Below, in pieces: positions 1 to 64,000 of a stretch of DNA of 64,000 nt. The stretch comes from Candidatus Nanoarchaeia archaeon. GTDB taxonomy: Archaea > Nanobdellota > Nanobdellia > WJKC01. Within the stretch, counting starts at the first letter, position 1. Every line of letters starts with the position of its first letter. A model generated the notes under the pieces. That model did not search any database and was not told the DNA's origin. It was given only the letters and a program-made list of their open reading frames with translations. The position numbers and the translations under genes were made by a program. The stretch lies in contig JBAZFG010000002.1 of the NCBI GenBank assembly GCA_041653515.1, positions 125,632 through 189,631 of the forward strand. The letters are read 5' to 3'.

Positions 1-180
1 AAATATAACTGCGGCAAGCTAATCAGACCATTCATAAAAAAACACAAAAAGGAAGGGGTTAAAAGATTATTGTATAAAAAGTCATTTATAAGTTTTGAAT
101 CATTAAAAAAAGAACCAATTACTTATATGGGCTTTTTATTTATGAAATCTCTGGAGTTTACTGCGTGGTGCTTTGGTATC

Positions 181-1704
181 CTAAGAAGCTTTTTCTGATT
201 TATTACCAGCAATTTTTAACTGCCTTGGTTTAAGTAAATCACTTGTTAGATAAGTTTTTAGTTTTTCAATGCTAAACTTCAAGTTATTGAAACTCATAAG
301 TTTGGGCAATATGTTACTGCAAAAGAAGATTGGATTTAATATATGTTTGATTCTTGTTTTATAAAATCTTTGTCTTGCTTCACCAACCAATTTGTTTAAT
401 TCACTTTCACTGAACTTTTTAGTTGGATAATAAGCATAAGATGTTTCTGCATCAGGAATTTCACTATTTAGCAATCCTTCTTTTTTGTATATATCATACA
501 ACTCAGTTCCTGTATAAGGTTGTGCGATATAAAATATTGCGTGGTCTATTCCAGATTCACAAGCATACTTAATCGTTTTTTCTATATCATCACGTGTTTC
601 ATAGGGGAATCCAATTATAAAATTAGCAGTAGTCCAAATACCTTTTTTGTTCATATATCTAATTAATCTTTTTGTTTTTTCAAGGTCAACAGGTTTTCCA
701 ATGAACTTTAATGTATTCTCAGAGCCGGATTCAATAGGCATACACATTCTATAAAACCCTGCTTTCTTCATTATATCTATTGTTTCTTCATCAAGAATCC
801 ATACACTTAATCCTGCAGGTGCGTTTAAAGTAATCTTCAAATTAGCTTTAATTATCAAATTGCATACTTCTTTAACTCTTTTTTTGTTAAGTATAAATGA
901 GTCGTCATAGATTACTATCTCTTTAGCGCCATATTTGTTATGTAATTCCATTATTTCTTTGAATACTCTTTTTGCAGAGTGAGGCCTCCATCTTCTTCTC
1001 CACATAGTTTTAGTGCTGCAGAAGATGCAGTTGTACGGGCAGCCTCTGCTTGTGACCATGGTACAAATCGGCTGGTTTAAAGCATAATAAAAAGTTTCTT
1101 TACCGTTTTTCATGTAAAAATCCATGTCAAGTGCATCTCTGTCCGGCAATGGAAGTGTATCAATATTATTAATTAGTGGTCTATCTTTGTTTATTATTAC
1201 TCTTCCATTACTTTTGTATGTTAATCCTAACACATTCTTTAAACTTTTCTTGTTACTAATAGCATTGAGTAGCTCTAGAGTTGTTATTTCACCTTCACCT
1301 CTTATTATGTAATCTATATAATTTAGTTTTATCAGGTTCTCATGTTCCATTGTTGGGTGAACCCCGCCGAGGATTATCTTTATAGACTTAAAATTGTCTT
1401 TCAGTACTTTGGCCAAATTAAGAGCATCATCTTTATGTATTGTAAAATTGCTTGATATGCCAATAATATCCGGTTTTATTTTATTTATTTCATTAAAAAT
1501 GTTTTTGTTGTTTATACCCACCCTGTATAAATCTTTCTTTATTCTTGTAACCTTGTTTTGATTTAAGGCTATACAGTCAATTATCTTAACTTTATGTCCG
1601 TTCTTTTTTAAAACTGCAGATATGTATGCTAAACCAAGAGGTTCAGTTATGGTTAATTTTGGGTATTTGCTTATTATTGAGGGTTGTATTAATGCTATTT
1701 TCAT
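181..1704 (-). CDS. B12-binding-domain radical SAM protein (class B rSAM)
   Basis: CxxxCxxC motif 'SRGCPYNCIFCS'; N-terminal 'LGLAYISAVLKKNGHKVKIID' Rossmann-like B12-binding segment; paralogous to 36946..38328. Confidence 0.7.
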   Translation of the reverse strand: MKIALIQPSIISKYPKLTITEPLGLAYISAVLKKNGHKVKIIDCIALNQNKVTRIKKDLYRVGINNKNIFNEINKIKPDIIGISSNFTIHKDDALNLAKVLKDNFKSIKIILGGVHPTMEHENLIKLNYIDYIIRGEGEITTLELLNAISNKKSLKNVLGLTYKSNGRVIINKDRPLINNIDTLPLPDRDALDMDFYMKNGKETFYYALNQPICTMVTSRGCPYNCIFCSTKTMWRRRWRPHSAKRVFKEIMELHNKYGAKEIVIYDDSFILNKKRVKEVCNLIIKANLKITLNAPAGLSVWILDEETIDIMKKAGFYRMCMPIESGSENTLKFIGKPVDLEKTKRLIRYMNKKGIWTTANFIIGFPYETRDDIEKTIKYACESGIDHAIFYIAQPYTGTELYDIYKKEGLLNSEIPDAETSYAYYPTKKFSESELNKLVGEARQRFYKTRIKHILNPIFFCSNILPKLMSFNNLKFSIEKLKTYLTSDLLKPRQLKIAGNKSEKAS

Positions 1705-4430
1705 TTTTTCTCCTTAATAATAAGTTTTCTTATAAACTTAACCAATTGTAAAATCATTAGATAGATTACTATAATTATAAGTGATATGTTTGTAATTAAT
1801 CTTCCTAATCCTATATTATCCTGGTTCTTATGATAAATCCTGATGCTTAATTCTCCTGTTTTATTTATGTAAAAGCTATTCATGAAATAATTAGTTTTTA
1901 TTGAGTTGAATGATTCATTGCCAATAGTGGCAACCCAGTTCTTATCGAAAGTTTCTGTTAAAGTCAAGTAAAAAGGTGAATCTATTGTAATATTCAAAAT
2001 CATTTCTGACGGATTGATTCTTATGAAATTAGTGATGTCAACATTGTTATCTTTGTTTTCATAAGTAGCATTTTCATCAAACATTATTATTGTCTTATTG
2101 CTTAACTCTGAAATCATTTCTTCATAAGTTAATTCATATTCATTATAATCAACTAATTTAATATCATTAATAATATTGTTCTTACCTTGTGAATCAATAG
2201 AAATACAATTATTATTACTGCTTAAATTAATAGTGTAATTAACAATTTTAAATTCATCCTTAATACTAGAAGTTTTGACTTCTTTTATTGTGTTATTAAT
2301 GGAAATAGAAAATCCATCATAATTTGGTCCATCAACATACCTGATTAATAATTCGTATAATCCTTCTTCATTAAGACAGATGTCAAACTTGCTGTTATTT
2401 ATTGTGTAATAACCTTTTGAGTATGTTAATAAAGTAACTATATCCAAGTCATTTAGCATAAAGCGGTATATGCTATCGAAAGACATGTCTTGTATGAACT
2501 GCGGTTTATTTTCTTGAACAATTCTTAATAGATATAAAGCATCATTATTGATTATCCTGTTAATTTCATCACTAAAAGATACTCTGCTGTTTAGCAAACC
2601 GAATAGTAAGTCATTATAACTTTTATTGCAGAATATTATCTTATCCCCGTCTGAATAATTATCAAGAAATTGATTGATAACTCCGTCTTCTTGTTCTCCA
2701 AAGAATATCAAATCATTCTTATCTAAAAAATTGTGATTTAATAATTCTTGATAAGAATCCAATGAACCAATCACTAAATTTTTATGTTCATTTATCTTAA
2801 TTTGTGATACATTATCATTTATGTAAAGAGTGACATCATCACTAAAGCTTTTGTTTTCATATGATTTAAATATTGATTTGTTTATGTACTCTTTATCATC
2901 AAAGAAGTCACCAACTAACATGAAATCATTATGTAATAAAATATATTTTATTCCTAATGCACTAAATAATTTTTTTAATTCTGAAGCATCATTTGAGTTT
3001 AATATATCAAAGTATAGTGACATTATAAACTTGAAATTTAAGTCATTGTAATTATCCTGATAGATAGTATTAAAATACATTGGGAATATTGGTATTGTAT
3101 TATTAGCCCAATCAAATACTAATTGTCCATAACTGAAAGGAAGCCACAAGGCTTTTTGAGTGTCATTTTTGAAGTAATCATTAATATCATAATAACTATT
3201 GGGTATGCTAACTGCTTTAACTTCTCCTTGATTTAATTTAAAATAACCTGATAATAATGGGCAGTTTACTACAATAATTGATACTAATACTATTGATATG
3301 ATAATTTTTTTATACTTTCTTAATTTGTTATTAATCTCCAATAGTCCACTAATAAACTGTGAAAAAAGGAAGGCATAACAAAAGCTTAATACAAAGTTTA
3401 TCTTGTCTGGCTCTCGTATCAACCAAGCCCATGAACCTAATATTGGTATTTTGTTAAGATTTGAATAAATTAATCTTAAAGGCCCAAAAGTTCCTTGGGA
3501 TAATAATAATACTAAAAGTGCTAGTAAAGTGAATGATTTGATTGATTTATCCTTTTTAATTGCTATCGCGCAGAAACTTGCAAATGGCACTATAAATGAC
3601 AATAAATAAGTTATCGGATTACTGTCAGTAGCACCCTTTAAGTAGGATCCTACAAAAAAACCATACAATCTTATTGAATTAGCAATGTTTGAGTTGCTGC
3701 TTAAGAATTCTGATTGACTAAACGGCAGGTGATATATTGTTGTATTTAATCCAGGGAGTACAAAATAACTTATTAATGGAACAAAACAAACAAGAATGAT
3801 GATCATTGTTAAAATTTTGTCTTTGAATTTATGTTTATCAATTAAAATTATGGGTAGCATACACAATGAAGTGTATATTAAATTCCTTGGGTCAAATGAC
3901 ACTATTAGTAACAATAATGACACAACTGGCGAGTATCTTTTATTTTCAAAAGATTTTATCAATGTAAGACAAATTAATGGGGCAATAGAATAACCTAATA
4001 ATATTGCAAAATAACCTAATGATGTTGTATAAACCCAATGATTTAATGTGTAAACCAGGCTTCCTGATAACGCAACTATTATCTTTTGGTTTTGTTTTAA
4101 CTTACCACTTAACTTAATTAGAAGTAAATAAGAACTAAAACTTATCAAGAAATAAACAGAGATGTACAAACATTTTGTTAAGAATTCAAGTGGCAACGGA
4201 ATTGCAGCAATTACCCTCCAAATTAAACTTTGAGGCAAGTCACCACCGCTAGGATAATTGCTTATTGGGTTCCAAGAATAAAAATAATAATTGTTTATGA
4301 TATCCTTATCAAACTGGAATACTAAGTCATTGTACAATGGTAGTCCGGGGTTAAATAATACATTGTGAGTTATTAGAACTGTAAGTAATAGTGAGTAAAC
4401 TAATCCTGTGATTAATATATTATTTTTCAT
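1701..4430 (-). CDS. large polytopic membrane protein, GT-C/YfhO-like putative glycosyltransferase with C-terminal extracytoplasmic domain
   Basis: 909 aa with many N-terminal hydrophobic helices; C-terminal motif 'FDKNWVA...NSFYINKTGELSIRIY' shared with the adjacent 950-aa ORF; 4-nt overlap with the next gene. Confidence 0.45.
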   Translation of the reverse strand: MKNNILITGLVYSLLLTVLITHNVLFNPGLPLYNDLVFQFDKDIINNYYFYSWNPISNYPSGGDLPQSLIWRVIAAIPLPLEFLTKCLYISVYFLISFSSYLLLIKLSGKLKQNQKIIVALSGSLVYTLNHWVYTTSLGYFAILLGYSIAPLICLTLIKSFENKRYSPVVSLLLLIVSFDPRNLIYTSLCMLPIILIDKHKFKDKILTMIIILVCFVPLISYFVLPGLNTTIYHLPFSQSEFLSSNSNIANSIRLYGFFVGSYLKGATDSNPITYLLSFIVPFASFCAIAIKKDKSIKSFTLLALLVLLLSQGTFGPLRLIYSNLNKIPILGSWAWLIREPDKINFVLSFCYAFLFSQFISGLLEINNKLRKYKKIIISIVLVSIIVVNCPLLSGYFKLNQGEVKAVSIPNSYYDINDYFKNDTQKALWLPFSYGQLVFDWANNTIPIFPMYFNTIYQDNYNDLNFKFIMSLYFDILNSNDASELKKLFSALGIKYILLHNDFMLVGDFFDDKEYINKSIFKSYENKSFSDDVTLYINDNVSQIKINEHKNLVIGSLDSYQELLNHNFLDKNDLIFFGEQEDGVINQFLDNYSDGDKIIFCNKSYNDLLFGLLNSRVSFSDEINRIINNDALYLLRIVQENKPQFIQDMSFDSIYRFMLNDLDIVTLLTYSKGYYTINNSKFDICLNEEGLYELLIRYVDGPNYDGFSISINNTIKEVKTSSIKDEFKIVNYTINLSSNNNCISIDSQGKNNIINDIKLVDYNEYELTYEEMISELSNKTIIMFDENATYENKDNNVDITNFIRINPSEMILNITIDSPFYLTLTETFDKNWVATIGNESFNSIKTNYFMNSFYINKTGELSIRIYHKNQDNIGLGRLITNISLIIIVIYLMILQLVKFIRKLIIKEKK

Positions 4431-7279
4431 TTATTATTACCTTTAATTTTTAGTATTACAAATAAGCATAGGGCAAAGTACCCAATAATACCAATTATGC
4501 CACCAATCAATCTGTTAAGTCTTACAATAAAACCTGAAATTATGATTATAAAAAATGATAATGCAAGTAAATTATTATCAGGTTCTTTTAAAAATAAATA
4601 AATTAAATCATTTTTGATTAATTTATTACTAAATTTTTTGAGATTAGTTTTATACACTTTGATTTTTTTTGGATAATCTTTTGCATTTTTGCCATGTTTG
4701 AATGTTAATAATATGTTAAAGCAAATTATTTTGAGAGTTGATATTGTATACACAAAAAATAATTTTATATACTTATACAAGTTTTTAGTGTGATTACTTG
4801 ACAGTATTTTTGGTAATAGGGTAATAATCAATAATATTAAAGTAACTAATGAGATACTTATCCCTGCACTGTAAGTTAATTGTTCAGACTGATACAATCT
4901 AACAGTATAACTACCCGTTTCATTAATATAAAACGCATTAGCGAACCCGTTAACTACAAAATGATTAAATTTAGTGTTATTTGATTCTGCAATCCAGTCC
5001 TCATCATAACTCTCTGAAAAGACTAAGAAGAATGGTTCACTATTGTTTACGTTGATATTGTATTCGGCAGGATTGGTTTTTATGAATGAAATGTCTGCTT
5101 CATGTACTGCATTGTTGTTTTTTTGTTCTATTGTTTCTAGATCATTACTTATTGCAATACTTGCAAGAAGGGCTTCTCCATTGCTTGTAATGTTTATCCT
5201 ATCAGTTGCGCTGCCAAAATAATGCCATGCAATATCAGTTGAATTGCTTGCTATACTATTAGCAATTATACTGCCTGTAAACTTAATGTACAACCCGCCA
5301 GAAGTGTTAATTGGTATTGTAACTATTGAATTTGGCATTAATGTGATTATTGAACTGTCAATGCCGCTGGTGTAAACAACGTTGTACCACCACCAGCCAA
5401 ATGAATAATCAAATAATCTTGCCCAGCCGTTTGAAGCATTGCTTGTTGTTATGAATTCAGAAGGCTTTAATTTAGTTGAATTGATTAACTCAGAATCAAA
5501 GGTGTTGTCATTGATTTCATCAACCAGATTGACAAGCGCGCTGTCATCTTGTTGTATTGCAAAGAAAATCGCGGGTTTTGAACAATTGTAATCAAGCAGG
5601 TTGTTAATATTAGAGTCAACTAATGAGCTGTGCTCTGCAGCGTATATTACTGGAAGACTATTATTAACCTCAAAGACTTTGATATTGTTATAACTATTCA
5701 TTGTTATTTTTGTCTCGTTTAACTGGCTCTTCAAGTAATCAGTTTTAGATAAACCAAATGATGATACAACTTCAGGGTAATTCCTCGCGTATATTGAATA
5801 ATTGCCAAATTCGGAAATAAAATCATCCCTTGATATAACATACTTAATATTTAGTAGTCTTAACAGGCTGCTTAAATTTGAGTCTGACTCACTACGTATT
5901 AAATTTGATAAAAAAGCAGTAACTCTATTGGAATCTGATTCTACACTTATAACTTGATTAAGTGATGATTTTGGTGAGTATGTAATCATAGGGTCAATGC
6001 CTGCATAATCCAATCCTGTCATGCTTATTGGCTGGTCCAAAGGGAAGTAAAGAACCCTATAATCACTAGGGTCATTAATTAATGAATTAGTTATTTCTCC
6101 ATAACCATTACTCCATTGGTAATCTTGTAACTGCCCCATAAAATTTCCTGAAAATAATGGCAGCGCAAACAATATTATTGCAATTGGAAAAAGAATCCTT
6201 TTGCTTTTTAACAGGTTATAACTTGAGCCTAATAACAGTGCATAGCAGAATGCTGGGATAAACAATAAGTGCTGTGATTCCCTAAACAAGCCAATAAGTG
6301 GTATATTCAAGAATGCTTCCCCGAATGGTGGGTTTGGGCCTTTTGATAAGAACAAACCGATTGCAGTGGTTATTATAAAAAACCATATTTGTTTATCCTT
6401 TGATTTAATGTTAGGCAACAGTAGAATTAGTATTAGTGCGCCGCCACCAATTACTGGTATTAACAGCCAGTTCCATATAGCATCAACAAAATATTTGGCA
6501 CCGATTAATAATGGCACTGCAAAAAATGGAGGGGCATTTCTTGTGATTATGTCAATGCTTGTTGAATAATTAATAGTCGAACTTGACGTGCCGAAATTTA
6601 ACAATATTGGCATTAACCAGAATGAATGGGTTAATAACAAACTTGCGGATATAACTAATGAATTAAAAAATAATTTTTTATCTCTCATGAATATAGAATA
6701 ACAAATCATCAACAAAGGCACCATTATAAAGAACTGCAATTGTGTTACAGTAAAAGTTATCAGTATTATTGAGAGAATCAAATTTGTTTTATTGTCCTTT
6801 GATTTTATGAATGACAGGAATAATAATGGTGCAAGCATGTAAGAAAACAAGTAAGTGATGTGGCCTGCGACAACCCTGTTAAAAACAATTGGGTTTAATG
6901 CATATAACAATCCAGATAATATCCCTGCTTTGTTATTCTTTAAGACATGCCTGCTTAATAAAAACATAAAATAAGCACTGCAGAATACAAATGCTACTAT
7001 TAGCATTCTAGTTAAGAAAACACCCCCCAGACCTATTGAGCTTAGTAAACCAAGGCCTGCGTAAAAAAAGAAAACGCTTTGATAGTCCCATGTTGTTCCT
7101 AAATCTCTTTCATTCCATACATAAAAAAGGTTTTCTGATCCCTTGGTTATCATCTCACCAAATTGAGGTATACTCCAGTCATGTCTGTAACCAATTGCTC
7201 CATTTGCAGCCAGAATCCTCCAGGTTACAAGAATGCTTATAATGGCGAATAAGCAGATCACTAAAAAGTTCTTTCTCAC
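4427..7279 (-). CDS. large polytopic membrane protein, tandem paralog of 1701..4430
   Basis: 950 aa, multi-TM; C-terminal 'YDEDWIAE...NAFYINETGSYTVRLY' aligns with the C-terminus of the 909-aa protein. Confidence 0.45.
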   Translation of the reverse strand: MRKNFLVICLFAIISILVTWRILAANGAIGYRHDWSIPQFGEMITKGSENLFYVWNERDLGTTWDYQSVFFFYAGLGLLSSIGLGGVFLTRMLIVAFVFCSAYFMFLLSRHVLKNNKAGILSGLLYALNPIVFNRVVAGHITYLFSYMLAPLLFLSFIKSKDNKTNLILSIILITFTVTQLQFFIMVPLLMICYSIFMRDKKLFFNSLVISASLLLTHSFWLMPILLNFGTSSSTINYSTSIDIITRNAPPFFAVPLLIGAKYFVDAIWNWLLIPVIGGGALILILLLPNIKSKDKQIWFFIITTAIGLFLSKGPNPPFGEAFLNIPLIGLFRESQHLLFIPAFCYALLLGSSYNLLKSKRILFPIAIILFALPLFSGNFMGQLQDYQWSNGYGEITNSLINDPSDYRVLYFPLDQPISMTGLDYAGIDPMITYSPKSSLNQVISVESDSNRVTAFLSNLIRSESDSNLSSLLRLLNIKYVISRDDFISEFGNYSIYARNYPEVVSSFGLSKTDYLKSQLNETKITMNSYNNIKVFEVNNSLPVIYAAEHSSLVDSNINNLLDYNCSKPAIFFAIQQDDSALVNLVDEINDNTFDSELINSTKLKPSEFITTSNASNGWARLFDYSFGWWWYNVVYTSGIDSSIITLMPNSIVTIPINTSGGLYIKFTGSIIANSIASNSTDIAWHYFGSATDRINITSNGEALLASIAISNDLETIEQKNNNAVHEADISFIKTNPAEYNINVNNSEPFFLVFSESYDEDWIAESNNTKFNHFVVNGFANAFYINETGSYTVRLYQSEQLTYSAGISISLVTLILLIITLLPKILSSNHTKNLYKYIKLFFVYTISTLKIICFNILLTFKHGKNAKDYPKKIKVYKTNLKKFSNKLIKNDLIYLFLKEPDNNLLALSFFIIIISGFIVRLNRLIGGIIGIIGYFALCLFVILKIKGNNK

Positions 7280-7287
7280 AACATTTT

Positions 7288-8443
7288 TTACCTTTTTTGT
7301 GTTATAAATGTTTTCTTAACGTTGTTCAGCATGTCAGTTAACTGCAGCATTACTTTTTTGGTTGAGTATTGCTTTGCGTAAGCTTTTAGTCCTGGTCGCG
7401 GTCGCTCTTTTAGTAATTTGATTATTGCGTTAGCCCAATTAATTGCTTTATAAGGCTCGACTAACTCACCGTTTTCCTTGTTTACTAACTCGTTAAGCGG
7501 CCTGACGTTGCTGGCCAGCACTGGCTTGCCAAGAGCCCATGACTCAAGCAATACTAGTCCAAACCCTTCAACAGTGCTTGGGTTAACAACGAATTTTGAT
7601 TCACTGATTATCTTTAATTTATCAGCATGGCTGACCCTGCCAGTAAACGTAATACTGTTATTAACTCCGAGCCTGCGCGCGAGTGCCATTCACTGCTTCT
7701 TCATTGGACCATCACCAACTATTACGAACTTGGCTTTAGGGTCACGGCCGAGCACTGAAAGCATAGCCCTAATTATTGTGTTAACGTTCTTGTAGAAAAC
7801 GTGCCGGCCAATAAAACAAAACTGATTCTTGAGTCCGGCTCGCAGGTTTTTGTAATCAGCCAAGTCAATCATACAAGGCATGACTTTGATTGGCCTCCTA
7901 ATACCAGCCTTAATTAAATTATCCCTGCTGACACTGCTGATAGTGTGAATTAATGCTGGCCTGAATTTGAGGATGATTTTCTCAAGCAATGGACCCATAA
8001 TTCCGAGGCCTTTGCTGACACCTATCTGCCTGCTCCACTTACTTTAGAACGGGCCACTTGAGTAAAAATCAAAGATGCTCATCAAATGAGAGATTTTAAG
8101 AAAATAAGAAACTAAATGAGCACTGACTGCCGGCGTGTAAGTATTAGAGTGAATGACGTCGGAGTCCTTAGCAATTTTCAGGCCAGCCCTGAATGACTTA
8201 ATAATAAATGAAGCATTATTCAACAAGCTCATGTTAAGGTGGCCTTTGTAATCAATTGGCCTGTCAACCAGGTAAACTTGATGCTGTCAATCTTCTCAAA
8301 AGAAGTAGTGCCCCTTAATTGCTGGGTGATAACATTGACTTCATGCTGCGCTTAACTAACTCGCGCGCGTACTGAAAGAACAAGTACTCGCCACCCCCAT
8401 AGATTGCTGGCGGGTATAAGTGAATGAATTGAGTTATTTTCAT
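7288..8443 (-). pseudogene. degraded GT4-family glycosyltransferase (frameshifted copy of 10659..11789)
   Basis: Three collinear ORF fragments (133, 102, 62 aa) plus an N-terminal remnant 'MKITQFIHLYPPAIYGGGEYLFFQYAREL' each align to successive parts of the intact 376-aa GT at 10659..11789, with frame breaks; roughly 75-80% nt identity in aligned stretches. Confidence 0.6.
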
Positions 8444-8489
8444 TATGTGGAATTGATAAAGGAAACCCTAATAAAACTTACGCAAAGTA

Positions 8490-9173
8490 TTACTTTAAAT
8501 GATCCTTGAACTTGAAATAATTACTCGGGGTCCCAATGTCAATATAATAACCTTCGTATACTTCAGTCCGCATACCTTGTTTAATCAATAATGGGAATAC
8601 TTCTTTTTCAAAACTACTATTGCTAGCAGGTAATAAATCAAGCACACTTCTTTTTAGTAACAAGATGCCGGCGTTCATGAACTTATCATCCTCTGTTGGT
8701 TTCTCAGGCCGCTCTTTCAAGCCAGCAATCAGTCCAGCCTCATTAATTTTAATAATAGTCACTTGAGTAGGATTAACAGTCTTTGTTATAACCATAGTGT
8801 TCATTCCTGTTTTATTGAAGTTTTTTTTGAGTTTTTCATAGTCAAGCTCGTGATAATTATCACCATTAATGAGAATGAAGTCATCATCAATCAATTCTTC
8901 AGCATTCTTAATAGCGCCGCCAGTGCCGAGCGGCTCTGTTTCATCAGAGTACTTAATGTTCGCGCCCCACTTACTGCCGTCGCCGAAATAGTTCTTTATT
9001 ACGTCGCTTTTGTAACCTGTTAGGATTATTATTTCATCAAAGTGTTCTTTTAACTGGATTACTAAGTACTCGATTAATGGCTTGCCATTAAACTCAGCCA
9101 TTGGTTTTGGCCTGTCATTAACAATATCCTTTAGCCTCGTGCCCATGCCGCCAGCGAGGATGACTGCTTTCAT
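8490..9173 (-). CDS. sugar-1-phosphate nucleotidyltransferase
   Basis: N-terminal 'AVILAGGMGTRLKDIVNDRPKPM' G-x-G-T-R-L pyrophosphorylase signature. Confidence 0.7.
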   Translation of the reverse strand: MKAVILAGGMGTRLKDIVNDRPKPMAEFNGKPLIEYLVIQLKEHFDEIIILTGYKSDVIKNYFGDGSKWGANIKYSDETEPLGTGGAIKNAEELIDDDFILINGDNYHELDYEKLKKNFNKTGMNTMVITKTVNPTQVTIIKINEAGLIAGLKERPEKPTEDDKFMNAGILLLKRSVLDLLPASNSSFEKEVFPLLIKQGMRTEVYEGYYIDIGTPSNYFKFKDHLK

Positions 9174-9228
9174 TGTATATTCTATTTTAGTTACCTTTTT
9201 AAATATTTGATTGTAATTAGTTAATAAA

Positions 9229-10662
9229 ATGAATGATAATTACTCATCAATGTTTGGCTCTGACAATAATTTTAAGGCCTTTAGTGTGTCGCAGGACATG
9301 TTCCCCTTGACTGTAAACGAGTCAGTTATAAAAACCGCGGTTGATAAGGGTGCGAGTGAGAACAAGTGGGTTCTTGCTTTTGTTATTGGAACAAAGCCGT
9401 GCTTTTACAAGTTTTATGGCTCAATAATAGCTGCCAAGCAAATGGGTATACCTTACATTGTTATTAATGCTAATCAGCATTATGATGATAATCTTACTTA
9501 TGGTATTAAGGAGTTTGTTATTGATGTTGCCTGTAATCTTAATATTCGCGGCGGCTTGCTACAGAAATCTGTTGAGCTAATGCTGAAATTTAATTGGTTA
9601 TCAGATTATTTTAATAAAATAAACCCTAAAGCTAAAGTTGTTCCTGTTGTGCTTGGTGATACAATATTAACTAGTATTGTGCCTGCAGCCTGGATGTTTT
9701 CAAGGAATGAAAAAGCAATACAAAATGAGGCTGGTCTTAGGAGTATGGCGCCATCAGTTTTGAGAGCTAAGAATTTTGATGTTAAGGATTTTTATGAAAA
9801 ACAAGTGACTTGTGATTGGTTCCTATTGAGAAACGAGCCTTTCCCTGAGCAATGGGATACTTTTGTCTCAGCTGCTGGTTGCGAGTATCATTTTACTCCG
9901 TTGGAGCTTAACAAACAACACTTAATAAGAGAAGGTTATCCTGAGGAAAATATATTTGTTACTGGTGGCGTTGTTGTTGACGCTCTTAATTTGAAGTTAA
10001 ATGAAAAACCAACTAAAAGTGTTTTTGATATTTACCCGCAACTTAATGATGGTGACTGGATTCGTATGGATGTTCATCGCAGGGAGAATCTCACGCCATC
10101 AAGGTTTAAGGCTATTATTGGTTCAATTAAAGGTTTGTTAGATAATGGTTTTAAAGTTAATTTTGTTGAGATGAACGCGACTAAATTTGCTATTGATAAA
10201 TATAATTTTAGAAAAACAATTGATGGCCTGAAAATGAATAAGAATTTTTTAATGACTGATGTCTGGCCTGAGTACGCTAATGTTGTTGAGTTTTATAAGT
10301 CAAAGAATTGTTTGACTGCTTTTACTGATAGTGGTGGGGTTCAGGAGGAAATGAATTTATTGGGAAAGCCTTGTTTGACTTGTCGTTTTAACACTGACCG
10401 ACCTGAGACTGTTTTTGATGCCAAGACTAACTTGTTGGTGCCCCCAATTAGCAGTGATTTTATTTTTAATTCAATTAAACATCTGAATGATTCTGGCTTA
10501 TTAAGTAATCTATCAAAAGGCAAGCCAATATATGGCGCTGGTGTTGGTAATAAATTTATGAGCGTCCTTGATGATTTAATGAAGAATAATAAGCGGTTGT
10601 TTACTTGGTCTCATCAGTTCTTGGGTTTTGGTAATGATGATGATGACGCTGATTTTCTTTAA
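9229..10662 (+). CDS. UDP-N-acetylglucosamine 2-epimerase-like protein (WecB family), extended
   Basis: 'NEAGLRS' resembles the conserved H-V-E-A-G-L-R motif of non-hydrolysing UDP-GlcNAc 2-epimerases; the 477-aa length is longer than typical. Confidence 0.4.
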   Translation: MNDNYSSMFGSDNNFKAFSVSQDMFPLTVNESVIKTAVDKGASENKWVLAFVIGTKPCFYKFYGSIIAAKQMGIPYIVINANQHYDDNLTYGIKEFVIDVACNLNIRGGLLQKSVELMLKFNWLSDYFNKINPKAKVVPVVLGDTILTSIVPAAWMFSRNEKAIQNEAGLRSMAPSVLRAKNFDVKDFYEKQVTCDWFLLRNEPFPEQWDTFVSAAGCEYHFTPLELNKQHLIREGYPEENIFVTGGVVVDALNLKLNEKPTKSVFDIYPQLNDGDWIRMDVHRRENLTPSRFKAIIGSIKGLLDNGFKVNFVEMNATKFAIDKYNFRKTIDGLKMNKNFLMTDVWPEYANVVEFYKSKNCLTAFTDSGGVQEEMNLLGKPCLTCRFNTDRPETVFDAKTNLLVPPISSDFIFNSIKHLNDSGLLSNLSKGKPIYGAGVGNKFMSVLDDLMKNNKRLFTWSHQFLGFGNDDDDADFL

Positions 10663-11789
10663 ATTAAAGTTTTGAATATATTTTCTAGTAGTGGCGTGAC
10701 TTTCTTGGTTGAGTATTGTTTGGCGTATTTTTTTATTCCTTGTTTATTTTCTTTTAGCATCTTGTTGATTTTATTTGCCCAGTCGATTGATTTGTAAGGT
10801 TCGGCCAGGTCGCCGTTTTCTTTGTTGATTAATTCATTCATTGGCCTGACATTGCTGGCTATTACTGGTTTGCCTAATGCCCATGACTCGAGTATTATTA
10901 TGCCAAATCCTTCGACTGTGCTTGGGTTGACTACGAATTTTGATTCATTTATTATCCTTAATTTATGCTCGTGACTAACTCGGCCAGTGAATAATACGCT
11001 GCTGCTAACCCCTAATCGTCTGGCTAGTGCCATCCATTGTTTTTTCATTGGTCCGTCACCAACTATTATGAATTTGGTTTTCGGGTTCTTGCCAAGCACT
11101 GATGGCATTGCTTTGATGATTGTGTCAACGTTCTTGTAAAAGACATGCCTACCAACATAACAAAATTGGTTCTTCTCTTCAGTTCTTGGCGTCTTGTAAT
11201 CAGTTAAGTCTATCATGCAGGGCACAACTCTTATTGGTCGCTTAACGCCTGCTTTTATCAAGTCCTCTTTACTGGCGTTGCTGATAGTGTGAATCATTGC
11301 TGGCCTGATTTTTAGTATTATTTTTTCCATTAATGGCCCGATTATACTGAGCCCTTTGCTGACTCCGCGCTGACCACTCCAATTATTCCAGAAACTGCCT
11401 TGAGAGTAAACATCAAAGATGCTGATAACATGGGGTATTTTTAAGCAATAGGATACTGCGTGACCACTTAATGCTGGCGCGTAAGTGTTGGAGTGAATGA
11501 TATCAGAATCCTTAGCTATCTTTAATCCTTTTTTGAATGATTTAATGATGAATGAAGCATTGTTCATTAAACTCATATTCAAGTGGCCTTTGTAATCAAT
11601 TGGTTTGCCGACCCGATGGATTTTAACCCCGTTTAATTCTTCATAGCATTTAGTGCCTTTAAGTCGCTGAGTAATAACATTAACTTCATGGCCTCGTTTG
11701 GCTAATTCTTTAGCGTACTGGAAGAACAAGTACTCGCCGCCGCCGTAGATTGCTGGCGGGTATAATTGACAGAACTGGGTTATTTTCAT
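10659..11789 (-). CDS. GT4-family (GT-B) glycosyltransferase
   Basis: C-terminal 'NPSTVEGFGIIILESWALGKPVIAS' E-x7-E-type motif; N-terminal 'LYPPAIYGGGEY'. Confidence 0.75.
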   Translation of the reverse strand: MKITQFCQLYPPAIYGGGEYLFFQYAKELAKRGHEVNVITQRLKGTKCYEELNGVKIHRVGKPIDYKGHLNMSLMNNASFIIKSFKKGLKIAKDSDIIHSNTYAPALSGHAVSYCLKIPHVISIFDVYSQGSFWNNWSGQRGVSKGLSIIGPLMEKIILKIRPAMIHTISNASKEDLIKAGVKRPIRVVPCMIDLTDYKTPRTEEKNQFCYVGRHVFYKNVDTIIKAMPSVLGKNPKTKFIIVGDGPMKKQWMALARRLGVSSSVLFTGRVSHEHKLRIINESKFVVNPSTVEGFGIIILESWALGKPVIASNVRPMNELINKENGDLAEPYKSIDWANKINKMLKENKQGIKKYAKQYSTKKVTPLLENIFKTLI

Positions 11790-11825
11790 AAGAGGAATGA
11801 AACTAAGATGGTTTAATAAAATTAA

Positions 11826-12827
11826 CTAAATATTAATTATTTCATAGCCTTTGTCATTGAATTCGAATTCAATTTCATTAGCACCTTCTTTTTTTAGCGC
11901 GTTGCTGATATTGTTTTTAGTGTCTTCTTTGCAGGCCCATATCATGCAGCCCCCTCCGCCTGCGCCGCAGAAACGAGCACCAATTGCACCGTTGTCACGC
12001 GCTATTTTGTCTAGTAATTGCATTCTTTTTGTTGTAACACTTGGATTAAGTTTAGTTTTGAACTCCCAGTCCTTGGTGATTAATTCAGCGAATTGGTTAA
12101 TATCTTCATTTATTAGTGCATCCCTTAGTTCAATAGCAATTGCTTTGGTGTCATCAAGGTTCTTGACAGCGAATTCATTATCTTGCTCATACTTGTCTGT
12201 GTGACCTTGAAGCACTTGGCTTACATGCGGCTTGCCTGTGTACGCTAGTATCATGTTGTCATTAAGGTATTTTTTGAATGATGAGCTAATATTTAGTTTA
12301 CTTACTTTAACATTAGCTCCACCAAGGAATTCTATTTGATTAAACCCACCAAAAACACTTGTGTACTGGTCTTGCCTGCCACCAATATTCTTTAAGTCTT
12401 CTCGTTCAATAAGGAAGCCCATTTCAGCTATTTCATGGTCACTTAATGTTATATTCATTAATCCTTTTAGTGCTCCTATCACGCTGGTGCTTAGTGAGGC
12501 GCTTGCGCCTAAGCCTGATTTTGGTGGTATGTCGCTTCTGACAAAAACGTCAATACCATGGTTTGGTTTTAATCGTTTGATTATTGCTTTAATTAAATCA
12601 AGCTCAGTATCATATGTTAAGTCTTCAATTGAGTTTCTTTCGACAATTGTGTTGTAATCGTTTGAGATGATTTTAATTATACTATCATTGCGCTTGCAAG
12701 CGACTGTTCTAACAAATTGGTTTATTGCTGTATTAATAACAAAACCACCATGTTCGGTTGAGTAAGGTTCAATGTCACTTCCACCCCCACCAAAATCAAT
12801 TCGTACTGGTGCTTTGCAAACAATCAT
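11826..12827 (-). CDS. GHMP-family sugar kinase (HddA/galactokinase-like)
   Basis: 'PPKSGLGASASLSTSVIGAL' GHMP ATP-binding motif; N-terminal 'APVRIDFGGGGSD'; C-terminal 'GAGGGGCM'. Confidence 0.7.
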   Translation of the reverse strand: MIVCKAPVRIDFGGGGSDIEPYSTEHGGFVINTAINQFVRTVACKRNDSIIKIISNDYNTIVERNSIEDLTYDTELDLIKAIIKRLKPNHGIDVFVRSDIPPKSGLGASASLSTSVIGALKGLMNITLSDHEIAEMGFLIEREDLKNIGGRQDQYTSVFGGFNQIEFLGGANVKVSKLNISSSFKKYLNDNMILAYTGKPHVSQVLQGHTDKYEQDNEFAVKNLDDTKAIAIELRDALINEDINQFAELITKDWEFKTKLNPSVTTKRMQLLDKIARDNGAIGARFCGAGGGGCMIWACKEDTKNNISNALKKEGANEIEFEFNDKGYEIINI

Positions 12828-12862
12828 TATTATAATATTTTAAATATAAACCTTAATAAAAC

Positions 12863-14770
12863 TTGTGTAGTTTAAGTTGTTTAATGAGGCGGGAGCATTT
12901 ATTATTATTGCTAATTTTGTTGCTTGGCGCTGGCTTGCGTTTGTATTCGTTGCGCAATGAATACTTCACTGGTAATGACGCGTTCATTCATTATAGTGTT
13001 ATCAGGCAGGCCTTGGTTGATGGCAACTTAGTTACTTATGAGCTTAGTTATGGTAATCCTGTTATTCTTGAGCCGTTGGGCTTTTATTTAGTGACACTTA
13101 TCCCATCATTTGTTCTTGGGCTTGACATAGCTTTCCTGTTAATGCCTGTGTTGTCTGGCGTGCTGTGCCTGCTGGTTGCTTATTACTTGTTAAGGGATTT
13201 GTTTGGCGAGCGAGCGGCTTTGATTGCAGTGCTGTTATTATCCTTGTCAATGGCTCATATTTACCGCACGAGCGCTAACACTTATCGGGGTGATGGTTTC
13301 TTCCTGACTGCTTTCTTGTTAACGCTTTATTATTTCAATAAGTCACTTAAGGCATCAGTTAAGTATTCAGTAGTTACTGGCTTGTTAATGACTCTTTGCG
13401 CTTCCTTGTGGAATGGTTATCCATTAGGCGTGATTGTTATTATCAGTGGTTTGATAATTAATTCAACTCTTAAGTTCTTGAAGAATGATTTTGCTAAAAA
13501 GGATTTGACTAATATTTTTGCTTTATTAGTGACTTATTATTTCACTGAGTTAATTCTTATTTTGACTGGCGTTACTAAGCGTTTGTTTTTCACGAGCAAT
13601 AACGCTGTTCACGCGGTCATTACTTTTGCGCCTTTGTTTATTGGGGTGATTTATTATTTCACTAAGCGCGTTAAGAAGTCAAGTGTTCTTGGCGTGCTGG
13701 CGGTTGTTGGGGTAGTCTTGTTGTTGTTGAATATTAATACAGTTTCATCGTTAGTGGCTCAGTCATTGTTTGAGAATACTTTGTTCTATGAAGTTGGTGT
13801 TAGTGAATTATTGCCGCCAACTTTTGATTTGTTGAGCGCGATGCTATCATGGTCTCTTTTCCTGATGTGGCCTGGCTTGTTGTTATTAGTGTTGCTAATC
13901 CTGAAGAAGCGTGACGCGCGCCATATTACTTTTCTTGTTTGGTCAGTTATAACAATTTACTTGATGCTTAATTACTCGCGTTATAATTTCATTGTATCAG
14001 TCAGCGCCGCTGCCTTGTCCGCACTGTTCATTAATTATCTTTATTTAAAGGCAGAGCAGTATCGTAAGAACGCTGGTCTTGTGCTGGTCTTAGTTCTTGT
14101 CCTGCTTTATGTGTTTGTTATTCCTTTAACAGGGTCTGTCACTAATTTGTTTAATAATCTTAACAGTGTTAGTCCGCGCGTGAATGCAGAGTGGGCTGAT
14201 GCCTTGACTTGGATGAGAGATAATCTTGAGCCTGACTTAACTGTTACTTGGTGGGACCATGGCTCTTGGGTTCAGTATTTTGCTGGTTTTCCCACAATTG
14301 CTGATAGTGTTACTGGTCAGGATATTGGCCGGATTACTCGAGTGGCTCAATTCTTGATGACTGCTAAGAATGATACTTTTAGTGACCTTGGCGCTAAGTA
14401 CTTAGTCTTGGGGGCTGATGACGTTCTTTATTCTAATGCAATTGTTAGTATTGCTGATGTTAGGGGTTTTGAGATGTATGGGCTTGACAGTGGTTATTTC
14501 CAATCAAATGATGATGAGTTGTATTTTATTAGCGGCGACCTTGTGCTCGCGCCTCGTTTCGTGTTCTTTGCTAATCAGTCAATTCCGTTGATAGAGTCTA
14601 ATGGCACTGGTTGTTTGATGATTAATTATCTTGAGCCAAGGCCTTATTTATTATTCCTTAATGATTATGCTTGCAATACTAATTATGCTCAATTAATGTT
14701 TGGTCTGGGCTTGCCTGGTTTTGAATTATTGTATCAGAATGATTATGTAGTTGTTTATAGGATTGAATGA
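12863..14770 (+). CDS. short AglB/STT3-superfamily oligosaccharyltransferase-like membrane protein
   Basis: Multi-TM N-terminus with 'GNDAFIHY' first-loop acidic motif and 'WWDHGSWVQY' variant of the STT3 WWDYG motif; start is probably the internal 'MRREH'. Confidence 0.5.
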   Translation: MCSLSCLMRREHLLLLLILLLGAGLRLYSLRNEYFTGNDAFIHYSVIRQALVDGNLVTYELSYGNPVILEPLGFYLVTLIPSFVLGLDIAFLLMPVLSGVLCLLVAYYLLRDLFGERAALIAVLLLSLSMAHIYRTSANTYRGDGFFLTAFLLTLYYFNKSLKASVKYSVVTGLLMTLCASLWNGYPLGVIVIISGLIINSTLKFLKNDFAKKDLTNIFALLVTYYFTELILILTGVTKRLFFTSNNAVHAVITFAPLFIGVIYYFTKRVKKSSVLGVLAVVGVVLLLLNINTVSSLVAQSLFENTLFYEVGVSELLPPTFDLLSAMLSWSLFLMWPGLLLLVLLILKKRDARHITFLVWSVITIYLMLNYSRYNFIVSVSAAALSALFINYLYLKAEQYRKNAGLVLVLVLVLLYVFVIPLTGSVTNLFNNLNSVSPRVNAEWADALTWMRDNLEPDLTVTWWDHGSWVQYFAGFPTIADSVTGQDIGRITRVAQFLMTAKNDTFSDLGAKYLVLGADDVLYSNAIVSIADVRGFEMYGLDSGYFQSNDDELYFISGDLVLAPRFVFFANQSIPLIESNGTGCLMINYLEPRPYLLFLNDYACNTNYAQLMFGLGLPGFELLYQNDYVVVYRIE

Positions 14771-16055
14771 GCTGGACGTATTCTTCTAATGCTTTGTCTG
14801 CTATTAGTCTTTCTTCTGCTTCAATGAATACTTTAACTGTGTGCCTAGTCTGGCTTGGTCTTAATAATACGCTTACTTCATCTGGCCTTGTGAATTTGAT
14901 GCCGTCCATTGTTAGTGCTTGAGTGTTTTCTTGCATTAACCGGTTGATTATTTTGGCCGCGACTTCTTCTTTCTCTTGATGAGTGCTAAACTCAACTTCT
15001 TCTTTGATGACAACTACTTTTGGTAGTTCATCTATTAACTCGCTTAGTTTTTTGCCTGTTTCTTTTATTATTCGCGCCATCATGAGAACGCTTAACGCGC
15101 CATCGCTGAAGGGGTAGTATTCATTCCAGTAGAAATGACTGCTTTCCTCGCCGCCGAATAACCCTTTTTGTTTGACTAATTCTTTTTCAATGAAAGTGTG
15201 ACCAACCTTGCACCAAACCATTGTTCCGCCCATTGGCTTGACTATTTTTGTTTCAATAACGCTTGAAACGCTTGGCGGAGCCACTATTACTCCTTTCTTT
15301 TTTTTGAGTATTTCTTTTGTGAATAACATTGTCATCATGTTACCGTCTATTACTCGGCCTTTATCATCAACGAACACGCTGCGGTCTCCATCCCCATCAA
15401 GTCCTGCGCCAAAGCTGGCGTTTTCACTCAATACTCTTTCCTGTAATTCATGTAAGTTCTTTTCTGATGGCTCTGGACTTTTCCCACCAAAGTCTGATTT
15501 TGGCTCATTGTTTAGGACTGTTGCGTCTAATAATTTATTGAACACACTATTAGTTAATGCGCCAGTACTGCCATTAAGGCAGTCAATAACGCATTTAACT
15601 TCTATTCGGCCAAACTCTTTTTCGAGGAATCGGGCGTAATCATTAGTGGCAGTAATATCTTGTTTTACTGAAGCGCTCTCTACTTTGTTGAAGTTATAAT
15701 TATTGAATAATTCCCTGACTTCTTTTAGTTCTTCTGGCGCAATGCCTGAGCCATCCCTCATTATTATTTTAAAGCCGTTATACTCTTTTGGTAAGTGTGA
15801 GGCTGTGATGAACACGCCAAAATCATAAGTATTTAGTATTTTATAATAGCACACTGGTCCAGGCATAAAACCGCCTTTTGTTACGTTAATGCCTGATGAG
15901 CGTAATCCTTCAATTAAGTGCTCGCCTAGTGCTGGGCTTGATTCCCTGCAATCCCACCCAATAAAACAAGTGCCTTTTAGTTTGGTGCCGAGCGCTCGGC
16001 CAAGAATGAACGACTGGTGCGTCGTGATGCCCCTCCCCCTGACGTCGTACGCCAT
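14679..16055 (-). CDS. phosphoglucomutase/phosphomannomutase (phosphohexomutase)
   Basis: 'TASHLP' active-site serine loop; 'GLDGDGDRSVFVD' metal-binding loop; ATG at 16055 preceded by GGAGGAG Shine-Dalgarno-like sequence; 92-nt convergent overlap with 12863..14770. Confidence 0.75.
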   Translation of the reverse strand: MAYDVRGRGITTHQSFILGRALGTKLKGTCFIGWDCRESSPALGEHLIEGLRSSGINVTKGGFMPGPVCYYKILNTYDFGVFITASHLPKEYNGFKIIMRDGSGIAPEELKEVRELFNNYNFNKVESASVKQDITATNDYARFLEKEFGRIEVKCVIDCLNGSTGALTNSVFNKLLDATVLNNEPKSDFGGKSPEPSEKNLHELQERVLSENASFGAGLDGDGDRSVFVDDKGRVIDGNMMTMLFTKEILKKKKGVIVAPPSVSSVIETKIVKPMGGTMVWCKVGHTFIEKELVKQKGLFGGEESSHFYWNEYYPFSDGALSVLMMARIIKETGKKLSELIDELPKVVVIKEEVEFSTHQEKEEVAAKIINRLMQENTQALTMDGIKFTRPDEVSVLLRPSQTRHTVKVFIEAEERLIADKALEEYVQLIQSYKQLHNHSDTIIQNQASPDQTLIEHN

Positions 16056-16078
16056 AAAAATCTCCTCCTTCAATTAGT

Positions 16079-17236
16079 TCACACCCAGTACTTACTGTTT
16101 TCCAGTTCCTCCTTGTCTTCATTGTATACAATGTTGCCGTCAATAATGCCGCTTGCTTTTAGGAATGGCCAGACTGTTGAGCCTTTAATTAAGTTTGAGT
16201 TCTCTTCTATAACGCTTTTATAACCAATCACGCAGAAGTCATTGATCTTCACGTTGTTTTTAATTACTGTTGTGCCGTCAATGATGCTGTTGTTAATTAT
16301 TGATTTCTGGCCTATGTGAGCGTTATCAAATATCACGCTTCCTTTGATGATTGAGCCCTCGCCTACTGTGACATCATGCATTAAGTGAGTGTTTGGGCCA
16401 ATAACGCAGTTCTTGCCAATAATGCACCCTTCTTCTATGATGACTTTGCCTTTGATTTCAGTGCCTTCTTTTATTACTGTGTTCTCGTGAATTATTGAGT
16501 TTTTTAGTTCGCTCATAACTTTATTGTTTAATTCAATGTAACCTCTTGGTGTTCCAATATCTGCCCAGTCACCTTTAAATTTGAAGCCGTGTAATGTGTC
16601 TTTTTCACAGAAGTACTGCCACATACTGCCAATAGTGTCAATGTTTTGGTTTTCATTAATGTATTCTGGTAATTTTTTATCAACCCATCCTTTGCTAAGA
16701 CCATATATTAGTGTGCTACCCAGTTGTGAGCGCGCTTCATCTGCTCTTGGTTTCTCTTGGAATGATGTTATAATATTGTTTTTTAGTTCTGCGACGCCAA
16801 ATAATTCAACCATGTATTTGTGGGGTAATTCGTATAATGCTATTGTTGCGCTGCTTGGTTTTATTGATTTACTAAACTCTTTTAAGTCAAGTCCATTAAT
16901 GTAATTATCCGCGCCTAGTATTATGAAATCATCACTGCCAACTTTTCCTACAGCATAATTAAGTCCTCCAACACTGCCTAGTTTGCCTTCTTCTTGGTTC
17001 TCAATTATTATGTTAACTTTCTTGTTAATTAGGAAGTCATTAATTTTTAGTTGTTTGTTATTAATGCTGACATAAATTTCATTAATTCCTGCTTCGTTTA
17101 GTTTGTTGATTAAGTGAATGATATTTGGCACGCCTGCTATTGGTAGTAAGCATTTAGGTGTTCTTAGTGTTAGTGGGTGTAATCTTGTTCCGCCGCCGCC
17201 TGCTAGTATTAGTGCTTTCACTGAACGCCACCCCAT
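16079..17236 (-). CDS. bifunctional sugar-1-P nucleotidyltransferase / left-handed beta-helix acyltransferase (archaeal GlmU-like)
   Basis: N-terminal 'LILAGGGGTRLHPLT'; C-terminal hexapeptide repeats 'IKGKVIIEEGCIIGKNCVIGPNTHLMHDVTVGEGSIIKGSVI'. Confidence 0.65.
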   Translation of the reverse strand: MGWRSVKALILAGGGGTRLHPLTLRTPKCLLPIAGVPNIIHLINKLNEAGINEIYVSINNKQLKINDFLINKKVNIIIENQEEGKLGSVGGLNYAVGKVGSDDFIILGADNYINGLDLKEFSKSIKPSSATIALYELPHKYMVELFGVAELKNNIITSFQEKPRADEARSQLGSTLIYGLSKGWVDKKLPEYINENQNIDTIGSMWQYFCEKDTLHGFKFKGDWADIGTPRGYIELNNKVMSELKNSIIHENTVIKEGTEIKGKVIIEEGCIIGKNCVIGPNTHLMHDVTVGEGSIIKGSVIFDNAHIGQKSIINNSIIDGTTVIKNNVKINDFCVIGYKSVIEENSNLIKGSTVWPFLKASGIIDGNIVYNEDKEELENSKYWV

Positions 17237-18051
17237 TCCCTGATAGCCCTCTCGTAACGCTCTGTGTTATCGGTTGGGAGCCATTGGCCTTCGAATGGGT
17301 AACCGTTTAGTTTGCCTTTTTCCTGTATTTTTGGGAAGATGTCATATTCCATTGAGGTAGGGCCTGTTTCATTAATCATGCTGATTATTGATGGGTCAAG
17401 CACGTACACGCCTGCGTTGATTAGTTTACTTACTGGTTCAGTTGGTTTCTCAATGAAATTAGTTATTACTGGGCCTTTTAGTAATGCGACGCCAAAGCTT
17501 GATGGGTCATCAACAGTTGTTAGTGCGATTGTTGCTTGACCTCCATTCTTTCGGTGGAAGTCAAATAAGCTTTCAATATCAATGTTAACTAAGTTGTCGC
17601 CGTTAAGCATTATGAATGGTTCGTTTAGCCATTCTTTGGCTAACCTGAGACAACCTGCTGTTCCTAATGGTTCATCTTCCATTATATATCTTAGTTTGAC
17701 TCCGAACTTGCTGCCGTCTCCAAAGTAATCTTTTACTTTTTCGCCAAGGTACCCGACAGATAGTGTTATGTCGCGAACTTCGTGCTTCCGGAGGAGGCTT
17801 ATTGTGTGTTCGATTAATGGTCTTCCTTGAACAGGTACCATTGGCTTGGGTATTTCGTAAGTTATTGGTCTGAGGCGTGTTCCTTTGCCGCCTGCTAGTA
17901 TTAGTGCTTTTTTAGGGCTTTTTCTGTCAAGGGCTTTTCTTAGTAAAAATTCAATAGCGTGACTGCGGTTCCTAATGCGGACGCCGTCAACAAAAGCATC
18001 AATATCATTTGTAAGTGATTGGTCGACTGTTATAGTGATTCTATCACGCAT
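17218..18051 (-). CDS. sugar-1-phosphate nucleotidyltransferase with N-terminal ribbon-helix-helix (CopG/MetJ-like) domain
   Basis: Residues 1-45 'RITITVDQSLTNDIDAFVDG...NRSHAIEFLLRKAL' fit a beta-strand/helix/helix RHH pattern; then 'ALILAGGKGTRLRPITYEIPKPMV' nucleotidyltransferase core; 19-nt overlap with the downstream gene. Confidence 0.6.
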   Translation of the reverse strand: MRDRITITVDQSLTNDIDAFVDGVRIRNRSHAIEFLLRKALDRKSPKKALILAGGKGTRLRPITYEIPKPMVPVQGRPLIEHTISLLRKHEVRDITLSVGYLGEKVKDYFGDGSKFGVKLRYIMEDEPLGTAGCLRLAKEWLNEPFIMLNGDNLVNIDIESLFDFHRKNGGQATIALTTVDDPSSFGVALLKGPVITNFIEKPTEPVSKLINAGVYVLDPSIISMINETGPTSMEYDIFPKIQEKGKLNGYPFEGQWLPTDNTERYERAIREWGGVQ

Positions 18052-18074
18052 AAAGAGTATGAAAAAGTATTACT

Positions 18075-19508
18075 TTATATACATTTTGTCTTTTTGGCAT
18101 ACAATAAGCTAATTATTTTTTTAATTAACTTAGTGATAAAACCCCTATCCTGCTTGTCAAGCACTTTATAGTAAACCATGAGCGCGTAAAAGACTGCTGC
18201 TAGGCTAAATAAAAGTATTTTCATTATTGGTCCAGTATAAACATTAACCACTATTATTAGTGGCAATGCGCTGATTAATGACTTAACATAACTAACCCAA
18301 TTATGTTTGACATACTTACGCTGTGTTACACTCATTATTATCAGTGCGCTAACCATTAAACCAGTAAATATTATTGATGCGTTAAAAGCATTAATTAAAT
18401 AACTGCTTAGTGCTATGGTGATAATTACTTTTATTATTGAAATCCATAAAACTATTCTCGGCTTGCCTGTGCCATAAGTAATTGATTCATATATCTGATA
18501 AAAAGCCATTGCTGATAAGCCAATAGCCATTACTCTAAAAACACTTATCATCCCCAAGTACTCGCTGCCTAATAATAATGTTATGATAAAATTAGATGCT
18601 GAGAAAAAAATAGTTGCTATTGGCAAAGCGTAAATGAAAACATACTTCATGAACCGGCCGGTTAATTCTTTTATTTCCTCTTTTTTCTTATTAATAATGC
18701 TTGGCAGTAACGCGCTACTGATTGCGCCTGAGATTAATAAAATAAACAATCCTGCTTTGTTTGATAAGTCAAAGAAACTAAGCTCACTTGAATTAAAACC
18801 CAAGTATAAGTTCATCAAATAATTTGATAATGTCATAAAAATTGATGTGAAAAACATTGTTGTTGAGTACTTTAATAATTCTTTTCTCTCAGTAAACTCA
18901 CTGCCTTTGCTTAACTTATTGTAAATGACTGCATAAGCAAATAATACTGTTATTAAGTAACTAATGCCATAACCAATCACTGCGCCAGTGATTCCAAGAC
19001 CAATTATTATTAAGAGTAATGACGCAAACTTTGTGGCACTAAACAATAAGTCAACGTTCATGTAATGCTTCAAATTATTAAACCCTTGAAATATGTAGTA
19101 AGAAATATTCATTAATATGAAGAATGGGATAAACAACGCTGTTAATCTTAAATAACTGCCTAGTTCAGTATTGTTGTAAAAAACACCAATATAATCTGCT
19201 GCTACAAACACTGCTATAGCTGTTATTACACCAATTATTAACCTAACACTTATAATTTTCTTAACTAAACTAGCCATTTGCTCCTTATACTTCTGCATGA
19301 AATAAGGGAGCCCATGCTCTAAACCAAGAGTTGTTAGTTGGTGTGATAATGTTAGTATTGTAATTACTAAAGCGAAAGTTCCGTAATCAGTTGGGCCAAG
19401 TAATCTGGCAAGAAAGAATATTAATACCATTGATAGCACTGTGCTAACTGACTTACCTATTAAGTGCCAAGTAGCGTTCTTACCTACTTTCTTGATTACT
19501 TCTTCCAT
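18075..19508 (-). CDS. Wzx/AglR-like oligosaccharide flippase (polysaccharide biosynthesis protein)
   Basis: 477 aa, ~12-14 hydrophobic helices, sits inside the glycosylation gene context. Confidence 0.55.
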   Translation of the reverse strand: MEEVIKKVGKNATWHLIGKSVSTVLSMVLIFFLARLLGPTDYGTFALVITILTLSHQLTTLGLEHGLPYFMQKYKEQMASLVKKIISVRLIIGVITAIAVFVAADYIGVFYNNTELGSYLRLTALFIPFFILMNISYYIFQGFNNLKHYMNVDLLFSATKFASLLLIIIGLGITGAVIGYGISYLITVLFAYAVIYNKLSKGSEFTERKELLKYSTTMFFTSIFMTLSNYLMNLYLGFNSSELSFFDLSNKAGLFILLISGAISSALLPSIINKKKEEIKELTGRFMKYVFIYALPIATIFFSASNFIITLLLGSEYLGMISVFRVMAIGLSAMAFYQIYESITYGTGKPRIVLWISIIKVIITIALSSYLINAFNASIIFTGLMVSALIIMSVTQRKYVKHNWVSYVKSLISALPLIIVVNVYTGPIMKILLFSLAAVFYALMVYYKVLDKQDRGFITKLIKKIISLLYAKKTKCI

Positions 19509-19511
19509 TAT

Positions 19512-20279
19512 CTACTTAGGATTATTGTGTGACTTATAAATTCTTATGAAATCAATCAAGTACCTGATAGTGCTAAACCATAATTTGGCGTTGCCTTTCC
19601 AGTAGCGTGGGTGGTAATCAAATATTAATATGTATTTGATTAATTGTTTTAAGTAAACCATTATCTCTTTGTTAAACGCTTTATCCTTCTTGACACGCTC
19701 AATGTGCATCATCATGTACTTACCACCTTTATCATACTTGCCTTGCTTTGGGTAATGGAGTGTGTCGCCTTTTAGTTCCTTAATTGTTGCTTGTTTTATG
19801 ATAACTGCCCGCTCGTGGAACTTATTCACAAATTTTATCAAACCTTGTTTTGATAATTTTGGCTCACCCCGAATGAATCGTGTAGTCAGGCAGGCCTGAC
19901 TGTTATCAAATTTGAAGTAGTTCCTTCGCTTGATTAAGTAAACGTCAGCTAATTCCTCTTCTTTTATTCCTTTAATGTTCTTTATTAGTTCTTTTGACAA
20001 AAACTCATCAGTATCAAGATAAAGCACATACCAGCCTTTTTTAACTGATTTTAAACCCTTATTTCTTATTTCTGAGAAGTCCTGAGCCTTACAATTAATT
20101 ACCCTGACTTTCTTTGATGCATTCTTAGCTATTTGTATTGTGTCATCACTTGAATTATCTATCAATACTATCTCATCAGCGATTGATTCAACGTTCCTAA
20201 CCCAGTCTTTAATGTTTTCCCCTTCATTCATTGTTGGCGCCTGGACACTTATCTTCATGTTACTTTCTAATAATAGCAA
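19512..20279 (-). CDS. GT2-family glycosyltransferase
   Basis: 'VLIDNSSDDT' and 'YLDTDEF' DxD motif. Confidence 0.6.
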   Translation of the reverse strand: MLLLESNMKISVQAPTMNEGENIKDWVRNVESIADEIVLIDNSSDDTIQIAKNASKKVRVINCKAQDFSEIRNKGLKSVKKGWYVLYLDTDEFLSKELIKNIKGIKEEELADVYLIKRRNYFKFDNSQACLTTRFIRGEPKLSKQGLIKFVNKFHERAVIIKQATIKELKGDTLHYPKQGKYDKGGKYMMMHIERVKKDKAFNKEIMVYLKQLIKYILIFDYHPRYWKGNAKLWFSTIRYLIDFIRIYKSHNNPK

Positions 20280-20312
20280 CTTTTAAAAAATGATGTCCTC
20301 TATCGTGATTTA

Positions 20313-21041
20313 ATGATTAATAAAGCTGTTATTCTTGCCGGCGGTAAGGGAACCCGCATCGCTAACCCTGACATGCCTAAAGCCATGATTAAACTTAACG
20401 GAACCCCGATACTCGAAAACACCCTGCAATTGCTCGGCGGCTGCGGCATTAACGAGGTATTCATGTTAGTCCATTACCTTAAAGAGCAGATTATTGGTTA
20501 CTTTGGCAGTGATTTTAATGGAATGAAAATTAATTATGTCAACGTTCATGAAATCTTGAAATATGACCAGCCTATTGGTATCGCTGACGTGCTCGGCGTA
20601 ATGGATGGCCGCATTAACGAGCCATTCTTAATGATTCTTGGCGATGAAGTTTACGCTGGCACTAAGCACCCTGATATGCTTAAATCATTTAATCCTGTTT
20701 ATGACGCGATGATTGGTGTCATGCGCACTACTGATGAGCGCGCAATAAAGAAGAATTATACTCTGCGGGTTGATGATGCCTTTAATGTCACTGACCTTGA
20801 AGAGAAGCCTGATGCGCCTTGGAATGACTTGCTTGGCTGCGGCACTTACATCTTTACCCCTAAGGTCTTTGATTATATCAGGCAGACACCGTTGTCTGCT
20901 AAGAGCGGCCGCCGAGAGATTACTGACACGCTTAAGGTGATTGCGGCTAATGGCTTGCTCGCTGCCTTTGACCTTGGCGGCAGTTACGTCAATATTAATT
21001 ATAAAGAAGACATTGCCCTTGCTGAAAAACTTTTTAAGTAG
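20313..21041 (+). CDS. sugar-1-phosphate nucleotidyltransferase
   Basis: 'AVILAGGKGTRIANPDMPKAMIKL'; clearly higher GC than upstream genes. Confidence 0.7.
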   Translation: MINKAVILAGGKGTRIANPDMPKAMIKLNGTPILENTLQLLGGCGINEVFMLVHYLKEQIIGYFGSDFNGMKINYVNVHEILKYDQPIGIADVLGVMDGRINEPFLMILGDEVYAGTKHPDMLKSFNPVYDAMIGVMRTTDERAIKKNYTLRVDDAFNVTDLEEKPDAPWNDLLGCGTYIFTPKVFDYIRQTPLSAKSGRREITDTLKVIAANGLLAAFDLGGSYVNINYKEDIALAEKLFK

Positions 21042-21050
21042 CCCACCCGA

Positions 21051-22289
21051 TTGTTTTACTTAATGAAGGTATGCATTGTTTGTGATTACTTGCCTGAATA
21101 CCATGATACTTGGGGTGGGGGTGAGAAAGCCTCAATCAGCATTGCCCGTTTACTGGCAAGTAAAGGCGAGGCTGTGTCAGTGGTAACTAAGAAACCAAAT
21201 AAGCCTGTTAAAGAGTTGTTTAAGCATTATTCTTTAAGGACTACTGAGGACTTCCTTGGCAGTAAGGCTGGTCTTTATTTCTCGCGCTTCAAGTCAATCT
21301 GGGTTCCGTTTGATTTAATCACTTATTTCTCCGCGCTAAAACTATTCAGGCGTATCAAGCCTGACATTATTAGTCTTGGCAATTTCCGCGAGTTATCACT
21401 TTCTGTTGTCCTTGCCGCGCACAAGCTTAACATACCAGTTGTTTATTCGGTTTATGATTACTGGTTATTCTGCCCTAAGATTGATTTAGTTGATAATAAT
21501 GGTTCTTGCAGTGCCAATTGCAATAAGTGTATTTCAGGCGAGCGCTTTGGCTCATTCAAGCGCTTGTTGGTGCCTTTAAGGAATTTTATTTTTAACCGGA
21601 TTAGTTTTGACCGCGTGATTGCATTGTCAGATAACTCGCGTCAGTTAATAGCCCGGCACGGCGTTAATAAGAATAAGTTAAGGGTTGTCCCGTTGCCGTT
21701 TGGTGACTTAAAGACTGACTTGAAGTCAAGGGTTGACCCTAATCTGATATTATTCATGGGCTGGGTTCATCACCGGAAGGGCCTTAAAATCCTTGTTCAG
21801 GCGATGAACTTGCTTGCCAAGTCAAACCCTAAGGCAAGGCTCGTTGCGCTTGGAATGCCAGCTGATAAGTCTTACGAAACTGCTGTCAGGTCAATCATGG
21901 GTGGTAACGTTGAGTTAGTTATTGGCCGTAAACCGCTTGATGAGGTTAAAAAGTTAGTTGCCCGCGCAGGTATTATTGTTATCCCGGAACAATGGGCTAA
22001 CATGTCGCCGGTGCTGCTTATCGAGTCTATGTTTAATGCCAAGCCAATCATTGCGAGCAGGGTTGGGGGCATCCCGTCATTTATCAAGCATGGTGAGAGC
22101 GGCTTGCTCGCCTGCCATGACAAGCCTGATGACTTCGCGCGACAAATTAAGTTATTGCTTGACAGCCCATCACTGGCCAAGCGCTTTGGGCTTAAAGCCC
22201 GGGAGCAGGCGCTTGATAAATTTAATAAGAACAAGGTTTATTTCAAGCTAATGAGTGTTTATGGCGGTTTACTCAAGCAAAAAGCCTGA
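21051..22289 (+). CDS. GT4-family glycosyltransferase
   Basis: 'MKVCIVCDYLPEYHDTWGGGEKA' N-terminus; C-terminal 'PEQWANMSPVLLIESMFNAKPIIASRVGGIP'; GC-rich codon usage. Confidence 0.7.
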   Translation: MFYLMKVCIVCDYLPEYHDTWGGGEKASISIARLLASKGEAVSVVTKKPNKPVKELFKHYSLRTTEDFLGSKAGLYFSRFKSIWVPFDLITYFSALKLFRRIKPDIISLGNFRELSLSVVLAAHKLNIPVVYSVYDYWLFCPKIDLVDNNGSCSANCNKCISGERFGSFKRLLVPLRNFIFNRISFDRVIALSDNSRQLIARHGVNKNKLRVVPLPFGDLKTDLKSRVDPNLILFMGWVHHRKGLKILVQAMNLLAKSNPKARLVALGMPADKSYETAVRSIMGGNVELVIGRKPLDEVKKLVARAGIIVIPEQWANMSPVLLIESMFNAKPIIASRVGGIPSFIKHGESGLLACHDKPDDFARQIKLLLDSPSLAKRFGLKAREQALDKFNKNKVYFKLMSVYGGLLKQKA

Positions 22290-23286
22290 AGAAGTTTATG
22301 GCAAGTTATTCTCCGATGTTAAGGGCAAGCGGGTAATAATTAAGCCTAACTTAGTTACTGACTTGCCGGCTAATAGCGGCGTCACCACTGACCTGCGCTT
22401 AGTGTCAAAACTAATTAAGTTCCTTAAGGGTCGTGGCGCCAAAGTAATTGTGGCTGAATCAGGTCTTGCTCACACTGATAGTATCATTAAGAAACTTAAA
22501 CCATCATTTAAAGTGGTTAACCTTGACAACTGTGATCGCGTGCCTGTCAAGTCACTGACTGGCTTGATATTAAAGGAGTTCCGCCTGCCAAAAATCGTTG
22601 TTGAAGCGGACTTAATCATTAGTTTTGCTAAGATGAAGACTCACGCTCTCACTACTGTCACGCTGTCAATCAAGAACTTATTTGGCTTGTTATGTCAGGG
22701 CGAGCGGAAGAAATCTCACGTGCAGGGATTAAATGAGTCAATTGTTGATTTATTCTCAGCCCTGCCAAAAGTAGTTGGTTTGGTTGATGGCCTGATCGCT
22801 CTTGACGGCAAGTTCGGGCCAGTCAGCGGTTCGCCCCGCAAAGTAGGGCTGGTCATTGGCTCAACCGACCCGCTTGCTTGTGATTCTTATTGCGCTAAAT
22901 TAATGGGTGCTAACCCTAATAAAATCACTCACATGCGCTTGTGCGCTAAAAATTGTCTTGGCAGTTTTGATGATACTGATGTTAAGGGCTTGTCATTTGA
23001 CTTGCCGCCTTTCTTCATGCCATTAGCCAGCAAGTTATTGGAGCGTTATCGCCGGCGCAAGCCTTATTTGATGAGCCCTGATAATTGCGTTAAGTGCCTT
23101 GAGTGCGTTAATAATTGTCCTGTTAAGGCTATCTCAAAGTCAATTGAGTTTGATTACAATAAGTGTATTGGCTGCATGGTCTGCGTTGAGTCATGCAAGC
23201 ATAAAGCGCTTGGGTATAAACTTAGCCTGCCAACGAGGGTGATTCATTACTTGTTTAAGACTTTCTTTAAGAGACGGCGCAAGTAA
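22255..23286 (+). CDS. DUF362 domain protein fused to 2x[4Fe-4S] ferredoxin domain
   Basis: N-terminal region similar to 32819..33880 (DUF362-like); C-terminal 'CVKCLECVNNCP' and 'CIGCMVCVESCK' CxxCxxCxxxCP clusters. Confidence 0.55.
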   Translation: MFMAVYSSKKPEEVYGKLFSDVKGKRVIIKPNLVTDLPANSGVTTDLRLVSKLIKFLKGRGAKVIVAESGLAHTDSIIKKLKPSFKVVNLDNCDRVPVKSLTGLILKEFRLPKIVVEADLIISFAKMKTHALTTVTLSIKNLFGLLCQGERKKSHVQGLNESIVDLFSALPKVVGLVDGLIALDGKFGPVSGSPRKVGLVIGSTDPLACDSYCAKLMGANPNKITHMRLCAKNCLGSFDDTDVKGLSFDLPPFFMPLASKLLERYRRRKPYLMSPDNCVKCLECVNNCPVKAISKSIEFDYNKCIGCMVCVESCKHKALGYKLSLPTRVIHYLFKTFFKRRRK

Positions 23287-24356
23287 TACTTTATTGTGTA
23301 AGGCCTCATTGACTGGGTCATCTTGTAGATTGCTTCCTGCTGTTCTTTTGGGTAAGCATCTGATTGTGGTTTGGCGTGCTCGCCATAAAAAGTCATGTCT
23401 GCCCGGCTATCATCAGTTGGCGGGATAAAATAAGAGAAGTGGCCGTTGACGCCTTCATTTTTAACCCACTCAACGTTCGCTAGGTCACTCTTGTATGTTG
23501 AGCCCGGCAAGCCAATGATGAAATAACAATTAACACTCCTGAAGTATTTTTTCGCAATCCTGACCGCTTTCTTCACTTGTTCTGGTTTCAAGCCTTTCTT
23601 AATGTTCTTTAATACAACCAGACTTAGGCTCTCCACCCCGAAACTAACGTGATTGCAGCCGGAGCCTGAGATTGCCTTGGCTTGCTCCTTGTTGAATAAG
23701 TCAGCGCGCAAGCCGTTGGTGCAAAACCACTTTAAGTTTAATGGTTTTATCAATTCGCAAAACTCAATAACCCTCTTGTTGACTGCGTTAAAGCAGTCAT
23801 CAATTATCTGAAATGACTTAATGTCATACTCCTTTTTTGCTTTCTTTATTTCTTCATAACAATTCTTGGCGCTTCTCATCCTTAAACGCCTGTTCCTTGA
23901 CGCGCAGTAAATGCACTGGAACGGGCAGCCAAGGCTCGTCAGCACTGGGTAAGCCCACTTGCCGCTTGACCAGTTATCCCTGAACGTCTCGTATGAGTCA
24001 AATAGGGAGTAATCAGGGAATGGCAGTTTGTCATTAAAATCATTGTTAATGTTAACATTGCTCTTGAATTGGTTGAATGGGTAGCAGCACTGGACGTCAA
24101 CAACCCCTGTCACTGACTTGACTCTTGATTTTGGGTGAGCCCGCTTGTACTCAGCCTTTATCCTTTTACTTTCATTGTAAGCGGCTGAGCGGATTGAGAT
24201 TAGTGCTGTGTCATCATTAACTTTTAAGTACCTTTTTTTTGGTTTTTGCTTAGTATTAAGGTCAATTACCCGGCTTTTCTTGAGCGTGGCAATGTAAGCA
24301 AGGCTCATGTTTGGCAGGTCCCTGTTAATCCCAGAATTAGGGTTTATCAGTATCAT
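23247..24356 (-). CDS. radical SAM protein (B12-binding-like N-terminus)
   Basis: 'SLGCPFQCIYCAS' CxxxCxxC; N-terminal 'LINPNSG...MSLAYIATLKK' resembles the B12-binding segment of the two flanking class-B rSAMs. Confidence 0.65.
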   Translation of the reverse strand: MILINPNSGINRDLPNMSLAYIATLKKSRVIDLNTKQKPKKRYLKVNDDTALISIRSAAYNESKRIKAEYKRAHPKSRVKSVTGVVDVQCCYPFNQFKSNVNINNDFNDKLPFPDYSLFDSYETFRDNWSSGKWAYPVLTSLGCPFQCIYCASRNRRLRMRSAKNCYEEIKKAKKEYDIKSFQIIDDCFNAVNKRVIEFCELIKPLNLKWFCTNGLRADLFNKEQAKAISGSGCNHVSFGVESLSLVVLKNIKKGLKPEQVKKAVRIAKKYFRSVNCYFIIGLPGSTYKSDLANVEWVKNEGVNGHFSYFIPPTDDSRADMTFYGEHAKPQSDAYPKEQQEAIYKMTQSMRPYTIKYYLRRLLKKVLNK

Positions 24357-25465
24357 TTTTTCCTGACCGTTTTTTTGTAGATTGAGCAGTTAGCGCATGG
24401 GGCTGGCACTTTGCCTTTCCTTAAGCCTTCCCTTAATTCTTTGTAGTCCTTCCCAAACCAAATCTCTTTTAGTGAAAGTTCCTTAATGTTGCCAAGCGAT
24501 GTTTTCTTCTGGAAATCCCTTTGATTGGCCTCGTTTCCGACGCAGCAGGGAATAACATGTCCTGTTACGAATACGAAAGGCATTATCCATTCAATGCACT
24601 TATCCATTGGTTCCTTGTCATCTGGTACGTTGGCCCCATAGTGCATTCTTATACCATAAGAATTGGCCTTAGCCTTGACTTGCCTAAAATAAGTGTTAGG
24701 CACTTTAGTTACGAGGTTCTTTATCTCCTTGAATGGGTGTAATAATAATGTGTATATGACTTTAACGTCATCATTCATCTTAATGCTGTTAACGTAGTCC
24801 ATGAATAACGGCACTTCCTTGACGTTTATTTTGTTGACAATGAAGTGAAAGTTGACTTCCGGGAATGGTTTTTTCATTTCCTTTTTTAGTTCTATTAGCT
24901 TCTTGATGTTCTTTGTTACTACGTCAAAATTTGAGCCAACCCTTATTTTCTCGTAAGTCTCCTTTGTGGCTCCGTCAATCGAAGCCAGTATCCTATCAAC
25001 TCCTAATTCAATCAGTTTTCTTGCAATCTTTTCATTGAGGAAGATAAATGAGTCATATATCTCGACGTATATCTTCTTTTTCTTGACGTACTCTATCATC
25101 TTAAGGTAATCTTTATTTAGGAACGCTTCCCCTATCCCTGTCAGACCTATCCATTTCAAGTGTGGGAACTGGTCAATTATTCTCTTAAATTCCTCAAAGT
25201 TCATGTCCCTTGCGGGTTCACTCCAGTACGTGTGCTCGCATATTTTGCATTTGAGGTTGCACTTGGTTGTGACTTCTATTTCCATGAAAGGGGGGGTTAT
25301 ATTAAAGAACCTGCCAAGTTTTATTAGTAGCAGGTTGCTCCAGAATTTTGATTGCCATAATAAGTAGAACCATGTGTAATTATATGTTGCTTTTAGTCCT
25401 TGATGCCTTAACATGTTGTAAATAAATTTTGAGTACCTCTTGACTTTCATTATTACCTGTTTCAT
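24353..25465 (-). CDS. radical SAM / SPASM-like domain protein
   Basis: 'TTKCNLKCKICEH' CxxxCxxC; C-terminal Cys-rich 'CCVGNEAN...CANCS' auxiliary-cluster-like region. Confidence 0.6.
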   Translation of the reverse strand: MKQVIMKVKRYSKFIYNMLRHQGLKATYNYTWFYLLWQSKFWSNLLLIKLGRFFNITPPFMEIEVTTKCNLKCKICEHTYWSEPARDMNFEEFKRIIDQFPHLKWIGLTGIGEAFLNKDYLKMIEYVKKKKIYVEIYDSFIFLNEKIARKLIELGVDRILASIDGATKETYEKIRVGSNFDVVTKNIKKLIELKKEMKKPFPEVNFHFIVNKINVKEVPLFMDYVNSIKMNDDVKVIYTLLLHPFKEIKNLVTKVPNTYFRQVKAKANSYGIRMHYGANVPDDKEPMDKCIEWIMPFVFVTGHVIPCCVGNEANQRDFQKKTSLGNIKELSLKEIWFGKDYKELREGLRKGKVPAPCANCSIYKKTVRKK

Positions 25466-25490
25466 TATGATCTTTTATGATTATTTTCTT

Positions 25491-26573
25491 TTAAATCTTT
25501 TTATTGGCTTTGAATTCCTTTGAGTACTTTCTGGTTAGTTTAATGTATTCATTTCCGTACTCGTGGCTTGGCTCTATCTCGGTTCCCTCGTGCCACTCGT
25601 TGAAGCTAGTGATTGACACTACTTGAGGGTTCTTCTTTATAGCTGCTTCCCAGCAGCGTTTGTAAACACTGCCTTTTTCCCTTGACACGACTGCGTAATG
25701 CTTGATGCCGAGTGTTATTAATATCCACTTGAAGTCGCCCCTGGCTAATCGCTTGAGTAATTTGACAAATAAAGTCCACACCCGTTTGATTGAGAAATTG
25801 CTTTTTAACCCTTCAGCTAACTCGCCGATGAATTCTTTTGGTATCTCTTTGACCCCTGAGTCATCATAGCCTGGCATGACTGTCAGCACGCAAATCTTCT
25901 TGTGCTTGTCGCACATGCCTTTTATTTTTGAGTACTCAGTGAACATGTTTTTCTTGTTGAATAAAGCGTCAAGGTAAGTGTACCTGAAAGCGCCGTCAAA
26001 ATTACTAACCCATTCTTCATACTTGGAGTCAACTATTAAGTAAGCGCCGGTCGCTTTCTTAACTAAATCCCTGACTACCAGCCACTTGTTGAGTCCTAAT
26101 TGCATTAGCACTCTTGCGTATAATATGATGAACGGCTTGCCGTTAACCCTGAAAAATGATTTGTGCTTGCCATACTTGTTAATCAGTCCAATTAAGTGTT
26201 TGGCCACTTTCTCCGGCTCAAAACTATTGGGCAGGTCCTCGTAATAGAATGTTAGTTTAACGCCGGGCGTCTTGTCAGCGATGCTTAGCATTTTTTCGAA
26301 GTTTTTGTGCGTGTGAGTCATCTTCTGCTCCCAGATTGAGACGAGTAACGCGTTAATGCCTGCTTCTTTTGCCATCCTTAAGTGCTCTTTTATCACTGCT
26401 GGGTCGCTTGAGTCATAAGCGCCGAGTAACGGGTGGTCGGCTGACGCAATATCAGGCAAGCCCTTTATTTTCCTGTCAGGGTCATGGCCGCCTTGTTTCC
26501 ATTTAAGCCATTGCTTTGAGTGTTTTGGGCTGCCAAACCATGGGTAATAAAAAGCGAGCACTTTCTTGTTCAT
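25491..26573 (-). CDS. glycoside-hydrolase-like TIM-barrel protein (GH99/GH71-like)
   Basis: N-terminal 'AFYYPWFG...W.KW' motif reminiscent of the GH99 endo-alpha-mannosidase family; weak. Confidence 0.3.
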   Translation of the reverse strand: MNKKVLAFYYPWFGSPKHSKQWLKWKQGGHDPDRKIKGLPDIASADHPLLGAYDSSDPAVIKEHLRMAKEAGINALLVSIWEQKMTHTHKNFEKMLSIADKTPGVKLTFYYEDLPNSFEPEKVAKHLIGLINKYGKHKSFFRVNGKPFIILYARVLMQLGLNKWLVVRDLVKKATGAYLIVDSKYEEWVSNFDGAFRYTYLDALFNKKNMFTEYSKIKGMCDKHKKICVLTVMPGYDDSGVKEIPKEFIGELAEGLKSNFSIKRVWTLFVKLLKRLARGDFKWILITLGIKHYAVVSREKGSVYKRCWEAAIKKNPQVVSITSFNEWHEGTEIEPSHEYGNEYIKLTRKYSKEFKANKKI

Positions 26574-27634
26574 AGAACTTTTTTGAAATTGCTTCCATTT
26601 ATAATTATTCTGTTTAATCCTTTCATGTGCGCTTTGACCCCAAATCTTTCTGCGTTTTTTTTGCAGTCGCTTGCCTTGAATTTATTATGCCAGTTCTGCA
26701 ATACCCTGATTAAGTTCTCCTCGTATGGCTCGTTTATTAGCACGCCTGTTTTGTTAGTGATTGTTTCCTTGAACCCTCCGTCATTGACTGCGATGACTGG
26801 TTTGCCTGACGCATTAGCTTCAACTGGCACTAAGCCAAAGTCCTCGCCTTTGTTTAATTGGATGACTGCCTTGCACTCTGAGTAATATTTTCTTAATTCA
26901 GTCTCACTTAACCGGCCGAGTAACTTAATGTTTTTGTTAGCCATTGCTTTTAGTTCTTCCATCATCATGCCAGTGCCTGCTATCATTAATTCTTGTCCTG
27001 TCTTATTGAACACTTTGATTAGTGTGTCAATGCGCTTGACTGGCTCGAGTCTTGATACGCAAAAGAAGTAATCTTTTGACTTGGCTTGTTTGTAGTCTTT
27101 TAGTTCGGTTGGCGGGTAAATCACTATTATTTTTTTGTCTGGGTAAATCTTTTGCATAATATTTTTCATGTAATAACTGTTAGCGATTACAACATCAATT
27201 TTCTTGACTGCTTTTTGGTCTGCTCTTATTGTTAATTTACTTACTAAGTTGACTAACCAATTCTTTTTTTCCAATCCATAACTGACTTTGTTTGGGTGTT
27301 CTGAGTACCAGATTGTTTTTTTACCTGACTTGCTTGCAACAACGTGACTGTTAGGTGTTTCAGCAAGCACTAAATCATATTGCTTTAGGAACGAGCCTTT
27401 TTTCAGGCACCAGAATAAGTTTACTATTGTCCTAAACATTGGCAGTTTTCGTGCCCAAGGCATTAATTCTATTATTCTTGCTTCCTTGAAGTATTCTGGA
27501 TAAACTTTTGAGTCATAGACGCTGGTATAAATTGTCACGTCATGTTTTTTTGATAATTCCTGATAGTGAATACCTGTTACTTTTTCTGCCCCGCCAATAT
27601 TTGTTAGGAATGGCACGATTATTGCTATTTTCAC
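26570..27634 (-). CDS. GT4-family glycosyltransferase
   Basis: 'EDFGLVPVEANASGKPVIAVNDGG' E-x7-E motif. Confidence 0.7.
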   Translation of the reverse strand: MKIAIIVPFLTNIGGAEKVTGIHYQELSKKHDVTIYTSVYDSKVYPEYFKEARIIELMPWARKLPMFRTIVNLFWCLKKGSFLKQYDLVLAETPNSHVVASKSGKKTIWYSEHPNKVSYGLEKKNWLVNLVSKLTIRADQKAVKKIDVVIANSYYMKNIMQKIYPDKKIIVIYPPTELKDYKQAKSKDYFFCVSRLEPVKRIDTLIKVFNKTGQELMIAGTGMMMEELKAMANKNIKLLGRLSETELRKYYSECKAVIQLNKGEDFGLVPVEANASGKPVIAVNDGGFKETITNKTGVLINEPYEENLIRVLQNWHNKFKASDCKKNAERFGVKAHMKGLNRIIINGSNFKKVL

Positions 27635-27683
27635 GTTATTTATAATTAATGCAAACTTTTTAAATACTTTTTATTCATTAATA

Positions 27684-28736
27684 ATGAGTATGCGTATTGC
27701 TTTCGTTATTATTGGTTACCACCCAACTATTGGAGGTTATGGCAGGCATGTTAAACTGGTTTCTGATGAGCTTCGCAGGCGGGGCCACGAAGTCACTATT
27801 TTGACTACTAATTTTAGCCCTGGGCTTGTTGAAGCTGAGTCAGGCGTTATTAGGTTTAAACATGACCCTTTGTTTAAGATTACGCCGTCGCTTTTCTCGC
27901 ACTTGCTTCATAATGATTATGACCTTGTTCACGTTTTTGGTTATCAGAGTTTCCAGCCGTCAATTACTGCTTTGGCTAAGTGTTTTAAGAAATTCCCGTT
28001 AGTGTTTACTCCTCATTATCACCCATTCGGCCATAAGCCAATGTCATTGAGGAAATTGTTTGATGTCACGTTTGGTAATTACTCGCTTAGTCATGCTGAT
28101 TACGTTGTTACTACTACAGATTATGAGATGCGATTGCTTCGCCATCGCGCTAATCATATTAAAGTGATTCCTAATCCTTTAGAGGTTGATAAGCTCAAGA
28201 AGTTGAAAGGTTTTAAGCGCAAGTATGGCCTGAAGGGTGATTTTGTCTTGTTTGTTGGCCGGATTGAGCAGGATAAGGGTTTGCAGTACTTGATTCCGGC
28301 TGTTAAGGGCCTTGATACTACTTTGGTCGTGATTGGCAATGACGCTGGCTTTAAAGCTGAGTTACCAGTTCAGGGTAATGTCTTGTTTACTGGGCCTTTA
28401 TCGCAGGATGATTTGATGCGGGCTTATAATGAGTGCGCGTTTTTAGTGTTGCCGAGCCGTTATGAATCATTTGGGTTAGTGTTAATTGAAGCTATGCATT
28501 ATTCTAAGCCAGTGATTGCTTCGCGTGTTGGTCCTGTTCCATCGATTGTTAAGGATACTGGTTTAGTCGTGCCTTATGGCGATGTTAATGGGTTGCGTTT
28601 AGCTGTTACTAAATTATTGTCTGATAAGAAGTTGCGCCAATCAATGGGCCGTTATGCTTACCGTAACTCACTTGTTTATGGGGTTGATAATGTTGTTGAT
28701 AAATTATTAATGATTTATAATAAGGTGATTGAGTGA
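27684..28736 (+). CDS. GT4-family glycosyltransferase
   Basis: 'ESFGLVLIEAMHYSKPVIASRVGPVP'; N-terminal 'GGYGRHV'. Confidence 0.7.
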   Translation: MSMRIAFVIIGYHPTIGGYGRHVKLVSDELRRRGHEVTILTTNFSPGLVEAESGVIRFKHDPLFKITPSLFSHLLHNDYDLVHVFGYQSFQPSITALAKCFKKFPLVFTPHYHPFGHKPMSLRKLFDVTFGNYSLSHADYVVTTTDYEMRLLRHRANHIKVIPNPLEVDKLKKLKGFKRKYGLKGDFVLFVGRIEQDKGLQYLIPAVKGLDTTLVVIGNDAGFKAELPVQGNVLFTGPLSQDDLMRAYNECAFLVLPSRYESFGLVLIEAMHYSKPVIASRVGPVPSIVKDTGLVVPYGDVNGLRLAVTKLLSDKKLRQSMGRYAYRNSLVYGVDNVVDKLLMIYNKVIE

Positions 28737-29581
28737 AATACACTATTGGTGTCCCTGCCTATAAGGAGATTAGTATTACTAAGTGCTTGCAATCACTCTT
28801 AGCTGAGCAGTTGCCGTCGTCTGAGATAATTGTTGTCTGCCCTGATGATGAGACTGCTTTGCTTGTTAAGTCATTTAAGGGTGTTAAATTAATTAAAGAG
28901 AAGAGTAAGCAGGGCAAGCCCGCGGCTGTTAATAAGATTCTGAAGGCAGCTAAGGGTGATGTTATTATCCTGACTGACGCTGACATGTTCATTAATAATG
29001 GTAGTCTGCGCAAGTTAGTTTCTCATTTTAAGGATAAGAGTGTTGGTGTTGTCTGCGGTCACCCGGTCGTTATTCCGCAGAAGGGCATGCTTGGTTATTG
29101 GGGCAGTGTGTTGTATGACTTGGCTCATCAGTCGCGTTTGGCTGGCGCTAATCACTTATCAACTAATTTGTGTGCTTTTCGCAGGGGTTTAGTTAAGTCT
29201 ATTCCGCTTGAGTCATTGGTTGATGATTATGTTATTGGGCTTGAAGCATCAAAGAAGCATTCTTTTATTTATGAGCCAAGAGCAATTGTTAATGTTAGGT
29301 TCCCGTCCACTACTCGTGATTTTCTTAAGCAGCGGGTTAGGACTTTTGCTGGTTACATGCAAGTCAAGGATTGGTATGGTAGTAGTGAGCGCTCGTTTGG
29401 CAGTGAGGCGCGCGCAGCTAACAGTGTTTTATCCTATGTTAAATCGCCTAAAAACTTGTTTTGGGTTGTTTGTTTGGCTTTTTATCGCTTGCGCGCTTGG
29501 CTGGGCGCTTACTGGGTTTATCGTGTGAAGAAGAAAAGCCTGAAGGATGTTTGGGTTCCTGCTTTGAGCACTAAAAAGTAA
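28733..29581 (+). CDS. GT2-family glycosyltransferase
   Basis: 'IIVVCPDDE...VIILTDADM' DxD motif; 4-nt overlap with the upstream GT4. Confidence 0.6.
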   Translation: MKYTIGVPAYKEISITKCLQSLLAEQLPSSEIIVVCPDDETALLVKSFKGVKLIKEKSKQGKPAAVNKILKAAKGDVIILTDADMFINNGSLRKLVSHFKDKSVGVVCGHPVVIPQKGMLGYWGSVLYDLAHQSRLAGANHLSTNLCAFRRGLVKSIPLESLVDDYVIGLEASKKHSFIYEPRAIVNVRFPSTTRDFLKQRVRTFAGYMQVKDWYGSSERSFGSEARAANSVLSYVKSPKNLFWVVCLAFYRLRAWLGAYWVYRVKKKSLKDVWVPALSTKK

Positions 29582-29614
29582 TCTTTTTAAGTTATTAATT
29601 GTGAGTAATATCTT

Positions 29615-31162
29615 ATGTATTTTAAGGAGCATCAATTGTTTTACTTGTTTCTCGCTGTGTTCACTCTTTTTTCTTTGTTTAATATTGATTTTACTCACTT
29701 GAATTCTGATGAGGGTTCTTATGCTTTGACTGCTGTGTTCTTTAATCGGTTGGTTGGTGATTGGCTGGCTAATCCTACAATTGACCCGTCTGCGTTGTTC
29801 TCTTACGCTAAAGCTTACTACGTGTTCTACCCTAAGTTCATGTTCCTTAATGGCCCGTTGCTTAATTTGATTAACGCGCCAATCTCTTTCTCGCCGCTAC
29901 TGATGAAGTTGGTCACGCTTGCGTTCTCTATTGGCACTATCATTGTTTTGTATCATTTTGTGTTATTATTCTTTAAGAAGGAGCCTGACGCACCACAACT
30001 TGCTTTATTGTCTGCTGTCCTGACTGCTACTTCCAGCGTCTTTTTTTATTCATCTATCACTATCATGCTTGACGTGCCGAGTATTTTCTTTTTTGTGCTC
30101 GCTTTGTTCTTGTTTTTTAAGAATAAGCCTTTGTTGACTGGTTTGTGTCTTGGCTTGAGTGTTTTGATGAAGGATGTTGCCCTGCCTTACGTGGCTATTT
30201 TCTGCTTGCTTATTATTAGGGATTTCCGCAAGCAGTGGAAGTTATTCCTCATGCTTGGCTTGTCATTGTTGCCTTATATTATTTTGATTGCTGCTTCTGG
30301 CGGGCTTGACATTTTTGCCCAATACCCTGCAAAACAATTATGGTATGTTGAGCGTCAGGGCGACCCTCAGTGGTATGATTTGTCCGGCTGGCTTTATTAC
30401 TGGCAGACTATTGTGGCTAATTATTCATTAGTGGTCCTGCCGTTCCTGTTCTTTGGTATGTATTACGCTTACAAGAGTGGCCATGGTTTCATAGTCTTAT
30501 TCATCTTATTATCATTCTTAGTTGTTACTCTTATGAGTGATAAGGCTGAGCGCCGAGTGCTTAACTCAGTGATGTTCTTGTCGCCGTTGATTGCTTTGGG
30601 CGCGGCCCGTTTTTATAATCATATTAAGTCACCTAATAGTCGTTTCTTATTATTGTTCATAATCACTTTGATGTTAGTGGTTCAACTGCCGTTGTTTAAT
30701 CAGCATCTTAGCGTGCCAATGGCTGAGGTGGCTATTGATTTGGTTAATGATTGTCCTGACTGCACTGTGTTAATTGCAAGCGAGACTGGTAATGCTTACT
30801 CTAGTTTCTTAATGTATGAGTCATTAATCCGTGATGAGAACGTGTCTTTGCGTTTCATCAGGCCGGCTGTGTTTGAGTCAATGAGCGCGCTTGAAGTGAT
30901 TAATTCTGAGCGCGTTAATCGCGTTGTAGTGATTGGTGATTTTGATTACTTATGGGCTAATTATGATTACCCTGTTTACTTGCCTCAGATTAATTTCATT
31001 GTTAACCGCTATCAGTTAATCAAGGCTTATGAGTCTGATGTTGTGGGCCACATCTTTGTTTTTGATACTGGTATCACTGACCATAAGGCTTTGCCGTTGT
31101 GCGTCTCGTCGCCGTCACTGGGTTCATCGTTTTGCACTGATGCTAAGCCTTCTTTTGCATAA
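29615..31162 (+). CDS. GT-C fold membrane glycosyltransferase (ArnT/PMT, GT39/83-like)
   Basis: Multi-TM; first-loop 'NSDEGSYALTAVFF' acidic DE motif typical of the ArnT/PMT family. Confidence 0.5.
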   Translation: MYFKEHQLFYLFLAVFTLFSLFNIDFTHLNSDEGSYALTAVFFNRLVGDWLANPTIDPSALFSYAKAYYVFYPKFMFLNGPLLNLINAPISFSPLLMKLVTLAFSIGTIIVLYHFVLLFFKKEPDAPQLALLSAVLTATSSVFFYSSITIMLDVPSIFFFVLALFLFFKNKPLLTGLCLGLSVLMKDVALPYVAIFCLLIIRDFRKQWKLFLMLGLSLLPYIILIAASGGLDIFAQYPAKQLWYVERQGDPQWYDLSGWLYYWQTIVANYSLVVLPFLFFGMYYAYKSGHGFIVLFILLSFLVVTLMSDKAERRVLNSVMFLSPLIALGAARFYNHIKSPNSRFLLLFIITLMLVVQLPLFNQHLSVPMAEVAIDLVNDCPDCTVLIASETGNAYSSFLMYESLIRDENVSLRFIRPAVFESMSALEVINSERVNRVVVIGDFDYLWANYDYPVYLPQINFIVNRYQLIKAYESDVVGHIFVFDTGITDHKALPLCVSSPSLGSSFCTDAKPSFA

Positions 31163-31183
31163 TATTTAAAAGATAGTTATTAT

Positions 31184-32422
31184 TTGAATTTTTTCGTGAA
31201 GATTGTTATTCTGGGCGCTGGGTTGACTGGCTTAGCTGCTAGTCAGTTATTATCTCATGAGCATGACGTGCTCGTTCTTGAGAAGGGTGACCAGCCCGGT
31301 GGGTTAGCTGCTAGTTTTCGCCAGGATGGTTTTGACATCCCGTTCTTTTATCATCACGTGTTCAAGCAGGAGCTTGTTACGCAGGATTACTTAGCTAAGG
31401 CAGGTATTATTATTAATAATTGGTCTAAGGTTCGGATGGGCATTAATGTTGGTGAGGGCACTGTTAATTTCTCTAACCCGCTTGAATTAATTAAATGGCC
31501 TTATTTATCATTTGGTGGCCGCATTCGTTTTGGCTTGTTTGGCGCTCAATTCTTCATGCCGCAGAACTGGTCTCGGTTGAGGGGTGTTAATGCTGAGGCT
31601 TGGCTTTTAAAAGCAGCTGGTAATGAAGTGACTAGTAAGATTTTTGCGCCGTTAATGTTTAACAAGTTTGGCATGCCTCTTAGTAAGATTAGTGCTGAGT
31701 GGTTAGCAACTCGGTTGGCTGCTCGTGAGGCTCAGAGTTTCTTTGGTTACCCTAAGGGTGGTGTGGCTCGTTTGGTTGATTACTTGGTTAAGGATAATAA
31801 CTCGCAGATTATCCTGAAGGCGCGTTTATCTGGTGTTGACTTGAAAGCTAAGACTGTATCCTATAATGGTAAGAAAGTCAAGTATGATGTGTTAATTAAT
31901 ACTATTCCGATGCCTGTGTTCTTGCCGTTAGTTAGTGGTTTGCCTGATAAGTTGCGCAAGCAGTGGTCGCGCGTTAAGTTCATTAAGCATTTGAGTTTGG
32001 TCGTGGCTCATGATAAGTTGTTGGAGGATTTTTATTGGATTAATGTTTTTGGCAAGGATTTTGGTGGCATTATCCAGCATTCTTATTTGAATGATGCTTA
32101 CCCGTTCAAGTTATCGTTCGTGTTTAGTTACGCGCCTAGTGACGCTATTTGGGGTTTGTCTGATAAAGCGGTTCAGTCTTTGTTCCTGAAGCGACTTAAG
32201 GAGTTATACCCTCACGTCAAGCCTAAGTGGTCTAGGGTTACTCGCGCAATCTATGCTGACCCTTTCTGTGATGAAGCGTATAAGTCTTATCGGCCTGATT
32301 ACGAGACTGGCGTTAAGGGTTTTTATAATGCTGGCATCCAAGTCACTAGTCCTGATTACATGCGAAGCATGAATAATTCACTGCTAAGCGGTCAGACGAT
32401 TGCAAAGAAAGTGTTAGGGTAG
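31184..32422 (+). CDS. FAD-dependent oxidoreductase, UDP-galactopyranose-mutase/amine-oxidase-like
   Basis: N-terminal 'IVILGAGLTGLAASQLL...VLVLEKGDQPGGLAAS' dinucleotide-binding fold. Confidence 0.5.
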   Translation: MNFFVKIVILGAGLTGLAASQLLSHEHDVLVLEKGDQPGGLAASFRQDGFDIPFFYHHVFKQELVTQDYLAKAGIIINNWSKVRMGINVGEGTVNFSNPLELIKWPYLSFGGRIRFGLFGAQFFMPQNWSRLRGVNAEAWLLKAAGNEVTSKIFAPLMFNKFGMPLSKISAEWLATRLAAREAQSFFGYPKGGVARLVDYLVKDNNSQIILKARLSGVDLKAKTVSYNGKKVKYDVLINTIPMPVFLPLVSGLPDKLRKQWSRVKFIKHLSLVVAHDKLLEDFYWINVFGKDFGGIIQHSYLNDAYPFKLSFVFSYAPSDAIWGLSDKAVQSLFLKRLKELYPHVKPKWSRVTRAIYADPFCDEAYKSYRPDYETGVKGFYNAGIQVTSPDYMRSMNNSLLSGQTIAKKVLG

Positions 32423-32457
32423 TAAATCTTTTATTAGCTTGCTTCCTTTATTCTATT

Positions 32458-32775
32458 ATGCGTTACTTGCCCTTGCTTGGTTTGTTGTTGATTCTTGGTT
32501 GCACTAGTGTTGATGAGTGTAACTCAGGCGATGCTTGCACTGATTTTGAGTGTCAGGTGACTAATTGTTGGTGCGCTCATGAAGGGGTTTTATATGAGTC
32601 AGGGGTTATGGTGGTTAGTAATGTTACTGCGGCGAGCGTTGTTAGTGATTACCTTGGCGTTAGTGTTGACCGCGCGGTCAGTATTAGTGATGACTTCTAT
32701 AACGTGTTCGTTGAAGATGAAGCTTATACAGTGTATAAGGATGGAACAATAATAATGACTCAATGCGGCGTTTAA
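32458..32775 (+). CDS. small secreted Cys-rich protein (possible lipoprotein)
   Basis: Signal peptide 'MRYLPLLGLLLILGC' with a lipobox-like LGC; seven Cys. Confidence 0.3.
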   Translation: MRYLPLLGLLLILGCTSVDECNSGDACTDFECQVTNCWCAHEGVLYESGVMVVSNVTAASVVSDYLGVSVDRAVSISDDFYNVFVEDEAYTVYKDGTIIMTQCGV

Positions 32776-32818
32776 ACTTTAAGACCGCCTCTTCTGTTGC
32801 TTTAGCGAAGGCGTGGTC

Positions 32819-33880
32819 TTATACTTTTAACCCACCACGTCTGCATAATGGCCTGTATAGTGTTTTTAGCCAGCTGTTCTGGCAGACGTTCTTGGCGTAT
32901 TTCTTGCCGTGCAGGTTGTACCAGATGATTGTGTTATAGATCGTGGCGCCCCAGGCTGGTATCTTGAATATTGGTGTGTCAAAGATTAACCATTTGAGGC
33001 CTGGCACTTTCCTCAAGCTCATCTCTAGTAAAAATATTGGTTGTGAGTTGGCTTTAGGAGGCTTGAATGGGTCAGTGTAGAATTTATCCCCGATAATCTC
33101 GTATTTCATCTCACCCACACCCATCTCTTGAGCATTAATGAGCATTTTATTATCATCTGTTGGTAAGCCCATGAAATTACTGCCTGCAGTGTCAATTGAT
33201 ACTCGGTCGTGGCTAGCCATTATTAAGTCGCATTGTTTTGGCACGCCTGTGCGTGGCGCGTTGCCTTCCATGACCATTGTAACATCCATGACTGCGAACT
33301 GGATTTTCTTTAAGTAAGCGTTAATGTCAGCAATACACTGATTAGCCCTAGTGTGGTATTGGTGTCTGACTCGTGGCACAATGCCCCACTGGTTCTTTAA
33401 GCCGCCGGTTAATCGGGTTAAGCAGTGAGTTTTTAGTATTGGCAGTGTGATTATGACATCAGCGTCAACAACTGTTTTAGGTAAGTCCAGTTCCTTGAAT
33501 ACTTTGCCACCAACCTTGACTTTAACCATCTTATCCTTGCTAAGGTTGATGAATGGCGCGTTGTATTTCTCGCCTAATTGTTTGAAACCCCATGCTTGGA
33601 TTGCTTCATCCAAGTGCTCTGATGCTGCTAGGTCAGCGTCGCCCATAGTGATTTGGGCTTTAGGCAATTCTTTTCTTATCTTCATTAAGACTGCCTCAAC
33701 CACCCAAGGACTGGTGCACTGGCCAGGCACTACTTGGTTGCTCATAGCATTAACTTTAAGGAATATCTTATTGCCTTTAACGTATTTTTTCCAGTCAGCT
33801 AATTCCATTGCGCGCCAAACTGTCTCGAACACGCCTGTACGGCTTCTCTTCTTGATTTTACAGAAAGCTACTTTACTCAT
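32819..33880 (-). CDS. DUF362 domain protein
   Basis: Aligns with the N-terminal two-thirds of 22255..23286, e.g. 'VKGNKIFLKVN'/'VKGKRVIIKPN' and 'LPILKTHCLT'/'FAKMKTHALT'. Confidence 0.5.
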   Translation of the reverse strand: MSKVAFCKIKKRSRTGVFETVWRAMELADWKKYVKGNKIFLKVNAMSNQVVPGQCTSPWVVEAVLMKIRKELPKAQITMGDADLAASEHLDEAIQAWGFKQLGEKYNAPFINLSKDKMVKVKVGGKVFKELDLPKTVVDADVIITLPILKTHCLTRLTGGLKNQWGIVPRVRHQYHTRANQCIADINAYLKKIQFAVMDVTMVMEGNAPRTGVPKQCDLIMASHDRVSIDTAGSNFMGLPTDDNKMLINAQEMGVGEMKYEIIGDKFYTDPFKPPKANSQPIFLLEMSLRKVPGLKWLIFDTPIFKIPAWGATIYNTIIWYNLHGKKYAKNVCQNSWLKTLYRPLCRRGGLKV

Positions 33881-33958
33881 TATTAAGAAACCTTCACTGG
33901 CGAACTGTTTATTAATTTTTCTATACTATACGCTTTTAAATTAATCTTTCATTAGTTT

Positions 33959-35506
33959 TTGTTAATGCTAGATAAGTTATGGCAGTACGTAGTTGATAAT
34001 AAAGCGTTCTTCATAGTTATTCCATTAATATTGTTATGGACTCGTTTTGATTACGAGTCTTTTGCGATGAGCGTGACCCCGTTTGGCGTGCCGTTAGATG
34101 ATGCTTATATTGGTTATCAGTTCGCGCGCAACTTTGCTCAGGGCAGAGTATTAGAATATAATGTTGGCGAGCAGACTACTGGCGCGTCAACCTTGTTATG
34201 GCCTTTGGTGATGGCATTGATTTACTTATTGACTGGTTACTTATACCCTAATTACGTGATTGCTTTTCTAGTCATATCAAAAGTCACTGCCACAATCCTT
34301 TACTTCTTGTCAATCACTGGCATTTATTATTTGAGCCAGAAGTATTATTTCAAGAATAAGTTTGCTAGCGTGATGCTCTGCTCGTTCCTTGCTTTAGAGT
34401 TGCACATGCTTTGGGGCACGCTGAGTGGGATGGAGATGTCATTGTTTGCTTTCCTAATAACGTTCATGCTGATTGCTTTGCGTGAGAATAAGATTAAGCT
34501 TGGCGCAGTGCTTGGTGGTTTGATTGGTTTAACAAGACCTGAGGGCATGGTTTTGTACCCTGGGTTAATTCTCTTATTATTCTTCTTTAAGTTAGTTAAG
34601 ACTAAGAAAATAGTTTTTAGGGAAGTTAAAGAATTATTATTGCAATTAATTATTTTTGTTGTGATAATGATCCCTTGGCCAATCCTTAATTACATGATTT
34701 CAGGCAAGCCTTTGCCAGCGACTTTTTACATGAAAGGCGGCGTGGTTAGTCTTGCTAATTTGTTGGGTGGTTTCACGTTCGTGTTTGACGTGCTTAATTT
34801 GTTTGGCAGTGATTACGCTTTGTCATTATTATTCGTGGCTGGCGTGATTATTTATTTTGCGCTGAAGAAAGAGTTCAGTCCTGAGGCCTTACTTGCTATA
34901 ATCTTCATGGTTCTTTACGGCACAGCAATCCCTAACCTGACTGGTTTTGGTCGTTATTACATGCCTGTTTTCCCAATAATCGCTTTGGTTGCTTTCTACT
35001 CATTCAAGTTAATTGAGGGTGTTTTACCTTCTAAGTTTAAGAAGTTTGGTTCAGCGTTATTAATGCTCGTGCCAATGATAATAATCACTGTTGTGGCTTC
35101 ACCAATGGCTAATTATCAATTAAGTAATTATGATGTTTGGAAACAAGTTTATGGACATAACGTTTATAGTATTAATCATTTTGAGGTGGCAATGGCTTAC
35201 TGGTTGATTGATAATTCACAAATAACTGATGTTGTTGGCACTTGTGATATTGGTGCGCCTAGTTTTATTGCTAACCGCTACTTGGTTGATGTGTTTGGTT
35301 TGATTGGGCCTGAGGTCAGGTCTTGGAATGGAACTTATGATAGTTACTTGCGTTATCGCAACGTTACTTATTATATTGATTACCCTGCTAACGCTAATGA
35401 TAAAGTTAAGGCTAATTGCACTATTGTTTACAATACTACTTACTTGTCAATGATTACTATTACTGCCGGTTACCAGATGGCTATCTATAAATGCGAGTGG
35501 CTTTAA
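33959..35506 (+). CDS. polytopic membrane protein, GT-C-like
   Basis: About 12 TM helices; 'PLDDAYIGYQFARN' acidic loop motif near the N-terminus. Confidence 0.4.
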   Translation: MLMLDKLWQYVVDNKAFFIVIPLILLWTRFDYESFAMSVTPFGVPLDDAYIGYQFARNFAQGRVLEYNVGEQTTGASTLLWPLVMALIYLLTGYLYPNYVIAFLVISKVTATILYFLSITGIYYLSQKYYFKNKFASVMLCSFLALELHMLWGTLSGMEMSLFAFLITFMLIALRENKIKLGAVLGGLIGLTRPEGMVLYPGLILLLFFFKLVKTKKIVFREVKELLLQLIIFVVIMIPWPILNYMISGKPLPATFYMKGGVVSLANLLGGFTFVFDVLNLFGSDYALSLLFVAGVIIYFALKKEFSPEALLAIIFMVLYGTAIPNLTGFGRYYMPVFPIIALVAFYSFKLIEGVLPSKFKKFGSALLMLVPMIIITVVASPMANYQLSNYDVWKQVYGHNVYSINHFEVAMAYWLIDNSQITDVVGTCDIGAPSFIANRYLVDVFGLIGPEVRSWNGTYDSYLRYRNVTYYIDYPANANDKVKANCTIVYNTTYLSMITITAGYQMAIYKCEWL

Positions 35507-36897
35507 GCAGAGTTATTAATGTAGAATACTATTAGTTGCGCTTGAGCTGCTGATGGGTATGCTTTGATTGGCATGATGAACGAGTAGTTAAGAGTGTAAG
35601 CATAAGCAGGGTATTGTTCGTAAGCGCTGATAACTAGGAATGAGTAATTACTTACTTGTTGGAGGAATAATTCTTCAGTGGCTGGGAACGCGTCAACTGT
35701 TTTCTCGCTGTAATAAGTTAGTTGTGGCACGCTGTTAGCCATGACGTTGCCTTCGTAAGGCAGTAAGAACTCGCCTGCTTGCTTGACATATAAGTATGAA
35801 TCCTTAGCATTATTAATGCTTGTTAACCCTGTTGGCAGGTTCTCAATAATAATGATTATTGTTATTATCGCTAACGCGTAATTAATGATTTGCTTGTTTT
35901 TACTCACGTAACTAATAATGAAGCTTGCGCCAAGAATAGCTGATAAGCAAGCAAAAGGCAGTAAGTGTATTAGGAACCTAACTTCTTTGACGCTGGTTAA
36001 CAATGAGTAGAACGCTAAGTAAATGAATAAATTAAGTGCTATGAACTGCACTTTCTTATTCTTTAATTTGAAGATGATTGGTATGATGCCAATGAACACT
36101 AGTAAACCCATTAATATACCATAATTAAACAGCATGCTAGTTATGTAATAGAACATGTCACCTGCTTGCGCTCCACCAGTCGCGTTAACATTAAATGATA
36201 GGAATGATAGTGGCGTGTATACTGGGTTGTTGAATACTATGATGTCATAAATCATTAGTGGCGCGTAACCGATTAACGCGCCAAACAACCAATAATAATC
36301 CTTTAATTTTTTCTCTTTATTAATTAATGAGTAAGCAAGGTATACTACGCTCCCAATTATTGCCGTGAACTTAATACTAGCTGCTAAACCCAATAATAAA
36401 CCACTAGGCAACCGCTTGCCTTTAATGAATAATAACGCGCTTAGCACTAATAGGAACGCGCTTGGCACATCAATAGTGAACCGTAGTGACCAGTAAAGGA
36501 AGACCCATTGAAAACACATTATTAACCCTGTAATAATCCCATACTTCTCGCCTAATAATTCCTTACCTAAGTAATAAGACGCGATTGTTAAGCCCAACCC
36601 GAATAAGATGTTAATGAACCTGATTACTAATTCATTATAACCAAAAGGCAATGATAACCCATATAATATTGCTGGGTAAACGATTGACCTGCCATCCCAC
36701 CAACCAGTTGTTGGCGTGCCAATAAACAAGCTTTTAGTCATCACTAAGTATTGAGCCTCATCCCACCAGACAGTGCTATAAGCACTAATTAATGGCAGTC
36801 TTGTTATCAGGAAGACCGCACTGATTAAACCAACCCAGAAGTACTTATTATTCACTAAATCCTTTAAGTTAATCTCGTCATTATCATTCATATTCAA
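35503..36897 (-). CDS. GT-C fold membrane glycosyltransferase (ArnT/PMT-like)
   Basis: 'WWDEAQYLVMTKS' DE motif in the first loop; multi-TM. Confidence 0.5.
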   Translation of the reverse strand: MNMNDNDEINLKDLVNNKYFWVGLISAVFLITRLPLISAYSTVWWDEAQYLVMTKSLFIGTPTTGWWDGRSIVYPAILYGLSLPFGYNELVIRFINILFGLGLTIASYYLGKELLGEKYGIITGLIMCFQWVFLYWSLRFTIDVPSAFLLVLSALLFIKGKRLPSGLLLGLAASIKFTAIIGSVVYLAYSLINKEKKLKDYYWLFGALIGYAPLMIYDIIVFNNPVYTPLSFLSFNVNATGGAQAGDMFYYITSMLFNYGILMGLLVFIGIIPIIFKLKNKKVQFIALNLFIYLAFYSLLTSVKEVRFLIHLLPFACLSAILGASFIISYVSKNKQIINYALAIITIIIIIENLPTGLTSINNAKDSYLYVKQAGEFLLPYEGNVMANSVPQLTYYSEKTVDAFPATEELFLQQVSNYSFLVISAYEQYPAYAYTLNYSFIMPIKAYPSAAQAQLIVFYINNSA

Positions 36898-36945
36898 TCA
36901 CTTCTTTATTATTAATAGTCATTCTTAGTTAATAGTTTTAACCTT

Positions 36946-38328
36946 TTAGTTTAAGAGAATCTTTGAAGGTTTAAAGAAATTATTCAGAATGTTCCTAATA
37001 GGTGCTTCCCTGTGTGAGATATTATTGAATATATAAGCTAGTTTGGTAAAGTCTATTAACTCATCGAATGGAATCTTTTCTTTCAGCAGGTAAGTGCCTT
37101 TCCTAATCATGTTGTCATAATCAAGCCATTCCATTGGTTTGATAACACCTTTCTTCTTGAGTAATTCATAATAATCTGCGCCAGGGTCAGGGGTAAATAC
37201 GTAGAAATGAGCAAAGTTAGTTTTATTCTTAATGGCAAAATTAATTGTTTTAATTATAGAATCCCTTGTTTCACCTGGTGCCCCAATGATGTGGCTTGCA
37301 CTAATTTCTATACCAAAAGCCTTTAATTTTTCAATACCTTGGCTTATCTGCCTGATTGTTAAGCATTTGTTCATTGACTTAAGTATTTCATCATCCCCTG
37401 ATTCAACCCCAACAAAAGCTCTCTTGTAACCTGTTTTATGCATTATATTGAGCAAGTCATTATTTATTGTGTCAAGCCGAGTGTTACTGCCCCATGTGAT
37501 GTCAAGTTTTTCTTTTTTAATTAGACTTGTGAATTCAGTGATAAACTTATGATTAGCTGTCATTGTATCATCATAAAACATAATCTTATTGGATTTAGTG
37601 ACGTCAATAACCTGTTTTATTTCATTGATAACACTTGATGGGCTTCTAAAATTAACCTTTTTTCCAAACATTTTTTTAGAAGCACAAAACTTGCAACCAA
37701 AAGGGCATCCTCTTGAAGCTATTAATACATTATAAGTATCTTCTGCCCCAAGTTTTCTATGATTACTTGGTTTGTATTTATCTAATGGGAATAAATCTCT
37801 GGCTGGGAAAGGCAGGTCATTCAGGTCAGTACTGGTTGGTTTTGTGGGGTTTAGGATGATCTTCTTGCCTTTTTTGAATACAATACCATTAACCTCTTCT
37901 AACCTTTGGTTAGCCAGTATCTTAACAATGGTTTCTTCTCCTTCACCTAGCACGCCTATATCAAAACAGTTTAATGAAATGGTTTCTAAAGGTTCTGATG
38001 TGATGTGAATGCCGCCTAGAATTATCTTTGCATTAGTTTTTGATTTTATTTCACTGGCTATCTTAATCGTATTCTTCATAAGAGGGGTTGTTGATGTAAG
38101 ACCTATAAACTTAATGTCCTTTGAGTTAATCCTTTTTATTACATCCTCAATAGTGAATTCTTCAACATTTAAGTCAAGGCATTCAACCCTATAACCTGCT
38201 TTTCTTACGCTTGCGGCAATGTATGCTAGTCCAAGGGGTAAGCTTACTGTTTGGTTTTCCTGTCTTGAGATGTTGAAATGTTTTTTTTCAAAAAAATCTT
38301 TTTGCGGGGGATTAATGAGCAATAACAT
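36946..38328 (-). CDS. B12-binding-domain radical SAM protein (class B rSAM)
   Basis: 'SRGCPFGCKFCAS'; N-terminal 'LPLGLAYIAASVRKAGYRVECLD'; paralog of 181..1704. Confidence 0.7.
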   Translation of the reverse strand: MLLLINPPQKDFFEKKHFNISRQENQTVSLPLGLAYIAASVRKAGYRVECLDLNVEEFTIEDVIKRINSKDIKFIGLTSTTPLMKNTIKIASEIKSKTNAKIILGGIHITSEPLETISLNCFDIGVLGEGEETIVKILANQRLEEVNGIVFKKGKKIILNPTKPTSTDLNDLPFPARDLFPLDKYKPSNHRKLGAEDTYNVLIASRGCPFGCKFCASKKMFGKKVNFRSPSSVINEIKQVIDVTKSNKIMFYDDTMTANHKFITEFTSLIKKEKLDITWGSNTRLDTINNDLLNIMHKTGYKRAFVGVESGDDEILKSMNKCLTIRQISQGIEKLKAFGIEISASHIIGAPGETRDSIIKTINFAIKNKTNFAHFYVFTPDPGADYYELLKKKGVIKPMEWLDYDNMIRKGTYLLKEKIPFDELIDFTKLAYIFNNISHREAPIRNILNNFFKPSKILLN

Positions 38329-38417
38329 ACTAGAAATTAGTTTAATTAGTATTATAAGACTTTTTTAAAATTTTTTTAGAATCATAAAATTTATTTTATA
38401 AAAACTCTAAAGATGAA

Positions 38418-38573
38418 ATGCGTAAGTACAAGCCAAAGTATTTGTACTTAATTAAACAATTAAAAGATAGAGGTGTTGTGCATACTAAAATAAGGAGTGA
38501 TAAACAGTTATGCATTAAGTTAACACCTACTGGTCATTTTCTGTTAAAAATTTTGAACAAAGCGGGTAATTAA
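38418..38573 (+). CDS. small (51 aa) putative winged-helix DNA-binding protein
   Basis: Below the 60-aa ORF cut-off; 'MRKYKPKYLYLIKQLKDRGVVHTKIRSDKQLCIKLTPTGHFLLKILNKAGN'; TATA-like 'TTTATAAAA' ~25 nt upstream. Confidence 0.25.
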   Translation: MRKYKPKYLYLIKQLKDRGVVHTKIRSDKQLCIKLTPTGHFLLKILNKAGN

Positions 38574-38986
38574 TTCCGTATTAAATTGATGAAATCAATT
38601 ATACCTGGTAATAACTCGTCTTCCTTTAATTTATTAATTTCAATCCATTTTAGGTCCTTTGTTTTATGGTCATCAAGGTTTGGTTGCCCGCTGATTAATT
38701 GTGATTCATAGCATAGTACAATAACGTGTTTTCTATGGTCAGGGTAATCCCATATATTTGTATGAACATATGGAATCATTTGTTTTGGTTTAACAATATA
38801 ACCTGTTTCTTCTAATACTTCTCTGGCCACAGCATCTTCAGGTTTCTCGCCAAAATCAATTTTTCCACCTGGTAATTCCCATTTTAAATGCGCGCCCGGC
38901 ATAATTTCTTCATCCCTTAGTAAAAGTAGTATTTCATTACCTCTTTTAATTAGGGCTGTCGCGACAATAATTATTTGGTCATTCAT
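38570..38986 (-). CDS. NUDIX hydrolase
   Basis: Nudix box 'GGKIDFGEKPEDAVAREVLEETGY'. Confidence 0.7.
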   Translation of the reverse strand: MNDQIIIVATALIKRGNEILLLLRDEEIMPGAHLKWELPGGKIDFGEKPEDAVAREVLEETGYIVKPKQMIPYVHTNIWDYPDHRKHVIVLCYESQLISGQPNLDDHKTKDLKWIEINKLKEDELLPGIIDFINLIRN

Positions 38987-39121
38987 GAATTAAAAATTAC
39001 CAGATAATCCATTAAGTATTTTGTGATTACCTTTTTTAAATTTGATGTTGGTCAGTGATGATTAAACCAACCCAGAAGTACTTATTATTCATTAGGTCTT
39101 TTAGGTTTATTTCATCTTCAT

Positions 39122-40141
39122 TCATATTGTCATCCTCGCTATGATGAATGCTGCCACGCAGAATAATGATTCAATCATCATTAAGAATGGAGTGATGTAT
39201 TCTTCTCGTTTTACTAATCTCATAGCTAAGTGTGTTAGTGAGTAAGTCTTCTTGTACTTAGGTTTTAGTGTGCCATCTTTCTGTAGTTCACCAAGACTGC
39301 TGGCCTTGAATTTCTTACGAGCTTTTAATGCAAACTCAATGAACCAAGGCGCGAACGCTATTAGCGCGAACTTCTCAATATTACCAATAATGATTGACGC
39401 GCCAAACACTGTGCCAACTAAGTATGGCAGTGTGTCGCCTGGCAGGAAACTCGCTGGGTACTTGTTGAATTTAAGGAAGCCTGCAAGACAAGCAGCTGTT
39501 GTTAAAGCAAGTATTGCGCCTTCAATCGTGCCGTAAAAATATGAGTATAAGCCAGTGCCAGTGAGTAATACTAAGCCTAAGCCTGTTTCTAAACCATTCA
39601 TGCCCGCGAGCATATTAGTCGCGTTGCCGCTGAAAATAATGATTAATGGCACAATGATTAGTGGGTAAATAATACCAATATTAACTGGCCCAACAAATGG
39701 AATGCTCACTAAGCTTTGGCCAGCGTTAATAGCCATTAATGGCACAGCAGCTATTAGTGAGATAATCACTTTATGCCATTGTTTTAATCCGATCCGCGTG
39801 TCAATCTCATCCTTATTAGTTCGTTGTTCTGGTTGAATGTTAATATCATCAAGGGTTATTAGTAAGGTTATTGTTAACACGCTTGTTAGGCCGGCGAATA
39901 ATAATGTTAAATTAGTTCCTGCGTTAGTGACAAAGACTGTGATGAAAATATAAGCCATTAAAGCTGTTAGTAAACCAATTGCTATTGGTATGCCACCACT
40001 GGTCGCCATCTTAGGCTTATTTTTCTTCTGGATATCCATTGCCTTCATACCTATTTTCTCAAGGAATCGCTTCAAGTAAGGGGCTATTATTATTGTGGCC
40101 ACAAAACCAGTTATTATTGTTATGATTAATGATTCATCCAT
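39122..40141 (-). CDS. MraY/WecA-family UDP-GlcNAc:dolichyl-P GlcNAc-1-P transferase (AglH-like)
   Basis: 339-aa polytopic protein; 'KPKMATSGGIPIA' P-x-GG loop; 'TLDDIN' DDxxD-like motif; adjacent to aglB. Confidence 0.5.
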   Translation of the reverse strand: MDESLIITIITGFVATIIIAPYLKRFLEKIGMKAMDIQKKNKPKMATSGGIPIAIGLLTALMAYIFITVFVTNAGTNLTLLFAGLTSVLTITLLITLDDINIQPEQRTNKDEIDTRIGLKQWHKVIISLIAAVPLMAINAGQSLVSIPFVGPVNIGIIYPLIIVPLIIIFSGNATNMLAGMNGLETGLGLVLLTGTGLYSYFYGTIEGAILALTTAACLAGFLKFNKYPASFLPGDTLPYLVGTVFGASIIIGNIEKFALIAFAPWFIEFALKARKKFKASSLGELQKDGTLKPKYKKTYSLTHLAMRLVKREEYITPFLMMIESLFCVAAFIIARMTI

Positions 40142-40178
40142 TAAGGAAATGTTAGGGTGATTAGTTTTTTAATTGTTT

Positions 40179-40339
40179 GCCCCCGCAGTTTGGAATAAAC
40201 TTTTTTCAATAAGCAGGGGGATCAGGAAATGCCTAAAACTGAGGGGGATGTGCCCCCGCGGTTTGGAATAAACTTTTTTCAATAAGCAGGGGGATCAGGA
40301 AATGCCTAAAACTGAGGGGGATGTGCCCCCGCGGTTTGG
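40179..40339. repeat. tandem direct repeat, 73-bp unit x 2.2, GC-rich hairpin element
   Basis: Units 40179-40251 and 40252-40324 differ at one position (a/g); a third partial unit 40325-40339 ends at the aglB stop codon; the reverse complement matches the elements at 57371 and 62941. Confidence 0.85.
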
Positions 40340-42958
40340 TTACCAGGCAGGACTGCCGTTATCAACCCATGGCATCATTGCAGTATAATTAATGTGATAA
40401 ATATTAATGTTGGTTGGGTCGTATTGTGATATTAATCCTCTTATGTTTAGTGAGTTACTTGAGTAGACTAATTCAAAACCAGGTATTGTTTCGTTCAATA
40501 AGTATAAGTGAGTCATGAAACGATCATTTAAGTCTGATGGGATGTGAATTAAGCCTCCTTCAATGAATTCAATACAAGAGTCAATGCCGTTAGTCTCATT
40601 AAAGTAAGTGCAGCCATTACCATAATCACAAACGCAATTGTATGGGTGAAGCGTGTTACTGCCCGTAGCTAAGTTATAAACTACTGCTTGTGGCTGACCA
40701 AAAGATTGGTCTTCAGCCATTGGTATTAAAACGTTTACTATGTAACTCTCGCCTTTAGGGAATAATACACCATCAATGATTGTGTCAGCGCCAACATAAC
40801 CTGGTGAGGCTAAGTAATTGAAAACTAGTAGTGTGCTGAATTGTTCAGGATTATACAAGTTATTATCCACTTGCTGGCTGTAAGTGTAAGGTGCGTAATA
40901 ACCTGGCCTGCCACCAATATTAGCCATCTGAACATATTTTAGTATATCATCATCCATGACTAATAAATAATTAGGCCTATTGCCTGTTTCATTATTCTTG
41001 AAGTAATCAAGTGAGTCATAAACCTCTGTCATGTTAAAGCCGCTAAACATTTGGCCGCCAATAACTTCATCCCATACTACTTGGAAGTTACCCCCATCAA
41101 CTGTTGTTGCCCGCTCGCCCATGGTTTGAACCCAGTAACCATAATCCCACCAATGAGTGAATACAGCGTTAGTGTCAGTGTTATTCCTAACCCAACTCAT
41201 TGATTCGCCCCAATCATTAGTGAAGCTTGGAATCATTGTTGAAGCATCTTCAACAATAACATAGTAACTCCATATTACTAATAGTATTGCGACTGCGTAA
41301 ATAGCTGTTGAGTAAACTTTATCACTTGTTATTTTGCTGATTAAATTATTTATCCGCTCAATAGCGTAAGCAGCTAATAACACGAATATTGGGGTGCTAG
41401 CAAAGACAATTCTTATTGCGCCCCTAGTTGCAATAACACTTAAAGCAAACCATAAGATGATTATTAGTTTACTTGGCGTTAACTCACCCCACTTACTGCT
41501 CTTATGGAATTTAATGTAAAATAATATTACTGTTAAAGCCAATAATGGCAGTGTTAGTAAGTAAGTGTTCTCAAAGAATAAATTAATTGCTTCATAACCG
41601 TTTAAGTTAACGAATTTGCTAAACATGAAGAATAAGATGAACACAGTAAACATTATCACTACTGATGTGGCTTTCTTGCCAAACTTACCTAATACTTCTT
41701 GAACTAATAATGCTCCACCAATAACAAATAATGGCACAAACCATTGAAGCCTATGCCACCAGTCAACCCCGTTAGGGTCATAGAACCATGGGGCTTGGTT
41801 TTCAGTAACTGAGACGCAGAAAGCACAAGTGCCAAAAGGGTTTAGTATTGTATCAAGAGCGCCTTGTAGTTTGGCGCCAACATCAAATAATCCAGTTAAT
41901 TGCATTACTGGCAGACCAACCATTATTAATACTGCCATCATTATTACGAAATAAAAATTATCAGGCCACTTCTTGTTCTTGATTAAGTTACTGATGAATA
42001 AATCATAAACAATTTTTAATCCAAGCACTAACGCTGTGATAGTTGGTATTAAGAACATATCAATCATGATTAAACCAAAACCATTATAGCGCAGGGTCAT
42101 TGTAGCGTTCATTAATATTATTGGGATGAACCACGCAAAGTAAGTGATTACGTTTTTATTGCTTAATTTACCCATTAAAGCAAGGAATAGGAATGCTAAG
42201 CCAATGCTGAAGAATAAGAAGTTAGCCCCACCCCAAGTCAGGCTTGATAAGCCAGCTAATACGCCTGATATTAACCCGTAAATTAATGCTTGTTTAGTCT
42301 TATTTGCCCTAATTGATTTGACTAATGCATAAATCATGCTAAACCAAAAGACTGTTGCAAGCGCTTCCTTATCACTAAACCCTGCCATGGTCCTGAATAA
42401 ATATGATGGGATTAATGATAAAAACGCTGTGGCAATTAACGCTGTTTTCTTGTTGAATATTTCTTTAGTCATTAAGAAAAAGAATATCATGCTTATTACA
42501 AACGCAACAACTGGGTAAATCATTGAATAACTCATTAGTTCGCCGCCAAATAATGGGTGAAATATTGTGTATAATCCTGCAACAAAGTAAGACACTAATT
42601 GGTGCTCCTTGAAAGTGCTAAAACCTTCTGGAAAATAACGAAATGAATCCATTTCAGGCAGGGTGCCCTGCTCCACTAGTGTTTCAGTGTAGCGGTAAAA
42701 AACATACGGGTCAAGACCAAGCAATAAACCATTGTATAATGGTATGCTTAGCATCCTAACCCAAGCCCCAACTAATATAATACTAATTAATGCTGCGTAT
42801 AATATTATCTTCTTATTTTCTTTGAGGAATTTTACTGCTTCGCCAAAATTAAGTTCATCCTCATCAGTGGTTGCTGGTTTTTTCTCTTTCTTATCACTGC
42901 TAAACCAGCCTTTAATCTTTCGCCCTATCTCCCCGAAATCAATTTCTTCATCACTCAA
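40340..42958 (-). CDS. aglB: archaeal oligosaccharyltransferase AglB (STT3 family)
   Basis: 'FTHWWDYGYWVQTMG' canonical WWDYG motif; N-terminal 'GLDPYVFYRY' first-loop DxD-type motif; ~13 TM helices plus a C-terminal soluble domain. Confidence 0.85.
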   Translation of the reverse strand: MSDEEIDFGEIGRKIKGWFSSDKKEKKPATTDEDELNFGEAVKFLKENKKIILYAALISIILVGAWVRMLSIPLYNGLLLGLDPYVFYRYTETLVEQGTLPEMDSFRYFPEGFSTFKEHQLVSYFVAGLYTIFHPLFGGELMSYSMIYPVVAFVISMIFFFLMTKEIFNKKTALIATAFLSLIPSYLFRTMAGFSDKEALATVFWFSMIYALVKSIRANKTKQALIYGLISGVLAGLSSLTWGGANFLFFSIGLAFLFLALMGKLSNKNVITYFAWFIPIILMNATMTLRYNGFGLIMIDMFLIPTITALVLGLKIVYDLFISNLIKNKKWPDNFYFVIMMAVLIMVGLPVMQLTGLFDVGAKLQGALDTILNPFGTCAFCVSVTENQAPWFYDPNGVDWWHRLQWFVPLFVIGGALLVQEVLGKFGKKATSVVIMFTVFILFFMFSKFVNLNGYEAINLFFENTYLLTLPLLALTVILFYIKFHKSSKWGELTPSKLIIILWFALSVIATRGAIRIVFASTPIFVLLAAYAIERINNLISKITSDKVYSTAIYAVAILLVIWSYYVIVEDASTMIPSFTNDWGESMSWVRNNTDTNAVFTHWWDYGYWVQTMGERATTVDGGNFQVVWDEVIGGQMFSGFNMTEVYDSLDYFKNNETGNRPNYLLVMDDDILKYVQMANIGGRPGYYAPYTYSQQVDNNLYNPEQFSTLLVFNYLASPGYVGADTIIDGVLFPKGESYIVNVLIPMAEDQSFGQPQAVVYNLATGSNTLHPYNCVCDYGNGCTYFNETNGIDSCIEFIEGGLIHIPSDLNDRFMTHLYLLNETIPGFELVYSSNSLNIRGLISQYDPTNINIYHINYTAMMPWVDNGSPAW

Positions 42959-42965
42959 TTTAACA

Positions 42966-43784
42966 TCATACTCCTAATGAAATGTAAACCTCTAATAATC
43001 CCCCGATTATTAATACAATGCTTGCAAGCACTATTAAATCAATGGAATCAAGTAATACCTCTTTAAATTTATTACTCTTAGGGTCATGCCTTATTACTGC
43101 TGCACTAATAATGCCTCCTGCAATGCCTGCGAGGAAGTAAGCAATTAATTCTGGCAGACCATGAACTAAGTAACGACCAAACCCTAGTGGCACTGCCTGA
43201 AAATAAGAAGACCAATTACTAATATTGGTTTTAATTGCGTTGCCAATAGCGACGCCGAGCACGCTTGAGTTCCACGTGATAATAAATATTGCGCCCGCCC
43301 CGTATAATAAGCTAAATATTAAGCAGAAGAGTAATACTTTGAAGTTATTGGCTAATATTATTTTTAATAAATCTGTTTGCACTGCATTGCCTTGAATGGC
43401 TGATGAGTTAATGCTTCTGATAGTGTTTATTTGCTCTGAGAATATTTTTGCGTTAAGGCTGTCAGGCATTATGACATACCATGTGGTGAATGTTATTAAT
43501 AATCCCATTGACATGAAGAATATTACGCCGAGCACATCTTTATGATTGCCAATTAAGGGGTATTGTTTTTTGGTGAAATCCTCTGATTCCTCTCGTTTTA
43601 GCACGTTAACTAGTAATGGCACGCCAGCCATTGTTGTAAGAAAAACCATACTTAATGACGGGTCTGATGGGAATAACCACATGCTGACTACTAAGCCAAG
43701 GCTCGCGTATATCACGCCTAATATTGTCATTTTCCAAGGCTTGGCTCTAACTTCTTTACTGCTTAATATTGACTCAAAAACCAT
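42966..43784 (-). CDS. integral membrane protein (SpoIIM/DUF95-like)
   Basis: 272 aa, about six hydrophobic helices; no catalytic motif recognised. Confidence 0.35.
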   Translation of the reverse strand: MVFESILSSKEVRAKPWKMTILGVIYASLGLVVSMWLFPSDPSLSMVFLTTMAGVPLLVNVLKREESEDFTKKQYPLIGNHKDVLGVIFFMSMGLLITFTTWYVIMPDSLNAKIFSEQINTIRSINSSAIQGNAVQTDLLKIILANNFKVLLFCLIFSLLYGAGAIFIITWNSSVLGVAIGNAIKTNISNWSSYFQAVPLGFGRYLVHGLPELIAYFLAGIAGGIISAAVIRHDPKSNKFKEVLLDSIDLIVLASIVLIIGGLLEVYISLGV

Positions 43785-44838
43785 TAATCACCTCTAATTT
43801 TCGGCTCCTGCCTTGGAATCCTTCGCCAGTATCAGTTGCTTTGATTAGTCCTTGTTTTCTTAATCGGTTAATGTAGCGCCTAAAACTCCTAATGCTTAAT
43901 TCGCCATGTATCTCGCGGTAATTCTTGTAAGCATCGCCGCTAATAATATTAGGGTTCTCTTTTATGATGTTAATTATTTTTTCTTCATGGTCGCTTAATT
44001 CCTGAGGTAAGTTAATAGTTATTGTCTTAATTGCTTCTTCAACGTGCTTGACTGTTATTTTCCTGCTAGCATCCCGCTCAGCCCTGCGTCCAGCTTCTAA
44101 TAATAAGTTGATTGCTTTCCTAACATCTGTGCCTGAATTAATACTTACTTCATGGACTACTCCTTCGCTTACAACACTTGGGTGGAACGCTTGTTTGGCC
44201 CTGCGTTCAATAATGTTTTTCATCTCGCGCGTAGTGTATGGCTTGAACTCCATGTTATTAAGGTTTAATCGCGACATTAATCGTGGTTCAATATAATTCT
44301 TGTACTTAGGGTTGTTAGTGACCATTAAGATGCATACCCGTTCTAAGTTTAGTAATGAGTATATTATGTCAAGGTCTTTTATTTTATCCACTTCATCAAG
44401 GCAGACTACTGCTCCTTTTTCCCTTAGTTTTCTCATCGCGTTATTAAGTATTTCTTCGGTCGGCACACCTTTAGGGGGATAGAGCATGCCTAATCGTCGC
44501 GCTATCTCTAAAGCTATTGTGTGAGTGGTCTGGCTTTCCCAGCAATTAATGAATACTGGTACAATATCGCTGGTCTCTTTTAATTCGTTAAAAATATATT
44601 TGATGCTCGCTGTCTTGCCAAGCCCAGGCATGCCGTGGATGAATACATTACTCCCTAAGCGATTTTGTAATAATGGTTTGATGAAACTAGCTATTTCTTT
44701 AATCTCATTGTCCCGTTCAGGCATTTCTTCTGGTTGGAATTTATAATCGAGAATAGTTTCATCCTTGAACAAAGTCTCGTTGTCCATCAGGATATCTTTG
44801 AATAAGCCCCCCATAATAGTAAGGGACACGCTAATCAT
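43774..44838 (-). CDS. orc1: Orc1/Cdc6 replication initiator (AAA+)
   Basis: Walker A 'GMPGLGKTAS'; 'VCLDEVD' Walker B; C-terminal winged-helix region. Confidence 0.85.
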   Translation of the reverse strand: MISVSLTIMGGLFKDILMDNETLFKDETILDYKFQPEEMPERDNEIKEIASFIKPLLQNRLGSNVFIHGMPGLGKTASIKYIFNELKETSDIVPVFINCWESQTTHTIALEIARRLGMLYPPKGVPTEEILNNAMRKLREKGAVVCLDEVDKIKDLDIIYSLLNLERVCILMVTNNPKYKNYIEPRLMSRLNLNNMEFKPYTTREMKNIIERRAKQAFHPSVVSEGVVHEVSINSGTDVRKAINLLLEAGRRAERDASRKITVKHVEEAIKTITINLPQELSDHEEKIINIIKENPNIISGDAYKNYREIHGELSIRSFRRYINRLRKQGLIKATDTGEGFQGRSRKLEVINGF

Positions 44839-44892
44839 TATTAAAGGTTCCGATAATAAGTCTTAAATAATTGTTAAGCACAATAATTAATC

Positions 44893-45384
44893 ATGGCAAA
44901 GGAGTTTTCAGATAATTTAGGTGATAAAGCTAATGAGGATTATCAGCAAACACTTGAGATTATTTTTAGCTCAATTCTTGACCCATTGTTTGAGTTACAA
45001 AACGATGTTTTTGAGTTAAAGGGTTATGTGACTAATGTGCTGCCTGATTATATTAAAAAGTTAGTTACAACTGGTGTTGAAGAATTATACGTTAAAATAA
45101 TTGCATTCTTTAATGAGCGTGACCGAAAAATAAATGATTATTTTGACCAACAAAGAGGTCAGATTAATCAGCCAACTAATATTCCTGTTAATAGTTATGT
45201 TGTAGGTAACACTGCTATTGGTTTTAAGACGCTTGATGATTTAACCCCGCCACCGCCGCCTAAGAAGCTTGATCAATCATTTGAGAGTTCTATGTGTGAA
45301 GTAAAAAATAAACAGGATACTGTTCGTAAAAATATTATTGATGAATTAAAAGAATTGTTTACTAAGCGCGGCCCAATTGATTAA
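44893..45384 (+). CDS. hypothetical protein
   Basis: 163-aa ORF, acidic, 'PPPPPKK' linker; AT-rich. Confidence 0.4.
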   Translation: MAKEFSDNLGDKANEDYQQTLEIIFSSILDPLFELQNDVFELKGYVTNVLPDYIKKLVTTGVEELYVKIIAFFNERDRKINDYFDQQRGQINQPTNIPVNSYVVGNTAIGFKTLDDLTPPPPPKKLDQSFESSMCEVKNKQDTVRKNIIDELKELFTKRGPID

Positions 45385-45848
45385 TTTCTTAGTATATTAA
45401 CTGCTTTGATTGCTTTAATGAGCATTTTCTTGTTGACTGGTTTATTGCTTTTTAATGCGTTTTGTTGTTGTTTCCTATGCAATTCATTTATTGAGTAGCT
45501 TAGTATTACTTCAACACTTTTATCATAGTAACCGCTGGTTTTTAAGTAATAAGTGCCGTTTCCGAAATAAGTTATTCTAATATTATACTCATCGGTTTTA
45601 CTAAGCCCTACTGCTGTGAATGAATTCTTTGCTGGTGTCTTAATTGATTGATTAATCATCTGTTCTAACTGGCTGATTGATAACTCTTTTTGGTTAAGTG
45701 TTTTAAGGCTTTTTTCTTTAGCACTGATTAATTCAAGTGTTAACCCGCTTAGCCAGCCAATTGCAACGTATGTTTTTCCTGTTATTGCTTTGCTCATTTC
45801 TTGAGCAACGAATAACTCATCATCAAATTTTAGTGATGTGTACATCAT
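45381..45848 (-). CDS. hypothetical protein
   Basis: 155-aa ORF with no recognisable motif. Confidence 0.4.
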   Translation of the reverse strand: MMYTSLKFDDELFVAQEMSKAITGKTYVAIGWLSGLTLELISAKEKSLKTLNQKELSISQLEQMINQSIKTPAKNSFTAVGLSKTDEYNIRITYFGNGTYYLKTSGYYDKSVEVILSYSINELHRKQQQNALKSNKPVNKKMLIKAIKAVNILRN

Positions 45849-45877
45849 TAATTGTTTCTTTTTATTATCTTATATAC

Positions 45878-46393
45878 TTAATTGGTTGATTCAAATAAGT
45901 TGTTGAGTGTTTTGTAATCAATTATTAGGCTTTTTTTTAGCTGAAATTTTGTTGTGTTAATTAATTGTTCTTGGTTTAAGTCTTTGATTTTGTTTACTTT
46001 GATGATTACATCATCCTCGTTCTTGATTATTACTGAGTCAATAGTATTGTATTGGGTAAACGTATTAGTTCTTAACTCAAATTGTTTGTTCTTCTTAACT
46101 ATTTTAAGGAAACTAAAATAACCTTCATCAAATAAAGGTTCTTTCATTGAATCATTAATTATGTTGTTAAACTCATTTTTGTTAATAAATTTATATGGGT
46201 TAATTATTATTAATCTAACCTCATCTAATCTTAACATACCTATTAATTGCTCTCTTCTTCTTCCCATTAATGCTGCTAAATTGATTGGTCCATGGTTGAA
46301 ATCATACCAGTAGTTAGTAATTAATTTATGGTCATTGCTCTCTCTAATCTTATGATTAACATCTGGTTTTGGTTTGTATTGGCCATTATTCAT
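45878..46393 (-). CDS. hypothetical protein
   Basis: 171-aa ORF with no recognisable motif. Confidence 0.4.
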   Translation of the reverse strand: MNNGQYKPKPDVNHKIRESNDHKLITNYWYDFNHGPINLAALMGRRREQLIGMLRLDEVRLIIINPYKFINKNEFNNIINDSMKEPLFDEGYFSFLKIVKKNKQFELRTNTFTQYNTIDSVIIKNEDDVIIKVNKIKDLNQEQLINTTKFQLKKSLIIDYKTLNNLFESTN

Positions 46394-46444
46394 ATTCTTT
46401 ATTACCCATAATCTTTTTTATAACAATTACTGTCCTACAATCCC

Positions 46445-47440
46445 ATGGGTGTTAATATTCGCGATTTAGTTACGCCAGTTAGGACAGACCTTAAGTCTTT
46501 ATCTGGCTGTAAGATTGGGGTTGACGCTTTTAACTGGTTATACCAGTTTATCTCAACTATCCGCCAGCCTGACGGCACGCCGTTAATGGATTCTAAAGGC
46601 AGGGTGACTAGTCATTTAACTGGCTTATTTTATCGGGTGTTTAAGTTGCTTGAGTATGGGATTAAGCCTTGTTTTGTTTTTGACGGCAAAGCGCCTGATT
46701 TTAAGTTAGTGACTGCTGAGCGTGTTAAGCGTAAGGTTGAGGCTAAGCGTAAGTATGCGCAAGCGTTGGCTGAGGAGGATTTTGTTCGCGCCCGCAGTCT
46801 GGCAGGTCAGACGAGCCGATTAACTGGTGAAATGGTATCTCAGGCTAAGGAGTTAATCATTGCTATGGGCTTGCCTGTTATTCAGGCGCCAAGCGAGGGC
46901 GAGGCCCAGATTGCTTATATGACTAGTCAGGGTGATTTTTGGGCTAGTGCTAGTCAGGATTATGATACTTTGTTGTTTGGTAGTCCGCGGTTGGTTAAGA
47001 ATATTAATATTGTTGGCAAGAAGCGCTTGCCTCGTGGTGGTTTTGTTGAGGTTGTGCCTGAAGTGATTGAATTAAAATCATTACTTGAATCACTTGGCTT
47101 GTCCCGAGAGCAATTAATTCAGCTTGGCGTATTAGTTGGTACTGATTTTAATCCTGGCGGGGTTAAGGGTGTTGGGCCTAAGACTGCGCTTAAATTAGTC
47201 CGCGCTCATACTAATCCTTTTACGCAAGTTGATTGGGTATCCAGTATTAAACCTGAGTTTATTATTGATTTTTTCCTTCATCCACCAGTGATTAAGGATT
47301 ACAAACTGGTTTGGTCTGCGCCTGATTTTGATAAAGTTAAGTCAATCTTAACTTCATTTGAGTTTAGTGAGACAAGGATTGAGAATGTTTTTAAGAAATT
47401 CCGTGAGTCAGGTCAATCACAATTAAATAAGTGGTTTTAG
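46445..47440 (+). CDS. fen1: flap endonuclease FEN-1
   Basis: 'MGVNIRDLV...CKIGVDAFNWLYQF...KPCFVFDGKAP' N-domain; 'GTDFNPGGVKGVGPKTALKL' H3TH motif. Confidence 0.85.
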   Translation: MGVNIRDLVTPVRTDLKSLSGCKIGVDAFNWLYQFISTIRQPDGTPLMDSKGRVTSHLTGLFYRVFKLLEYGIKPCFVFDGKAPDFKLVTAERVKRKVEAKRKYAQALAEEDFVRARSLAGQTSRLTGEMVSQAKELIIAMGLPVIQAPSEGEAQIAYMTSQGDFWASASQDYDTLLFGSPRLVKNINIVGKKRLPRGGFVEVVPEVIELKSLLESLGLSREQLIQLGVLVGTDFNPGGVKGVGPKTALKLVRAHTNPFTQVDWVSSIKPEFIIDFFLHPPVIKDYKLVWSAPDFDKVKSILTSFEFSETRIENVFKKFRESGQSQLNKWF

Positions 47441-48112
47441 TTATTTTCTTTTTTTCTTGAAAAAACTCTTAGCAGGTCCTTCCTTGATCGCCCAGCCAAA
47501 ACCAATGCCAATAGCAAGGCTAATACCAAGACTAACCCCTAATACAATATACTTAAAAGTGTCTTCGAGTAAGCTTGTGTTAGTTAGGCCGAATTTTGGT
47601 AAAGCCATTACCACTGCAAAGAATAATATAATGCCATAAACAATTTCTGCTATTGTCTCGTTGAATGGTATTGCGTTGCTCTTGATTTTCTTGCGCACGA
47701 AGTCAGCAAATACCATTGCAATAATTATTATTCCTGCCCCAACGCTTACTTCTGGTATTGCTCTTATTATGCCGTCAAATAATTCTGCCAAGAAAGTTAG
47801 GCTGGTCCTGACAGCTGCTTCTTTGAGGAATATAATGATAATGTAATACTTAACTATTAAGCTGACCGCATTAGTTACTGATATATTATAGAGTGATTCT
47901 TTTAGTTTCATTTTTTTTAGCCATTCATCAATTTGTGAGGCAGTCATTAATTTCTTGATTATTACTTCACTTATTTTTGCCACAACCCAACCGAGTAGTA
48001 ATATTAGTAATGCAGTGATTATTTTTGGCAAAGCTAGTATTAATGCTGTGGCTGATTCTTGTAATGCTTGAGCTGGTAATTCAACAATATTTAGTAAAGT
48101 ATCATTAACCAT
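47441..48112 (-). CDS. integral membrane protein
   Basis: Multi-TM; the likely start is the internal 'MVNDTLLNIV' rather than the upstream extension that overlaps the next gene. Confidence 0.4.
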   Translation of the reverse strand: MVNDTLLNIVELPAQALQESATALILALPKIITALLILLLGWVVAKISEVIIKKLMTASQIDEWLKKMKLKESLYNISVTNAVSLIVKYYIIIIFLKEAAVRTSLTFLAELFDGIIRAIPEVSVGAGIIIIAMVFADFVRKKIKSNAIPFNETIAEIVYGIILFFAVVMALPKFGLTNTSLLEDTFKYIVLGVSLGISLAIGIGFGWAIKEGPAKSFFKKKRK

Positions 48113-48170
48113 TATTCTTGTCTTAATGACCGTTAATTTTAAAACGTTTACTAATACTATTATTATTTGT

Positions 48171-48443
48171 ATGGAGCTTGATTCACAGTTAGAAAAAGAG
48201 TACGCGCGCACTGTTTTCGCGTTTAAAGAGTTATCAGTGACTGACTCACAGCAAGCGCGTGAATTATATGAGCTGGTTAAATCTTATTATGATGACGCGC
48301 TTCACTTTTACAATAAGGGCTTGAAATTAGAATCTTTTGAGTTATTCGCTTATGTTTGGGGTTTGCTTGACGCTGGCGCCAGGCTTGGTTTGTTTGACCC
48401 TGGTGCTGCGCGCCAGCACTATAAGATAGAGCAACATATTTAA
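48171..48443 (+). CDS. conserved hypothetical protein
   Basis: ORF from 'MELDSQLEKEY...'. Confidence 0.3.
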   Translation: MELDSQLEKEYARTVFAFKELSVTDSQQARELYELVKSYYDDALHFYNKGLKLESFELFAYVWGLLDAGARLGLFDPGAARQHYKIEQHI

Positions 48444-48469
48444 ACCATTAATCTTTCTTTTTTCTTTTA

Positions 48470-48634
48470 ATGGTAAAGCATTGTGTTTCTTGTGGTAAGG
48501 ATGTTAGCACTATCAATAATAGTGTTGTTTTTGATTGCCCTAAGTGCGGTAAGGGTAAGATTGTTCGTTGTGGTAAGTGTCGCAGGTTAGGGATTAGTTA
48601 CTCGTGTGTTGAATGCGGGTTTAAGGGGTTGTGA
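48470..48634 (+). CDS. Zn-ribbon protein (COG2888-like) upstream of aEF-1beta
   Basis: 54 aa, 'CVSCG..18..CPKCG..7..CGKCRR..9..CVECG' (four CxxC pairs); the stop overlaps the start of the next gene. Confidence 0.45.
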   Translation: MVKHCVSCGKDVSTINNSVVFDCPKCGKGKIVRCGKCRRLGISYSCVECGFKGL

Positions 48635-48910
48635 TTGTTTATGCCAAATAAAGTTATTATGACTGTTAGAGTAATGCCTGAGGGGCTTGAAGTTAATCTT
48701 GATGAATTAAAACAAGCTATTACTAATGCTTTAAAGGGCGTGGCTGAACCTGGTATTACAATTAAGAAGGAGCCGATTGCTTTTGGTCTTAATGCGCTTG
48801 ATGTTACGTTCGTGACTGATGAGGTTACTGGTTCTAGTATTATTGATGATAAATTAGCTGTTTTGTCAGGGGTTCAAACTGCTAGTTTATCCAGTGTTAG
48901 TTTGTTTTAG
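48635..48910 (+). CDS. translation elongation factor aEF-1 beta
   Basis: 'VIMTVRVMPEGLEVNLDELK...EPIAFGLNALDVTFV' matches the archaeal EF-1beta pattern. Confidence 0.75.
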   Translation: MFMPNKVIMTVRVMPEGLEVNLDELKQAITNALKGVAEPGITIKKEPIAFGLNALDVTFVTDEVTGSSIIDDKLAVLSGVQTASLSSVSLF

Positions 48911-49274
48911 TTAGCATTACTGCTCGCGCGTCATTAAATACTCCGTCAATAATTGATTGTTTTTTGAAGCCAGCTGACTCAAGTATTTTTATTCGCCCTT
49001 CATTGCTTTCTTGTTCTGCTGCTGCTATTGGGCCATTAATTTTTCTAGTTATTGCTTTTAGTAATAATGAGTGCTCTGGGTTCAAGTGCCAAGCGCTTAA
49101 CTCGTTTAGTGCGCCTAGTTTTTTTATTAACGCAAACCCTTTGATGCCATCATCTTCTATTACTATTTTGTTGATTGCATTATTGAATAAATTAGTTATT
49201 ATGTCTGTGTTAGTGTTGGTTAAATCTTTAATATATTTAATATCATCTCGTGTCATTTCCCGTAATCTTATCAT
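48897..49274 (-). CDS. GNAT-like acetyltransferase (tentative)
   Basis: C-terminal 'ILESAGFKKQ' resembles a GNAT motif-B ending; weak. Confidence 0.3.
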   Translation of the reverse strand: MIRLREMTRDDIKYIKDLTNTNTDIITNLFNNAINKIVIEDDGIKGFALIKKLGALNELSAWHLNPEHSLLLKAITRKINGPIAAAEQESNEGRIKILESAGFKKQSIIDGVFNDARAVMLTKTN

Positions 49275-49294
49275 AATCCTTATATGCGCATCCT

Positions 49295-50197
49295 GTGTAT
49301 AAAAGACTTATGTTGTCGCGGGTCGCATCTGATATTAAGGCGTTGCGCATTCAGGGTGCGACTAATATTGCTTATGCCAGTCTTAGTGCTTTGCGCTACG
49401 TGATGAGTAAATCTGTTAAGTCATCCAAATCTTTATTCGTTAAAGAATTATTGTCTGCGCGTAAATTATTGTTTAATGCCCGGCCTAATGAGCCAATGAT
49501 GTTTAACGCGCTTAATCACGTTATTAATAGTATTAATGATTATAGTGGTCTTGACTTCAAGGTTTATGGCTTGAGTGTTCTTGACTCGTTGAAGTCAAGG
49601 GTTGATTTAGCTAAAACTGCGATGACTAAGGTTGGGGCTGGTTTGTTAAAGAAGAATAGTGTGTTATTCACTCATTGCCACTCGAGCAGTGTGATGAGTA
49701 TTATTAAGTCAGCTAAGCCAAGAGAAGTGTATTGCACTGAGAGCAGGCCTCGTTATCAGGGTCGCATTACTGCCACTGAATTAATTAAGGCAGGGCTGAA
49801 GGTTAATATGATTGTTGATTCAGCGGTTGCTGATTATGTTAAGAAAGCTGATTGCTTCCTGATTGGTTGTGATGTTATCACGTCAACTAATATTATTAAT
49901 AAGGTTGGCTCGCGAATGATTTCTATTCTCTGCGATAAGTATGATATCCCATTGTACGTCTGCTCGTTGAGTTATAAGTTCGAGCCTGGCTCGATTGATG
50001 GTTTTATTAGCGCTGTTGAGGAGCGTAACACTAAGGAGGTCTGGGATAAACCACCGCGTGGACTGCAGATTCATAACCCTGCATTTGACGTGGTTGACTT
50101 TGAGGCTATATCTGGTTTCATCACTGACTTAGGGGTTTTGCCGCCTAATTCTTTTATTAATGCGATGCGACAAAAGAAAGGTAAGTTGTTTGATTAA
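49295..50197 (+). CDS. ribose-1,5-bisphosphate isomerase (eIF-2B alpha/beta/delta family)
   Basis: 'VLFTHCHSSSVMSII', 'FLIGCDVITSTNIINKVGSRMISILCDKYDIPLYVC' e2b2-family motifs; adjacent to AMP phosphorylase. Confidence 0.75.
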   Translation: MYKRLMLSRVASDIKALRIQGATNIAYASLSALRYVMSKSVKSSKSLFVKELLSARKLLFNARPNEPMMFNALNHVINSINDYSGLDFKVYGLSVLDSLKSRVDLAKTAMTKVGAGLLKKNSVLFTHCHSSSVMSIIKSAKPREVYCTESRPRYQGRITATELIKAGLKVNMIVDSAVADYVKKADCFLIGCDVITSTNIINKVGSRMISILCDKYDIPLYVCSLSYKFEPGSIDGFISAVEERNTKEVWDKPPRGLQIHNPAFDVVDFEAISGFITDLGVLPPNSFINAMRQKKGKLFD

Positions 50198-50204
50198 TAA
50201 TTCA

Positions 50205-50217
50205 TTTTTTTTTTTTT
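50205..50217 (+). terminator. 13-nt oligo-T tract (archaeal-type terminator), followed by a TATA-like 'TTTATAAGG'
   Basis: T13 run just 3' of the R15P isomerase stop; ~45 nt upstream of the AMP phosphorylase start. Confidence 0.4.
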
Positions 50218-50260
50218 ATAAGGGTAATATCTTTAAATCCTGATATGTTAAGAAACATTA

Positions 50261-51748
50261 ATGAGGTTTAAGGTTAAGGATTTGAATATTTCTGGTGGCA
50301 GTCATTATGTTGTGGTGATGAGTGAGGAGACTGCTGCGCTTGAAGGAGTTCATGTTAGTAGTCGTGTTAGGTTAGCTGACCATACTAAGAATATTATTGC
50401 AGTGGTTGATATTGCTGAGAAGGGCGTGCTCGACCGTTATGAATTAGGCTTGTTTAATGAGGTTGCTGAAGTCTTGCGTGTTAAGAATGGTGATTATGTT
50501 GAGGCTGTGCCTGTATCCCAGCCTAAGAGCATTGAGTATATTAAGAAGAAATTAGATGGCTTGGAGTTAACTGCGCTTGAGATTGAAGCAATTGTTAGTG
50601 ATATAATTAAGAATCGCTTGAGTCAGGTTGAGATGAGTGCTTTCGTGACTGCTTGTTATACACGTGAGTTAACAATGAATGAGACTTATTATTTGACTCG
50701 GAGCGTGGTTGATACTGGTTGTGTTATTAATTTTGGCAAAGGGGTTATTGCTGATAAGCATTGTGTTGGTGGCATTAGTGGTAATCGGACTACGATGGTG
50801 TTAGTGCCTATTATTGCCAGTCTTGGTCTTACTATTCCTAAGACTAGTAGTCGGAGTATTACTAGCCCGTCAGGTACAGCTGATACAATGGAAGTGTTTG
50901 CGCCTGTTGAATTAACTTTAAAGCGGATTAAGAGTGTTGTTAAGAAAGCAGGTGGTTGTATTGTCTGGGGTGGCAACATGAACTTGGCTGCGGCTGATGA
51001 TAAATTAATTAGTATTCGCCATCCATTATCGCTTGACCCGTTGGGTTTGATGCTGGCTAGTATTATGGCTAAGAAGAAAGCGGTTGGTAGCACTCATGTG
51101 ATTATTGATATTCCTTTGGGTGTTGGGGCTAAAACTAAGAGTATTGGTGAAGCCAAGTACCTTGGCGGTCAGTTTGAGGAGTTAGGTAAGCGTTTGGGTA
51201 TTAATGTTAAAGTGTTAATTACTGAGGGCAATAAGCCTATTGGTCGTGGTATCGGGCCCTCGCTTGAGGCCCGTGACGTTGCTTGGGTGTTAGAAGGTGA
51301 CCCTCAGGGTCCAATTGATTTGCGGGATAAGAGTCTTTATTTAGCAGGGGAATTACTTGAGTTGTGCGGTAAAGCTAGTCCTGGCGAGGGCTTATTAATG
51401 GCTCGTGAAGCGTTGGATAGTGGTCGTGCATTAGCTAAGTTTAAGGAGATTGTTAAGTTGCAGGGCGGTAAGTACAAGTCTGGGGCATCATTAAAGCCTG
51501 GTAAGTTTTCTCAGGAAGTTAAGTCAACCCGTAAGGGTATGATTATGTCAATTAATGATGACTTAATCTCTATTGTCGCGCGAATGGCAGGCGCGCCGTT
51601 GGATAAAGGGGCAGGAGTTTACTTGCATAAGACTGTTGATGAGTACGTGCTTAAGGGTCAGTTATTAATGACTGTTTACGCTGATAACGAGCGATTACTC
51701 AAGGAAGCGGTTAATAAGGTTAGTAAGGGCTTGTTTGTGATTAAGTAA
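50261..51748 (+). CDS. AMP phosphorylase (thymidine phosphorylase family)
   Basis: 'DKHCVGGISGNRTTMVLVPIIASLG' and 'SPSGTADTMEV' TP-family motifs; N-terminal extension typical of archaeal AMPpase. Confidence 0.8.
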   Translation: MRFKVKDLNISGGSHYVVVMSEETAALEGVHVSSRVRLADHTKNIIAVVDIAEKGVLDRYELGLFNEVAEVLRVKNGDYVEAVPVSQPKSIEYIKKKLDGLELTALEIEAIVSDIIKNRLSQVEMSAFVTACYTRELTMNETYYLTRSVVDTGCVINFGKGVIADKHCVGGISGNRTTMVLVPIIASLGLTIPKTSSRSITSPSGTADTMEVFAPVELTLKRIKSVVKKAGGCIVWGGNMNLAAADDKLISIRHPLSLDPLGLMLASIMAKKKAVGSTHVIIDIPLGVGAKTKSIGEAKYLGGQFEELGKRLGINVKVLITEGNKPIGRGIGPSLEARDVAWVLEGDPQGPIDLRDKSLYLAGELLELCGKASPGEGLLMAREALDSGRALAKFKEIVKLQGGKYKSGASLKPGKFSQEVKSTRKGMIMSINDDLISIVARMAGAPLDKGAGVYLHKTVDEYVLKGQLLMTVYADNERLLKEAVNKVSKGLFVIK

Positions 51749-51782
51749 AGTTTTTAAACCAATCATTGTTTTCTTTTCTTTC

Positions 51783-52025
51783 ATGGGTCGAATAAGAACT
51801 AATGAGATAAAGACAATAACTAAACTTGTTGTTGATAAATATGGATTAGATTCATTCTCTGATGATTTTGATAAGAATAAAGAATCCTTGAAGTCATTGG
51901 CAGAGGAGTTCCCGAGCCATCAAGTATTGAATAAAGTGGCTGGTTGCATAGTTAATTTAGTTAAGGATGCTAGGATTGAAGCCAAAGCCCTTGCAGCGCC
52001 CTCAGTGGTTAATGAGGATGAGTGA
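51783..52025 (+). CDS. 30S ribosomal protein S17e
   Basis: 'MGRIRTNEIKTITKLVVDKYG...FDKNKE' matches the S17e N-terminus. Confidence 0.7.
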   Translation: MGRIRTNEIKTITKLVVDKYGLDSFSDDFDKNKESLKSLAEEFPSHQVLNKVAGCIVNLVKDARIEAKALAAPSVVNEDE

Positions 52026-52132
52026 TTACTAAAATTTATAAATAATAAAGTCTATTATTATTTTTTATGAAAACTAAATGTGATTGTCTCTGGCAATGAT
52101 TTAGTTAGTCTTACTCTTAGTGGTGTTTTCTT

Positions 52133-52462
52133 ATGATTGACTTGCGCGAGTTTTATGGTGTTTTTAGCGAGCAAGTAGTGCGCGCGTATGATTGTGCTCC
52201 TGATAAGTATGTGACTAAGTCAATTAATGATGGTTTGATTGTTTATGACTTTGTTAGTTTTGATTCAATTGACTTAAAAATATTGGCTGGTACTAAGCGC
52301 TCAATGAAGGAGTTAATTAACCCAATTAGTTGTTGTAATTTATTCATTAAAGTTCCTGCAAGTCTTGATGGTTATATTAGTGATTTGGAGTCAATTGGTT
52401 TTAAGGTTCAAGCTGGCAAAGACTTATTATTACTCAGGCGCTTAGGTGATAGTAATGGCTGA
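52133..52462 (+). CDS. hypothetical protein
   Basis: 109-aa ORF; 17-nt overlap with TrpRS. Confidence 0.3.
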   Translation: MIDLREFYGVFSEQVVRAYDCAPDKYVTKSINDGLIVYDFVSFDSIDLKILAGTKRSMKELINPISCCNLFIKVPASLDGYISDLESIGFKVQAGKDLLLLRRLGDSNG

Positions 52463-53534
52463 TAATGTTGTTAGTGCTTTTGGTACTAGTGAGATAAGAG
52501 ATTATGATAAATTGTTGCGCGAGTTCGGGGTTGAATCATTTAGTAAAGTTAAGTTGTCTGAGCCATTAATTATTATGCGCCGAGCCAAGGTCTTTGGTCA
52601 GCGCGACTTAAAGTCAGTTATTAATGCAATGAAGAATGGCAAGCGCTTCGCAGTTGTTAGTGGTATTAAGCCAAGCAGTCAATTGCATATTGGTTCTAAA
52701 TTAATTGTTGACCAGATTGTTTACTTTCAGAATCATGGCGGACTGGTTTATTACCCGATTGCTGATTTAGAATCATTGGTTGATAATGGTCTTGAATTAG
52801 ACAAAGCGCGTTTGCTGGCTCGTGATAATTTATTGGACTTAGCTGCATTAGGTATTGATTTTAAGAAAGCGCGGATTTACTTCCAGTCAGAGGAAGTGAA
52901 GGTTCAGCGATTAGCTTATGTTTACTCGCGTAACGTGACTAATAATATGCTTAAAGCAATTTATGGCGAGCATCCAATTGGGATGTATATGGCTGCTTTA
53001 ATTCAAGTGGCTGATATTTTATTGCCACAAATCGAGCATGGGCCAATGCCTGTGGTCGTGCCAGTTGGTTTTGACCAGGACCCTCATATTCGTTTGACGC
53101 GTGATATAGCAGTTAAGCATGGCTTGGTGCCTCCGTCATCAACTTATGTTAAGTTCATTAGTTCTTTATTGGGTGTTGAGCGTAAGATGAGTAAGCGCGA
53201 GCCTCAGGGCATGATTATGCTTAGTGAGTCACCTAAGGATGCTCGTAAGAAAATAATGAAGTACGCTTTTAGTGGCGGTCAGGCAACGGTTGAGGCTCAC
53301 CGCAAGAAGGGTGGTGACCCTGATGTTGACGTTGCTTATCAGTACTTAACTTATTTTGAGTCTGATGATAAGAAGTTAAAGAAAGTTTTTGATGATTATA
53401 AGGCAGGCCGATTATTGAGCGGTGAATTAAAAGTTATTCTTGCTGATAAAATAGAGTCTTTCTTAATTGAGCATCAAGCTAAGCGTAAGAAAGCTGAAGT
53501 AATGGTTGATAAATTCTTGAAGAAAACTTTATAA
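52446..53534 (+). CDS. tryptophanyl-tRNA synthetase (class Ic; TyrRS not excluded)
   Basis: HIGH-like 'PSSQLHIGS'; 'KMSKREP' KMSKS motif; length and 'P-S-S-x-LHIG' pattern favour archaeal TrpRS. Confidence 0.6.
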   Translation: MIVMADNVVSAFGTSEIRDYDKLLREFGVESFSKVKLSEPLIIMRRAKVFGQRDLKSVINAMKNGKRFAVVSGIKPSSQLHIGSKLIVDQIVYFQNHGGLVYYPIADLESLVDNGLELDKARLLARDNLLDLAALGIDFKKARIYFQSEEVKVQRLAYVYSRNVTNNMLKAIYGEHPIGMYMAALIQVADILLPQIEHGPMPVVVPVGFDQDPHIRLTRDIAVKHGLVPPSSTYVKFISSLLGVERKMSKREPQGMIMLSESPKDARKKIMKYAFSGGQATVEAHRKKGGDPDVDVAYQYLTYFESDDKKLKKVFDDYKAGRLLSGELKVILADKIESFLIEHQAKRKKAEVMVDKFLKKTL

Positions 53535-53556
53535 ACTCCTTAAATAAATTCTTATT

Positions 53557-54126
53557 TTGATGAAAAAAGTTGCTTTGGTTGACTGGGGTAAGGGTGTTAC
53601 TGGTTTAGATGGGTTGCCTGCGTTCCTGGCTGATATTTTTCCAGTTAAAGCTTGCGATGACGTTCTTAAAGTCAGGCAATTATTAACAAAGCCTTTTAAT
53701 CACTGGCTTAAATCGCTTGACTCTAAGATTTGCCGTGAGTACAGCGACGTTATTGGTGTGGCGTTAATGCCTTACGTACCTAGCACAAAGGCGTTGTATG
53801 GCAATAATTTTGATAACGCTTCATTAATCCTTAATATTGCTGTTAATTCACATAATTATAATGGTTCGTTAATCTCAATTGACGTTAATACTATTGGGCC
53901 TGACCGCGCCAAAACGATTAGTATTCATGAGTTATTTGAGGTCTTTCATGGCCGGCATGAGACTCATGATGGCCGGGGCCAGCCTTGCGCTAATAATGGT
54001 GACTTGAGTAAATTAAGTTTTTGCTGCAGTCTTGAGAACACGCTTAATTATATTGATTCATTAAGCCCTTTCTTGTGCGGTCATTGTGATTATAAAGTTA
54101 AAAAGTCACGATTAATTGATTATTAA
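53557..54126 (+). CDS. hypothetical protein (His/Cys-rich C-terminus)
   Basis: 'HELFEVFHGRHETHDGRG' and 'CGHCDY'. Confidence 0.4.
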   Translation: MMKKVALVDWGKGVTGLDGLPAFLADIFPVKACDDVLKVRQLLTKPFNHWLKSLDSKICREYSDVIGVALMPYVPSTKALYGNNFDNASLILNIAVNSHNYNGSLISIDVNTIGPDRAKTISIHELFEVFHGRHETHDGRGQPCANNGDLSKLSFCCSLENTLNYIDSLSPFLCGHCDYKVKKSRLIDY

Positions 54127-55597
54127 TCACTGCGTATAATTCTTTAGCATTATTATGTAATTGTTTTATTATTGCTGATACGTAATCAATACTGCTTATT
54201 ACTTCTTTTTTGTTTATTTCAAGTACTCGCATTTCCTCTGCGTTCCTGAAACCAAATCCCCTTCCTTCGCGGAATATTGGTGCAATGAATACTTCGTTTT
54301 CATTAAGGCCTGGGAGTACTTTGTTTGTTATTCCAATTGTTGTTCCAAGGTATTTTCTTGCAAATTCTTCGTTAATTAATACTGATGTTGTTTGATTAAT
54401 TCTCTCGCTTATTTCATTTAGGCTTTTGTTTCTAAGAACCATTTCACTTTTGAATTTTTGAGGCAGGCCAATCACAAAAGTACCTTTTGTTGCGATTGGT
54501 ATTTTTTCAATTCCAGTGCATTTATTATTCTTGAAAAATAGTCGTAGTAATCCCTTGCTGCTATTGAATGCAAGGACGTTTTTATCTGACCTTTTTTTTA
54601 TGTAATTGGGTTTACTGCTTAAGTAATCCTTGAATAATTCATTTATTTTTTTATCTGTCATTGGGTAAAAATTTATTCTTTCATATTCATCCGGATTAAT
54701 GCCACTTTCATTAATAGTTATTCTTTTATAATCACTTATGATTATTTTTTTTGCTTTCATTATTTCTTTGATGAATTCTACTTTCAATAAGTTCTCATCT
54801 AATTTGTTTGTGTAAGCTTCAAGCCATGCCGGCCTGAAGTCAATACTTAATGGTTTGCTGTCAGTGACTTGTATTACTATGTCCTGGCTTTTGTAATTGA
54901 ACATGAACAAGTTTTTCCATTCGCGCCAGCCAGTCTTGATTAGTAATTCGCTGATAGATTGGCCTGGGCTGAGTTCGTAAGAATAAGGGTTTATTCGCCT
55001 GACTGTTGCTGGTTTAGTGGTTGATTCTGTCATCACTGTTTTAGTTTCTTGTTTTGGCAGTTTCTGCGGGTATAATCCTACTTGCGCTACTGCCGCGCCC
55101 GCTTCATTATCCTGGTTTAATAATTTGTTAAGCACTAATTTTAGGAAACCATAAGCTTTTGTTTCTGTTATTTTTTCTTTGAATAATTGTTTCACTTCAT
55201 TGTTAATGCCTGTTTTCTTGAATGTGTTTTTTAATTCATTAATAAGTGTTTTTGAGTAATGCTCAAACATGAATTCATTGTAGTATTTGCTGAAGAAAAT
55301 ATTATCCTGGTTTAAGTCCTTAAGTGAGTTAATTGCTTTTAGTGTTTTGAAGTCATTGGTGTTAAAAATCTTCTTGCGTCTCATTGAGTGAAGTATTTTT
55401 TCTTCAACAATTTTTTGCTTAGCAGGGTTCATAACAGTGTTGGCTATCCTGATAAGCCATTTGAATAAGTTGTAATTAATTGAGTTGTTTGAAAGGTTTT
55501 TTAATTGCTCGGCTGACGCATTAATGATGGTGATTAATTCTTCATTACTTAAATTAAGACTGCTCTTCCTGCTGTTAAACCTGAAGTTAACTATCAT
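54098..55597 (-). CDS. hypothetical protein, 499 aa
   Basis: Long ORF with no recognised motif; C-terminal 'IFREGRGFGFRNAEEMRVLEI'. Confidence 0.45.
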   Translation of the reverse strand: MIVNFRFNSRKSSLNLSNEELITIINASAEQLKNLSNNSINYNLFKWLIRIANTVMNPAKQKIVEEKILHSMRRKKIFNTNDFKTLKAINSLKDLNQDNIFFSKYYNEFMFEHYSKTLINELKNTFKKTGINNEVKQLFKEKITETKAYGFLKLVLNKLLNQDNEAGAAVAQVGLYPQKLPKQETKTVMTESTTKPATVRRINPYSYELSPGQSISELLIKTGWREWKNLFMFNYKSQDIVIQVTDSKPLSIDFRPAWLEAYTNKLDENLLKVEFIKEIMKAKKIIISDYKRITINESGINPDEYERINFYPMTDKKINELFKDYLSSKPNYIKKRSDKNVLAFNSSKGLLRLFFKNNKCTGIEKIPIATKGTFVIGLPQKFKSEMVLRNKSLNEISERINQTTSVLINEEFARKYLGTTIGITNKVLPGLNENEVFIAPIFREGRGFGFRNAEEMRVLEINKKEVISSIDYVSAIIKQLHNNAKELYAVINNQLIVTF

Positions 55598-55621
55598 ATA
55601 ATTGATTTAGCATTTTTTTGT

Positions 55622-56797
55622 TTAAGTAATTAGTCTTTCCCTGATTTTAGTGACTTCGTTTCTTAGTTTTTCTTCATTAATGCCCAATAAGTTCTTGCCA
55701 TCACGAACAATTTCTTTTCCTTTTAAGTAAACGCTTTTGATTGCGTTCTTATTCATTATTTTAGCTACAAATTCACTAACTGTCTTAAATGGTTTTAATT
55801 GGCTCATATCAATTAGTGAGAAACTAGCTTCGCTTTCTGGCCCGAATGGCTCATGAGTCATAGTGTATGCTTGATTAATTGTTACGCCAGTGAGCTCGTA
55901 GGACTCCCATGCTTCATTTAATATTGATGATGATGGGTTCCAAGCGTAACTGTCAGTGCCTAGTAACATTTTAACATTATTATTAAGCATTACTTTGTTT
56001 GGCGGCGCGTTATCACTAATCGCTTTATTGCTCGTCGGGCAGTGCATTACTTGAACGTTATTTTCAGCTAACATTAATATGTCCTTGCTGTCAGCGTAAG
56101 TGCAATGAGCTAACCTTAAGTCATGCTCAAGCATTCCAAGACTATTCAAGTAATCAATTGTTCTCATGCCAGTTAATTTCTTTATATGCTTAACATCCTC
56201 AAGTGTCTCGCATGCGTGCATGTGAATTGGCAGGTCATTTTCCTGTGCAAACAATAATCCTTCTTTTATTAATTGTGGTGTGCATTCATACTCGTTAGCT
56301 AAGCCTAACATTATTTTATTGCCGTACTTCTTTTTTAATTCAAGCGTTTGGTTGAATTGTTTGCTAATACTGCTTTTCTCTTTATGAGCATCCTTGACTG
56401 CAAGGCAAGCAGTGTAACCTAACTTGCATTTATTAATTGCTTTAATTACTGGCTCAGGGTTCATGTCCATGGTGTCAACATGAGTCACGCCTTCCTTGAT
56501 TGATTCAAGGCAGGCTAACAGTGATGCTTTGTAAACATCAATTGTTTTGCGCCTGTCATGAACCTTAAAACCAATATTATCAAAATACTCATATTTTTTC
56601 AAGCCAAGCGCAGCCCCACTCACTGCTCGACTACCAAGGTGAACGTGAGCGTTAGTTAATCCTGGCAGTAAGAATAAGCCAGTGCAATCAACGCCTTTAC
56701 TCAGGTTGTTCTTAATGTAATGAACTGATTGGTCAAAGAATATGTCTGTCTTGATTAACCGACCACCTTTCAGAATAGTGATATTATTGAGTATCAT
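55622..56797 (-). CDS. amidohydrolase (MTA/SAH-deaminase or cytosine/guanine-deaminase-like)
   Basis: 'LPGLTNAHVHL' HxH metal site; 'HMHACE' and 'GTDSYAWN' later motifs. Confidence 0.65.
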   Translation of the reverse strand: MILNNITILKGGRLIKTDIFFDQSVHYIKNNLSKGVDCTGLFLLPGLTNAHVHLGSRAVSGAALGLKKYEYFDNIGFKVHDRRKTIDVYKASLLACLESIKEGVTHVDTMDMNPEPVIKAINKCKLGYTACLAVKDAHKEKSSISKQFNQTLELKKKYGNKIMLGLANEYECTPQLIKEGLLFAQENDLPIHMHACETLEDVKHIKKLTGMRTIDYLNSLGMLEHDLRLAHCTYADSKDILMLAENNVQVMHCPTSNKAISDNAPPNKVMLNNNVKMLLGTDSYAWNPSSSILNEAWESYELTGVTINQAYTMTHEPFGPESEASFSLIDMSQLKPFKTVSEFVAKIMNKNAIKSVYLKGKEIVRDGKNLLGINEEKLRNEVTKIRERLIT

Positions 56798-56823
56798 TGA
56801 TTAATCTTTAAGTATTTTAATGC

Positions 56824-57300
56824 TTAAATAATATATTTCTCAAACAAGTTGCCTGGTCCTTTACTTGTTTTATAAAGCGTGTGTTTTTTTAGCCAATTAA
56901 TTAAGTTCATAGTTTTCTTATTATTAGTTAAGTGCAAGCCCCATGTTGATGGGTCACAAATGTATTCTTCTTCTTGATAAGTAAATTTATTCCAAACGTG
57001 ACTTAATGGTTCATTAAAGAACTCATTTGTAAGTAAGTAATTTCTGCCTTCAATGATTTTATTGTAAGCTTTACCCATTATCATAATTGTTTTAAATTGT
57101 TTATTCTCTGATAAGACGTTGTTTAGGAATTGTGCGAAGTGATTGCATAAACCTCCTTTATTTATGAATTCATTAGTGGTGGTTTCCCAATTATTTGGCG
57201 CGCAATAAGGGATATTAGCAATCGTTTCTTCAAGAAATAATTCTAATTCCTTTATGTTATTTATTTTTTTATGATAAGTGTTGTCAATTATATCATTCAT
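56824..57300 (-). CDS. transglutaminase-like cysteine peptidase domain protein
   Basis: Putative Cys-His-Asp triad in order: 'GGLCNHFAQF', 'SHVWNKF', 'ICDPSTW'. Confidence 0.4.
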   Translation of the reverse strand: MNDIIDNTYHKKINNIKELELFLEETIANIPYCAPNNWETTTNEFINKGGLCNHFAQFLNNVLSENKQFKTIMIMGKAYNKIIEGRNYLLTNEFFNEPLSHVWNKFTYQEEEYICDPSTWGLHLTNNKKTMNLINWLKKHTLYKTSKGPGNLFEKYII

Positions 57301-57336
57301 GTTAAATTAACTTTTTTTTAGTATTTTTAAAGTTTT

Positions 57337-57488
57337 TTAGAAATCACTGAGTTTTTTCTGCTTAGTCCCTAACCGCAGGGAGGGGTGACCCCTCCCTTCA
57401 GTTTTAGGGTAATCCTGATTCCCACCCCCCTACGATTGTAATTATGCCAGAGACATGTTAGAAATCACTGAGTTTTTTCTGCTTAGTC
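57337..57488. repeat. GC-rich hairpin element (57371-57430) bracketed by a perfect 31-bp direct repeat (57337-57367 / 57458-57488)
   Basis: 'ttagaaatcactgagttttttctgcttagtc' occurs twice; the second copy is the last 10 codons plus stop of nucS; between them lies 'aaccgcagggaggggtgacccctcccttcagttttagggtaatcctgattcccacc'. Confidence 0.8.
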
Positions 57489-58210
57489 TTATCAACTATG
57501 TTCCTGTTTGGTGGTTCTACTTGGCAGAACTTAAAGCTCCAGTCATGGAGCATTTGTTCAGCGTTCTTAGTGATGCCTGGCGCTGCGATGTAACCAATGA
57601 CTTTGTCAATTCCTTTAGCTGCCTTGATTCTCTCAACGTAGCGCCTTAGTTGTTGGACCGCGCTAAGCCCGGCAGTCACTCGCTTACACTCAATAATTAT
57701 TAATGCTCCTTCACCATCATGGCCCATCACGTCAATAAAACCATATTTTGTTTGTTCTTCAAGGCTGACTGGCCTAAAGTCAATGCTAATAATATGTGGG
57801 TGCTCATAAATCATGCGCGCCATGTCAGCTTCACTGCCCATAATCATTACTTCTTCATCATCGCTTAGTTGGCCTGAGATTAGTAAGTCAATGCTGGTTA
57901 TTTTAATGACCATTTGTTCTCTTGGGTTGATTGATTCAGCAGTGATGAATAATGAGTCGCCAGCTTCAACCCTGATGCTCGCGCCTTCTTTTATCCAGTT
58001 AACTGGGTTCCTGCCTGTTGGTTTGTGAACTAATAGTGTTTTGTCTGTTTTGATGGTGACTGCCCTGCCGCCCCGCTCGAGCTTTGAGTAAGCCCTGCCT
58101 TCATACTTAACCTCGCACTCGCAGTAAAGTGTGATTAACTCGTTTCGCTTGAGTGCTTGGTCTAATACGTTCTTGGTTGTATCAAAATCAGGTTTAACAT
58201 AATTGCTCAT
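57458..58210 (-). CDS. nucS: endonuclease NucS/EndoMS
   Basis: C-terminal RecB-like nuclease motif 'GFIDVMGHDGEGALIIIECKR'; N-terminal dimerisation/ssDNA-binding-like region. Confidence 0.7.
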   Translation of the reverse strand: MSNYVKPDFDTTKNVLDQALKRNELITLYCECEVKYEGRAYSKLERGGRAVTIKTDKTLLVHKPTGRNPVNWIKEGASIRVEAGDSLFITAESINPREQMVIKITSIDLLISGQLSDDEEVMIMGSEADMARMIYEHPHIISIDFRPVSLEEQTKYGFIDVMGHDGEGALIIIECKRVTAGLSAVQQLRRYVERIKAAKGIDKVIGYIAAPGITKNAEQMLHDWSFKFCQVEPPNRNIVDKTKQKKLSDF

Positions 58211-58263
58211 CTAATTCTTTATCTCGATACACATATAAATTGATTTTGTTATCTTTATTATTC

Positions 58264-58647
58264 ATGGAAGTTATTGTTGACATTTTTGATCCTAGCAAAC
58301 AGGAGTTCATTATTGGTGACCGTAGATTACCAAGCTACTTTGTTGGTAATGTAATTGGTCATTTAAAGGGTTATAAATTGTTAGGGGATGATAGTGTCCA
58401 GCAGATGCTTCCGTTACTTAATGAAATTGAATTAAATATGTATAAAACGCTTGATGATAAAACTACTCAATTAAGATTCTTGGCTTCTAAGCTGGTTGAG
58501 AAATTAACTTTTTTTGGCTCATATGACGAGCGAGTTATTATCTTAGAGGATTTCATTAACTCTGAATGTGATATGTATGTTAAGAAATTAAGGATTGATG
58601 ACCAGACTAAGAAAGAGTTAAAGCGCTTAATGGCTCTTACTCGATAA
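58264..58647 (+). CDS. hypothetical protein
   Basis: ORF taken from 'MEVIVDIF'; no motif recognised. Confidence 0.3.
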   Translation: MEVIVDIFDPSKQEFIIGDRRLPSYFVGNVIGHLKGYKLLGDDSVQQMLPLLNEIELNMYKTLDDKTTQLRFLASKLVEKLTFFGSYDERVIILEDFINSECDMYVKKLRIDDQTKKELKRLMALTR

Positions 58648-61456
58648 GTATTCCTGGTTTGCATGGCATTGCTTTCGGGTTATCTGCTTTGACTACATCA
58701 ACTTCTGTGTTATACTCTTGTTCAAGGAATTTGATTGCTTCGTTTAGTGATTGGTACTCACCATTCCTGTCTGGCGCGCTTAATGGCACGCGGCTTGGGT
58801 TCCTGATTAATGACTGGATGATGCCTGTCGCGTCCTTGGCGTGAGCTTTGACTGAAGCGTTCTTTAAGGCATTAGTAATTAATTCTTTTAAGTCATGCTT
58901 GTTCTTTGACTTAACCACTGATTTGTATAAGTCATACTTCCATTGGTCAGCGATGAATAATGTTATCTTTTTTGGTTTTGTTTTTATTATGCTTAATAAA
59001 CCATTAATGTCCTTGATTGTGTTCATTATTATTGATTCGTTCTGCTCAATTGATTGGTTAATCATTGATTCATTGATTTTTGGGAATCGGGCTAGTGAGA
59101 CAAACCCTTTGTTAATTTTGCTCCAAGCCTCCTCGCAGATGTGGGGTATTAATGGCTCGAGTGCTATCAGCCAGTCAGCTAGGAAAGTCCTGATTACACT
59201 ATTAAATTGTTGCGCGCTCACTCTTTTCTTGTAGTAGTTAAGCTCGTTCATGAACTCAAAGAAAATGTTAATTGCGTAAGGCCTAATCATGATATTACAT
59301 CCCTGCTCGTAAGCTTCTTTTATTCTTGAGTAAAAACGGCTGGTAATCCACTTGTCGATGCTGGTTAATTTCTTGGCTGGCAGCGCTTTACTTGCTGTCA
59401 GCACTAGATTAGCAAAATTAGTTATTTTTGTTTTGACGCTGGCAACCTCGTTCTCGCGCCAGTCAACTACTGAGTCAATGTCGCTTGAGCTTAATAAGAA
59501 CATTCTTAGTAAGTCAGCGCTGTACTTTTCAGCTACTTCAGCTAATGGTATAACGTTGCCTTTGCTCTTACTCATCTTAACCCCTTCGCGGATGACCATT
59601 TCGTTGAAACTTATTTCTTTTGGCCAGTACTTTTTGGGGAATATCTTGGTGTGGTGGAATAAGAAGAATGTTAGGTGGTTGCTGATGTGTGCTGGCGCAG
59701 TGTGGCGGTGGTCAAGTGGGTACCAATAAGTGAAATCTTCACGCATCTCACGCGCCCATTTAACTTTAAACTCACCTTTACCTAGGAATACATAATCAAA
59801 TAATTCAGGGGTTAATTGTTCTGGTTTTATTTTCTCGCGGTGAATAATGTTAATGATTGTGTAAAATGCCATGTAAATCGTTGAGTCGCTTAAGCTTTCA
59901 ATAACCCACTTGTCATCATAAGGCAGTTTTGTGCCTAAGCCTCTTTTGCGCGCGCAAGGTCTTTTCTCAAGCCAGTCAACCGTGTCAATGAATGACTTGC
60001 GGTACTTGTCAGGTATTATTGTCATATCATTAATTAATCTTCTAGTCTTGTCTTTCCATTCTTTGCTTGTGTAATCAAGGAACCATTGATCGTTAAGCAC
60101 TGCCACTATTACCTTGCCAGTGCAACGGCACTCAGCTTTGCGGCTGGTCTCGTAGAATGTGAAAGCGTCGCCTTGGCTTATTAGTTTGTTCCTGACACGG
60201 TCTTTAATTTCATTTATCTTGAGTCCTTTGAATTCAGCGCACTTTTCATTAAGCACTCCTTTGTAGAATTCATCTTTGTAAACCCTCTTGGTTGCTTGTT
60301 CTATTAGTTCCTTGTTGCGTTGGTTTTTAACGCCTAATTTGTTAATCATTTCAACTGCAGGTTCATTGCTGTAACCCTCAATGTTAATGATTGTTATTGG
60401 CTTAATTGACTTGATTTCCTTACTGTCAAGCCCGTAATCAGTTATGCCCTTGCTATCATTTTGCAAGTCTCTTAATGCTGCGTAATCAAACGGTGCGTGG
60501 GCTGGCACTGAGTAAACAATGCCTGTGGCCACGTCTGGGTCAACGAACTGACCTGGAAGTATTGGTACTTCAGTTCCTAATGGGGTGGTGACGTGTTTGC
60601 CTATTAGCTCTGTGCCAGCTAGTTCCCTTGTTTTCTTTAATCCTGTTTGCTGGTATTTTAATTTGTTGAATGCTTCAACGCTTATGATTAAGTTATTATT
60701 AGTCTCAACGTACAATGATTCAGGGTTAACCCATAAGTTAGTAATGCCATAAATTGTTTCAGGCCTTAGTGTACCTGCTACTAATTGTTTGCTGCCTAAA
60801 TCGAATTTGATTGCAGTGAACTCATTAATGCTTACTTTATCAGCGTCACCATCCTTAATATCATCCTCGCCAACAGCGTTGTCACAGTTAACACAGAAAT
60901 TAATTGGGTAACTACCCTGGGTTAATGCTTTGCCTTGTTTTAGTTTTTTAAACTGCCATTCAATAAATTTATTGTACTCTTTGTCGCCAGTGGTGAATTG
61001 TCTTGTCCAATCAACGCTGACCCCAATACTCTCAAAGTCTTGTCTGATAACGCTGGCGAAGTGCTTGGCAACGTTCATTGGTTCCTTGAATGACTCAATT
61101 ATCTTCTTGACTTTACTTTCATCTTTTTCTCTTAAGCGGACGTAATTAGTGAATAACTCGATGTAATTCTTATCACCTTTCCTTATGCGGTCGCTGATAG
61201 CTAATATTGGCGTGCCTGAGATGTGATAAGCCATGGGCCATAAGACATTATAACCTTGCTTTCGCTTGAAGCGCGCAATGAAGTCGCCGATACTGTAAGT
61301 CCTGCCGTGGCCAATATGGTAAGGGCCACTGGTATATGGGTATGGTACTGTGAAGAAATACTTCTTGCCTGTTTTTTTGGGCTCAAAGATTTTATCCTTA
61401 ACCCATTGCTTCTGCCACTTACGCTCTATTTTAGATAAATCCATCTTGTTAATCAC
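58637..61456 (-). CDS. leuS: leucyl-tRNA synthetase (archaeal type)
   Basis: 'PYPYTSGPYHIGHGRTY' HIGH; 'KMSKSKGNV' KMSKS; 939 aa with a CP1 editing-domain insertion. Confidence 0.9.
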   Translation of the reverse strand: MINKMDLSKIERKWQKQWVKDKIFEPKKTGKKYFFTVPYPYTSGPYHIGHGRTYSIGDFIARFKRKQGYNVLWPMAYHISGTPILAISDRIRKGDKNYIELFTNYVRLREKDESKVKKIIESFKEPMNVAKHFASVIRQDFESIGVSVDWTRQFTTGDKEYNKFIEWQFKKLKQGKALTQGSYPINFCVNCDNAVGEDDIKDGDADKVSINEFTAIKFDLGSKQLVAGTLRPETIYGITNLWVNPESLYVETNNNLIISVEAFNKLKYQQTGLKKTRELAGTELIGKHVTTPLGTEVPILPGQFVDPDVATGIVYSVPAHAPFDYAALRDLQNDSKGITDYGLDSKEIKSIKPITIINIEGYSNEPAVEMINKLGVKNQRNKELIEQATKRVYKDEFYKGVLNEKCAEFKGLKINEIKDRVRNKLISQGDAFTFYETSRKAECRCTGKVIVAVLNDQWFLDYTSKEWKDKTRRLINDMTIIPDKYRKSFIDTVDWLEKRPCARKRGLGTKLPYDDKWVIESLSDSTIYMAFYTIINIIHREKIKPEQLTPELFDYVFLGKGEFKVKWAREMREDFTYWYPLDHRHTAPAHISNHLTFFLFHHTKIFPKKYWPKEISFNEMVIREGVKMSKSKGNVIPLAEVAEKYSADLLRMFLLSSSDIDSVVDWRENEVASVKTKITNFANLVLTASKALPAKKLTSIDKWITSRFYSRIKEAYEQGCNIMIRPYAINIFFEFMNELNYYKKRVSAQQFNSVIRTFLADWLIALEPLIPHICEEAWSKINKGFVSLARFPKINESMINQSIEQNESIIMNTIKDINGLLSIIKTKPKKITLFIADQWKYDLYKSVVKSKNKHDLKELITNALKNASVKAHAKDATGIIQSLIRNPSRVPLSAPDRNGEYQSLNEAIKFLEQEYNTEVDVVKADNPKAMPCKPGILIE

Positions 61457-61545
61457 TTATTAACTCCTCTTTTTTTAACGTTGCGTAATTATTATCGCAT
61501 TATTTTTTTAAGATTTTTCCCAAGAAGACTTTAAATAATCCTAAT

Positions 61546-62748
61546 GTGTGTTCATTATTCATGCGCAATAATCTTAATAATTTCTTTGTTGAGCGCGTGA
61601 AGCACTTTAAGCACATGGCTTCATTATCCAATACTTTTTTCTTTTACTTGTTCGCCTGGGGTCTAGTCACGCCAATATTTAATATTCATATTAATGAAGT
61701 GACTAATTCACTTTTCTTGTCCGGCATTATCTTTTCTGTGTTTGGTTTTGCTAGAATATTTTTTGACCCGTCAATCGGTTTGTTATGCGACCGCGTTAAC
61801 CCTAAGAGATTATTGCAGGGTAGTCTATTGTCTTATACATTAATATTTTTCTTATACACGATTGCTAATAATTTTTATTTATTATTAATCGTGCGAGTAT
61901 TGCACGCAATTGCTTGTGCCATGCTCTGGATTTCTGGTTGGACTTTAGTTAGATTAAAGAGTAAAGGTAATTCTGCTCAGGAAGAGATTAGTGTTTGGTA
62001 CTCAGTTCAGTACATTGCTTATGTTATTGCTCCTTTAATTGGTGGCTCGTTGATAACAATGTTTTCGTGGCAACCTGTTTATTACTTAGCGTCAATAACT
62101 GCTTTTATTGCTTTTGTTTACGCTTCAATTAATGTTAAGAGTGTTCATACAAGTAATAATAGTAAGAAGCGGTTTAGGGATTTATGGCACCAGTTCTTCA
62201 TAAATAAATCATCATCAATTAGGCTAGTATTATTAACATTCCTTGAAATATTAATCGTGATTGGTTTCTATGAGTTCATGCCATTATTATTAGATCAGGC
62301 TGGGCTTAATATTGAGGAGATTAGCGTTGTGTTTGCTTTGGCTTATACTACCCCATTTATTTTATTCCCAGTAATTATTGGAGTTATTAGTGATAAGTAT
62401 GGTCGCAAAATACCAACTGCTATTGGTTTGATAATCATTAGCTTTGGGTTATTATTGTTCTGCAACGCCAGTACTTTTACTCAATTCCTGTTTTATACTT
62501 TCATTATTGTTACTGGTGATGCGTTTGTTAACTTAAGTTTTAACGCAGAGCTTAATGATATGACACCAAAAAACAGTGCTGGTGGTTTTACTGGTATTTT
62601 TGAGATGATTAAGGATTTGGCTGTGGCCATCGGCCCGTTGTTAGTTGGTGTTTTAAGTGCTGTAACTAATATTTCATTTGCTTTTATAATAATGAGTGTG
62701 ATGTCATTAGGCACTATATTAGTGCTTAAAGGGTTTAAGAATTTCTAA
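61546..62748 (+). CDS. MFS transporter
   Basis: About 12 TM helices; 'DRVNPKR' loop 2-3 motif region. Confidence 0.6.
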   Translation: MCSLFMRNNLNNFFVERVKHFKHMASLSNTFFFYLFAWGLVTPIFNIHINEVTNSLFLSGIIFSVFGFARIFFDPSIGLLCDRVNPKRLLQGSLLSYTLIFFLYTIANNFYLLLIVRVLHAIACAMLWISGWTLVRLKSKGNSAQEEISVWYSVQYIAYVIAPLIGGSLITMFSWQPVYYLASITAFIAFVYASINVKSVHTSNNSKKRFRDLWHQFFINKSSSIRLVLLTFLEILIVIGFYEFMPLLLDQAGLNIEEISVVFALAYTTPFILFPVIIGVISDKYGRKIPTAIGLIIISFGLLLFCNASTFTQFLFYTFIIVTGDAFVNLSFNAELNDMTPKNSAGGFTGIFEMIKDLAVAIGPLLVGVLSAVTNISFAFIIMSVMSLGTILVLKGFKNF

Positions 62749-62791
62749 AAGCAAGCCTTAAAAAGTAATTAATTCTTTTCTAAATATTAGT

Positions 62792-62935
62792 GGGCCCGTA
62801 GCGCAGTTTGGATAGCGCGACAGGCTTCTACACTCGACGCTTCGCGTCTCGTTCCGTCCTTCGGACGGCCGCTCGCTTAAAACGAGCGGGGGTGAGGATA
62901 CCTGTAGGTCGTGGGTTCAAATCCCTCCGGGCTCG
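62792..62935 (+). tRNA. tRNA-Arg(TCT) with 69-nt intron at canonical position 37/38
   Basis: Acceptor GGGCCCG/CGGGCTC, D-stem GCGC/GCGC, anticodon stem ACAGG/CCTGT separated by 'CTTCTA'+intron+'A'; T-loop TTCAAAT; one T-stem mismatch; the intron carries two hairpins (ccgtcc-ttc-ggacgg; gctcg-cttaaaa-cgagc). Confidence 0.7.
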
Positions 62936-62940
62936 CACGA

Positions 62941-62995
62941 AAACCGCAGGGAGGGGAGACCCCTCCCTTCAGTTCATCTCCTGATTCCCACCTCC
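62941..62995 (+). repeat. GC-rich hairpin element, copy immediately 3' of tRNA-Arg
   Basis: 'aaccgcagggaggggagacccctcccttcagtt...cctgattcccacc' is nearly identical to 57371-57430; 9-bp stem agggagggg/cccctccct. Confidence 0.8.
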
Positions 62996-63179
62996 TTGAC
63001 AATTTGCGCCAGGGGTGCTGAAATATTAATCTGCACGAAGTTTTGGATGATTAGTCCAATTTACTCCGGGCTCACACTCAAACTCGGCTACGCCTCGTTT
63101 TCGTTCTGTTTCGCTAGAAGGCTTGTTGTTTTTTAGAGCTACAAACTTATAATTATTAATTGCATTGTTTTTTAACTGG

Positions 63180-64000
63180 ATGAAAGTTGTTGAGCAGTTT
63201 CTTGGTAGTAAGAAAGGTGACTTATCTGTTTGTGAGGATAATTTAATATTATCTAATCGTTATATTGGCGTTGTTGATGGTGGGACTGATAAGTCTGGGC
63301 TTGATTGGGGTGGTCAGCTTGGCGGTAAATTATTATCTGATTTAGTGAAGCGCGTTTTTGAGACTAATGACTTGCCTGTTGATAAGATTGAAGCTTTAAT
63401 TAGAACTGAGTTCGGGCGCTTGGCTCGTGGGTTTGGCATTGATTTGGGCAATAAGTTTAACTTACCTGATGCTGCGTTGGTTGTTTATGATAGTGTTAAG
63501 CAGTTGGTTTATTATGTTGGTGATTGCAAGCTGCGTTTTGTTTATGATGATGGTTCATTAAGCGAGCAATTAATCCCTGAGTTAAAGATTGATTTGATTA
63601 ATGCTTCCTTGCGCAAAGCAGTTATTGACTCATTTAAGCAGTTAGGCTTTGACCCGTTTAAGGGTGGTTTTGATTATGGTCGCGAGTTCATTAAGCCATT
63701 ATTATTAAAGCAGTCATTGCTAGCTAACTCTAAGCAGGTTGGTGAGTGGTTTATGGGTATTCCTTACGAGTTAGTTAAGTTTAGTATTATCAATGGTGTT
63801 GATAAGATAGTTTTTAATGAGTTAAGAGTGCCTAAGAATGTTAGTCAGTTAATAATGGGTTCTGATGGTTTTATTGAATTGAAGCGGACGTTAAAGCAGA
63901 GTCTTAATCATTTGAAAAAGACAATAAGTATTGACCCTCATCGGTGCGGCAAGTACCCGTCAACCAAAGGGGTTAGTCAGGGGATGGCTTATCCTGATGA
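63180..64000 (+). CDS. hypothetical protein, 3'-truncated by window end (possible PPM/PP2C-like phosphatase)
   Basis: Open frame from ATG 63180 to the window end; 'VVDGGTDKSG' and 'LIMGSDGF' loosely resemble PPM metal-binding motifs. Confidence 0.35.
   Translation, partial: MKVVEQFLGSKKGDLSVCEDNLILSNRYIGVVDGGTDKSGLDWGGQLGGKLLSDLVKRVFETNDLPVDKIEALIRTEFGRLARGFGIDLGNKFNLPDAALVVYDSVKQLVYYVGDCKLRFVYDDGSLSEQLIPELKIDLINASLRKAVIDSFKQLGFDPFKGGFDYGREFIKPLLLKQSLLANSKQVGEWFMGIPYELVKFSIINGVDKIVFNELRVPKNVSQLIMGSDGFIELKRTLKQSLNHLKKTISIDPHRCGKYPSTKGVSQGMAYPD

What the first reader, a model, noticed from the sequence alone, without database searches (positions are those of the whole stretch)
40179..62995. 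Family-level view: conserved stem with compensatory variation suggests a structured RNA or terminator module
Across four copies the stem varies from 9 bp (agggagggg/cccctccct) to 5-6 bp (ggggg/ccccc) but pairing is preserved. The downstream 'tcagtt(ttagg)...cctgat(t)ccc' box is conserved. For the aglB and tRNA copies the element is in sense orientation directly after the stop or 3' end. This is consistent with a 3'-UTR terminator/stabiliser hairpin or a small ncRNA, as an alternative to the mobile-element reading.
Basis: partly seen in the sequence, partly recalled or inferred. Interest (0 to 1): 0.5.

Follow-up and report, generated by a model that had tools for sequence, protein, structure and literature searches.

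The report
Mobile triplex-hairpin element of DPANN archaea
The four repeats belong to a small, structured insertion element that spreads in tiny DPANN archaea, duplicating the ends of the genes it lands beside; in related archaea the same module lies inside tRNA introns, so it may show how such introns arise.

Summary
The window holds four full copies and one 16-nt partial copy of a ~55-nt core: AACCGC, a G/C hairpin, TCAGTT, a spacer, CCTGAT, then a C-run. The hairpin shows compensatory change: 37 different stems in 107 distinct copies, all paired.

The terminator reading does not hold. Orientation relative to neighbouring genes is mixed and there is no oligo-T tract. Most loci are flanked by 16-51-nt direct repeats of local sequence.

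These repeats start or end at a gene terminus: a start codon, a stop codon or a tRNA end. The gene therefore stays whole.

The genome has 12 copies at 9 loci, yet only 1 of 400 other genomes sampled from its phylum has any. The same core occurs in at least 115 stretches, nearly all from DPANN genomes of several phyla.

Five of the nine T-loop cases have a textbook bulge-helix-bulge (BHB) splice motif.

The C-run after CCTGAT covaries as the mirror image of the stem, which is the signature of an intramolecular triple helix.

Best reading: a non-autonomous mobile element of a kind not yet described. Its insertion mechanism is unresolved.

The parts
40267..40339 (-). Element copy 1 of the tandem array (73-nt unit of core plus tail). 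It starts immediately after the AglB stop codon (40340-42).
40194..40266 (-). Element copy 2 of the tandem array.
   Evidence: The unitig depth of the unit is about twice that of the flanks.
40178..40193 (-). Partial third copy: the first 16 nt of the element, ending in the hairpin loop. It lies 36 nt upstream of the GT4 gene start (40141).
57337..57367 (.). Left direct repeat (31 nt): a non-functional duplicate of the last 10 codons plus stop codon of NucS.
57368..57457 (+). Element, 90 nt. The core is 57371-57423, with the hairpin at 57377-57397 and the third strand from about 57419. The tail runs to 57457. It is antisense to both neighbouring genes.
57458..57488 (.). Right direct repeat (31 nt, identical to the left one): the functional 3' end of NucS (57458-58210, minus). 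The repeat begins exactly at the stop codon.
62792..62935 (+). tRNA-Arg(TCT) with a 69-nt canonical intron that is not related to the element.
62914..62938 (.). Left repeat: tRNA-Arg from the T-loop to its 3' end, plus 3 nt.
62939..63052 (+). Element, 114 nt (core 62942-62995), in sense after the tRNA.
63053..63077 (.). Decayed right repeat: 19 of 25 positions identical to the tRNA 3' end.
   Evidence: The best match was at most 17/25 in 5000 shuffles, and no random real window reached 19/25.

Best explanation
The four copies belong to a family of small (about 52-200 nt), non-autonomous insertion elements found in DPANN archaea.

ANATOMY
- Shown: the left end is precise, (C)C(G/A)AACCGC.
- Shown: next comes a purine-rich arm R, a loop, and its Watson-Crick partner Y1.
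- Shown: TCAGTT, a 4-14-nt spacer and CCTGA(T) follow.
- Shown: a second pyrimidine run, Y2, is the mirror image of Y1, that is, the parallel complement of R.
- Shown: the element ends in a tail that varies in sequence and length.
- Inferred: the single strand folds into a hairpin that is lengthened by AACCG pairing with CAGTT. This pairing includes a G-U wobble in the reverse-complement sense. The third strand then lies in the groove as an intramolecular triplex.

BEHAVIOUR
- Shown: copies sit at gene boundaries and are flanked by a duplicate of the terminal 16-51 nt of the adjacent gene, so the gene stays intact.
- Shown: in all four start-codon loci the duplicated start opens a 34-37-codon reading frame across the element. 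That frame stops in ATGA or TAATG, overlapping the real start codon.
- Inferred: translation is passed on by termination-reinitiation. In the loci of this genome a Shine-Dalgarno-like run in the tail may help.
- Shown: in other DPANN genomes the same core, read on the other strand, fills BHB introns of tRNA genes.
- Inferred: the window's genome acquired the element horizontally, and it then multiplied to 12 copies.

MECHANISM (inferred, weakest step)
- Insertion happens at the DNA level and creates the duplication.
- No reverse transcriptase, Cas1 or IS200-type transposase is involved.
- My best guess is a replication- or repair-linked template switch. The polymerase would enter a donor copy at a variable point in the tail and stop at the structured core.
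- An unknown nuclease making cuts 16-51 nt apart is about equally likely.
- In tRNA genes, an insertion in the T-loop that duplicates the 3' part, followed by loss of the upstream duplicate, would turn the element into an obligate intron.
For: FAMILY AND COPY NUMBER
- 12 copies at 9 loci in this genome.
- At least 115 stretches in public genomes, nearly all DPANN (Micrarchaeota, Aenigmatarchaeota, Altiarchaeota, Woese-, Iain-, Nanoarchaeota).
- Only 2 of 401 genomes from 281 genera of the organism's own phylum have it: the window's genome, and one other with a single copy.
- The 45-nt cores at two different loci on contig C4 are identical, while their flanks differ.

DIRECT REPEATS
- Perfect repeats of 21-37 nt, up to about 51 nt when mismatches are allowed, at 8 of 9 loci here and at about 30 loci elsewhere.
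- The repeat edge lies 0-2 nt from a start codon at 4 loci.
- It lies -1 to +6 nt from the stop codon of a converging gene at 8 or more loci.
- It lies at tRNA 5' or 3' ends or terminator T-runs at 8 or more loci.
- 8 of 22 loci scored automatically for protein-gene ends, against 10% of random positions (P about 0.001).
- The genes involved are real and housekeeping: NucS, AlaRS, Kae1, an AAA kinase.

TAIL
- Tails are homologous at two unrelated loci, so the tail belongs to the element.

READING-FRAME RELAY
- Units of 110, 107, 101 and 110 nt all equal 2 mod 3.
- All four frames are open and end on the real start codon.

STRUCTURE
- 37 stem variants, all paired.
- 4 compensatory pairs by RNAalifold.
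- Y2 matches the parallel complement of R at 92.9% of positions. At non-G positions the match is 143/182, against a shuffled mean of 108 and a maximum of 121 in 1000 shuffles.
- The covariation score for four parallel pairs is 0.414 against 0.205 when shuffled (0 of 500 shuffles reach it), and it peaks at slide 0.
- The reverse-complement RNA folds better: -31.2 against -22.9 kcal/mol, z -2.8.

INTRONS
- The element lies inside tRNA genes with intact exons at position 59/60 in 9 loci and at 37/38 in 2 loci.
- 5 of the 9 T-loop cases have the T-stem, a 4-bp helix and two 3-nt bulges. Cutting these restores a normal 7-nt T-loop.
- Rfam's tRNA model spans one such gene with the element as an insert.

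NO LINKED ENZYME
- No RVT_1, Cas1 or Y1_Tnp match in the 97%-complete genome.
- No gene family recurs beside the element. The best is class I aminoacyl-tRNA synthetases at 8 of about 108 loci.
- No terminal inverted repeats.
Against: - No empty-site allele and no RNA data were found, so neither mobility nor transcription has been observed directly.
- About 60% of copies in other genomes show no detectable flanking repeat. Duplication is therefore not obligatory, or it decays.
- Junctions at protein-gene loci show little or no microhomology. This weakens the template-switch model.
- Nothing explains why one repeat edge falls on a gene terminus at stop-codon loci, where selection should not care.
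- The triplex rests on covariation alone. Runs of C+*G-C (pyrimidine motif) need low pH, and purine-motif triplexes are poorly documented for RNA.
- The copies are phylogenetically related, so the shuffle tests overstate significance.
- Wobble and mismatch patterns in the stem do not settle the strand: 5 G-T pairs in one sense against about 7 in the other.
- The genome is a metagenome bin. However, unitigs cover repeat-element-repeat at even depth.
Confidence: 0.6

Rival explanations
1. It is a cis-acting RNA hairpin at gene ends, acting as a terminator, a 3'-end stabiliser or a small ncRNA, kept by selection for that role. A hairpin works in either orientation, and a triple helix could protect a 3' end, as in ENE/MALAT1-type elements.
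For: - 6 of 9 loci lie just downstream of a stop codon or tRNA end in one orientation or the other.
- The structure is conserved by covariation.
Against: - Three loci sit directly upstream of start codons, one inside an ATGA-overlapping operon.
- No oligo-T tract is present. From general knowledge, archaeal termination uses T-runs, not hairpins.
- Flanking duplications and tandem arrays are not explained by this role.
- Only 2 of 401 genomes in the phylum have it, against many in other phyla.
- It lies inside tRNA introns, where it is removed.
Confidence: 0.1
2. The copies are scars (att-site remnants) left by integrative plasmids or viruses that use a tyrosine integrase and carry a copy of the target gene's end, as tRNA-integrating archaeal elements do. 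The conserved core would be the integrase-binding arm.
For: - The repeats run from the T-loop to the tRNA 3' end, like classical att sites.
- Read on the reverse-complement strand, the element's end (GCGGTTCG) resembles a T-arm.
- One Phage_integrase gene is present in the genome.
- PMC3293823 proposes integration as a route to tRNA disruption.
Against: - Each locus has a different repeat, and many are protein-gene starts or ends, so there is no single att specificity.
- Whole elements are only 52-200 nt and no larger integrated form was seen.
- No integrase recurs nearby.
- There were 0 hits in 2.9 million viral contigs.
- The single recombinase gene lies on another contig and could be the ordinary XerA (not tested).
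Confidence: 0.12
3. It is an RNA-level mobile intron. The excised, circularised BHB intron re-enters RNAs by reverse splicing or ligation, is reverse-transcribed, and recombines into the genome. The repeats would come from chimeric RNA ends.
For: - The element is a BHB intron in many tRNAs.
- One end is precise and the other is variable, resembling the 5' truncation of retroposed copies.
- Repeat edges fall at likely transcript ends: leaderless starts and tRNA terminator T-runs.
Against: - No reverse transcriptase in a 97%-complete genome that shows recent copies.
- Stop-codon edges are not expected transcript ends.
- The element occurs in both orientations relative to the duplicated gene end.
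Confidence: 0.08
4. It is a domesticated DNA structure: an H-DNA or cruciform site with a role in the chromosome, such as a replication or transcription barrier or a protein landing pad. Copies would arise by local duplication rather than true transposition.
For: - A mirror repeat combined with an inverted repeat is the classical H-DNA or triplex design.
- Tandem amplification is seen at three loci, and one array ends in the hairpin loop.
Against: - Nearly identical cores lie at unlinked loci with unrelated flanks.
- The phylogenetic distribution is patchy.
- There is no regular spacing along the contigs.
Confidence: 0.08

Closest known systems
Archaeal bulge-helix-bulge (BHB) tRNA introns, including non-canonical T-loop introns and the 'intron transposition' seen in Thermoproteales
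   Same: In other DPANN genomes the element lies between intact tRNA exons at 59/60 or 37/38. Five T-loop cases have a full helix / 3-nt bulge / 4-bp helix / 3-nt bulge motif.
   Different: - One conserved ~55-nt core is shared by introns of different tRNAs across phyla.
- The same core occurs outside tRNAs, flanked by duplications of gene ends.
- None of the window's own copies interrupts a tRNA.
MITEs and bacterial REP/BIME, Correia or ERIC-type intergenic repeats
   Same: Small, multi-copy, non-coding, hairpin-forming, sited between genes, with no transposase of their own.
   Different: No terminal inverted repeats, no fixed-length target duplication, one variable end, a third covarying strand, and no RAYT or IS200-type gene in the genome.
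IS1634/IS1549-type insertion sequences (long, variable direct repeats); recalled from memory
   Same: Target duplications of tens of bases with variable length.
   Different: Those are autonomous elements of more than 1.5 kb with inverted ends and a DDE transposase. Nothing of that kind is linked here.
Casposons and CRISPR spacer integration by Cas1
   Same: Insertion at tRNA or gene 3' ends with duplication of a 14-37-bp target. Repeated insertion at one site gives repeat-insert-repeat-insert-repeat arrays, as on contig C4 at about 64.5 kb and in L038.
   Different: No Cas1 in the genome, no inverted ends, and the duplicated sequence differs at every locus.
tRNA-targeting integrative elements with tyrosine integrases (pNOB8 or SSV type)
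   Same: The repeats equal the tRNA segment from T-loop to 3' end, and the gene is restored after insertion.
   Different: The element is 10-100 times smaller, has many unrelated targets including protein-gene starts, and has no linked integrase.
Designed and natural intramolecular triplexes (single-strand R-loop-Y-loop-Y DNA, H-DNA, ENE/MALAT1-type RNA triple helices)
   Same: The strand order and mirror symmetry of R, Y1 and Y2 are exactly those of a single-strand triplex.
   Different: The strands here are G/C-rich rather than U*A-U. The structure has not been shown physically and is not known as part of a mobile element or an archaeal intron.

Membership tests
Transcription terminator (intrinsic bacterial type or archaeal oligo-T type) | A run of T/U directly after the hairpin or at the 3' end of the gene | tested here: not met
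   TCAGTT and a mixed spacer follow the hairpin in every copy.
Transcription terminator (intrinsic bacterial type or archaeal oligo-T type) | A consistent position downstream of genes, in sense | tested here: not met
   2 loci in sense after a gene end, 3 in sense upstream of a start codon, 4 antisense after a stop codon.
MITE | Terminal inverted repeats | tested here: not met
   The first and last 14 nt of 24 precisely bounded elements show no complementarity.
MITE | Target-site duplication of fixed short length | tested here: not met
   Repeats range from 13 to about 51 nt, and about 60% of copies have none detectable.
MITE | Multi-copy, non-coding, dispersed | tested here: met
   12 copies at 9 loci on 4 contigs.
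Archaeal BHB intron | Interrupts a gene whose exons join into an intact product | tested here: met
   Met for relatives' loci only: L017, L046, L049, L056, L060, L095, L103, L115, L118 (T-loop) and L042, L097 (37/38). The window's copies do not interrupt a gene.
Archaeal BHB intron | A helix / 3-nt bulge / 4-bp helix / 3-nt bulge motif at the splice sites | tested here: met
   Full motif in 5 of 9 T-loop cases and 3 of 4 helix pairs in one more. The others are unclear. Not applicable to the window's copies.
Archaeal BHB intron | Splicing observed in RNA | not testable with these tools
   No RNA run is on record for this organism.
Any Rfam RNA family | A covariance-model match | tested here: not met
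   Nothing at gathering score in the window, and nothing at E<=1 on 8 element-bearing loci except the tRNAs.
Retroelement (TPRT-type or group II) | Reverse transcriptase in the genome | tested here: not met
   No RVT_1 match. The genome is 97% complete.
Casposon / CRISPR-type integration | Cas1 integrase | tested here: not met
   No Cas1 match.
IS200/IS605-derived hairpin repeats (REP/RAYT type) | A Y1 HUH transposase in the genome | tested here: not met
   No Y1_Tnp match.
Intramolecular triplex | A third strand that mirrors the Watson-Crick pyrimidine strand and covaries with the purine strand | tested here: met
   92.9% parallel complementarity. The permutation and slide controls support it.
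Intramolecular triplex | Physical formation of base triples | not testable with these tools
   Needs melting, CD, NMR or chemical probing.

The most novel reading that the evidence does not exclude
A triplex-forming mobile module shared across DPANN phyla is the seed of archaeal tRNA introns. It inserts into a tRNA T-loop or anticodon loop, or near any gene end, and duplicates the terminal segment. This gives a redundant allele that needs no splicing. Loss of the upstream duplicate then fixes it as an obligate BHB intron. This would be a concrete, observable route of archaeal intron gain. It would also be the first natural mobile element whose conserved core is an intramolecular triple helix.
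Probability: 0.3. Interest if true: 0.9.

Novelty: categorically new. Interest (0 to 1): 0.8.

Why it matters
How archaeal BHB introns arrive in tRNA genes is an open question. A 2026 census of Asgard tRNA introns concluded that "how they arrive remains open" (bioRxiv 10.64898/2026.10.13.758758).

Here one recognisable sequence module is found in three states:
- free-standing, with fresh duplications of gene ends;
- beside tRNAs whose T-loop-to-3'-end segment is duplicated;
- as a T-loop or anticodon-loop intron with a BHB motif.

That makes the question directly testable by comparative genomics, and by experiment in the few cultured Micrarchaeota.

Three further points stand out.
- The three-strand covariation predicts a natural G/C-rich intramolecular triplex.
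- Insertions that land within the first or last 10-17 codons of essential genes are tolerated because the gene end is duplicated.
- At start-codon loci, expression appears to be rescued by a reading frame that ends exactly on the real start codon. This would be a neat natural case of termination-reinitiation.

Tried and rejected
- RNA evidence: no RNA holder is listed for the window.
- Contigs of four DNA runs were laid on 40000-59999. They only showed unitigs breaking at the repeats, at even depth. No alternative allele appeared.
- An empty-site pattern for the NucS locus found nothing in metagenome contigs.
- The core pattern found nothing in viral contigs.
- Six literature searches, including one for the motif strings themselves, found no description of the element.
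- Terminal inverted repeats: none.
- A closing helix between CCGC and a GCG(G) after the third strand is present in only a minority of copies, so I dropped it.
- A small AGG/CCU hairpin in the spacer, and the TCAG/CTGA helix proposed by RNAalifold, are invariant or non-covarying. TCAG/CTGA also competes with the AACCG/CAGTT pairing. Both are left open.
- A conserved peptide encoded by the core was rejected, because stem-length indels shift the frame and two loci read it in different frames.
- A recurrent neighbouring enzyme was not found. Only aminoacyl-tRNA synthetases and HAD hydrolases recur, and weakly.
- Selection alone as the reason that repeat edges fall on gene termini works for start-codon loci but not for stop-codon or tRNA loci, so it was rejected as a full explanation.
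- C/D-box or K-turn motifs were checked by eye and no UGAUGA box is present.
- ARAGORN in default mode missed the window's intron-containing tRNA. Rfam and ARAGORN with introns enabled found it.

Full report
**1. What is in the window**

- On the minus strand, two 73-nt units (40267-40339 and 40194-40266, 99% identical) and a 16-nt partial third unit (40178-40193) follow the stop codon of an STT3/AglB gene. They precede a GT4 glycosyltransferase gene.
- On the plus strand one copy has its core at 57371-57423.
- Another has its core at 62942-62995, a few bases after an intron-containing tRNA-Arg.

The stems are 9 bp and 5 bp as described. The 9-mer arm occurs 4 times against 0.08 expected.

**2. 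The family**

A profile search of the whole genome finds 12 copies at 9 loci on four contigs. The genome is 1.1 Mb, about 36% G+C and 97% complete.

A pattern for the core finds at least 115 stretches in the species-level genome collection. Nearly all are DPANN metagenome-assembled genomes: Micrarchaeota, Aenigmatarchaeota, Altiarchaeota, and Woese-, Iain- and Nanoarchaeota. None were found in viral contigs.

Within the organism's own phylum the element is almost absent. Only 2 of 401 sampled genomes (281 genera) have it: the window's genome with 11 exact pattern matches, and one other with a single copy. That other genome's core is identical to that of a Woesearchaeota MAG (L041). I therefore infer that the window's genome is a Woesearchaeota-type DPANN archaeon.

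A G+C-rich module in an A+T-rich genome, nearly confined to this one genome among those sampled from its phylum and with identical cores at unlinked loci, points to horizontal arrival followed by a local burst.

**3. Structure**

Across 107 distinct copies there are 37 different 5' stem arms of 5-11 bp, and all are complementary. RNAalifold on 72 copies gives 7 stem pairs, 4 of them with double-sided changes.

A new feature is the pyrimidine run after CCTGA(T). It is not a copy of the 3' stem arm but its mirror image, which makes it the parallel complement of the purine arm. Examples: AGGGGGAGG goes with TCCCCCTCC, and GGGGGGA goes with CCCCCCT.

- Overall the match is 92.9%. At informative non-G positions it is 143/182, against a shuffled mean of 108 and a maximum of 121 in 1000 shuffles.
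- Four such parallel pairs were counted on the alignment. Their covariation score is 0.414 against 0.205 (0 of 500 shuffles reach it), and the score peaks at zero slide.

Mirror symmetry cannot serve Watson-Crick pairing. It is the design of a single-strand triplex in the order purine arm, loop, pyrimidine arm, linker, pyrimidine arm.

The two invariant boxes AACCG and CAGTT can pair and lengthen the hairpin. On the reverse-complement strand this pairing contains a G-U wobble, and that strand folds better (-31.2 against -22.9 kcal/mol).

No Rfam family matches the element. The triplex is an inference from covariation among related sequences and is not yet a demonstrated structure.

**4. Flanking duplications**

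Eight of the nine loci in this genome, and about 30 elsewhere, are flanked by direct repeats of local sequence. The ninth, the array after AglB, repeats only the element's own first 16 nt.

- At 57337-57367 and 57458-57488 the 31-nt repeat is the last 10 codons plus stop codon of NucS, and it begins exactly at the stop codon.
- After the tRNA, a decayed copy (19/25) of the T-loop-to-3'-end segment lies at 63053-63077. This match was never reached in 5000 shuffles.

Elsewhere in the genome the repeats are:

- the stop-codon ends of AlaRS and Kae1;
- the start-codon ends of an AAA kinase and two other ORFs.

In general one repeat edge lies within a few bases of a gene terminus. That terminus may be a start codon, the stop codon of a converging gene, a tRNA 5' end, or a tRNA 3' end or terminator T-run.

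For minus-strand tRNAs the other repeat edge lies in the T-loop. There the element's end, read on the other strand as GCGGTTCG, resembles the T-arm.

The element's left end is precise and its right end is not. Near-identical cores carry tails of 8 and 16 nt, and no inverted ends exist. Tails are homologous at two unrelated loci, so they belong to the element.

**5. Consequences for genes**

Because the duplicated segment reaches the gene terminus, the gene next to the tail remains whole, even when the insertion point lies 7-17 codons inside an essential gene.

All four start-codon loci share one arrangement. The upstream duplicate of the start codon opens a 34-37-codon frame across the element. 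The frame ends in ATGA or TAATG on the real start codon. The unit lengths are 110, 107, 101 and 110 nt, all equal to 2 mod 3.

In the three loci of this genome the tail also carries GGAGG, GAGG or GAGGTG 6-9 nt before that start codon. I read this as selection for a termination-reinitiation relay.

**6. The same module in tRNA introns**

In other DPANN genomes the core lies between intact tRNA exons, always in the reverse-complement sense.

- Nine cases are at T-loop position 59/60 and two at the canonical 37/38.
- Five T-loop cases show the T-stem, a 4-bp helix between the first four T-loop bases and the intron's 3' region, and two 3-nt bulges. Cutting two bases into each bulge restores a normal 7-nt T-loop.
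- Other loci carry the 'redundant' state, with an intact tRNA, the element, and a second copy of the T-loop-to-3'-end segment (L038, L086, L090, L093, L122).

Loss of the first copy would convert this redundant state into an obligate intron. This is a hypothesis and was not observed.

**7. How it moves**

No reverse transcriptase, Cas1 or IS200-type transposase is found in the genome. One tyrosine recombinase is present on another contig. No protein family recurs next to the element in about 108 loci.

The element is therefore non-autonomous, and a retro-mechanism is unlikely.

Three features fit a copy-choice insertion during replication or repair: the variable tail end, the precise structured end, and tandem arrays, one of which stops in the hairpin loop. 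Against this, junctions at protein genes lack microhomology, and the link to gene termini is unexplained. A nuclease making widely staggered cuts is about equally likely. I regard the mechanism as open.

**8.

The structure and the compensatory variation are confirmed. The terminator or stabiliser role is not supported, for these reasons:

- mixed orientation;
- three loci upstream of start codons;
- no T-tract;
- flanking duplications;
- patchy distribution;
- removal as an intron elsewhere.

Whether a free small RNA exists is untested.

**9. Limits**

- The genome is a metagenome bin. Unitigs from the probable source run do cover repeat-element-repeat at even depth.
- No RNA data and no empty alleles were found.
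- The copies are related to one another, so the permutation statistics are generous.
- Intron function is inferred from exon integrity and BHB geometry only.

Noticed in passing
window 62792-62935: tRNA-Arg(TCT) with a 69-nt G+C-rich intron at the canonical position. ARAGORN in default mode missed it. The intron is unrelated to the element.
   Followed up: partly
window 7347-8443 and 10694-11789: Two stretches about 1.1 kb long and 3.3 kb apart share 73-82% identity (repeat families D1, D2, D11). They look like tandem paralogous genes.
   Followed up: no
genome contig C4 about 64457-64640 (locus L015): Three copies of the same 26-27-nt repeat (the Kae1 3' end). The first interval holds the element. 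The second holds a different 38-nt insert with similar ends. This suggests repeated insertion at one site, like a miniature array.
   Followed up: partly
L038 about 4150-4290; L028/L099 upstream of the core: Other G/C hairpin modules sit beside the element: a perfect long hairpin around GGGGGG/CCCCCC in L038, and an AACCGC-hairpin-ACCGGTT variant lacking the TCAGTT...CCTGAT box in L028/L099. A wider superfamily of such modules may exist.
   Followed up: no
L043 about 1330-1420: A minus-strand tRNA appears to have a T-loop intron of about 52 nt that lacks the element core, next to a duplication-flanked element copy at its 3' end.
   Followed up: no
genome contig C1 about 201375-201490 (locus L004): The native stop of the upstream gene and the start of the AAA-kinase gene overlap as ATGA. 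The insertion preserved this overlap in the left repeat and recreated it at the right repeat.
   Followed up: yes
genome contig C1 99529-99581: A degenerate element copy with a decayed repeat (26/32). The neighbouring 492-aa ORF now runs through the right repeat and tail and stops inside the element. This is a possible C-terminal extension produced by an old insertion.
   Followed up: partly
genome contig C10 28197-28688 (locus L131): The only tyrosine recombinase (Phage_integrase) match in the genome, within a 391-codon open frame. Whether it is the ordinary XerA or an integrase was not resolved.
   Followed up: no
L081, L096, L120: Three different Micrarchaeota MAGs share an element insertion with nearly the same flanking repeat. 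This points to vertical inheritance of an old copy, with its repeats decaying.
   Followed up: partly

What the first reader, a model, noticed from the sequence alone, without database searches (positions are those of the whole stretch)
40179..62995. Family-level view: conserved stem with compensatory variation suggests a structured RNA or terminator module
Across four copies the stem varies from 9 bp (agggagggg/cccctccct) to 5-6 bp (ggggg/ccccc) but pairing is preserved. The downstream 'tcagtt(ttagg)...cctgat(t)ccc' box is conserved. For the aglB and tRNA copies the element is in sense orientation directly after the stop or 3' end. This is consistent with a 3'-UTR terminator/stabiliser hairpin or a small ncRNA, as an alternative to the mobile-element reading.
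Basis: partly seen in the sequence, partly recalled or inferred. Interest (0 to 1): 0.5.

Follow-up and report, generated by a model that had tools for sequence, protein, structure and literature searches.

The report
Archaeal hairpin-triplex interspersed insertion element
The four look-alike hairpins are copies of a small (about 60-75 nt), protein-less repeat that has inserted itself near gene ends and tRNA genes of many archaea, duplicating 13-63 bases of the target each time, and whose three G/C runs co-vary as a hairpin plus a third, triple-helix-type strand; it is not a transcription terminator.

Summary
Observation confirmed. A covariance model finds exactly four copies in the window (40212-40269 and 40285-40342 on the minus strand; 57365-57428 and 62939-62994 on the plus strand). 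It finds 12 in the 1.1-Mb archaeal genome. At least 120 metagenome contigs carry the element; the eight neighbouring proteins sampled were archaeal.

The stem co-varies. So does an outer helix formed by the 5' flank and the bases after TCA. The C-run after CCTGAT is a mirror copy of the stem's 3' strand, with three-way covariation (A-T-T or G-C-C). That is the signature of an intrastrand triple helix.

Eight of nine loci in this genome, and about 35% of metagenome copies, are flanked by direct duplications of 13-63 nt of host sequence. These include gene starts, gene stops and tRNA 3' halves. The 5' end is precise and the 3' tail is variable. Head-to-tail arrays occur. No protein is linked to the element.

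Orientation relative to genes is mixed. The terminator or 3'-UTR reading is therefore not supported; the mobile-element reading is.

The closest known relatives in kind are the bacterial BoxC/TMECO triplex repeats and the Methanomicrobiaceae G-rich repeats. This family differs in its long structured linker and its target duplications. The mobilising enzyme is unknown: the genome shows no RT, Cas1, Y1, DDE_Tnp_1 or TnpB.

The parts
40285..40342 (-). Element copy A. It begins at or overlaps the stop codon of ORF 40340-41737.
   Evidence: cmsearch 61.7 bits, E 2e-12; sequence.
40212..40269 (-). Element copy B, the second unit of the head-to-tail array.
   Evidence: cmsearch 62 bits. The 73-nt unit repeats at 99% identity, 40178-40250 / 40251-40323.
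40178..40193 (-). Truncated third unit: only the first 16 nt of the element (CCAAACTGCGGGGGCA). The array ends inside a unit on the tail side.
   Evidence: Read.
57365..57428 (+). Element copy, antisense to both neighbouring genes. P0 is 57367-57373 paired with 57401-57409. P1 is 57377-57385 paired with 57389-57397. CCTGAT is at 57414-57419. The third strand TCCCACCCCCC is at 57420-57430.
   Evidence: cmsearch 61.1 bits. The MFE fold reproduces P0+P1. Motif positions.
57429..57457 (+). Variable 3' tail of the 57.4k copy. It is homologous to the tail of the copy at contig C1:99.5k.
57337..57367 (.). Left copy of the 31-nt target duplication: an orphan copy of the last 31 nt of the NucS gene, including its stop codon.
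   Evidence: Perfect 31-nt direct repeat at spacing 121 (D19). NucS identity.
57458..57488 (.). Right copy of the 31-nt target duplication: the functional 3' end and stop codon of the minus-strand NucS gene 57458-58210.
   Evidence: NucS loci of relatives lack the element.
62939..62994 (+). Element copy, a variant with a 5-nt deletion in the linker, directly after the tRNA.
   Evidence: cmsearch 41.7 bits, E 1.5e-7; alignment.
62792..62935 (+). tRNA-Arg(TCT) with a 69-nt intron. Its T-loop-to-3'-end segment is the duplicated target.
   Evidence: Rfam tRNA 49.7 bits; ARAGORN with introns.
63054..63083 (.). Degenerate second copy (77% identical) of the tRNA 3' part 62915-62944: an old target duplication.
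   Evidence: the repeat finder D6. Local alignment score 14 against a shuffle maximum of 11.

Best explanation
The four hairpins are copies of a small, non-coding, non-autonomous interspersed element of archaea. It spreads by insertion. It is not a built-in terminator or a gene-specific regulatory RNA.

Anatomy, on the CCGC strand:
- an outer helix P0: 2-4 co-varying pairs, a bulge, then AAC/GUU;
- an invariant 3x3 internal loop, CGC opposite UCA;
- a G/C-rich hairpin P1 of 5-10 bp;
- a linker of about 12 nt ending in the invariant CCUGAU;
- a pyrimidine run that mirrors the 3' strand of P1;
- a subfamily-specific tail of 1 to more than 100 nt.

The mirror run co-varies with P1 in parallel register. 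A single strand can therefore fold into a hairpin with a third strand in its major groove. That would be Y*R-Y on this strand, or the pH-independent R*R-Y purine motif on the complementary G-rich DNA strand.

Shown here: the family, the covariation, the target duplications and the absence of a linked gene.

Inferred: this compact fold is what a trans-acting activity recognises or what survives as the transposition intermediate. This would explain why the element's 5' edge coincides with the foot of P0, and why its shortest 3' edge coincides with the end of the third strand.

Insertion duplicates 13-63 bp of the target. In compact archaeal genomes the surviving insertions are those whose duplication reaches a gene terminus, so one intact gene copy remains. 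Subfamilies whose tail carries GAGG/GGAGG survive exactly at start codons, where they supply a ribosome-binding site.

My preferred mechanism, at about 45%, is DNA-level transposition of the folded single strand by an unidentified enzyme that makes widely and variably staggered cuts. SINE-like retroposition and template switching at replication are the next options.
For: Family and abundance:
- 12 copies at 9 loci in the genome.
- Hosts are archaeal where sampled: 8 neighbouring proteins were scanned, 7 hit a family and 1 none; among the hits were PolD large subunit, thermosome and archaeal signal peptidase. Many neighbouring tRNAs carry long introns.
- Contig GC ranges from 27 to 65%.

Structure:
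- 97% of cells are paired, and 8 of 12 pairs show double changes.
- The outer pair u-4/link5 is C-G 69, G-C 19, U-A 13, A-U 3.
- Third strand against P1, position 0: A-T-T 90, G-C-C 32, 1 exception. Positions 4-5 switch together.
- Parallel match is 0.96 against 0.785 in shuffles, with a shuffle maximum of 0.82. The parallel register beats the antiparallel one 83 to 1.

Insertion:
- 8 of 9 loci in this genome show X-E-X, with X of 24-39 nt.
- 38 of 109 metagenome copies have a flanking direct repeat scoring 13 or more, against 1 of 105 in the control window.
- The left repeat ends 4-7 nt before CCGC. The right repeat starts 1-187 nt after the core.
- 24 of 124 copies lie within 300 nt of a tRNA. 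Either the element starts 1-4 nt after the tRNA 3' end, or it interrupts the T-loop with duplication of the T-loop-to-3'-end segment.

Distribution:
- Only 2 of 401 genomes of the host's class carry it.
- Relatives' NucS loci lack it.
- No protein family recurs beside it.

Literature:
- G/C-rich intrastrand triplex repeats are known to fold as single-stranded DNA in vitro (PMC4666352, PMC8044849).
Against: - No empty-site polymorphism was seen. One locus is fixed in five samples. The laid contigs show no joint across the 57.4k copy.
- No candidate mobilising enzyme is in the 97%-complete genome. RVT_1, Cas1, Y1_Tnp, DDE_Tnp_1 and TnpB were not found; there is only one tyrosine recombinase.
- The very strong conservation of the unpaired motifs CCGC, TCAG and CCTGAT across hosts of 27-65% GC would also fit a sequence-specific RNA function.
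- About 65% of copies show no detectable duplication.
- Triplex formation is inferred from covariation only. G-T (11) against A-C (13) mismatches give no call on which strand folds.
- The covariation counts were made on an alignment fitted to the model.
Confidence: 0.68

Rival explanations
1. SINE-like retroposition. Copies that sit directly after tRNA genes are transcribed with the tRNA. RNase Z then releases an element RNA with a defined 5' end and a variable 3' end. A reverse transcriptase copies it at a nicked target. This would give a precise 5' end, a variable 3' tail, variable long target duplications, and head-to-tail arrays by template jumping.
For: - The 5' junction is precise and the 3' tail is variable.
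- Target duplications of 13-63 nt have variable length.
- Arrays start exactly at an element 5' end and finish inside a unit on the tail side: window 40178-40342, and L278 with the pattern A-B-A-B(39 nt).
- Eight copies start 1-4 nt after a sense tRNA 3' end.
- The 5' junction shows no microhomology beyond chance. This is my reading of the gap distribution.
Against: - No RVT_1 match in the 97%-complete genome, and no RT among recurrent neighbours.
- The duplicated tRNA segments lack CCA, so they were not copied from mature tRNA.
- A run of 5-7 C+*G-C triples in RNA is unfavourable at neutral pH, and the purine motif does not form in RNA (statement in PMC4666352).
- No RNA data were available.
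Confidence: 0.17
2. No dedicated enzyme. The hairpin-triplex stalls replication. A nascent strand from elsewhere switches template, copies the element up to the structural block, and returns behind its point of departure. This would create the flanking duplication.
For: - The element's edges coincide with the edges of the fold.
- The duplication length is variable.
- No transposase was found.
- Triplex repeats in bacteria are associated with local genomic instability (PMC4666352).
Against: - The 5' junction shows no microhomology beyond chance (gap distribution). Template switching normally leaves microhomology.
- The unpaired motifs are invariant across very different hosts, which suggests sequence-specific recognition.
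- There is roughly 50- to 1000-fold enrichment at tRNA genes.
- Spread across hosts of 27-65% GC, with a patchy distribution, needs horizontal transfer.
Confidence: 0.1
3. One reading: a functional cis-acting RNA module that was recruited repeatedly. It could be a terminator, a 3' or 5' stabiliser, or a translational coupler. The repeats would be a by-product.
For: - Structure is conserved, with covariation.
- Some copies lie in sense right after a stop codon or a tRNA.
- In five independent cases the tail supplies GAGG/GGAGG 8-10 nt before a start codon, and the upstream mini-ORF ends in ATGA or TAATG overlapping that start.
- Orientation is not random: 53 against 26.
Against: - Orientation is mixed, and more often antisense on the CCGC strand.
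- No consistent oligo-T tract. No association with any gene family.
- No Rfam match.
- Target duplications and tandem arrays are insertion signatures.
- Only 2 of 401 related genomes carry it.
Confidence: 0.08

Closest known systems
BoxC / PIT / TMECO intrastrand triplex repeats of Enterobacteria and other bacteria (Holder et al. 2015, PMC4666352; Hoyne and Maher, as cited there)
   Same: Both are short, G/C-rich, highly conserved interspersed repeats made of three runs, two of which form a hairpin while the third mirrors one arm. Both occur in either orientation, have no linked gene and show very patchy copy numbers between close relatives. TMECO DNA folds into a purine-motif triplex in vitro.
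   Different: TMECO is Y-loop-R-3 nt-R in 37 nt, with a 3-nt second loop. The element here has a linker of about 22-25 nt with the invariant TCAG and CCTGAT, plus an outer helix P0 that encloses the hairpin. TMECO is reported as always intergenic, and that paper found no link to transposons, phages or plasmids. The element here is flanked by 13-63-nt target duplications, targets tRNA genes and forms head-to-tail arrays. The hosts are archaea.
Recurrent G-quadruplex-prone repeats with a 3' C-rich tract in Methanomicrobiaceae (PMC8044849)
   Same: Both are archaeal, interspersed and lie near gene starts or ends. The arrangement is R(third strand)-R-loop-Y when read on the G-rich strand. The third strand carries T opposite the A-T pair, which matches, as its complement, the A seen in the window copies at 57424 and 62990. 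Hairpin and antiparallel triplex were shown by CD and S1 probing of DNA oligonucleotides.
   Different: There the third strand is joined to the hairpin by a 3-5-nt loop, and no outer helix, no CCGC/TCAG/CCTGAT motifs and no target duplications are described. A family relationship is possible but was not tested here.
MITEs and SINEs (non-autonomous mobile elements)
   Same: All are short, non-coding, multi-copy, flanked by target-site duplications and dependent on functions supplied in trans. Like SINEs, one end is precise, the other is variable, and the duplications vary in length.
   Different: There are no terminal inverted repeats and no parent IS, so it is not a MITE. No RT partner and no A-rich or LINE-like tail were seen, so a SINE is not shown. 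The duplications are far longer than those of ordinary prokaryotic transposases. IS1634-type elements do give long variable repeats (PMC2266710), but no DDE_Tnp_1 gene was found here.
Integrative elements that target tRNA genes
   Same: The direct repeats span the T-loop to the 3' end of the tRNA, and an intact tRNA copy is kept.
   Different: The element is only 60-110 nt and carries no integrase. Each copy has a different repeat, so the repeat is generated at insertion rather than carried as an attP site.

Membership tests
Intrinsic or archaeal oligo-T terminator, or 3'-UTR hairpin | Sense orientation downstream of genes, with a T-run after the hairpin | tested here: not met
   This genome has 5 sense and 4 antisense loci, and three copies lie upstream of start codons. 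In metagenome copies the upstream ORF is on the opposite strand 53 times and on the same strand 26 times. There is no consistent run of 5 or more T.
Any curated RNA family (Rfam 15) | A covariance-model match | tested here: not met
   No hit on the element at gathering score, nor at E<=1 on five element-bearing loci.
Potential intrastrand triplex repeats (BoxC/TMECO type) | Three consecutive homopurine/homopyrimidine blocks: two as a hairpin, and the third a mirror of one arm | tested here: met
   The parallel register wins 83 to 1. The triples are A-T-T 90 and G-C-C 32 with 1 exception. The match is 0.96 against 0.785 in shuffles.
Potential intrastrand triplex repeats (BoxC/TMECO type) | Short loops (1-6 nt) between the blocks, and the TMECO consensus CCCTCNCCC-N3-6-GGGNGAGGG-N3-GGGNGAGGG | tested here: not met
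   The second connector is 22-25 nt with conserved motifs and takes part in an outer helix. It is therefore a variant, not a TMECO member.
Potential intrastrand triplex repeats (BoxC/TMECO type) | The triplex actually forms (CD, NMR, footprinting) | not testable with these tools
   Only covariation is available. The 2D folding tools cannot model triples.
MITE | Terminal inverted repeats and a related autonomous IS | tested here: not met
   The ends are CCGAACCGC... and ...GATTCCCCC, with no TIR. No transposase families were found in the genome. No recurrent neighbouring gene was found.
MITE | Target-site duplication | tested here: met
   Present, but 13-63 nt long and variable.
SINE / target-primed retroposon | A reverse transcriptase partner | tested here: not met
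   No RVT_1 match in the 97%-complete genome. This does not exclude an unbinned or lost partner.
SINE / target-primed retroposon | One precise end, one variable end, and variable-length duplications | tested here: met
IS200/IS605-derived PATE, or REP/RAYT | A Y1 HUH transposase in the genome, insertion next to a fixed tetra- or pentanucleotide, and no duplication | tested here: not met
   No Y1_Tnp and no TnpB. There is no target consensus, and duplications are present.
CRISPR array or Cas1-type integration | Identical repeats with different spacers, and Cas1 present | tested here: not met
   The tandem units are identical throughout. No Cas1 was found.
Integron attC | R''/R' core sites RYYYAAC / GTTRRRY, cassette arrays and an integron integrase | tested here: inconclusive
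   AAC...GTT and an unpaired spacer resemble attC formally. However, the copies are dispersed at gene ends with duplications, no cassette structure is seen, and the single tyrosine recombinase was not characterised.

The most novel reading that the evidence does not exclude
The element could be a so far undescribed kind of archaeal mobile element. It would travel as a self-folded hairpin-triplex nucleic acid of about 60 nt, with no gene of its own. It would be inserted by a mechanism not known in archaea. One option is target-primed reverse transcription of a tRNA-trailer RNA, which would make it the first SINE-like retroposon of prokaryotes. Another is a structure-specific integrase that makes cuts up to 60 bp apart, with tRNA T-loops as preferred targets.
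Probability: 0.2. Interest if true: 0.85.

Novelty: new variant of a known kind. Interest (0 to 1): 0.62.

Why it matters
Interspersed triplex-forming repeats are known from bacteria and from one methanogen family, but what they do and how they spread is unknown. This family offers three things those cases lack:
- rich three-way covariation, which amounts to comparative proof that the third strand is under selection;
- clear insertion footprints, with long variable target duplications, tRNA targeting and arrays;
- a wide archaeal host range together with a recent burst in a 1.1-Mb genome that has no recognisable transposase.

This makes the question of how triplex repeats move directly testable. 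It also warns annotators that duplicated gene starts, gene stops and tRNA 3' halves in archaeal MAGs can be footprints of this element.

Tried and rejected
As a result, named-genome taxonomy and a genome-wide co-occurrence screen could not be done.
- A loose regex with errors gave 628 chance hits.
- Sequencing runs: no RNA holder was listed. Only Logan contigs were available.
- Laying contigs of 4 runs on 44001-64000 showed unitigs breaking at the 31-nt duplication. No joint skipped the element and no bridging contig came from the independent studies. This gives no verdict on polymorphism or expression.
- Exact-protein look-ups for empty alleles: NucS was found only in the source sample. The L272 GTPase locus carries the element in all 5 places. 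Two other proteins were not on record.
- UCAG/CUGA as a 4-bp helix: both sides are invariant, so it is untestable, and it competes with the co-varying P0.
- BHB intron motif, hammerhead or other ribozyme cores, C/D box, riboswitch: considered from the sequence and rejected because the defining motifs are lacking and Rfam gives no hit.
- Antiparallel Watson-Crick pairing of the tail with the stem (a switch or attenuator): rejected 83 to 1 in favour of the parallel register.
- Strand assignment by G-U against A-C counts: 11 against 13, uninformative.
- MFE z-scores are only -0.6 to -2.4, because shuffled G/C runs also fold. They are not used as evidence.


Full report
WHAT IS THERE

The window is part of contig C2 of a 1.115-Mb, 36% GC, 97%-complete genome. 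The genome has an archaeal 16S rRNA. The source sample is a groundwater metagenome.

A covariance model built only from metagenome copies finds exactly four copies in the window:
- 40212-40269, minus strand;
- 40285-40342, minus strand;
- 57365-57428, plus strand;
- 62939-62994, plus strand.

It finds 12 solid copies at nine loci in the genome. The copies are 57-70% GC, against a genome at 36%.

HOW WIDE THE FAMILY IS

- Of eight neighbouring proteins scanned, seven matched a family and one matched none. The matches included PolD large subunit, thermosome and archaeal signal peptidase, alongside less diagnostic ones such as valine- and threonine-tRNA ligases.
- Many neighbouring tRNAs have long introns.
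- Contig GC spans 27-65%.

In contrast, only 2 of 401 genomes of the host's own class carry the element: 12 copies here and 1 in G014. The distribution is therefore patchy, with a recent burst in this genome. The cores at C4:22.5k (two copies) and C4:64.5k are identical.

ANATOMY

The positions are anchored on the invariant CCGC, TCAG and CCTGAT.

1. P1. Examples are GGGGG/CCCCC, GGGAGGG/CCCTCCC and GGGAAAC/GTTTCCC.
2. P0. The bases just 5' of CCGC pair with the bases just 3' of TCA. AAC/GTT is nearly invariant. After a bulge come two to four pairs that co-vary. The pair u-4/link5 is C-G 69, G-C 19, T-A 13, A-T 3.
3. Between P0 and P1 lies an invariant 3x3 loop, CGC opposite TCA.
4. On the model-fitted alignment of 110 distinct copies, 97.0% of cells are paired against 83.8% in shuffles. 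Eight of 12 pairs show changes on both sides. There are 163 double-change cells against 43, reached by 0 of 500 shuffles. Slid controls fall to 36-76%.
5. The C-run after CCTGAT is not an alternative Watson-Crick partner. It is the parallel complement of the purine strand of P1, that is, a mirror of the 3' strand.
   - Among 100 asymmetric copies the parallel register wins 83 to 1, with 16 ties.
   - By position, the first triple is A-T-T in 90 copies, G-C-C in 32, and otherwise in 1.
   - Positions 4 and 5 switch from G-C-C to A-T-T together.
   - Run lengths correlate at r = 0.83.
   - The overall match is 0.96 against 0.785 in shuffles, with a shuffle maximum of 0.82.

Mirror symmetry with three-way covariation is what an intrastrand triple helix requires. 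It would be C+*G-C and U*A-U on this strand, or G*G-C, A*A-T and T*A-T on the complementary G-rich strand. G-T against A-C mismatch counts (11 against 13) do not say which strand is used.

From the literature, G/C-rich purine-motif triplexes of this kind fold as single-stranded DNA at neutral pH, while that motif does not form in RNA (PMC4666352, PMC8044849). I therefore lean to a DNA-level fold, but this is inference.

INSERTION FOOTPRINTS

Every locus in this genome except the tandem array shows host sequence X duplicated on both sides, as X-E-X:
- 31 nt, perfect, at 57337-57367 / 57458-57488 (D19);
- 36 nt at C1:201k;
- 28-30 nt in three copies at C4:22k;
- about 35 nt in three copies at C2:54k;
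- 26 nt in three copies at C4:64k;
- 39 nt at C3:38k;
- about 35 nt, diverged, at C1:99k;
- the tRNA 3' part 62915-62944 repeated at 63054-63083 at 77% identity.

Among metagenome copies, 38 of 109 have such repeats, with score 13 or more and length 13-63 nt. The control window upstream gives 1 of 105. The left repeat ends 4-7 nt before CCGC, at the foot of P0. The right repeat begins 1-187 nt after the core.

The tails are homologous within subfamilies, so they belong to the element. There is no target consensus, and microhomology at the 5' junction is not above chance.

WHAT THE DUPLICATED SEGMENTS ARE

The duplicated segments are gene termini.
- Five independent cases start at the ATG of a same-strand gene. 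In each, the element tail carries GAGG/GGAGG 8-10 nt before its end. The orphan start plus the element reads as a mini-ORF ending in ATGA or TAATG on the real start.
- About a dozen start within -28 to +14 nt of the stop codon of an antisense gene.
- 24 of 124 copies are within 300 nt of a tRNA. In ten matches (eight loci once the L271 array is counted once and the window copy is added) the tRNA is upstream on the same strand and the element starts 1-4 nt after its 3' end, as in the window. In nine the tRNA is downstream on the opposite strand; in at least seven of these the element interrupts the T-loop and the T-loop-to-3'-end segment is duplicated. In five the element falls inside the predicted tRNA span. 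Three have other arrangements.

The spread of the stop-codon offsets fits insertion followed by selection for an intact gene copy in a compact genome. So does the need for a ribosome-binding site at a leaderless gene: L272 has a TATA-like box about 27 nt upstream of the orphan ATG. The tRNA enrichment is too strong for chance and implies a target preference.

Head-to-tail arrays start exactly at an element 5' end and stop inside a unit on the tail side:
- window 40178-40342, with 2.2 units of 73 nt;
- L271;
- L278, where type A units alternate with a related type B unit.

WHAT IT IS NOT

- It is not a terminator or 3'-UTR module. Orientation is mixed: 5 sense and 4 antisense loci here, and 53 against 26 opposite-strand upstream ORFs in the metagenome copies.
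- It is not any Rfam family.
- It is not a MITE, because it has no TIR.
- It is not CRISPR-like, because the units are identical and there is no Cas1.
- It is not linked to any protein: the most frequent neighbouring family occurs in 6 of 120 loci.
- The genome has no RVT_1, Cas1, Y1_Tnp, DDE_Tnp_1 or TnpB match, and only one tyrosine recombinase.
- Orthologous NucS loci of two relatives end in a short AT-rich spacer without the element.

MECHANISM

Shown: a structured, insertion-derived, non-autonomous repeat.

Inferred: the folded single strand is the recognised or surviving unit, because the element's edges coincide with the edges of the fold.

I rank the mechanisms as follows:
- about 45%: DNA-level transposition by an unidentified trans-acting enzyme with widely staggered cuts;
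- about 17%: SINE-like retroposition from tRNA-linked copies, which fits the precise 5' end, the variable 3' end and the arrays, but no RT was found;
- about 10%: enzyme-free template switching, which is weakened by the lack of microhomology and by the invariant motifs;
- about 8%: a primarily cis-acting RNA function.

Effects on host genes, such as donated ribosome-binding sites, coupled mini-ORFs and altered C-termini, are real consequences. They look like filters on survival rather than the reason the element exists.

COMPARISON WITH KNOWN ELEMENTS

The nearest described things are:
- the BoxC/PIT/TMECO intrastrand triplex repeats of Enterobacteria and cyanobacteria (PMC4666352);
- the G-rich repeats with a C-tract of Methanomicrobiaceae (PMC8044849).

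The shared features are three mirror or complementary G/C blocks, interspersion, either orientation, no linked gene and patchy copy number. The differences are a 22-25-nt structured connector in place of a 3-5-nt loop, the outer helix, the invariant CCGC/TCAG/CCTGAT motifs, the target duplications, the tRNA targeting and the arrays. I therefore file it as a new variant of a known kind, not as a member of either described family.

LIMITS

- No RNA data and no raw reads were available.
- No empty-site allele was found.
- Host taxonomy was shown only from eight sampled proteins and tRNA introns, not contig by contig, and only to the level of archaea.
- The covariation counts come from an alignment fitted to the model. 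The anchored counts do not depend on it.
- The triple helix itself is untested.

Noticed in passing
window 62792-62935: tRNA-Arg(TCT) with a 69-nt intron. ARAGORN missed it in its default mode, while Rfam and ARAGORN with introns found it. Many element-bearing metagenome contigs also carry tRNAs of 113-156 nt with long introns.
   Followed up: partly
It has only a weak, far sub-threshold match to the middle and C-terminal part of PglB/STT3 profiles (E about 1e-6). The next gene is a family-4 glycosyltransferase. The label aglB is plausible but unverified, and the ORF may be a short or split form.
   Followed up: partly
window 57458-58210 (-): This is a NucS/EndoMS mismatch endonuclease gene. 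Its last 31 nt, including the stop codon, are the duplicated target of the 57.4k copy. Relatives' NucS proteins have 5-6 more residues at the C-terminus (11-12 versus 6 after the shared QKL/KKL motif).
   Followed up: partly
L278:8350-8570 and L271:6240-6545: The arrays contain a second unit type (type B). It has the same outer sequence and G/C hairpin, but the internal-loop motifs are swapped (TCATA...TCGCG) and CCTTCA replaces CCTGAT. Its tail looks like a direct copy of the stem's 3' strand rather than a mirror copy. A third G-rich unit (..GTAGAGGGGTGGCAT..) follows in L271.
   Followed up: no
G000 contig C4:64543-64640 (L007 about 1244-1340): After the element there is a second and then a third copy of the 26-nt target. 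They are separated by a degenerate element-like stretch (TCCAAACTTTTCCGC...), possibly a decayed or internally deleted copy.
   Followed up: no
L002 (C1:201.4k), L006 (C4:22.5k), L004 (C2:54.9k), L272: The orphan gene start plus the element is an open mini-ORF of about 35-40 codons. It stops in ATGA or TAATG overlapping the real start codon. This layout would allow termination-reinitiation coupling.
   Followed up: partly
window 45753-45949, 57483-57721, 62671-62917, 63020-63184: Contig pieces from a landfill metagenome of another study match these stretches without a single difference. The same or a near-identical organism therefore seems to occur outside the groundwater source sample.
   Followed up: no
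L318:500-700 and 1290-1409: Two paralogous minus-strand genes with hydrophobic N-termini that may be signal peptides (not tested). Each starts 12 nt from an identical element, which is followed by degenerate element-like units. Gene and element were therefore duplicated together.
   Followed up: no

What the first reader, a model, noticed from the sequence alone, without database searches (positions are those of the whole stretch)
57337..57488. Hairpin element 3' of nucS flanked by a perfect 31-bp duplication of the nucS 3' end
'ttagaaatcactgagttttttctgcttagtc' occurs at 57337-57367 and 57458-57488. The second copy encodes the last 10 codons and stop of nucS. The 90-bp segment between them carries the conserved element with a perfect 9-bp stem (agggagggg-tga-cccctccct). 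A duplication of a gene terminus bracketing a small element looks like an att-type footprint of site-specific integration or excision at a gene 3' end, or a MITE-like insertion with an unusually long target duplication.
Basis: seen in the sequence. Interest (0 to 1): 0.65.

Follow-up and report, generated by a model that had tools for sequence, protein, structure and literature searches.

The report
Small mobile hairpin element beside nucS
The duplicated end of the nucS gene marks a recent insertion of a 90-base non-coding mobile element; it belongs to a large family, which I could not find described, that is spread through the tiny DPANN archaea, has a three-stranded (triplex-type) sequence design, and duplicates unusually long stretches of its target.

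Summary
A perfect 31-bp direct repeat (57337-57367 and 57458-57488) brackets a 90-bp segment with a 9-bp G/C hairpin, and one copy is the 3' end of nucS.

A relative with 90% identical NucS has the same two genes with one copy of the repeat and no element. The 121 bp is therefore an insertion with a target duplication.

The element has relatives in the window: B, after tRNA-Arg, with a 14-bp duplication and empty sites in two relatives; and C, tandem copies at 40178-40341. More than 110 further copies were found in DPANN archaea of several phyla.

Of 113 copies, 43 carry flanking repeats of 14-49 bp, each a different sequence; mismatched controls never exceeded 13 bp. The left end is sharp (C-Y-R-AACCGC). 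The right end varies. There are no terminal inverted repeats.

A pyrimidine tract after a conserved mini-hairpin follows the hairpin's purine arm in parallel (C for G-C, T for A-T), which is a triplex code.

No integrase, transposase or reverse transcriptase lies in the window. There was no Rfam match and no paper was found.

The att-site reading is rejected. "MITE-like with a long duplication" is close. The mechanism is inferred, not shown.

The parts
57458..57488 (-). Target-site duplication, gene-proximal copy: the last 9 codons plus stop of nucS. It keeps nucS intact.
   Evidence: alignment to the empty site
57337..57367 (-). Target-site duplication, distal copy: an orphan copy of the nucS 3' end that still adjoins the original intergenic and promoter region of the downstream gene.
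57368..57457 (+). Inserted element A (90 bp, motif on the + strand, antisense to nucS). Layout: leader CCT 57368-70; AACCGC 57371-76; hairpin P1 57377-85/57389-97 (loop TGA); TCAGTT 57398-403; 9-nt loop TTAGGGTAA 57404-12; TCCTGAT 57413-19; third strand TCCCACCCC 57420-28; tail 57429-57, which ends inside the 5' arm of the second hairpin that copy B has.
   Evidence: (nhmmer E=4e-13)
57458..58210 (-). nucS (EndoMS) gene, 250 aa, left intact by the insertion.
56824..57300 (-). Downstream 158-aa gene. Its homolog follows nucS directly in the relative L002.
62939..63063 (+). Element B (125 bp), same subfamily as A, beginning 4 nt after tRNA-Arg(TCT). It has the second hairpin that A lacks.
62925..62938 (+). 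Target-site duplication of B, copy 1: the last 11 nt of the tRNA plus 3 nt (CTCCGGGCTCGCAC).
   Evidence: empty sites in L003 and L005
63064..63077 (+). Target-site duplication of B, copy 2 (CTCCGGGCTCACAC, 1 mismatch).
62792..62935 (+). tRNA-Arg(TCT) with an intron of about 70 nt: the target of insertion B.
40178..40341 (-). Element C: two 73-nt tandem units plus a 16-nt partial third unit of a related subfamily (stem GGGGG/CCCCC, loop CACAT), directly after the stop codon of an STT3-like gene.

Best explanation
Shown: the 121 bp at 57368-57488 (the 90-bp element plus one repeat copy) is a recent insertion of a small, non-coding, non-autonomous mobile element into the last 31 bp of nucS. The insertion duplicated its target, so nucS kept a complete 3' end, and the orphan copy stayed attached to the promoter region of the next gene.

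Shown: the element belongs to a multicopy family found almost only in DPANN archaea. Its core of about 55 nt reads 5'-C-Y-R-AACCGC / purine-rich arm / loop / pyrimidine arm / TCAGTT / 9-nt loop YNARGNTNY / TCCTGAT / pyrimidine tract. The last tract follows the purine arm in parallel orientation, which is a triplex code. It fits a pyrimidine-motif triplex on this strand or a purine-motif triplex on the complementary strand.

Inferred mechanism: a single-stranded copy of the element (RNA, SINE-like, or ssDNA) with a fixed end at C-Y-R-AACCGC is copied into a staggered break. A target 3'-OH primes the synthesis. The junction at the fixed end is often made through 2-6 nt of microhomology (..CC, ..CCG, ..GAACC). 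Filling in the stagger gives the 14-49 bp duplication. The hairpin/triplex core would be the part recognised by the machinery, which has not been identified. Copy A lacks the second hairpin and is antisense to nucS, so it is probably inert.
For: Insertion:
- L002 (NucS 90% identical) has nucS, one copy of the 31-mer region and the homologous downstream gene, with no element.
- L003 and L005 also lack it.
- Copy B is absent after the orthologous tRNA-Arg(TCT) in L003 and L005.

Family:
- A strict pattern hit more than 114 stretches in GTDB genomes, 112 of them archaeal and almost all DPANN, with up to 7 copies per genome.

Target duplication is a family trait:
- 43 of 113 copies have flanking repeats of 14 bp or more with at most 1 mismatch; 0 of 104 mismatched controls do.
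- In 34 copies the repeat ends 12 nt or less (mostly 0-4) before AACCGC, and the repeats are different host sequences.

Sharp left end, variable right end:
- Position -3 is C in 105 of 113 copies and position -4 is unconstrained.
- Seven copies in one genome lose similarity exactly there.
- Insert lengths range from 43 to 194 bp.

Microhomology:
- Repeats ending in ..GAACCG..GAACC..GCCC or ..CCG abut the element.

Structure:
- 784 of 808 stem positions are Watson-Crick pairs across very different stems.
- The third strand has C opposite G-C in 527 of 547 cases, and T opposite A-T in 77 of 84 cases at the base and 44 of 58 internally.
- The observed score was 689, against 571 +/- 7 in permutations.
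- In asymmetric stems 635 positions fit a parallel reading and 465 an antiparallel one.
- None of these positions was constrained by the search pattern.

Non-autonomous:
- No protein family is enriched near the copies.
- There is no mobile-element gene in the window.
Against: - No enzyme has been identified. No reverse transcriptase, nuclease or transposase was found in the 64 kb or next to the copies, so every mechanistic step is inference.
- 60% of copies show no detectable flanking repeat. They may be old insertions, or they may have arisen another way.
- Runs of 4-7 C+.G-C triplets are unstable at neutral pH, so the triplex may form only on the complementary strand as DNA, only with a protein, or not at all.
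- The triplex is supported only by covariation.
- AACCGC, TCAGTT and TCCTGAT were fixed by my search pattern, so their invariance in the GTDB set is by construction.
- Tandem and partial copies (C, L006, L016, L039, L065) are not explained by simple insertion.
- T-rich right ends occur in only about 13 of 30 copies, and intergenic DNA is AT-rich in any case.
Confidence: 0.6

Rival explanations
1. A classical DNA transposon derivative (MITE). A transposase encoded elsewhere in the genome cuts the target with a long, variable stagger and pastes the element in, as reported for IS1630 and IS1634 of mycoplasmas (recalled from memory).
For: The element is small, non-coding, multicopy and flanked by target duplications. 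A published survey reports IS200/IS605, IS1634 and other IS families in archaea, including Micrarchaeota (PMC13343696).
Against: There are no terminal inverted repeats. The right end is not conserved even within one genome. Duplications span 14-49 bp. No transposase lies in the window or is enriched near copies. No longer parent element sharing the ends was seen.
Confidence: 0.17
2. Templated insertion by host polymerases alone. During fork restart or break repair a nascent 3' end switches by microhomology onto the structured element, copies it, and returns behind its point of departure. This gives insert plus duplication with no dedicated enzyme.
For: Duplications are of variable length, the left junction shows microhomology, the stop point on the right varies, and no element-encoded or linked protein was found. 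Bacterial intrastrand-triplex repeats are linked to local genome instability (PMC4666352).
Against: A random repair error does not explain conservation across several phyla of a 55-nt core with conserved unpaired bases (A3, G5, T7 of the 9-nt loop; C at -3). It also does not explain why copying always starts at the same nucleotide.
Confidence: 0.12
3. An att-type footprint. A larger integrative element entered the 3' end of nucS by site-specific recombination and later shrank to 90 bp, leaving attL and attR.
For: A direct repeat restores the gene's 3' end, as in tRNA-targeting integrative elements. A second copy sits at a tRNA 3' end.
Against: Each copy has a different repeat sequence and length. 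There is no integrase in the 64 kb. The same 55-nt core lies between the repeats in more than 100 loci. The pattern hits in 2.9 M viral contigs did not match the family profile.
Confidence: 0.04
4. An artefact or local event: an assembly error at a k-mer-sized (31) repeat, or a slippage duplication unrelated to the element.
For: 31 is a common k-mer length. Tandem copies of the family exist (window C, L039, L065).
Against: The independent Logan contigs break at the 31-mer on both sides, as expected for a true two-context repeat. The same architecture, with other repeat lengths, occurs in dozens of independent assemblies. The empty site lacks the whole element, which a local duplication cannot create.
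Confidence: 0.03

Closest known systems
Prokaryotic MITEs (non-autonomous derivatives of insertion sequences)
   Same: Small (43-194 bp), non-coding, multicopy, intergenic, flanked by duplications of the target, and dependent on functions supplied in trans.
   Different: No terminal inverted repeats. Duplications of 14-49 bp with variable length, against a fixed 2-10 bp (PMC11602168). Only one end is defined. No parent IS was found.
Eukaryotic SINEs and target-primed reverse transcription (for example tRNA-derived SINEs, Alu)
   Same: Variable-length target duplications, no inverted repeats, one sharply defined end and one variable end, junction microhomology, physical linkage to tRNA genes, and a conserved structured core that could be the recognition element.
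   Different: This is an archaeon, and no LINE-like reverse transcriptase or endonuclease is known or found here. There is no A-tail and no internal promoter. An RNA intermediate has not been shown.
PIT / TMECO / BoxC intrastrand-triplex repeats of bacteria (Holder et al. 2015, PMC4666352)
   Same: G/C-rich three-block motifs in which the third block obeys a triplex code. They are multicopy, intergenic, of unknown function, and associated with local rearrangement.
   Different: Here the second 'loop' is a conserved mini-hairpin region of about 23 nt, and conserved flanks are present. The bacterial motifs were not found to be mobile, whereas this family has target duplications and empty sites.
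IS1630 (IS30 family) and IS1634 of mycoplasmas (recalled from memory, not checked here)
   Same: Long target duplications of variable length. IS1630 is reported to target hairpins at gene 3' ends.
   Different: Those are autonomous elements of more than 1 kb with a transposase gene and inverted repeats.
tRNA-gene-targeting integrative elements (tyrosine-integrase att sites)
   Same: A direct repeat of a gene's 3' end leaves the gene intact. Many copies sit at tRNA gene ends.
   Different: There is no shared att core between copies and no integrase. The inserts are 43-194 bp. Both orientations and many non-tRNA targets occur.
REP/BIME with RAYT, and IS200/IS605-derived palindromic elements
   Same: Small G/C hairpin repeats in intergenic DNA, probably acting as single-stranded structures. 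IS200/IS605 is common in Micrarchaeota (PMC13343696).
   Different: Those systems insert without any target duplication. This family duplicates 14-49 bp.

Membership tests
MITE (IS-derived) | Terminal inverted repeats matching a parent IS | tested here: not met
   The ends CCTAACCGC... and ...GCCAGAGACATG are not complementary. Right ends are unrelated among copies.
MITE (IS-derived) | Short target duplication of fixed length | tested here: not met
   14-49 bp across 34 copies; 31 and 14 bp within this one window.
MITE (IS-derived) | Autonomous partner with the same ends in the genome | tested here: inconclusive
   None in the 64-kb window, none near 112 copies, and no kb-scale repeats around copies. 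Whole genomes were not searchable.
SINE-like retroposon (TPRT) | Target duplications of variable length, without inverted repeats | tested here: met
SINE-like retroposon (TPRT) | Reverse transcriptase and endonuclease supplied by a partner element | tested here: inconclusive
   No RVT-type domain among the 48 window ORFs. The rest of the genome was not available.
SINE-like retroposon (TPRT) | RNA intermediate with defined ends | not testable with these tools
   No transcriptome data. Indirect hints only: 8 copies start 1-5 nt after a tRNA 3' end on the same strand, and some copies end in a hairpin plus T-run.
Site-specific integrative element (att duplication) | The same core sequence in the element and in every target | tested here: not met
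   Flanking repeats differ in sequence and length between copies.
Site-specific integrative element (att duplication) | Integrase gene within or beside the element | tested here: not met
   The element is 90 bp, and there is no integrase in the window.
IS200/IS605-type hairpin elements and REP/RAYT | Insertion without target duplication, next to a short fixed target motif | tested here: not met
   Long duplications, and an empty site with a single copy of the target.
Intrastrand triplex motif (ITxF / TMECO type) | Three consecutive blocks in which the third obeys the triplex code relative to a Watson-Crick hairpin | tested here: met
   G-C to C in 527/547 and A-T to T in 121/142. Permutation gave 689 against 571 +/- 7. 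Parallel 635 against antiparallel 465.
Intrastrand triplex motif (ITxF / TMECO type) | Short loops (1-6 nt) between blocks, and the TMECO consensus | tested here: not met
   The second connector is TCAGTT + 9 nt + TCCTGAT, about 23 nt. The sequence is unrelated to CCCTCNCCC...GGGNGAGGG.
Intrastrand triplex motif (ITxF / TMECO type) | Physical triplex formation | not testable with these tools
   Needs CD, NMR or melting studies. ViennaRNA models only the hairpin.
Casposon / Cas1-type integration | Inverted repeats and a duplication of fixed length (about 14-15 bp, or one CRISPR repeat; from memory) | tested here: not met
   Variable duplication and no inverted repeats. No Cas1 in the window.
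Any Rfam RNA family (including known self-cleaving ribozymes) | Match to a curated covariance model | tested here: not met
   The only gathering-threshold match in the window is the tRNA. Around the element the best match has E=0.93, a chance microRNA hairpin.

The most novel reading that the evidence does not exclude
The family is an archaeal counterpart of SINEs. In this reading it is a small structured RNA, released for example by tRNA 3' processing or by self-cleavage just upstream of C-Y-R-AACCGC, whose 5' triple-helix domain is recognised by an unidentified DPANN reverse transcriptase or polymerase and copied into nicked DNA. That would be the first target-primed retroposition system in a prokaryote, and a natural nucleic-acid triplex that is required for mobility.
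Probability: 0.2. Interest if true: 0.9.

Novelty: new variant of a known kind. Interest (0 to 1): 0.74.

Why it matters
DPANN archaea have genomes of about 1 Mb with little spare DNA, yet carry up to at least seven copies of this element per genome.

- **An unexplained mode of movement.** The combination of a 55-nt core conserved across phyla, a triplex-type base code, one fixed end, and target duplications of 14-49 bp fits none of the prokaryotic transposition mechanisms considered here. It points either to an unrecognised enzyme system or to a structure that exploits host replication or repair.
- **A natural test case for triplexes.** The third-strand covariation gives a system in which to ask whether nucleic-acid triplexes have a biological role.
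- **Practical use for annotation.** The family explains many odd duplicated gene and tRNA ends, tandem units and long tRNA "introns" in DPANN assemblies. It also offers insertion polymorphisms as strain markers.

Tried and rejected
- **Known RNA family:** cmscan of the window at gathering thresholds, and of the element at E up to 10, found nothing relevant.
- **tRNA or tmRNA-like element:** ARAGORN found nothing at the element.
- **Viral or plasmid vehicle:** a relaxed pattern gave 28 IMG/VR contigs, but none matches the family profile.
- **Subfamily copies in JGI metagenomes:** the exact A/B hairpin gave 0 hits.
- **More close nucS relatives:** The search for related loci gave only distant ones.
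- **Autonomous partner:** clustering 1345 ORFs around 112 copies showed only housekeeping genes. A long-range repeat search found no kb-scale elements. Pfam scans of 48 window ORFs found no mobile-element gene.
- **Watson-Crick alternative to the triplex:** pairing of the third strand with CCGC plus the 5' arm reaches 7 bp or more into CCGC in only 3 of 106 copies.
- **HDV-like, hammerhead, BHB and C/D-box readings:** checked by eye against the consensus, and none fits.
- **tRNA CCA-primed origin:** the bases between the discriminator and the element are not CCA.
- **L067 and L105 as independent insertions at one site:** the alignment shows one orthologous insertion with a decayed repeat.
- **Gene-orientation bias:** crude ORF calls showed none, and the analysis is unreliable.
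- **Literature:** six full-text searches, including the motif strings themselves, found no description of the family.

Full report
**1. The observation**

The 31-mer TTAGAAATCACTGAGTTTTTTCTGCTTAGTC is present exactly twice, at 57337-57367 and 57458-57488. No occurrence is expected in shuffled sequence. With one mismatch the repeat is 33 bp.

The second copy is the 3' end of a 250-aa minus-strand ORF (57458..58210) with Pfam NucS_N and NucS_C. It covers the stop codon, nine sense codons and one further base.

The 90 bp between the copies holds a perfect 9-bp hairpin, AGGGAGGGG-TGA-CCCCTCCCT, at 57377-57397.

An independent k=31 assembly of run SRR18595300 gives one contig that stops at bases 1-30 of the 31-mer. 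It gives another that starts at bases 2-31 and continues into the downstream gene. This is the break expected when a k-mer really occurs in two contexts. I therefore treat the arrangement as real, although I could not map reads.

**2. It is an insertion**

NucS homologs place the organism among DPANN archaea; sources name them Woesearchaeota or Nanoarchaeota.

- The closest relative, L002 (NucS 90% identical), has nucS, a single copy of the 31-mer region, about 46 bp of intergenic DNA and then the homolog of the window's 158-aa downstream gene. It has no element and no duplication.
- Two more distant syntenic relatives, L003 and L005, also lack it.

So 121 bp (the element plus one repeat copy) was gained in the window's lineage. 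The perfect identity of the repeats argues that this was recent. Both neighbouring genes remain intact.

**3. The element is one of a family**

The window holds three further relatives.

- B (62939-63063) starts 4 nt after an intron-containing tRNA-Arg(TCT).
- C1 and C2 are two 73-nt tandem units, followed by a 16-nt partial unit, at 40178-40341 on the minus strand. They lie directly after the stop of an STT3-like gene.

B is flanked by CTCCGGGCTCGCAC and CTCCGGGCTCACAC, a duplication of the tRNA 3' end. The orthologous tRNA-Arg(TCT) genes in L003 and L005 run straight into a T-rich trailer with no element. B is therefore a second verified insertion with a target duplication, this time of 14 bp.

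- 112 of the stretches are archaeal. Most are labelled Micrarchaeota or Aenigmatarchaeota. Others are Iainarchaeum, Altiarchaeales, Woesearchaeota, Nanoarchaeota or Nanobdellati. A few are labelled only "archaeon", Methanobacteriota or Halobacteria.
- One genome holds up to seven copies.
- Two Spirulina hits look like chance matches.
- The 28 viral-contig matches to a looser pattern do not fit the family profile.

**4. Anatomy**

The consensus, written on the strand on which A lies, is:

C-Y-R-AACCGC / purine-rich 5' arm / loop / pyrimidine 3' arm / TCAGTT / 9-nt loop / TCCTGAT / pyrimidine tract / variable tail.

The motifs AACCGC, TCAGTT and TCCTGAT were fixed by my pattern, so their constancy in the GTDB set is by construction. 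They are, however, shared by the independently found copies A, B and C. The features below were not constrained by the pattern.

- **The hairpin.** Its sequence differs widely between copies (GGGGG, GGGAAACC, GGGGAGGG, GGGGCGGGGG and others), yet 784 of 808 stem positions are Watson-Crick pairs.
- **Position -3.** It is C in 105 of 113 copies, while position -4 is unconstrained.
- **The 9-nt loop.** It has this length in 99 of 113 copies, with A3, G5 and T7 nearly invariant.
- **The tract after TCCTGAT.** It follows the purine arm base by base in the same 5'-to-3' direction.
  - It has C where the stem has G-C in 527 of 547 cases.
  - It has T where the stem has A-T in 77 of 84 cases at the stem base and 44 of 58 internally.
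  - No rule holds at C-G pairs near the loop.
  - The match (689) exceeds every one of 1000 permutations (571 +/- 7).
  - In asymmetric stems the parallel reading fits 635 positions against 465 for the antiparallel reading.
  - A Watson-Crick alternative, pairing this tract with CCGC plus the 5' arm, is long in only 3 of 106 copies.

This is the code of a pyrimidine-motif triplex (C+.G-C, T.A-T) on this strand. Equivalently, it is the code of a purine-motif triplex (G.G-C, A.A-T) on the complementary strand. The short TCAG/CTGA hairpin would return the chain to the base of the stem.

Runs of protonated C are unfavourable at neutral pH. The purine-motif form on single-stranded DNA may therefore be the physically relevant one. 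A comparable G/C-rich purine-type motif from E. coli does form a triplex in vitro (PMC4666352). Triplex formation here is inferred from covariation only.

**5. Insertion signature across the family**

- Of 113 copies with enough flanking sequence, 43 have a direct repeat of 14 bp or more (at most 1 mismatch) between the 60 nt upstream and the 220 nt downstream of the core. None of 104 controls pairing flanks from different loci did (maximum 13).
- In 34 copies the upstream repeat ends 0-12 nt (usually 0-4) before AACCGC.
- Repeat lengths are 14-49 bp, and inserts are 43-194 bp.
- The repeats are different host sequences: ends of protein genes, tRNA 3' ends from the trailer to the T-loop or T-stem (L023, L051, L068, L072, L075, L100, L110), and tRNA 5' ends to the D-loop (L021, L065).
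- Seven similar copies in one Micrarchaeota genome lose similarity exactly at the C of CCGAACCGC on the left. On the right they share a second long hairpin.
- Copy A ends inside the 5' arm of the second hairpin that B retains, so A is truncated at its right end.
- The shortest flanked insert that is not part of a tandem array (L025, 56 bp) is little more than the triplex core.
- When the repeat reaches the element it typically ends in ..CC..CCG or ..GAACC(G). This is microhomology with the element's own left end.
- There are no terminal inverted repeats.

**6. Links to tRNA genes**

26 of 133 profile hits lie within -300/+400 nt of a predicted tRNA.

- Eight start 1-5 nt after the 3' end of a tRNA on the same strand, B among them.
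- At least two sit as canonical-position introns of tRNA-Ser genes, antisense to the tRNA, with the intron's 3' end coinciding with the element's sharp end (L027, L078). L042 and L060 look the same by eye.

I cannot separate targeting from the simple fact that tRNA flanks are among the few tolerated sites in these compact genomes.

**7. What moves it**

Nothing in the data identifies the enzyme.

- The 48 window ORFs of 150 aa or more are a large glycosylation cluster, radical-SAM proteins, Cdc6, FEN1, aminoacyl-tRNA synthetases and similar. None is an integrase, transposase, Cas1 or reverse transcriptase.
- Around 112 GTDB copies, only housekeeping genes recur.

The signature is one fixed end, one variable end, junction microhomology, long variable duplications and no inverted repeats. 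It is best explained by copying a single-stranded template into a staggered break, primed from a target 3'-OH. Two versions fit:
- target-primed reverse transcription of an RNA (SINE-like);
- the same process on single-stranded DNA.

I give this class of mechanism about 0.6, and the RNA version about 0.2-0.3. The rivals are:
- a DDE-type element with an unusually long, variable stagger (0.17);
- enzyme-free template switching during repair (0.12);
- an att footprint (0.04);
- an artefact or local slippage (0.03).

Tandem units and partial second copies (C, L006, L016, L039, L065) remain unexplained. They could come from unequal crossing-over between duplications, from slippage at the structure, or from more-than-unit-length copying.

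**8. Comparison with what is known, and novelty**

The family behaves like a non-autonomous mobile element, but it fails the defining tests for each of the following:
- MITEs;
- att-type integrative elements;
- IS200/IS605 and REP elements;
- casposons.

It meets the structural definition of an intrastrand triplex motif, but it differs from the bacterial PIT/TMECO repeats in architecture and in showing mobility. It has no Rfam match.

Six full-text searches, including searches for the motif strings, found no description. That library holds open-access papers only, so prior description elsewhere cannot be excluded.

I rate it a new variant of a known kind (a small non-autonomous mobile repeat). 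The reading that it is categorically new, a prokaryotic SINE-like system that depends on a triplex, is not excluded.

Noticed in passing
window 62792-62935 (+): tRNA-Arg(TCT) with an intron of about 70 nt. ARAGORN in default mode missed it, while Rfam and ARAGORN with introns allowed found it. The ortholog in L003 appears to carry two insertions, and the one in L005 has none.
   Followed up: partly
window 40178-40341 (-): 2.2 tandem copies of a 73-nt unit of the same element family, 99% identical. The third, partial unit stops in the hairpin loop. L006 and L016 show the same 'flank plus 5' arm' partial repeat.
   Followed up: partly
window 7347-8443 vs 10694-11789: Two segments of about 1.1 kb, 73-82% identical and 3.3 kb apart, lying in or beside glycosyltransferase-type genes. 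This looks like an old local gene duplication within a cluster of about 40 kb encoding glycosylation, radical-SAM and STT3 genes.
   Followed up: no
L027 and L078 (also L042, L060): Family members make up the whole canonical-position intron (101-106 nt) of tRNA-Ser genes, always antisense to the tRNA. In L078 the intron ends form a 7-bp inverted repeat, CGGAACC/GGTTCCG.
   Followed up: partly
L064 about 5150-5600 (-), L118: A Bilamarchaeaceae genome has arrays of a tandem repeat of about 54 nt (CTCAGGGTTTTGGGAACCTTTTGCCCTTAGAAAACC...). The element has inserted into them repeatedly at the same point (..TTGCCC|G).
   Followed up: no
L099 440-760: Three family copies lie side by side. Two have decayed stems and carry CCTGAC instead of CCTGAT. 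This suggests repeated insertion at one hotspot, or a variant subfamily (also seen in L043, L065 and L074).
   Followed up: no
L028 about 1450-1492: A divergent copy has TCGGTT...CCCGAT in place of TCAGTT...CCTGAT. This is a compensatory A-T to G-C change in the proposed 4-bp helix, and the only such case seen.
   Followed up: no
window 43774-44838 (-): An Orc1/Cdc6 gene. No origin-type repeats were looked for nearby.
   Followed up: no
L014, L037 (Spirulina): Two cyanobacterial contigs match the strict pattern with an unrelated, non-hairpin spacer. They are probably chance matches, or a different repeat shared by the two Spirulina genomes.
   Followed up: no
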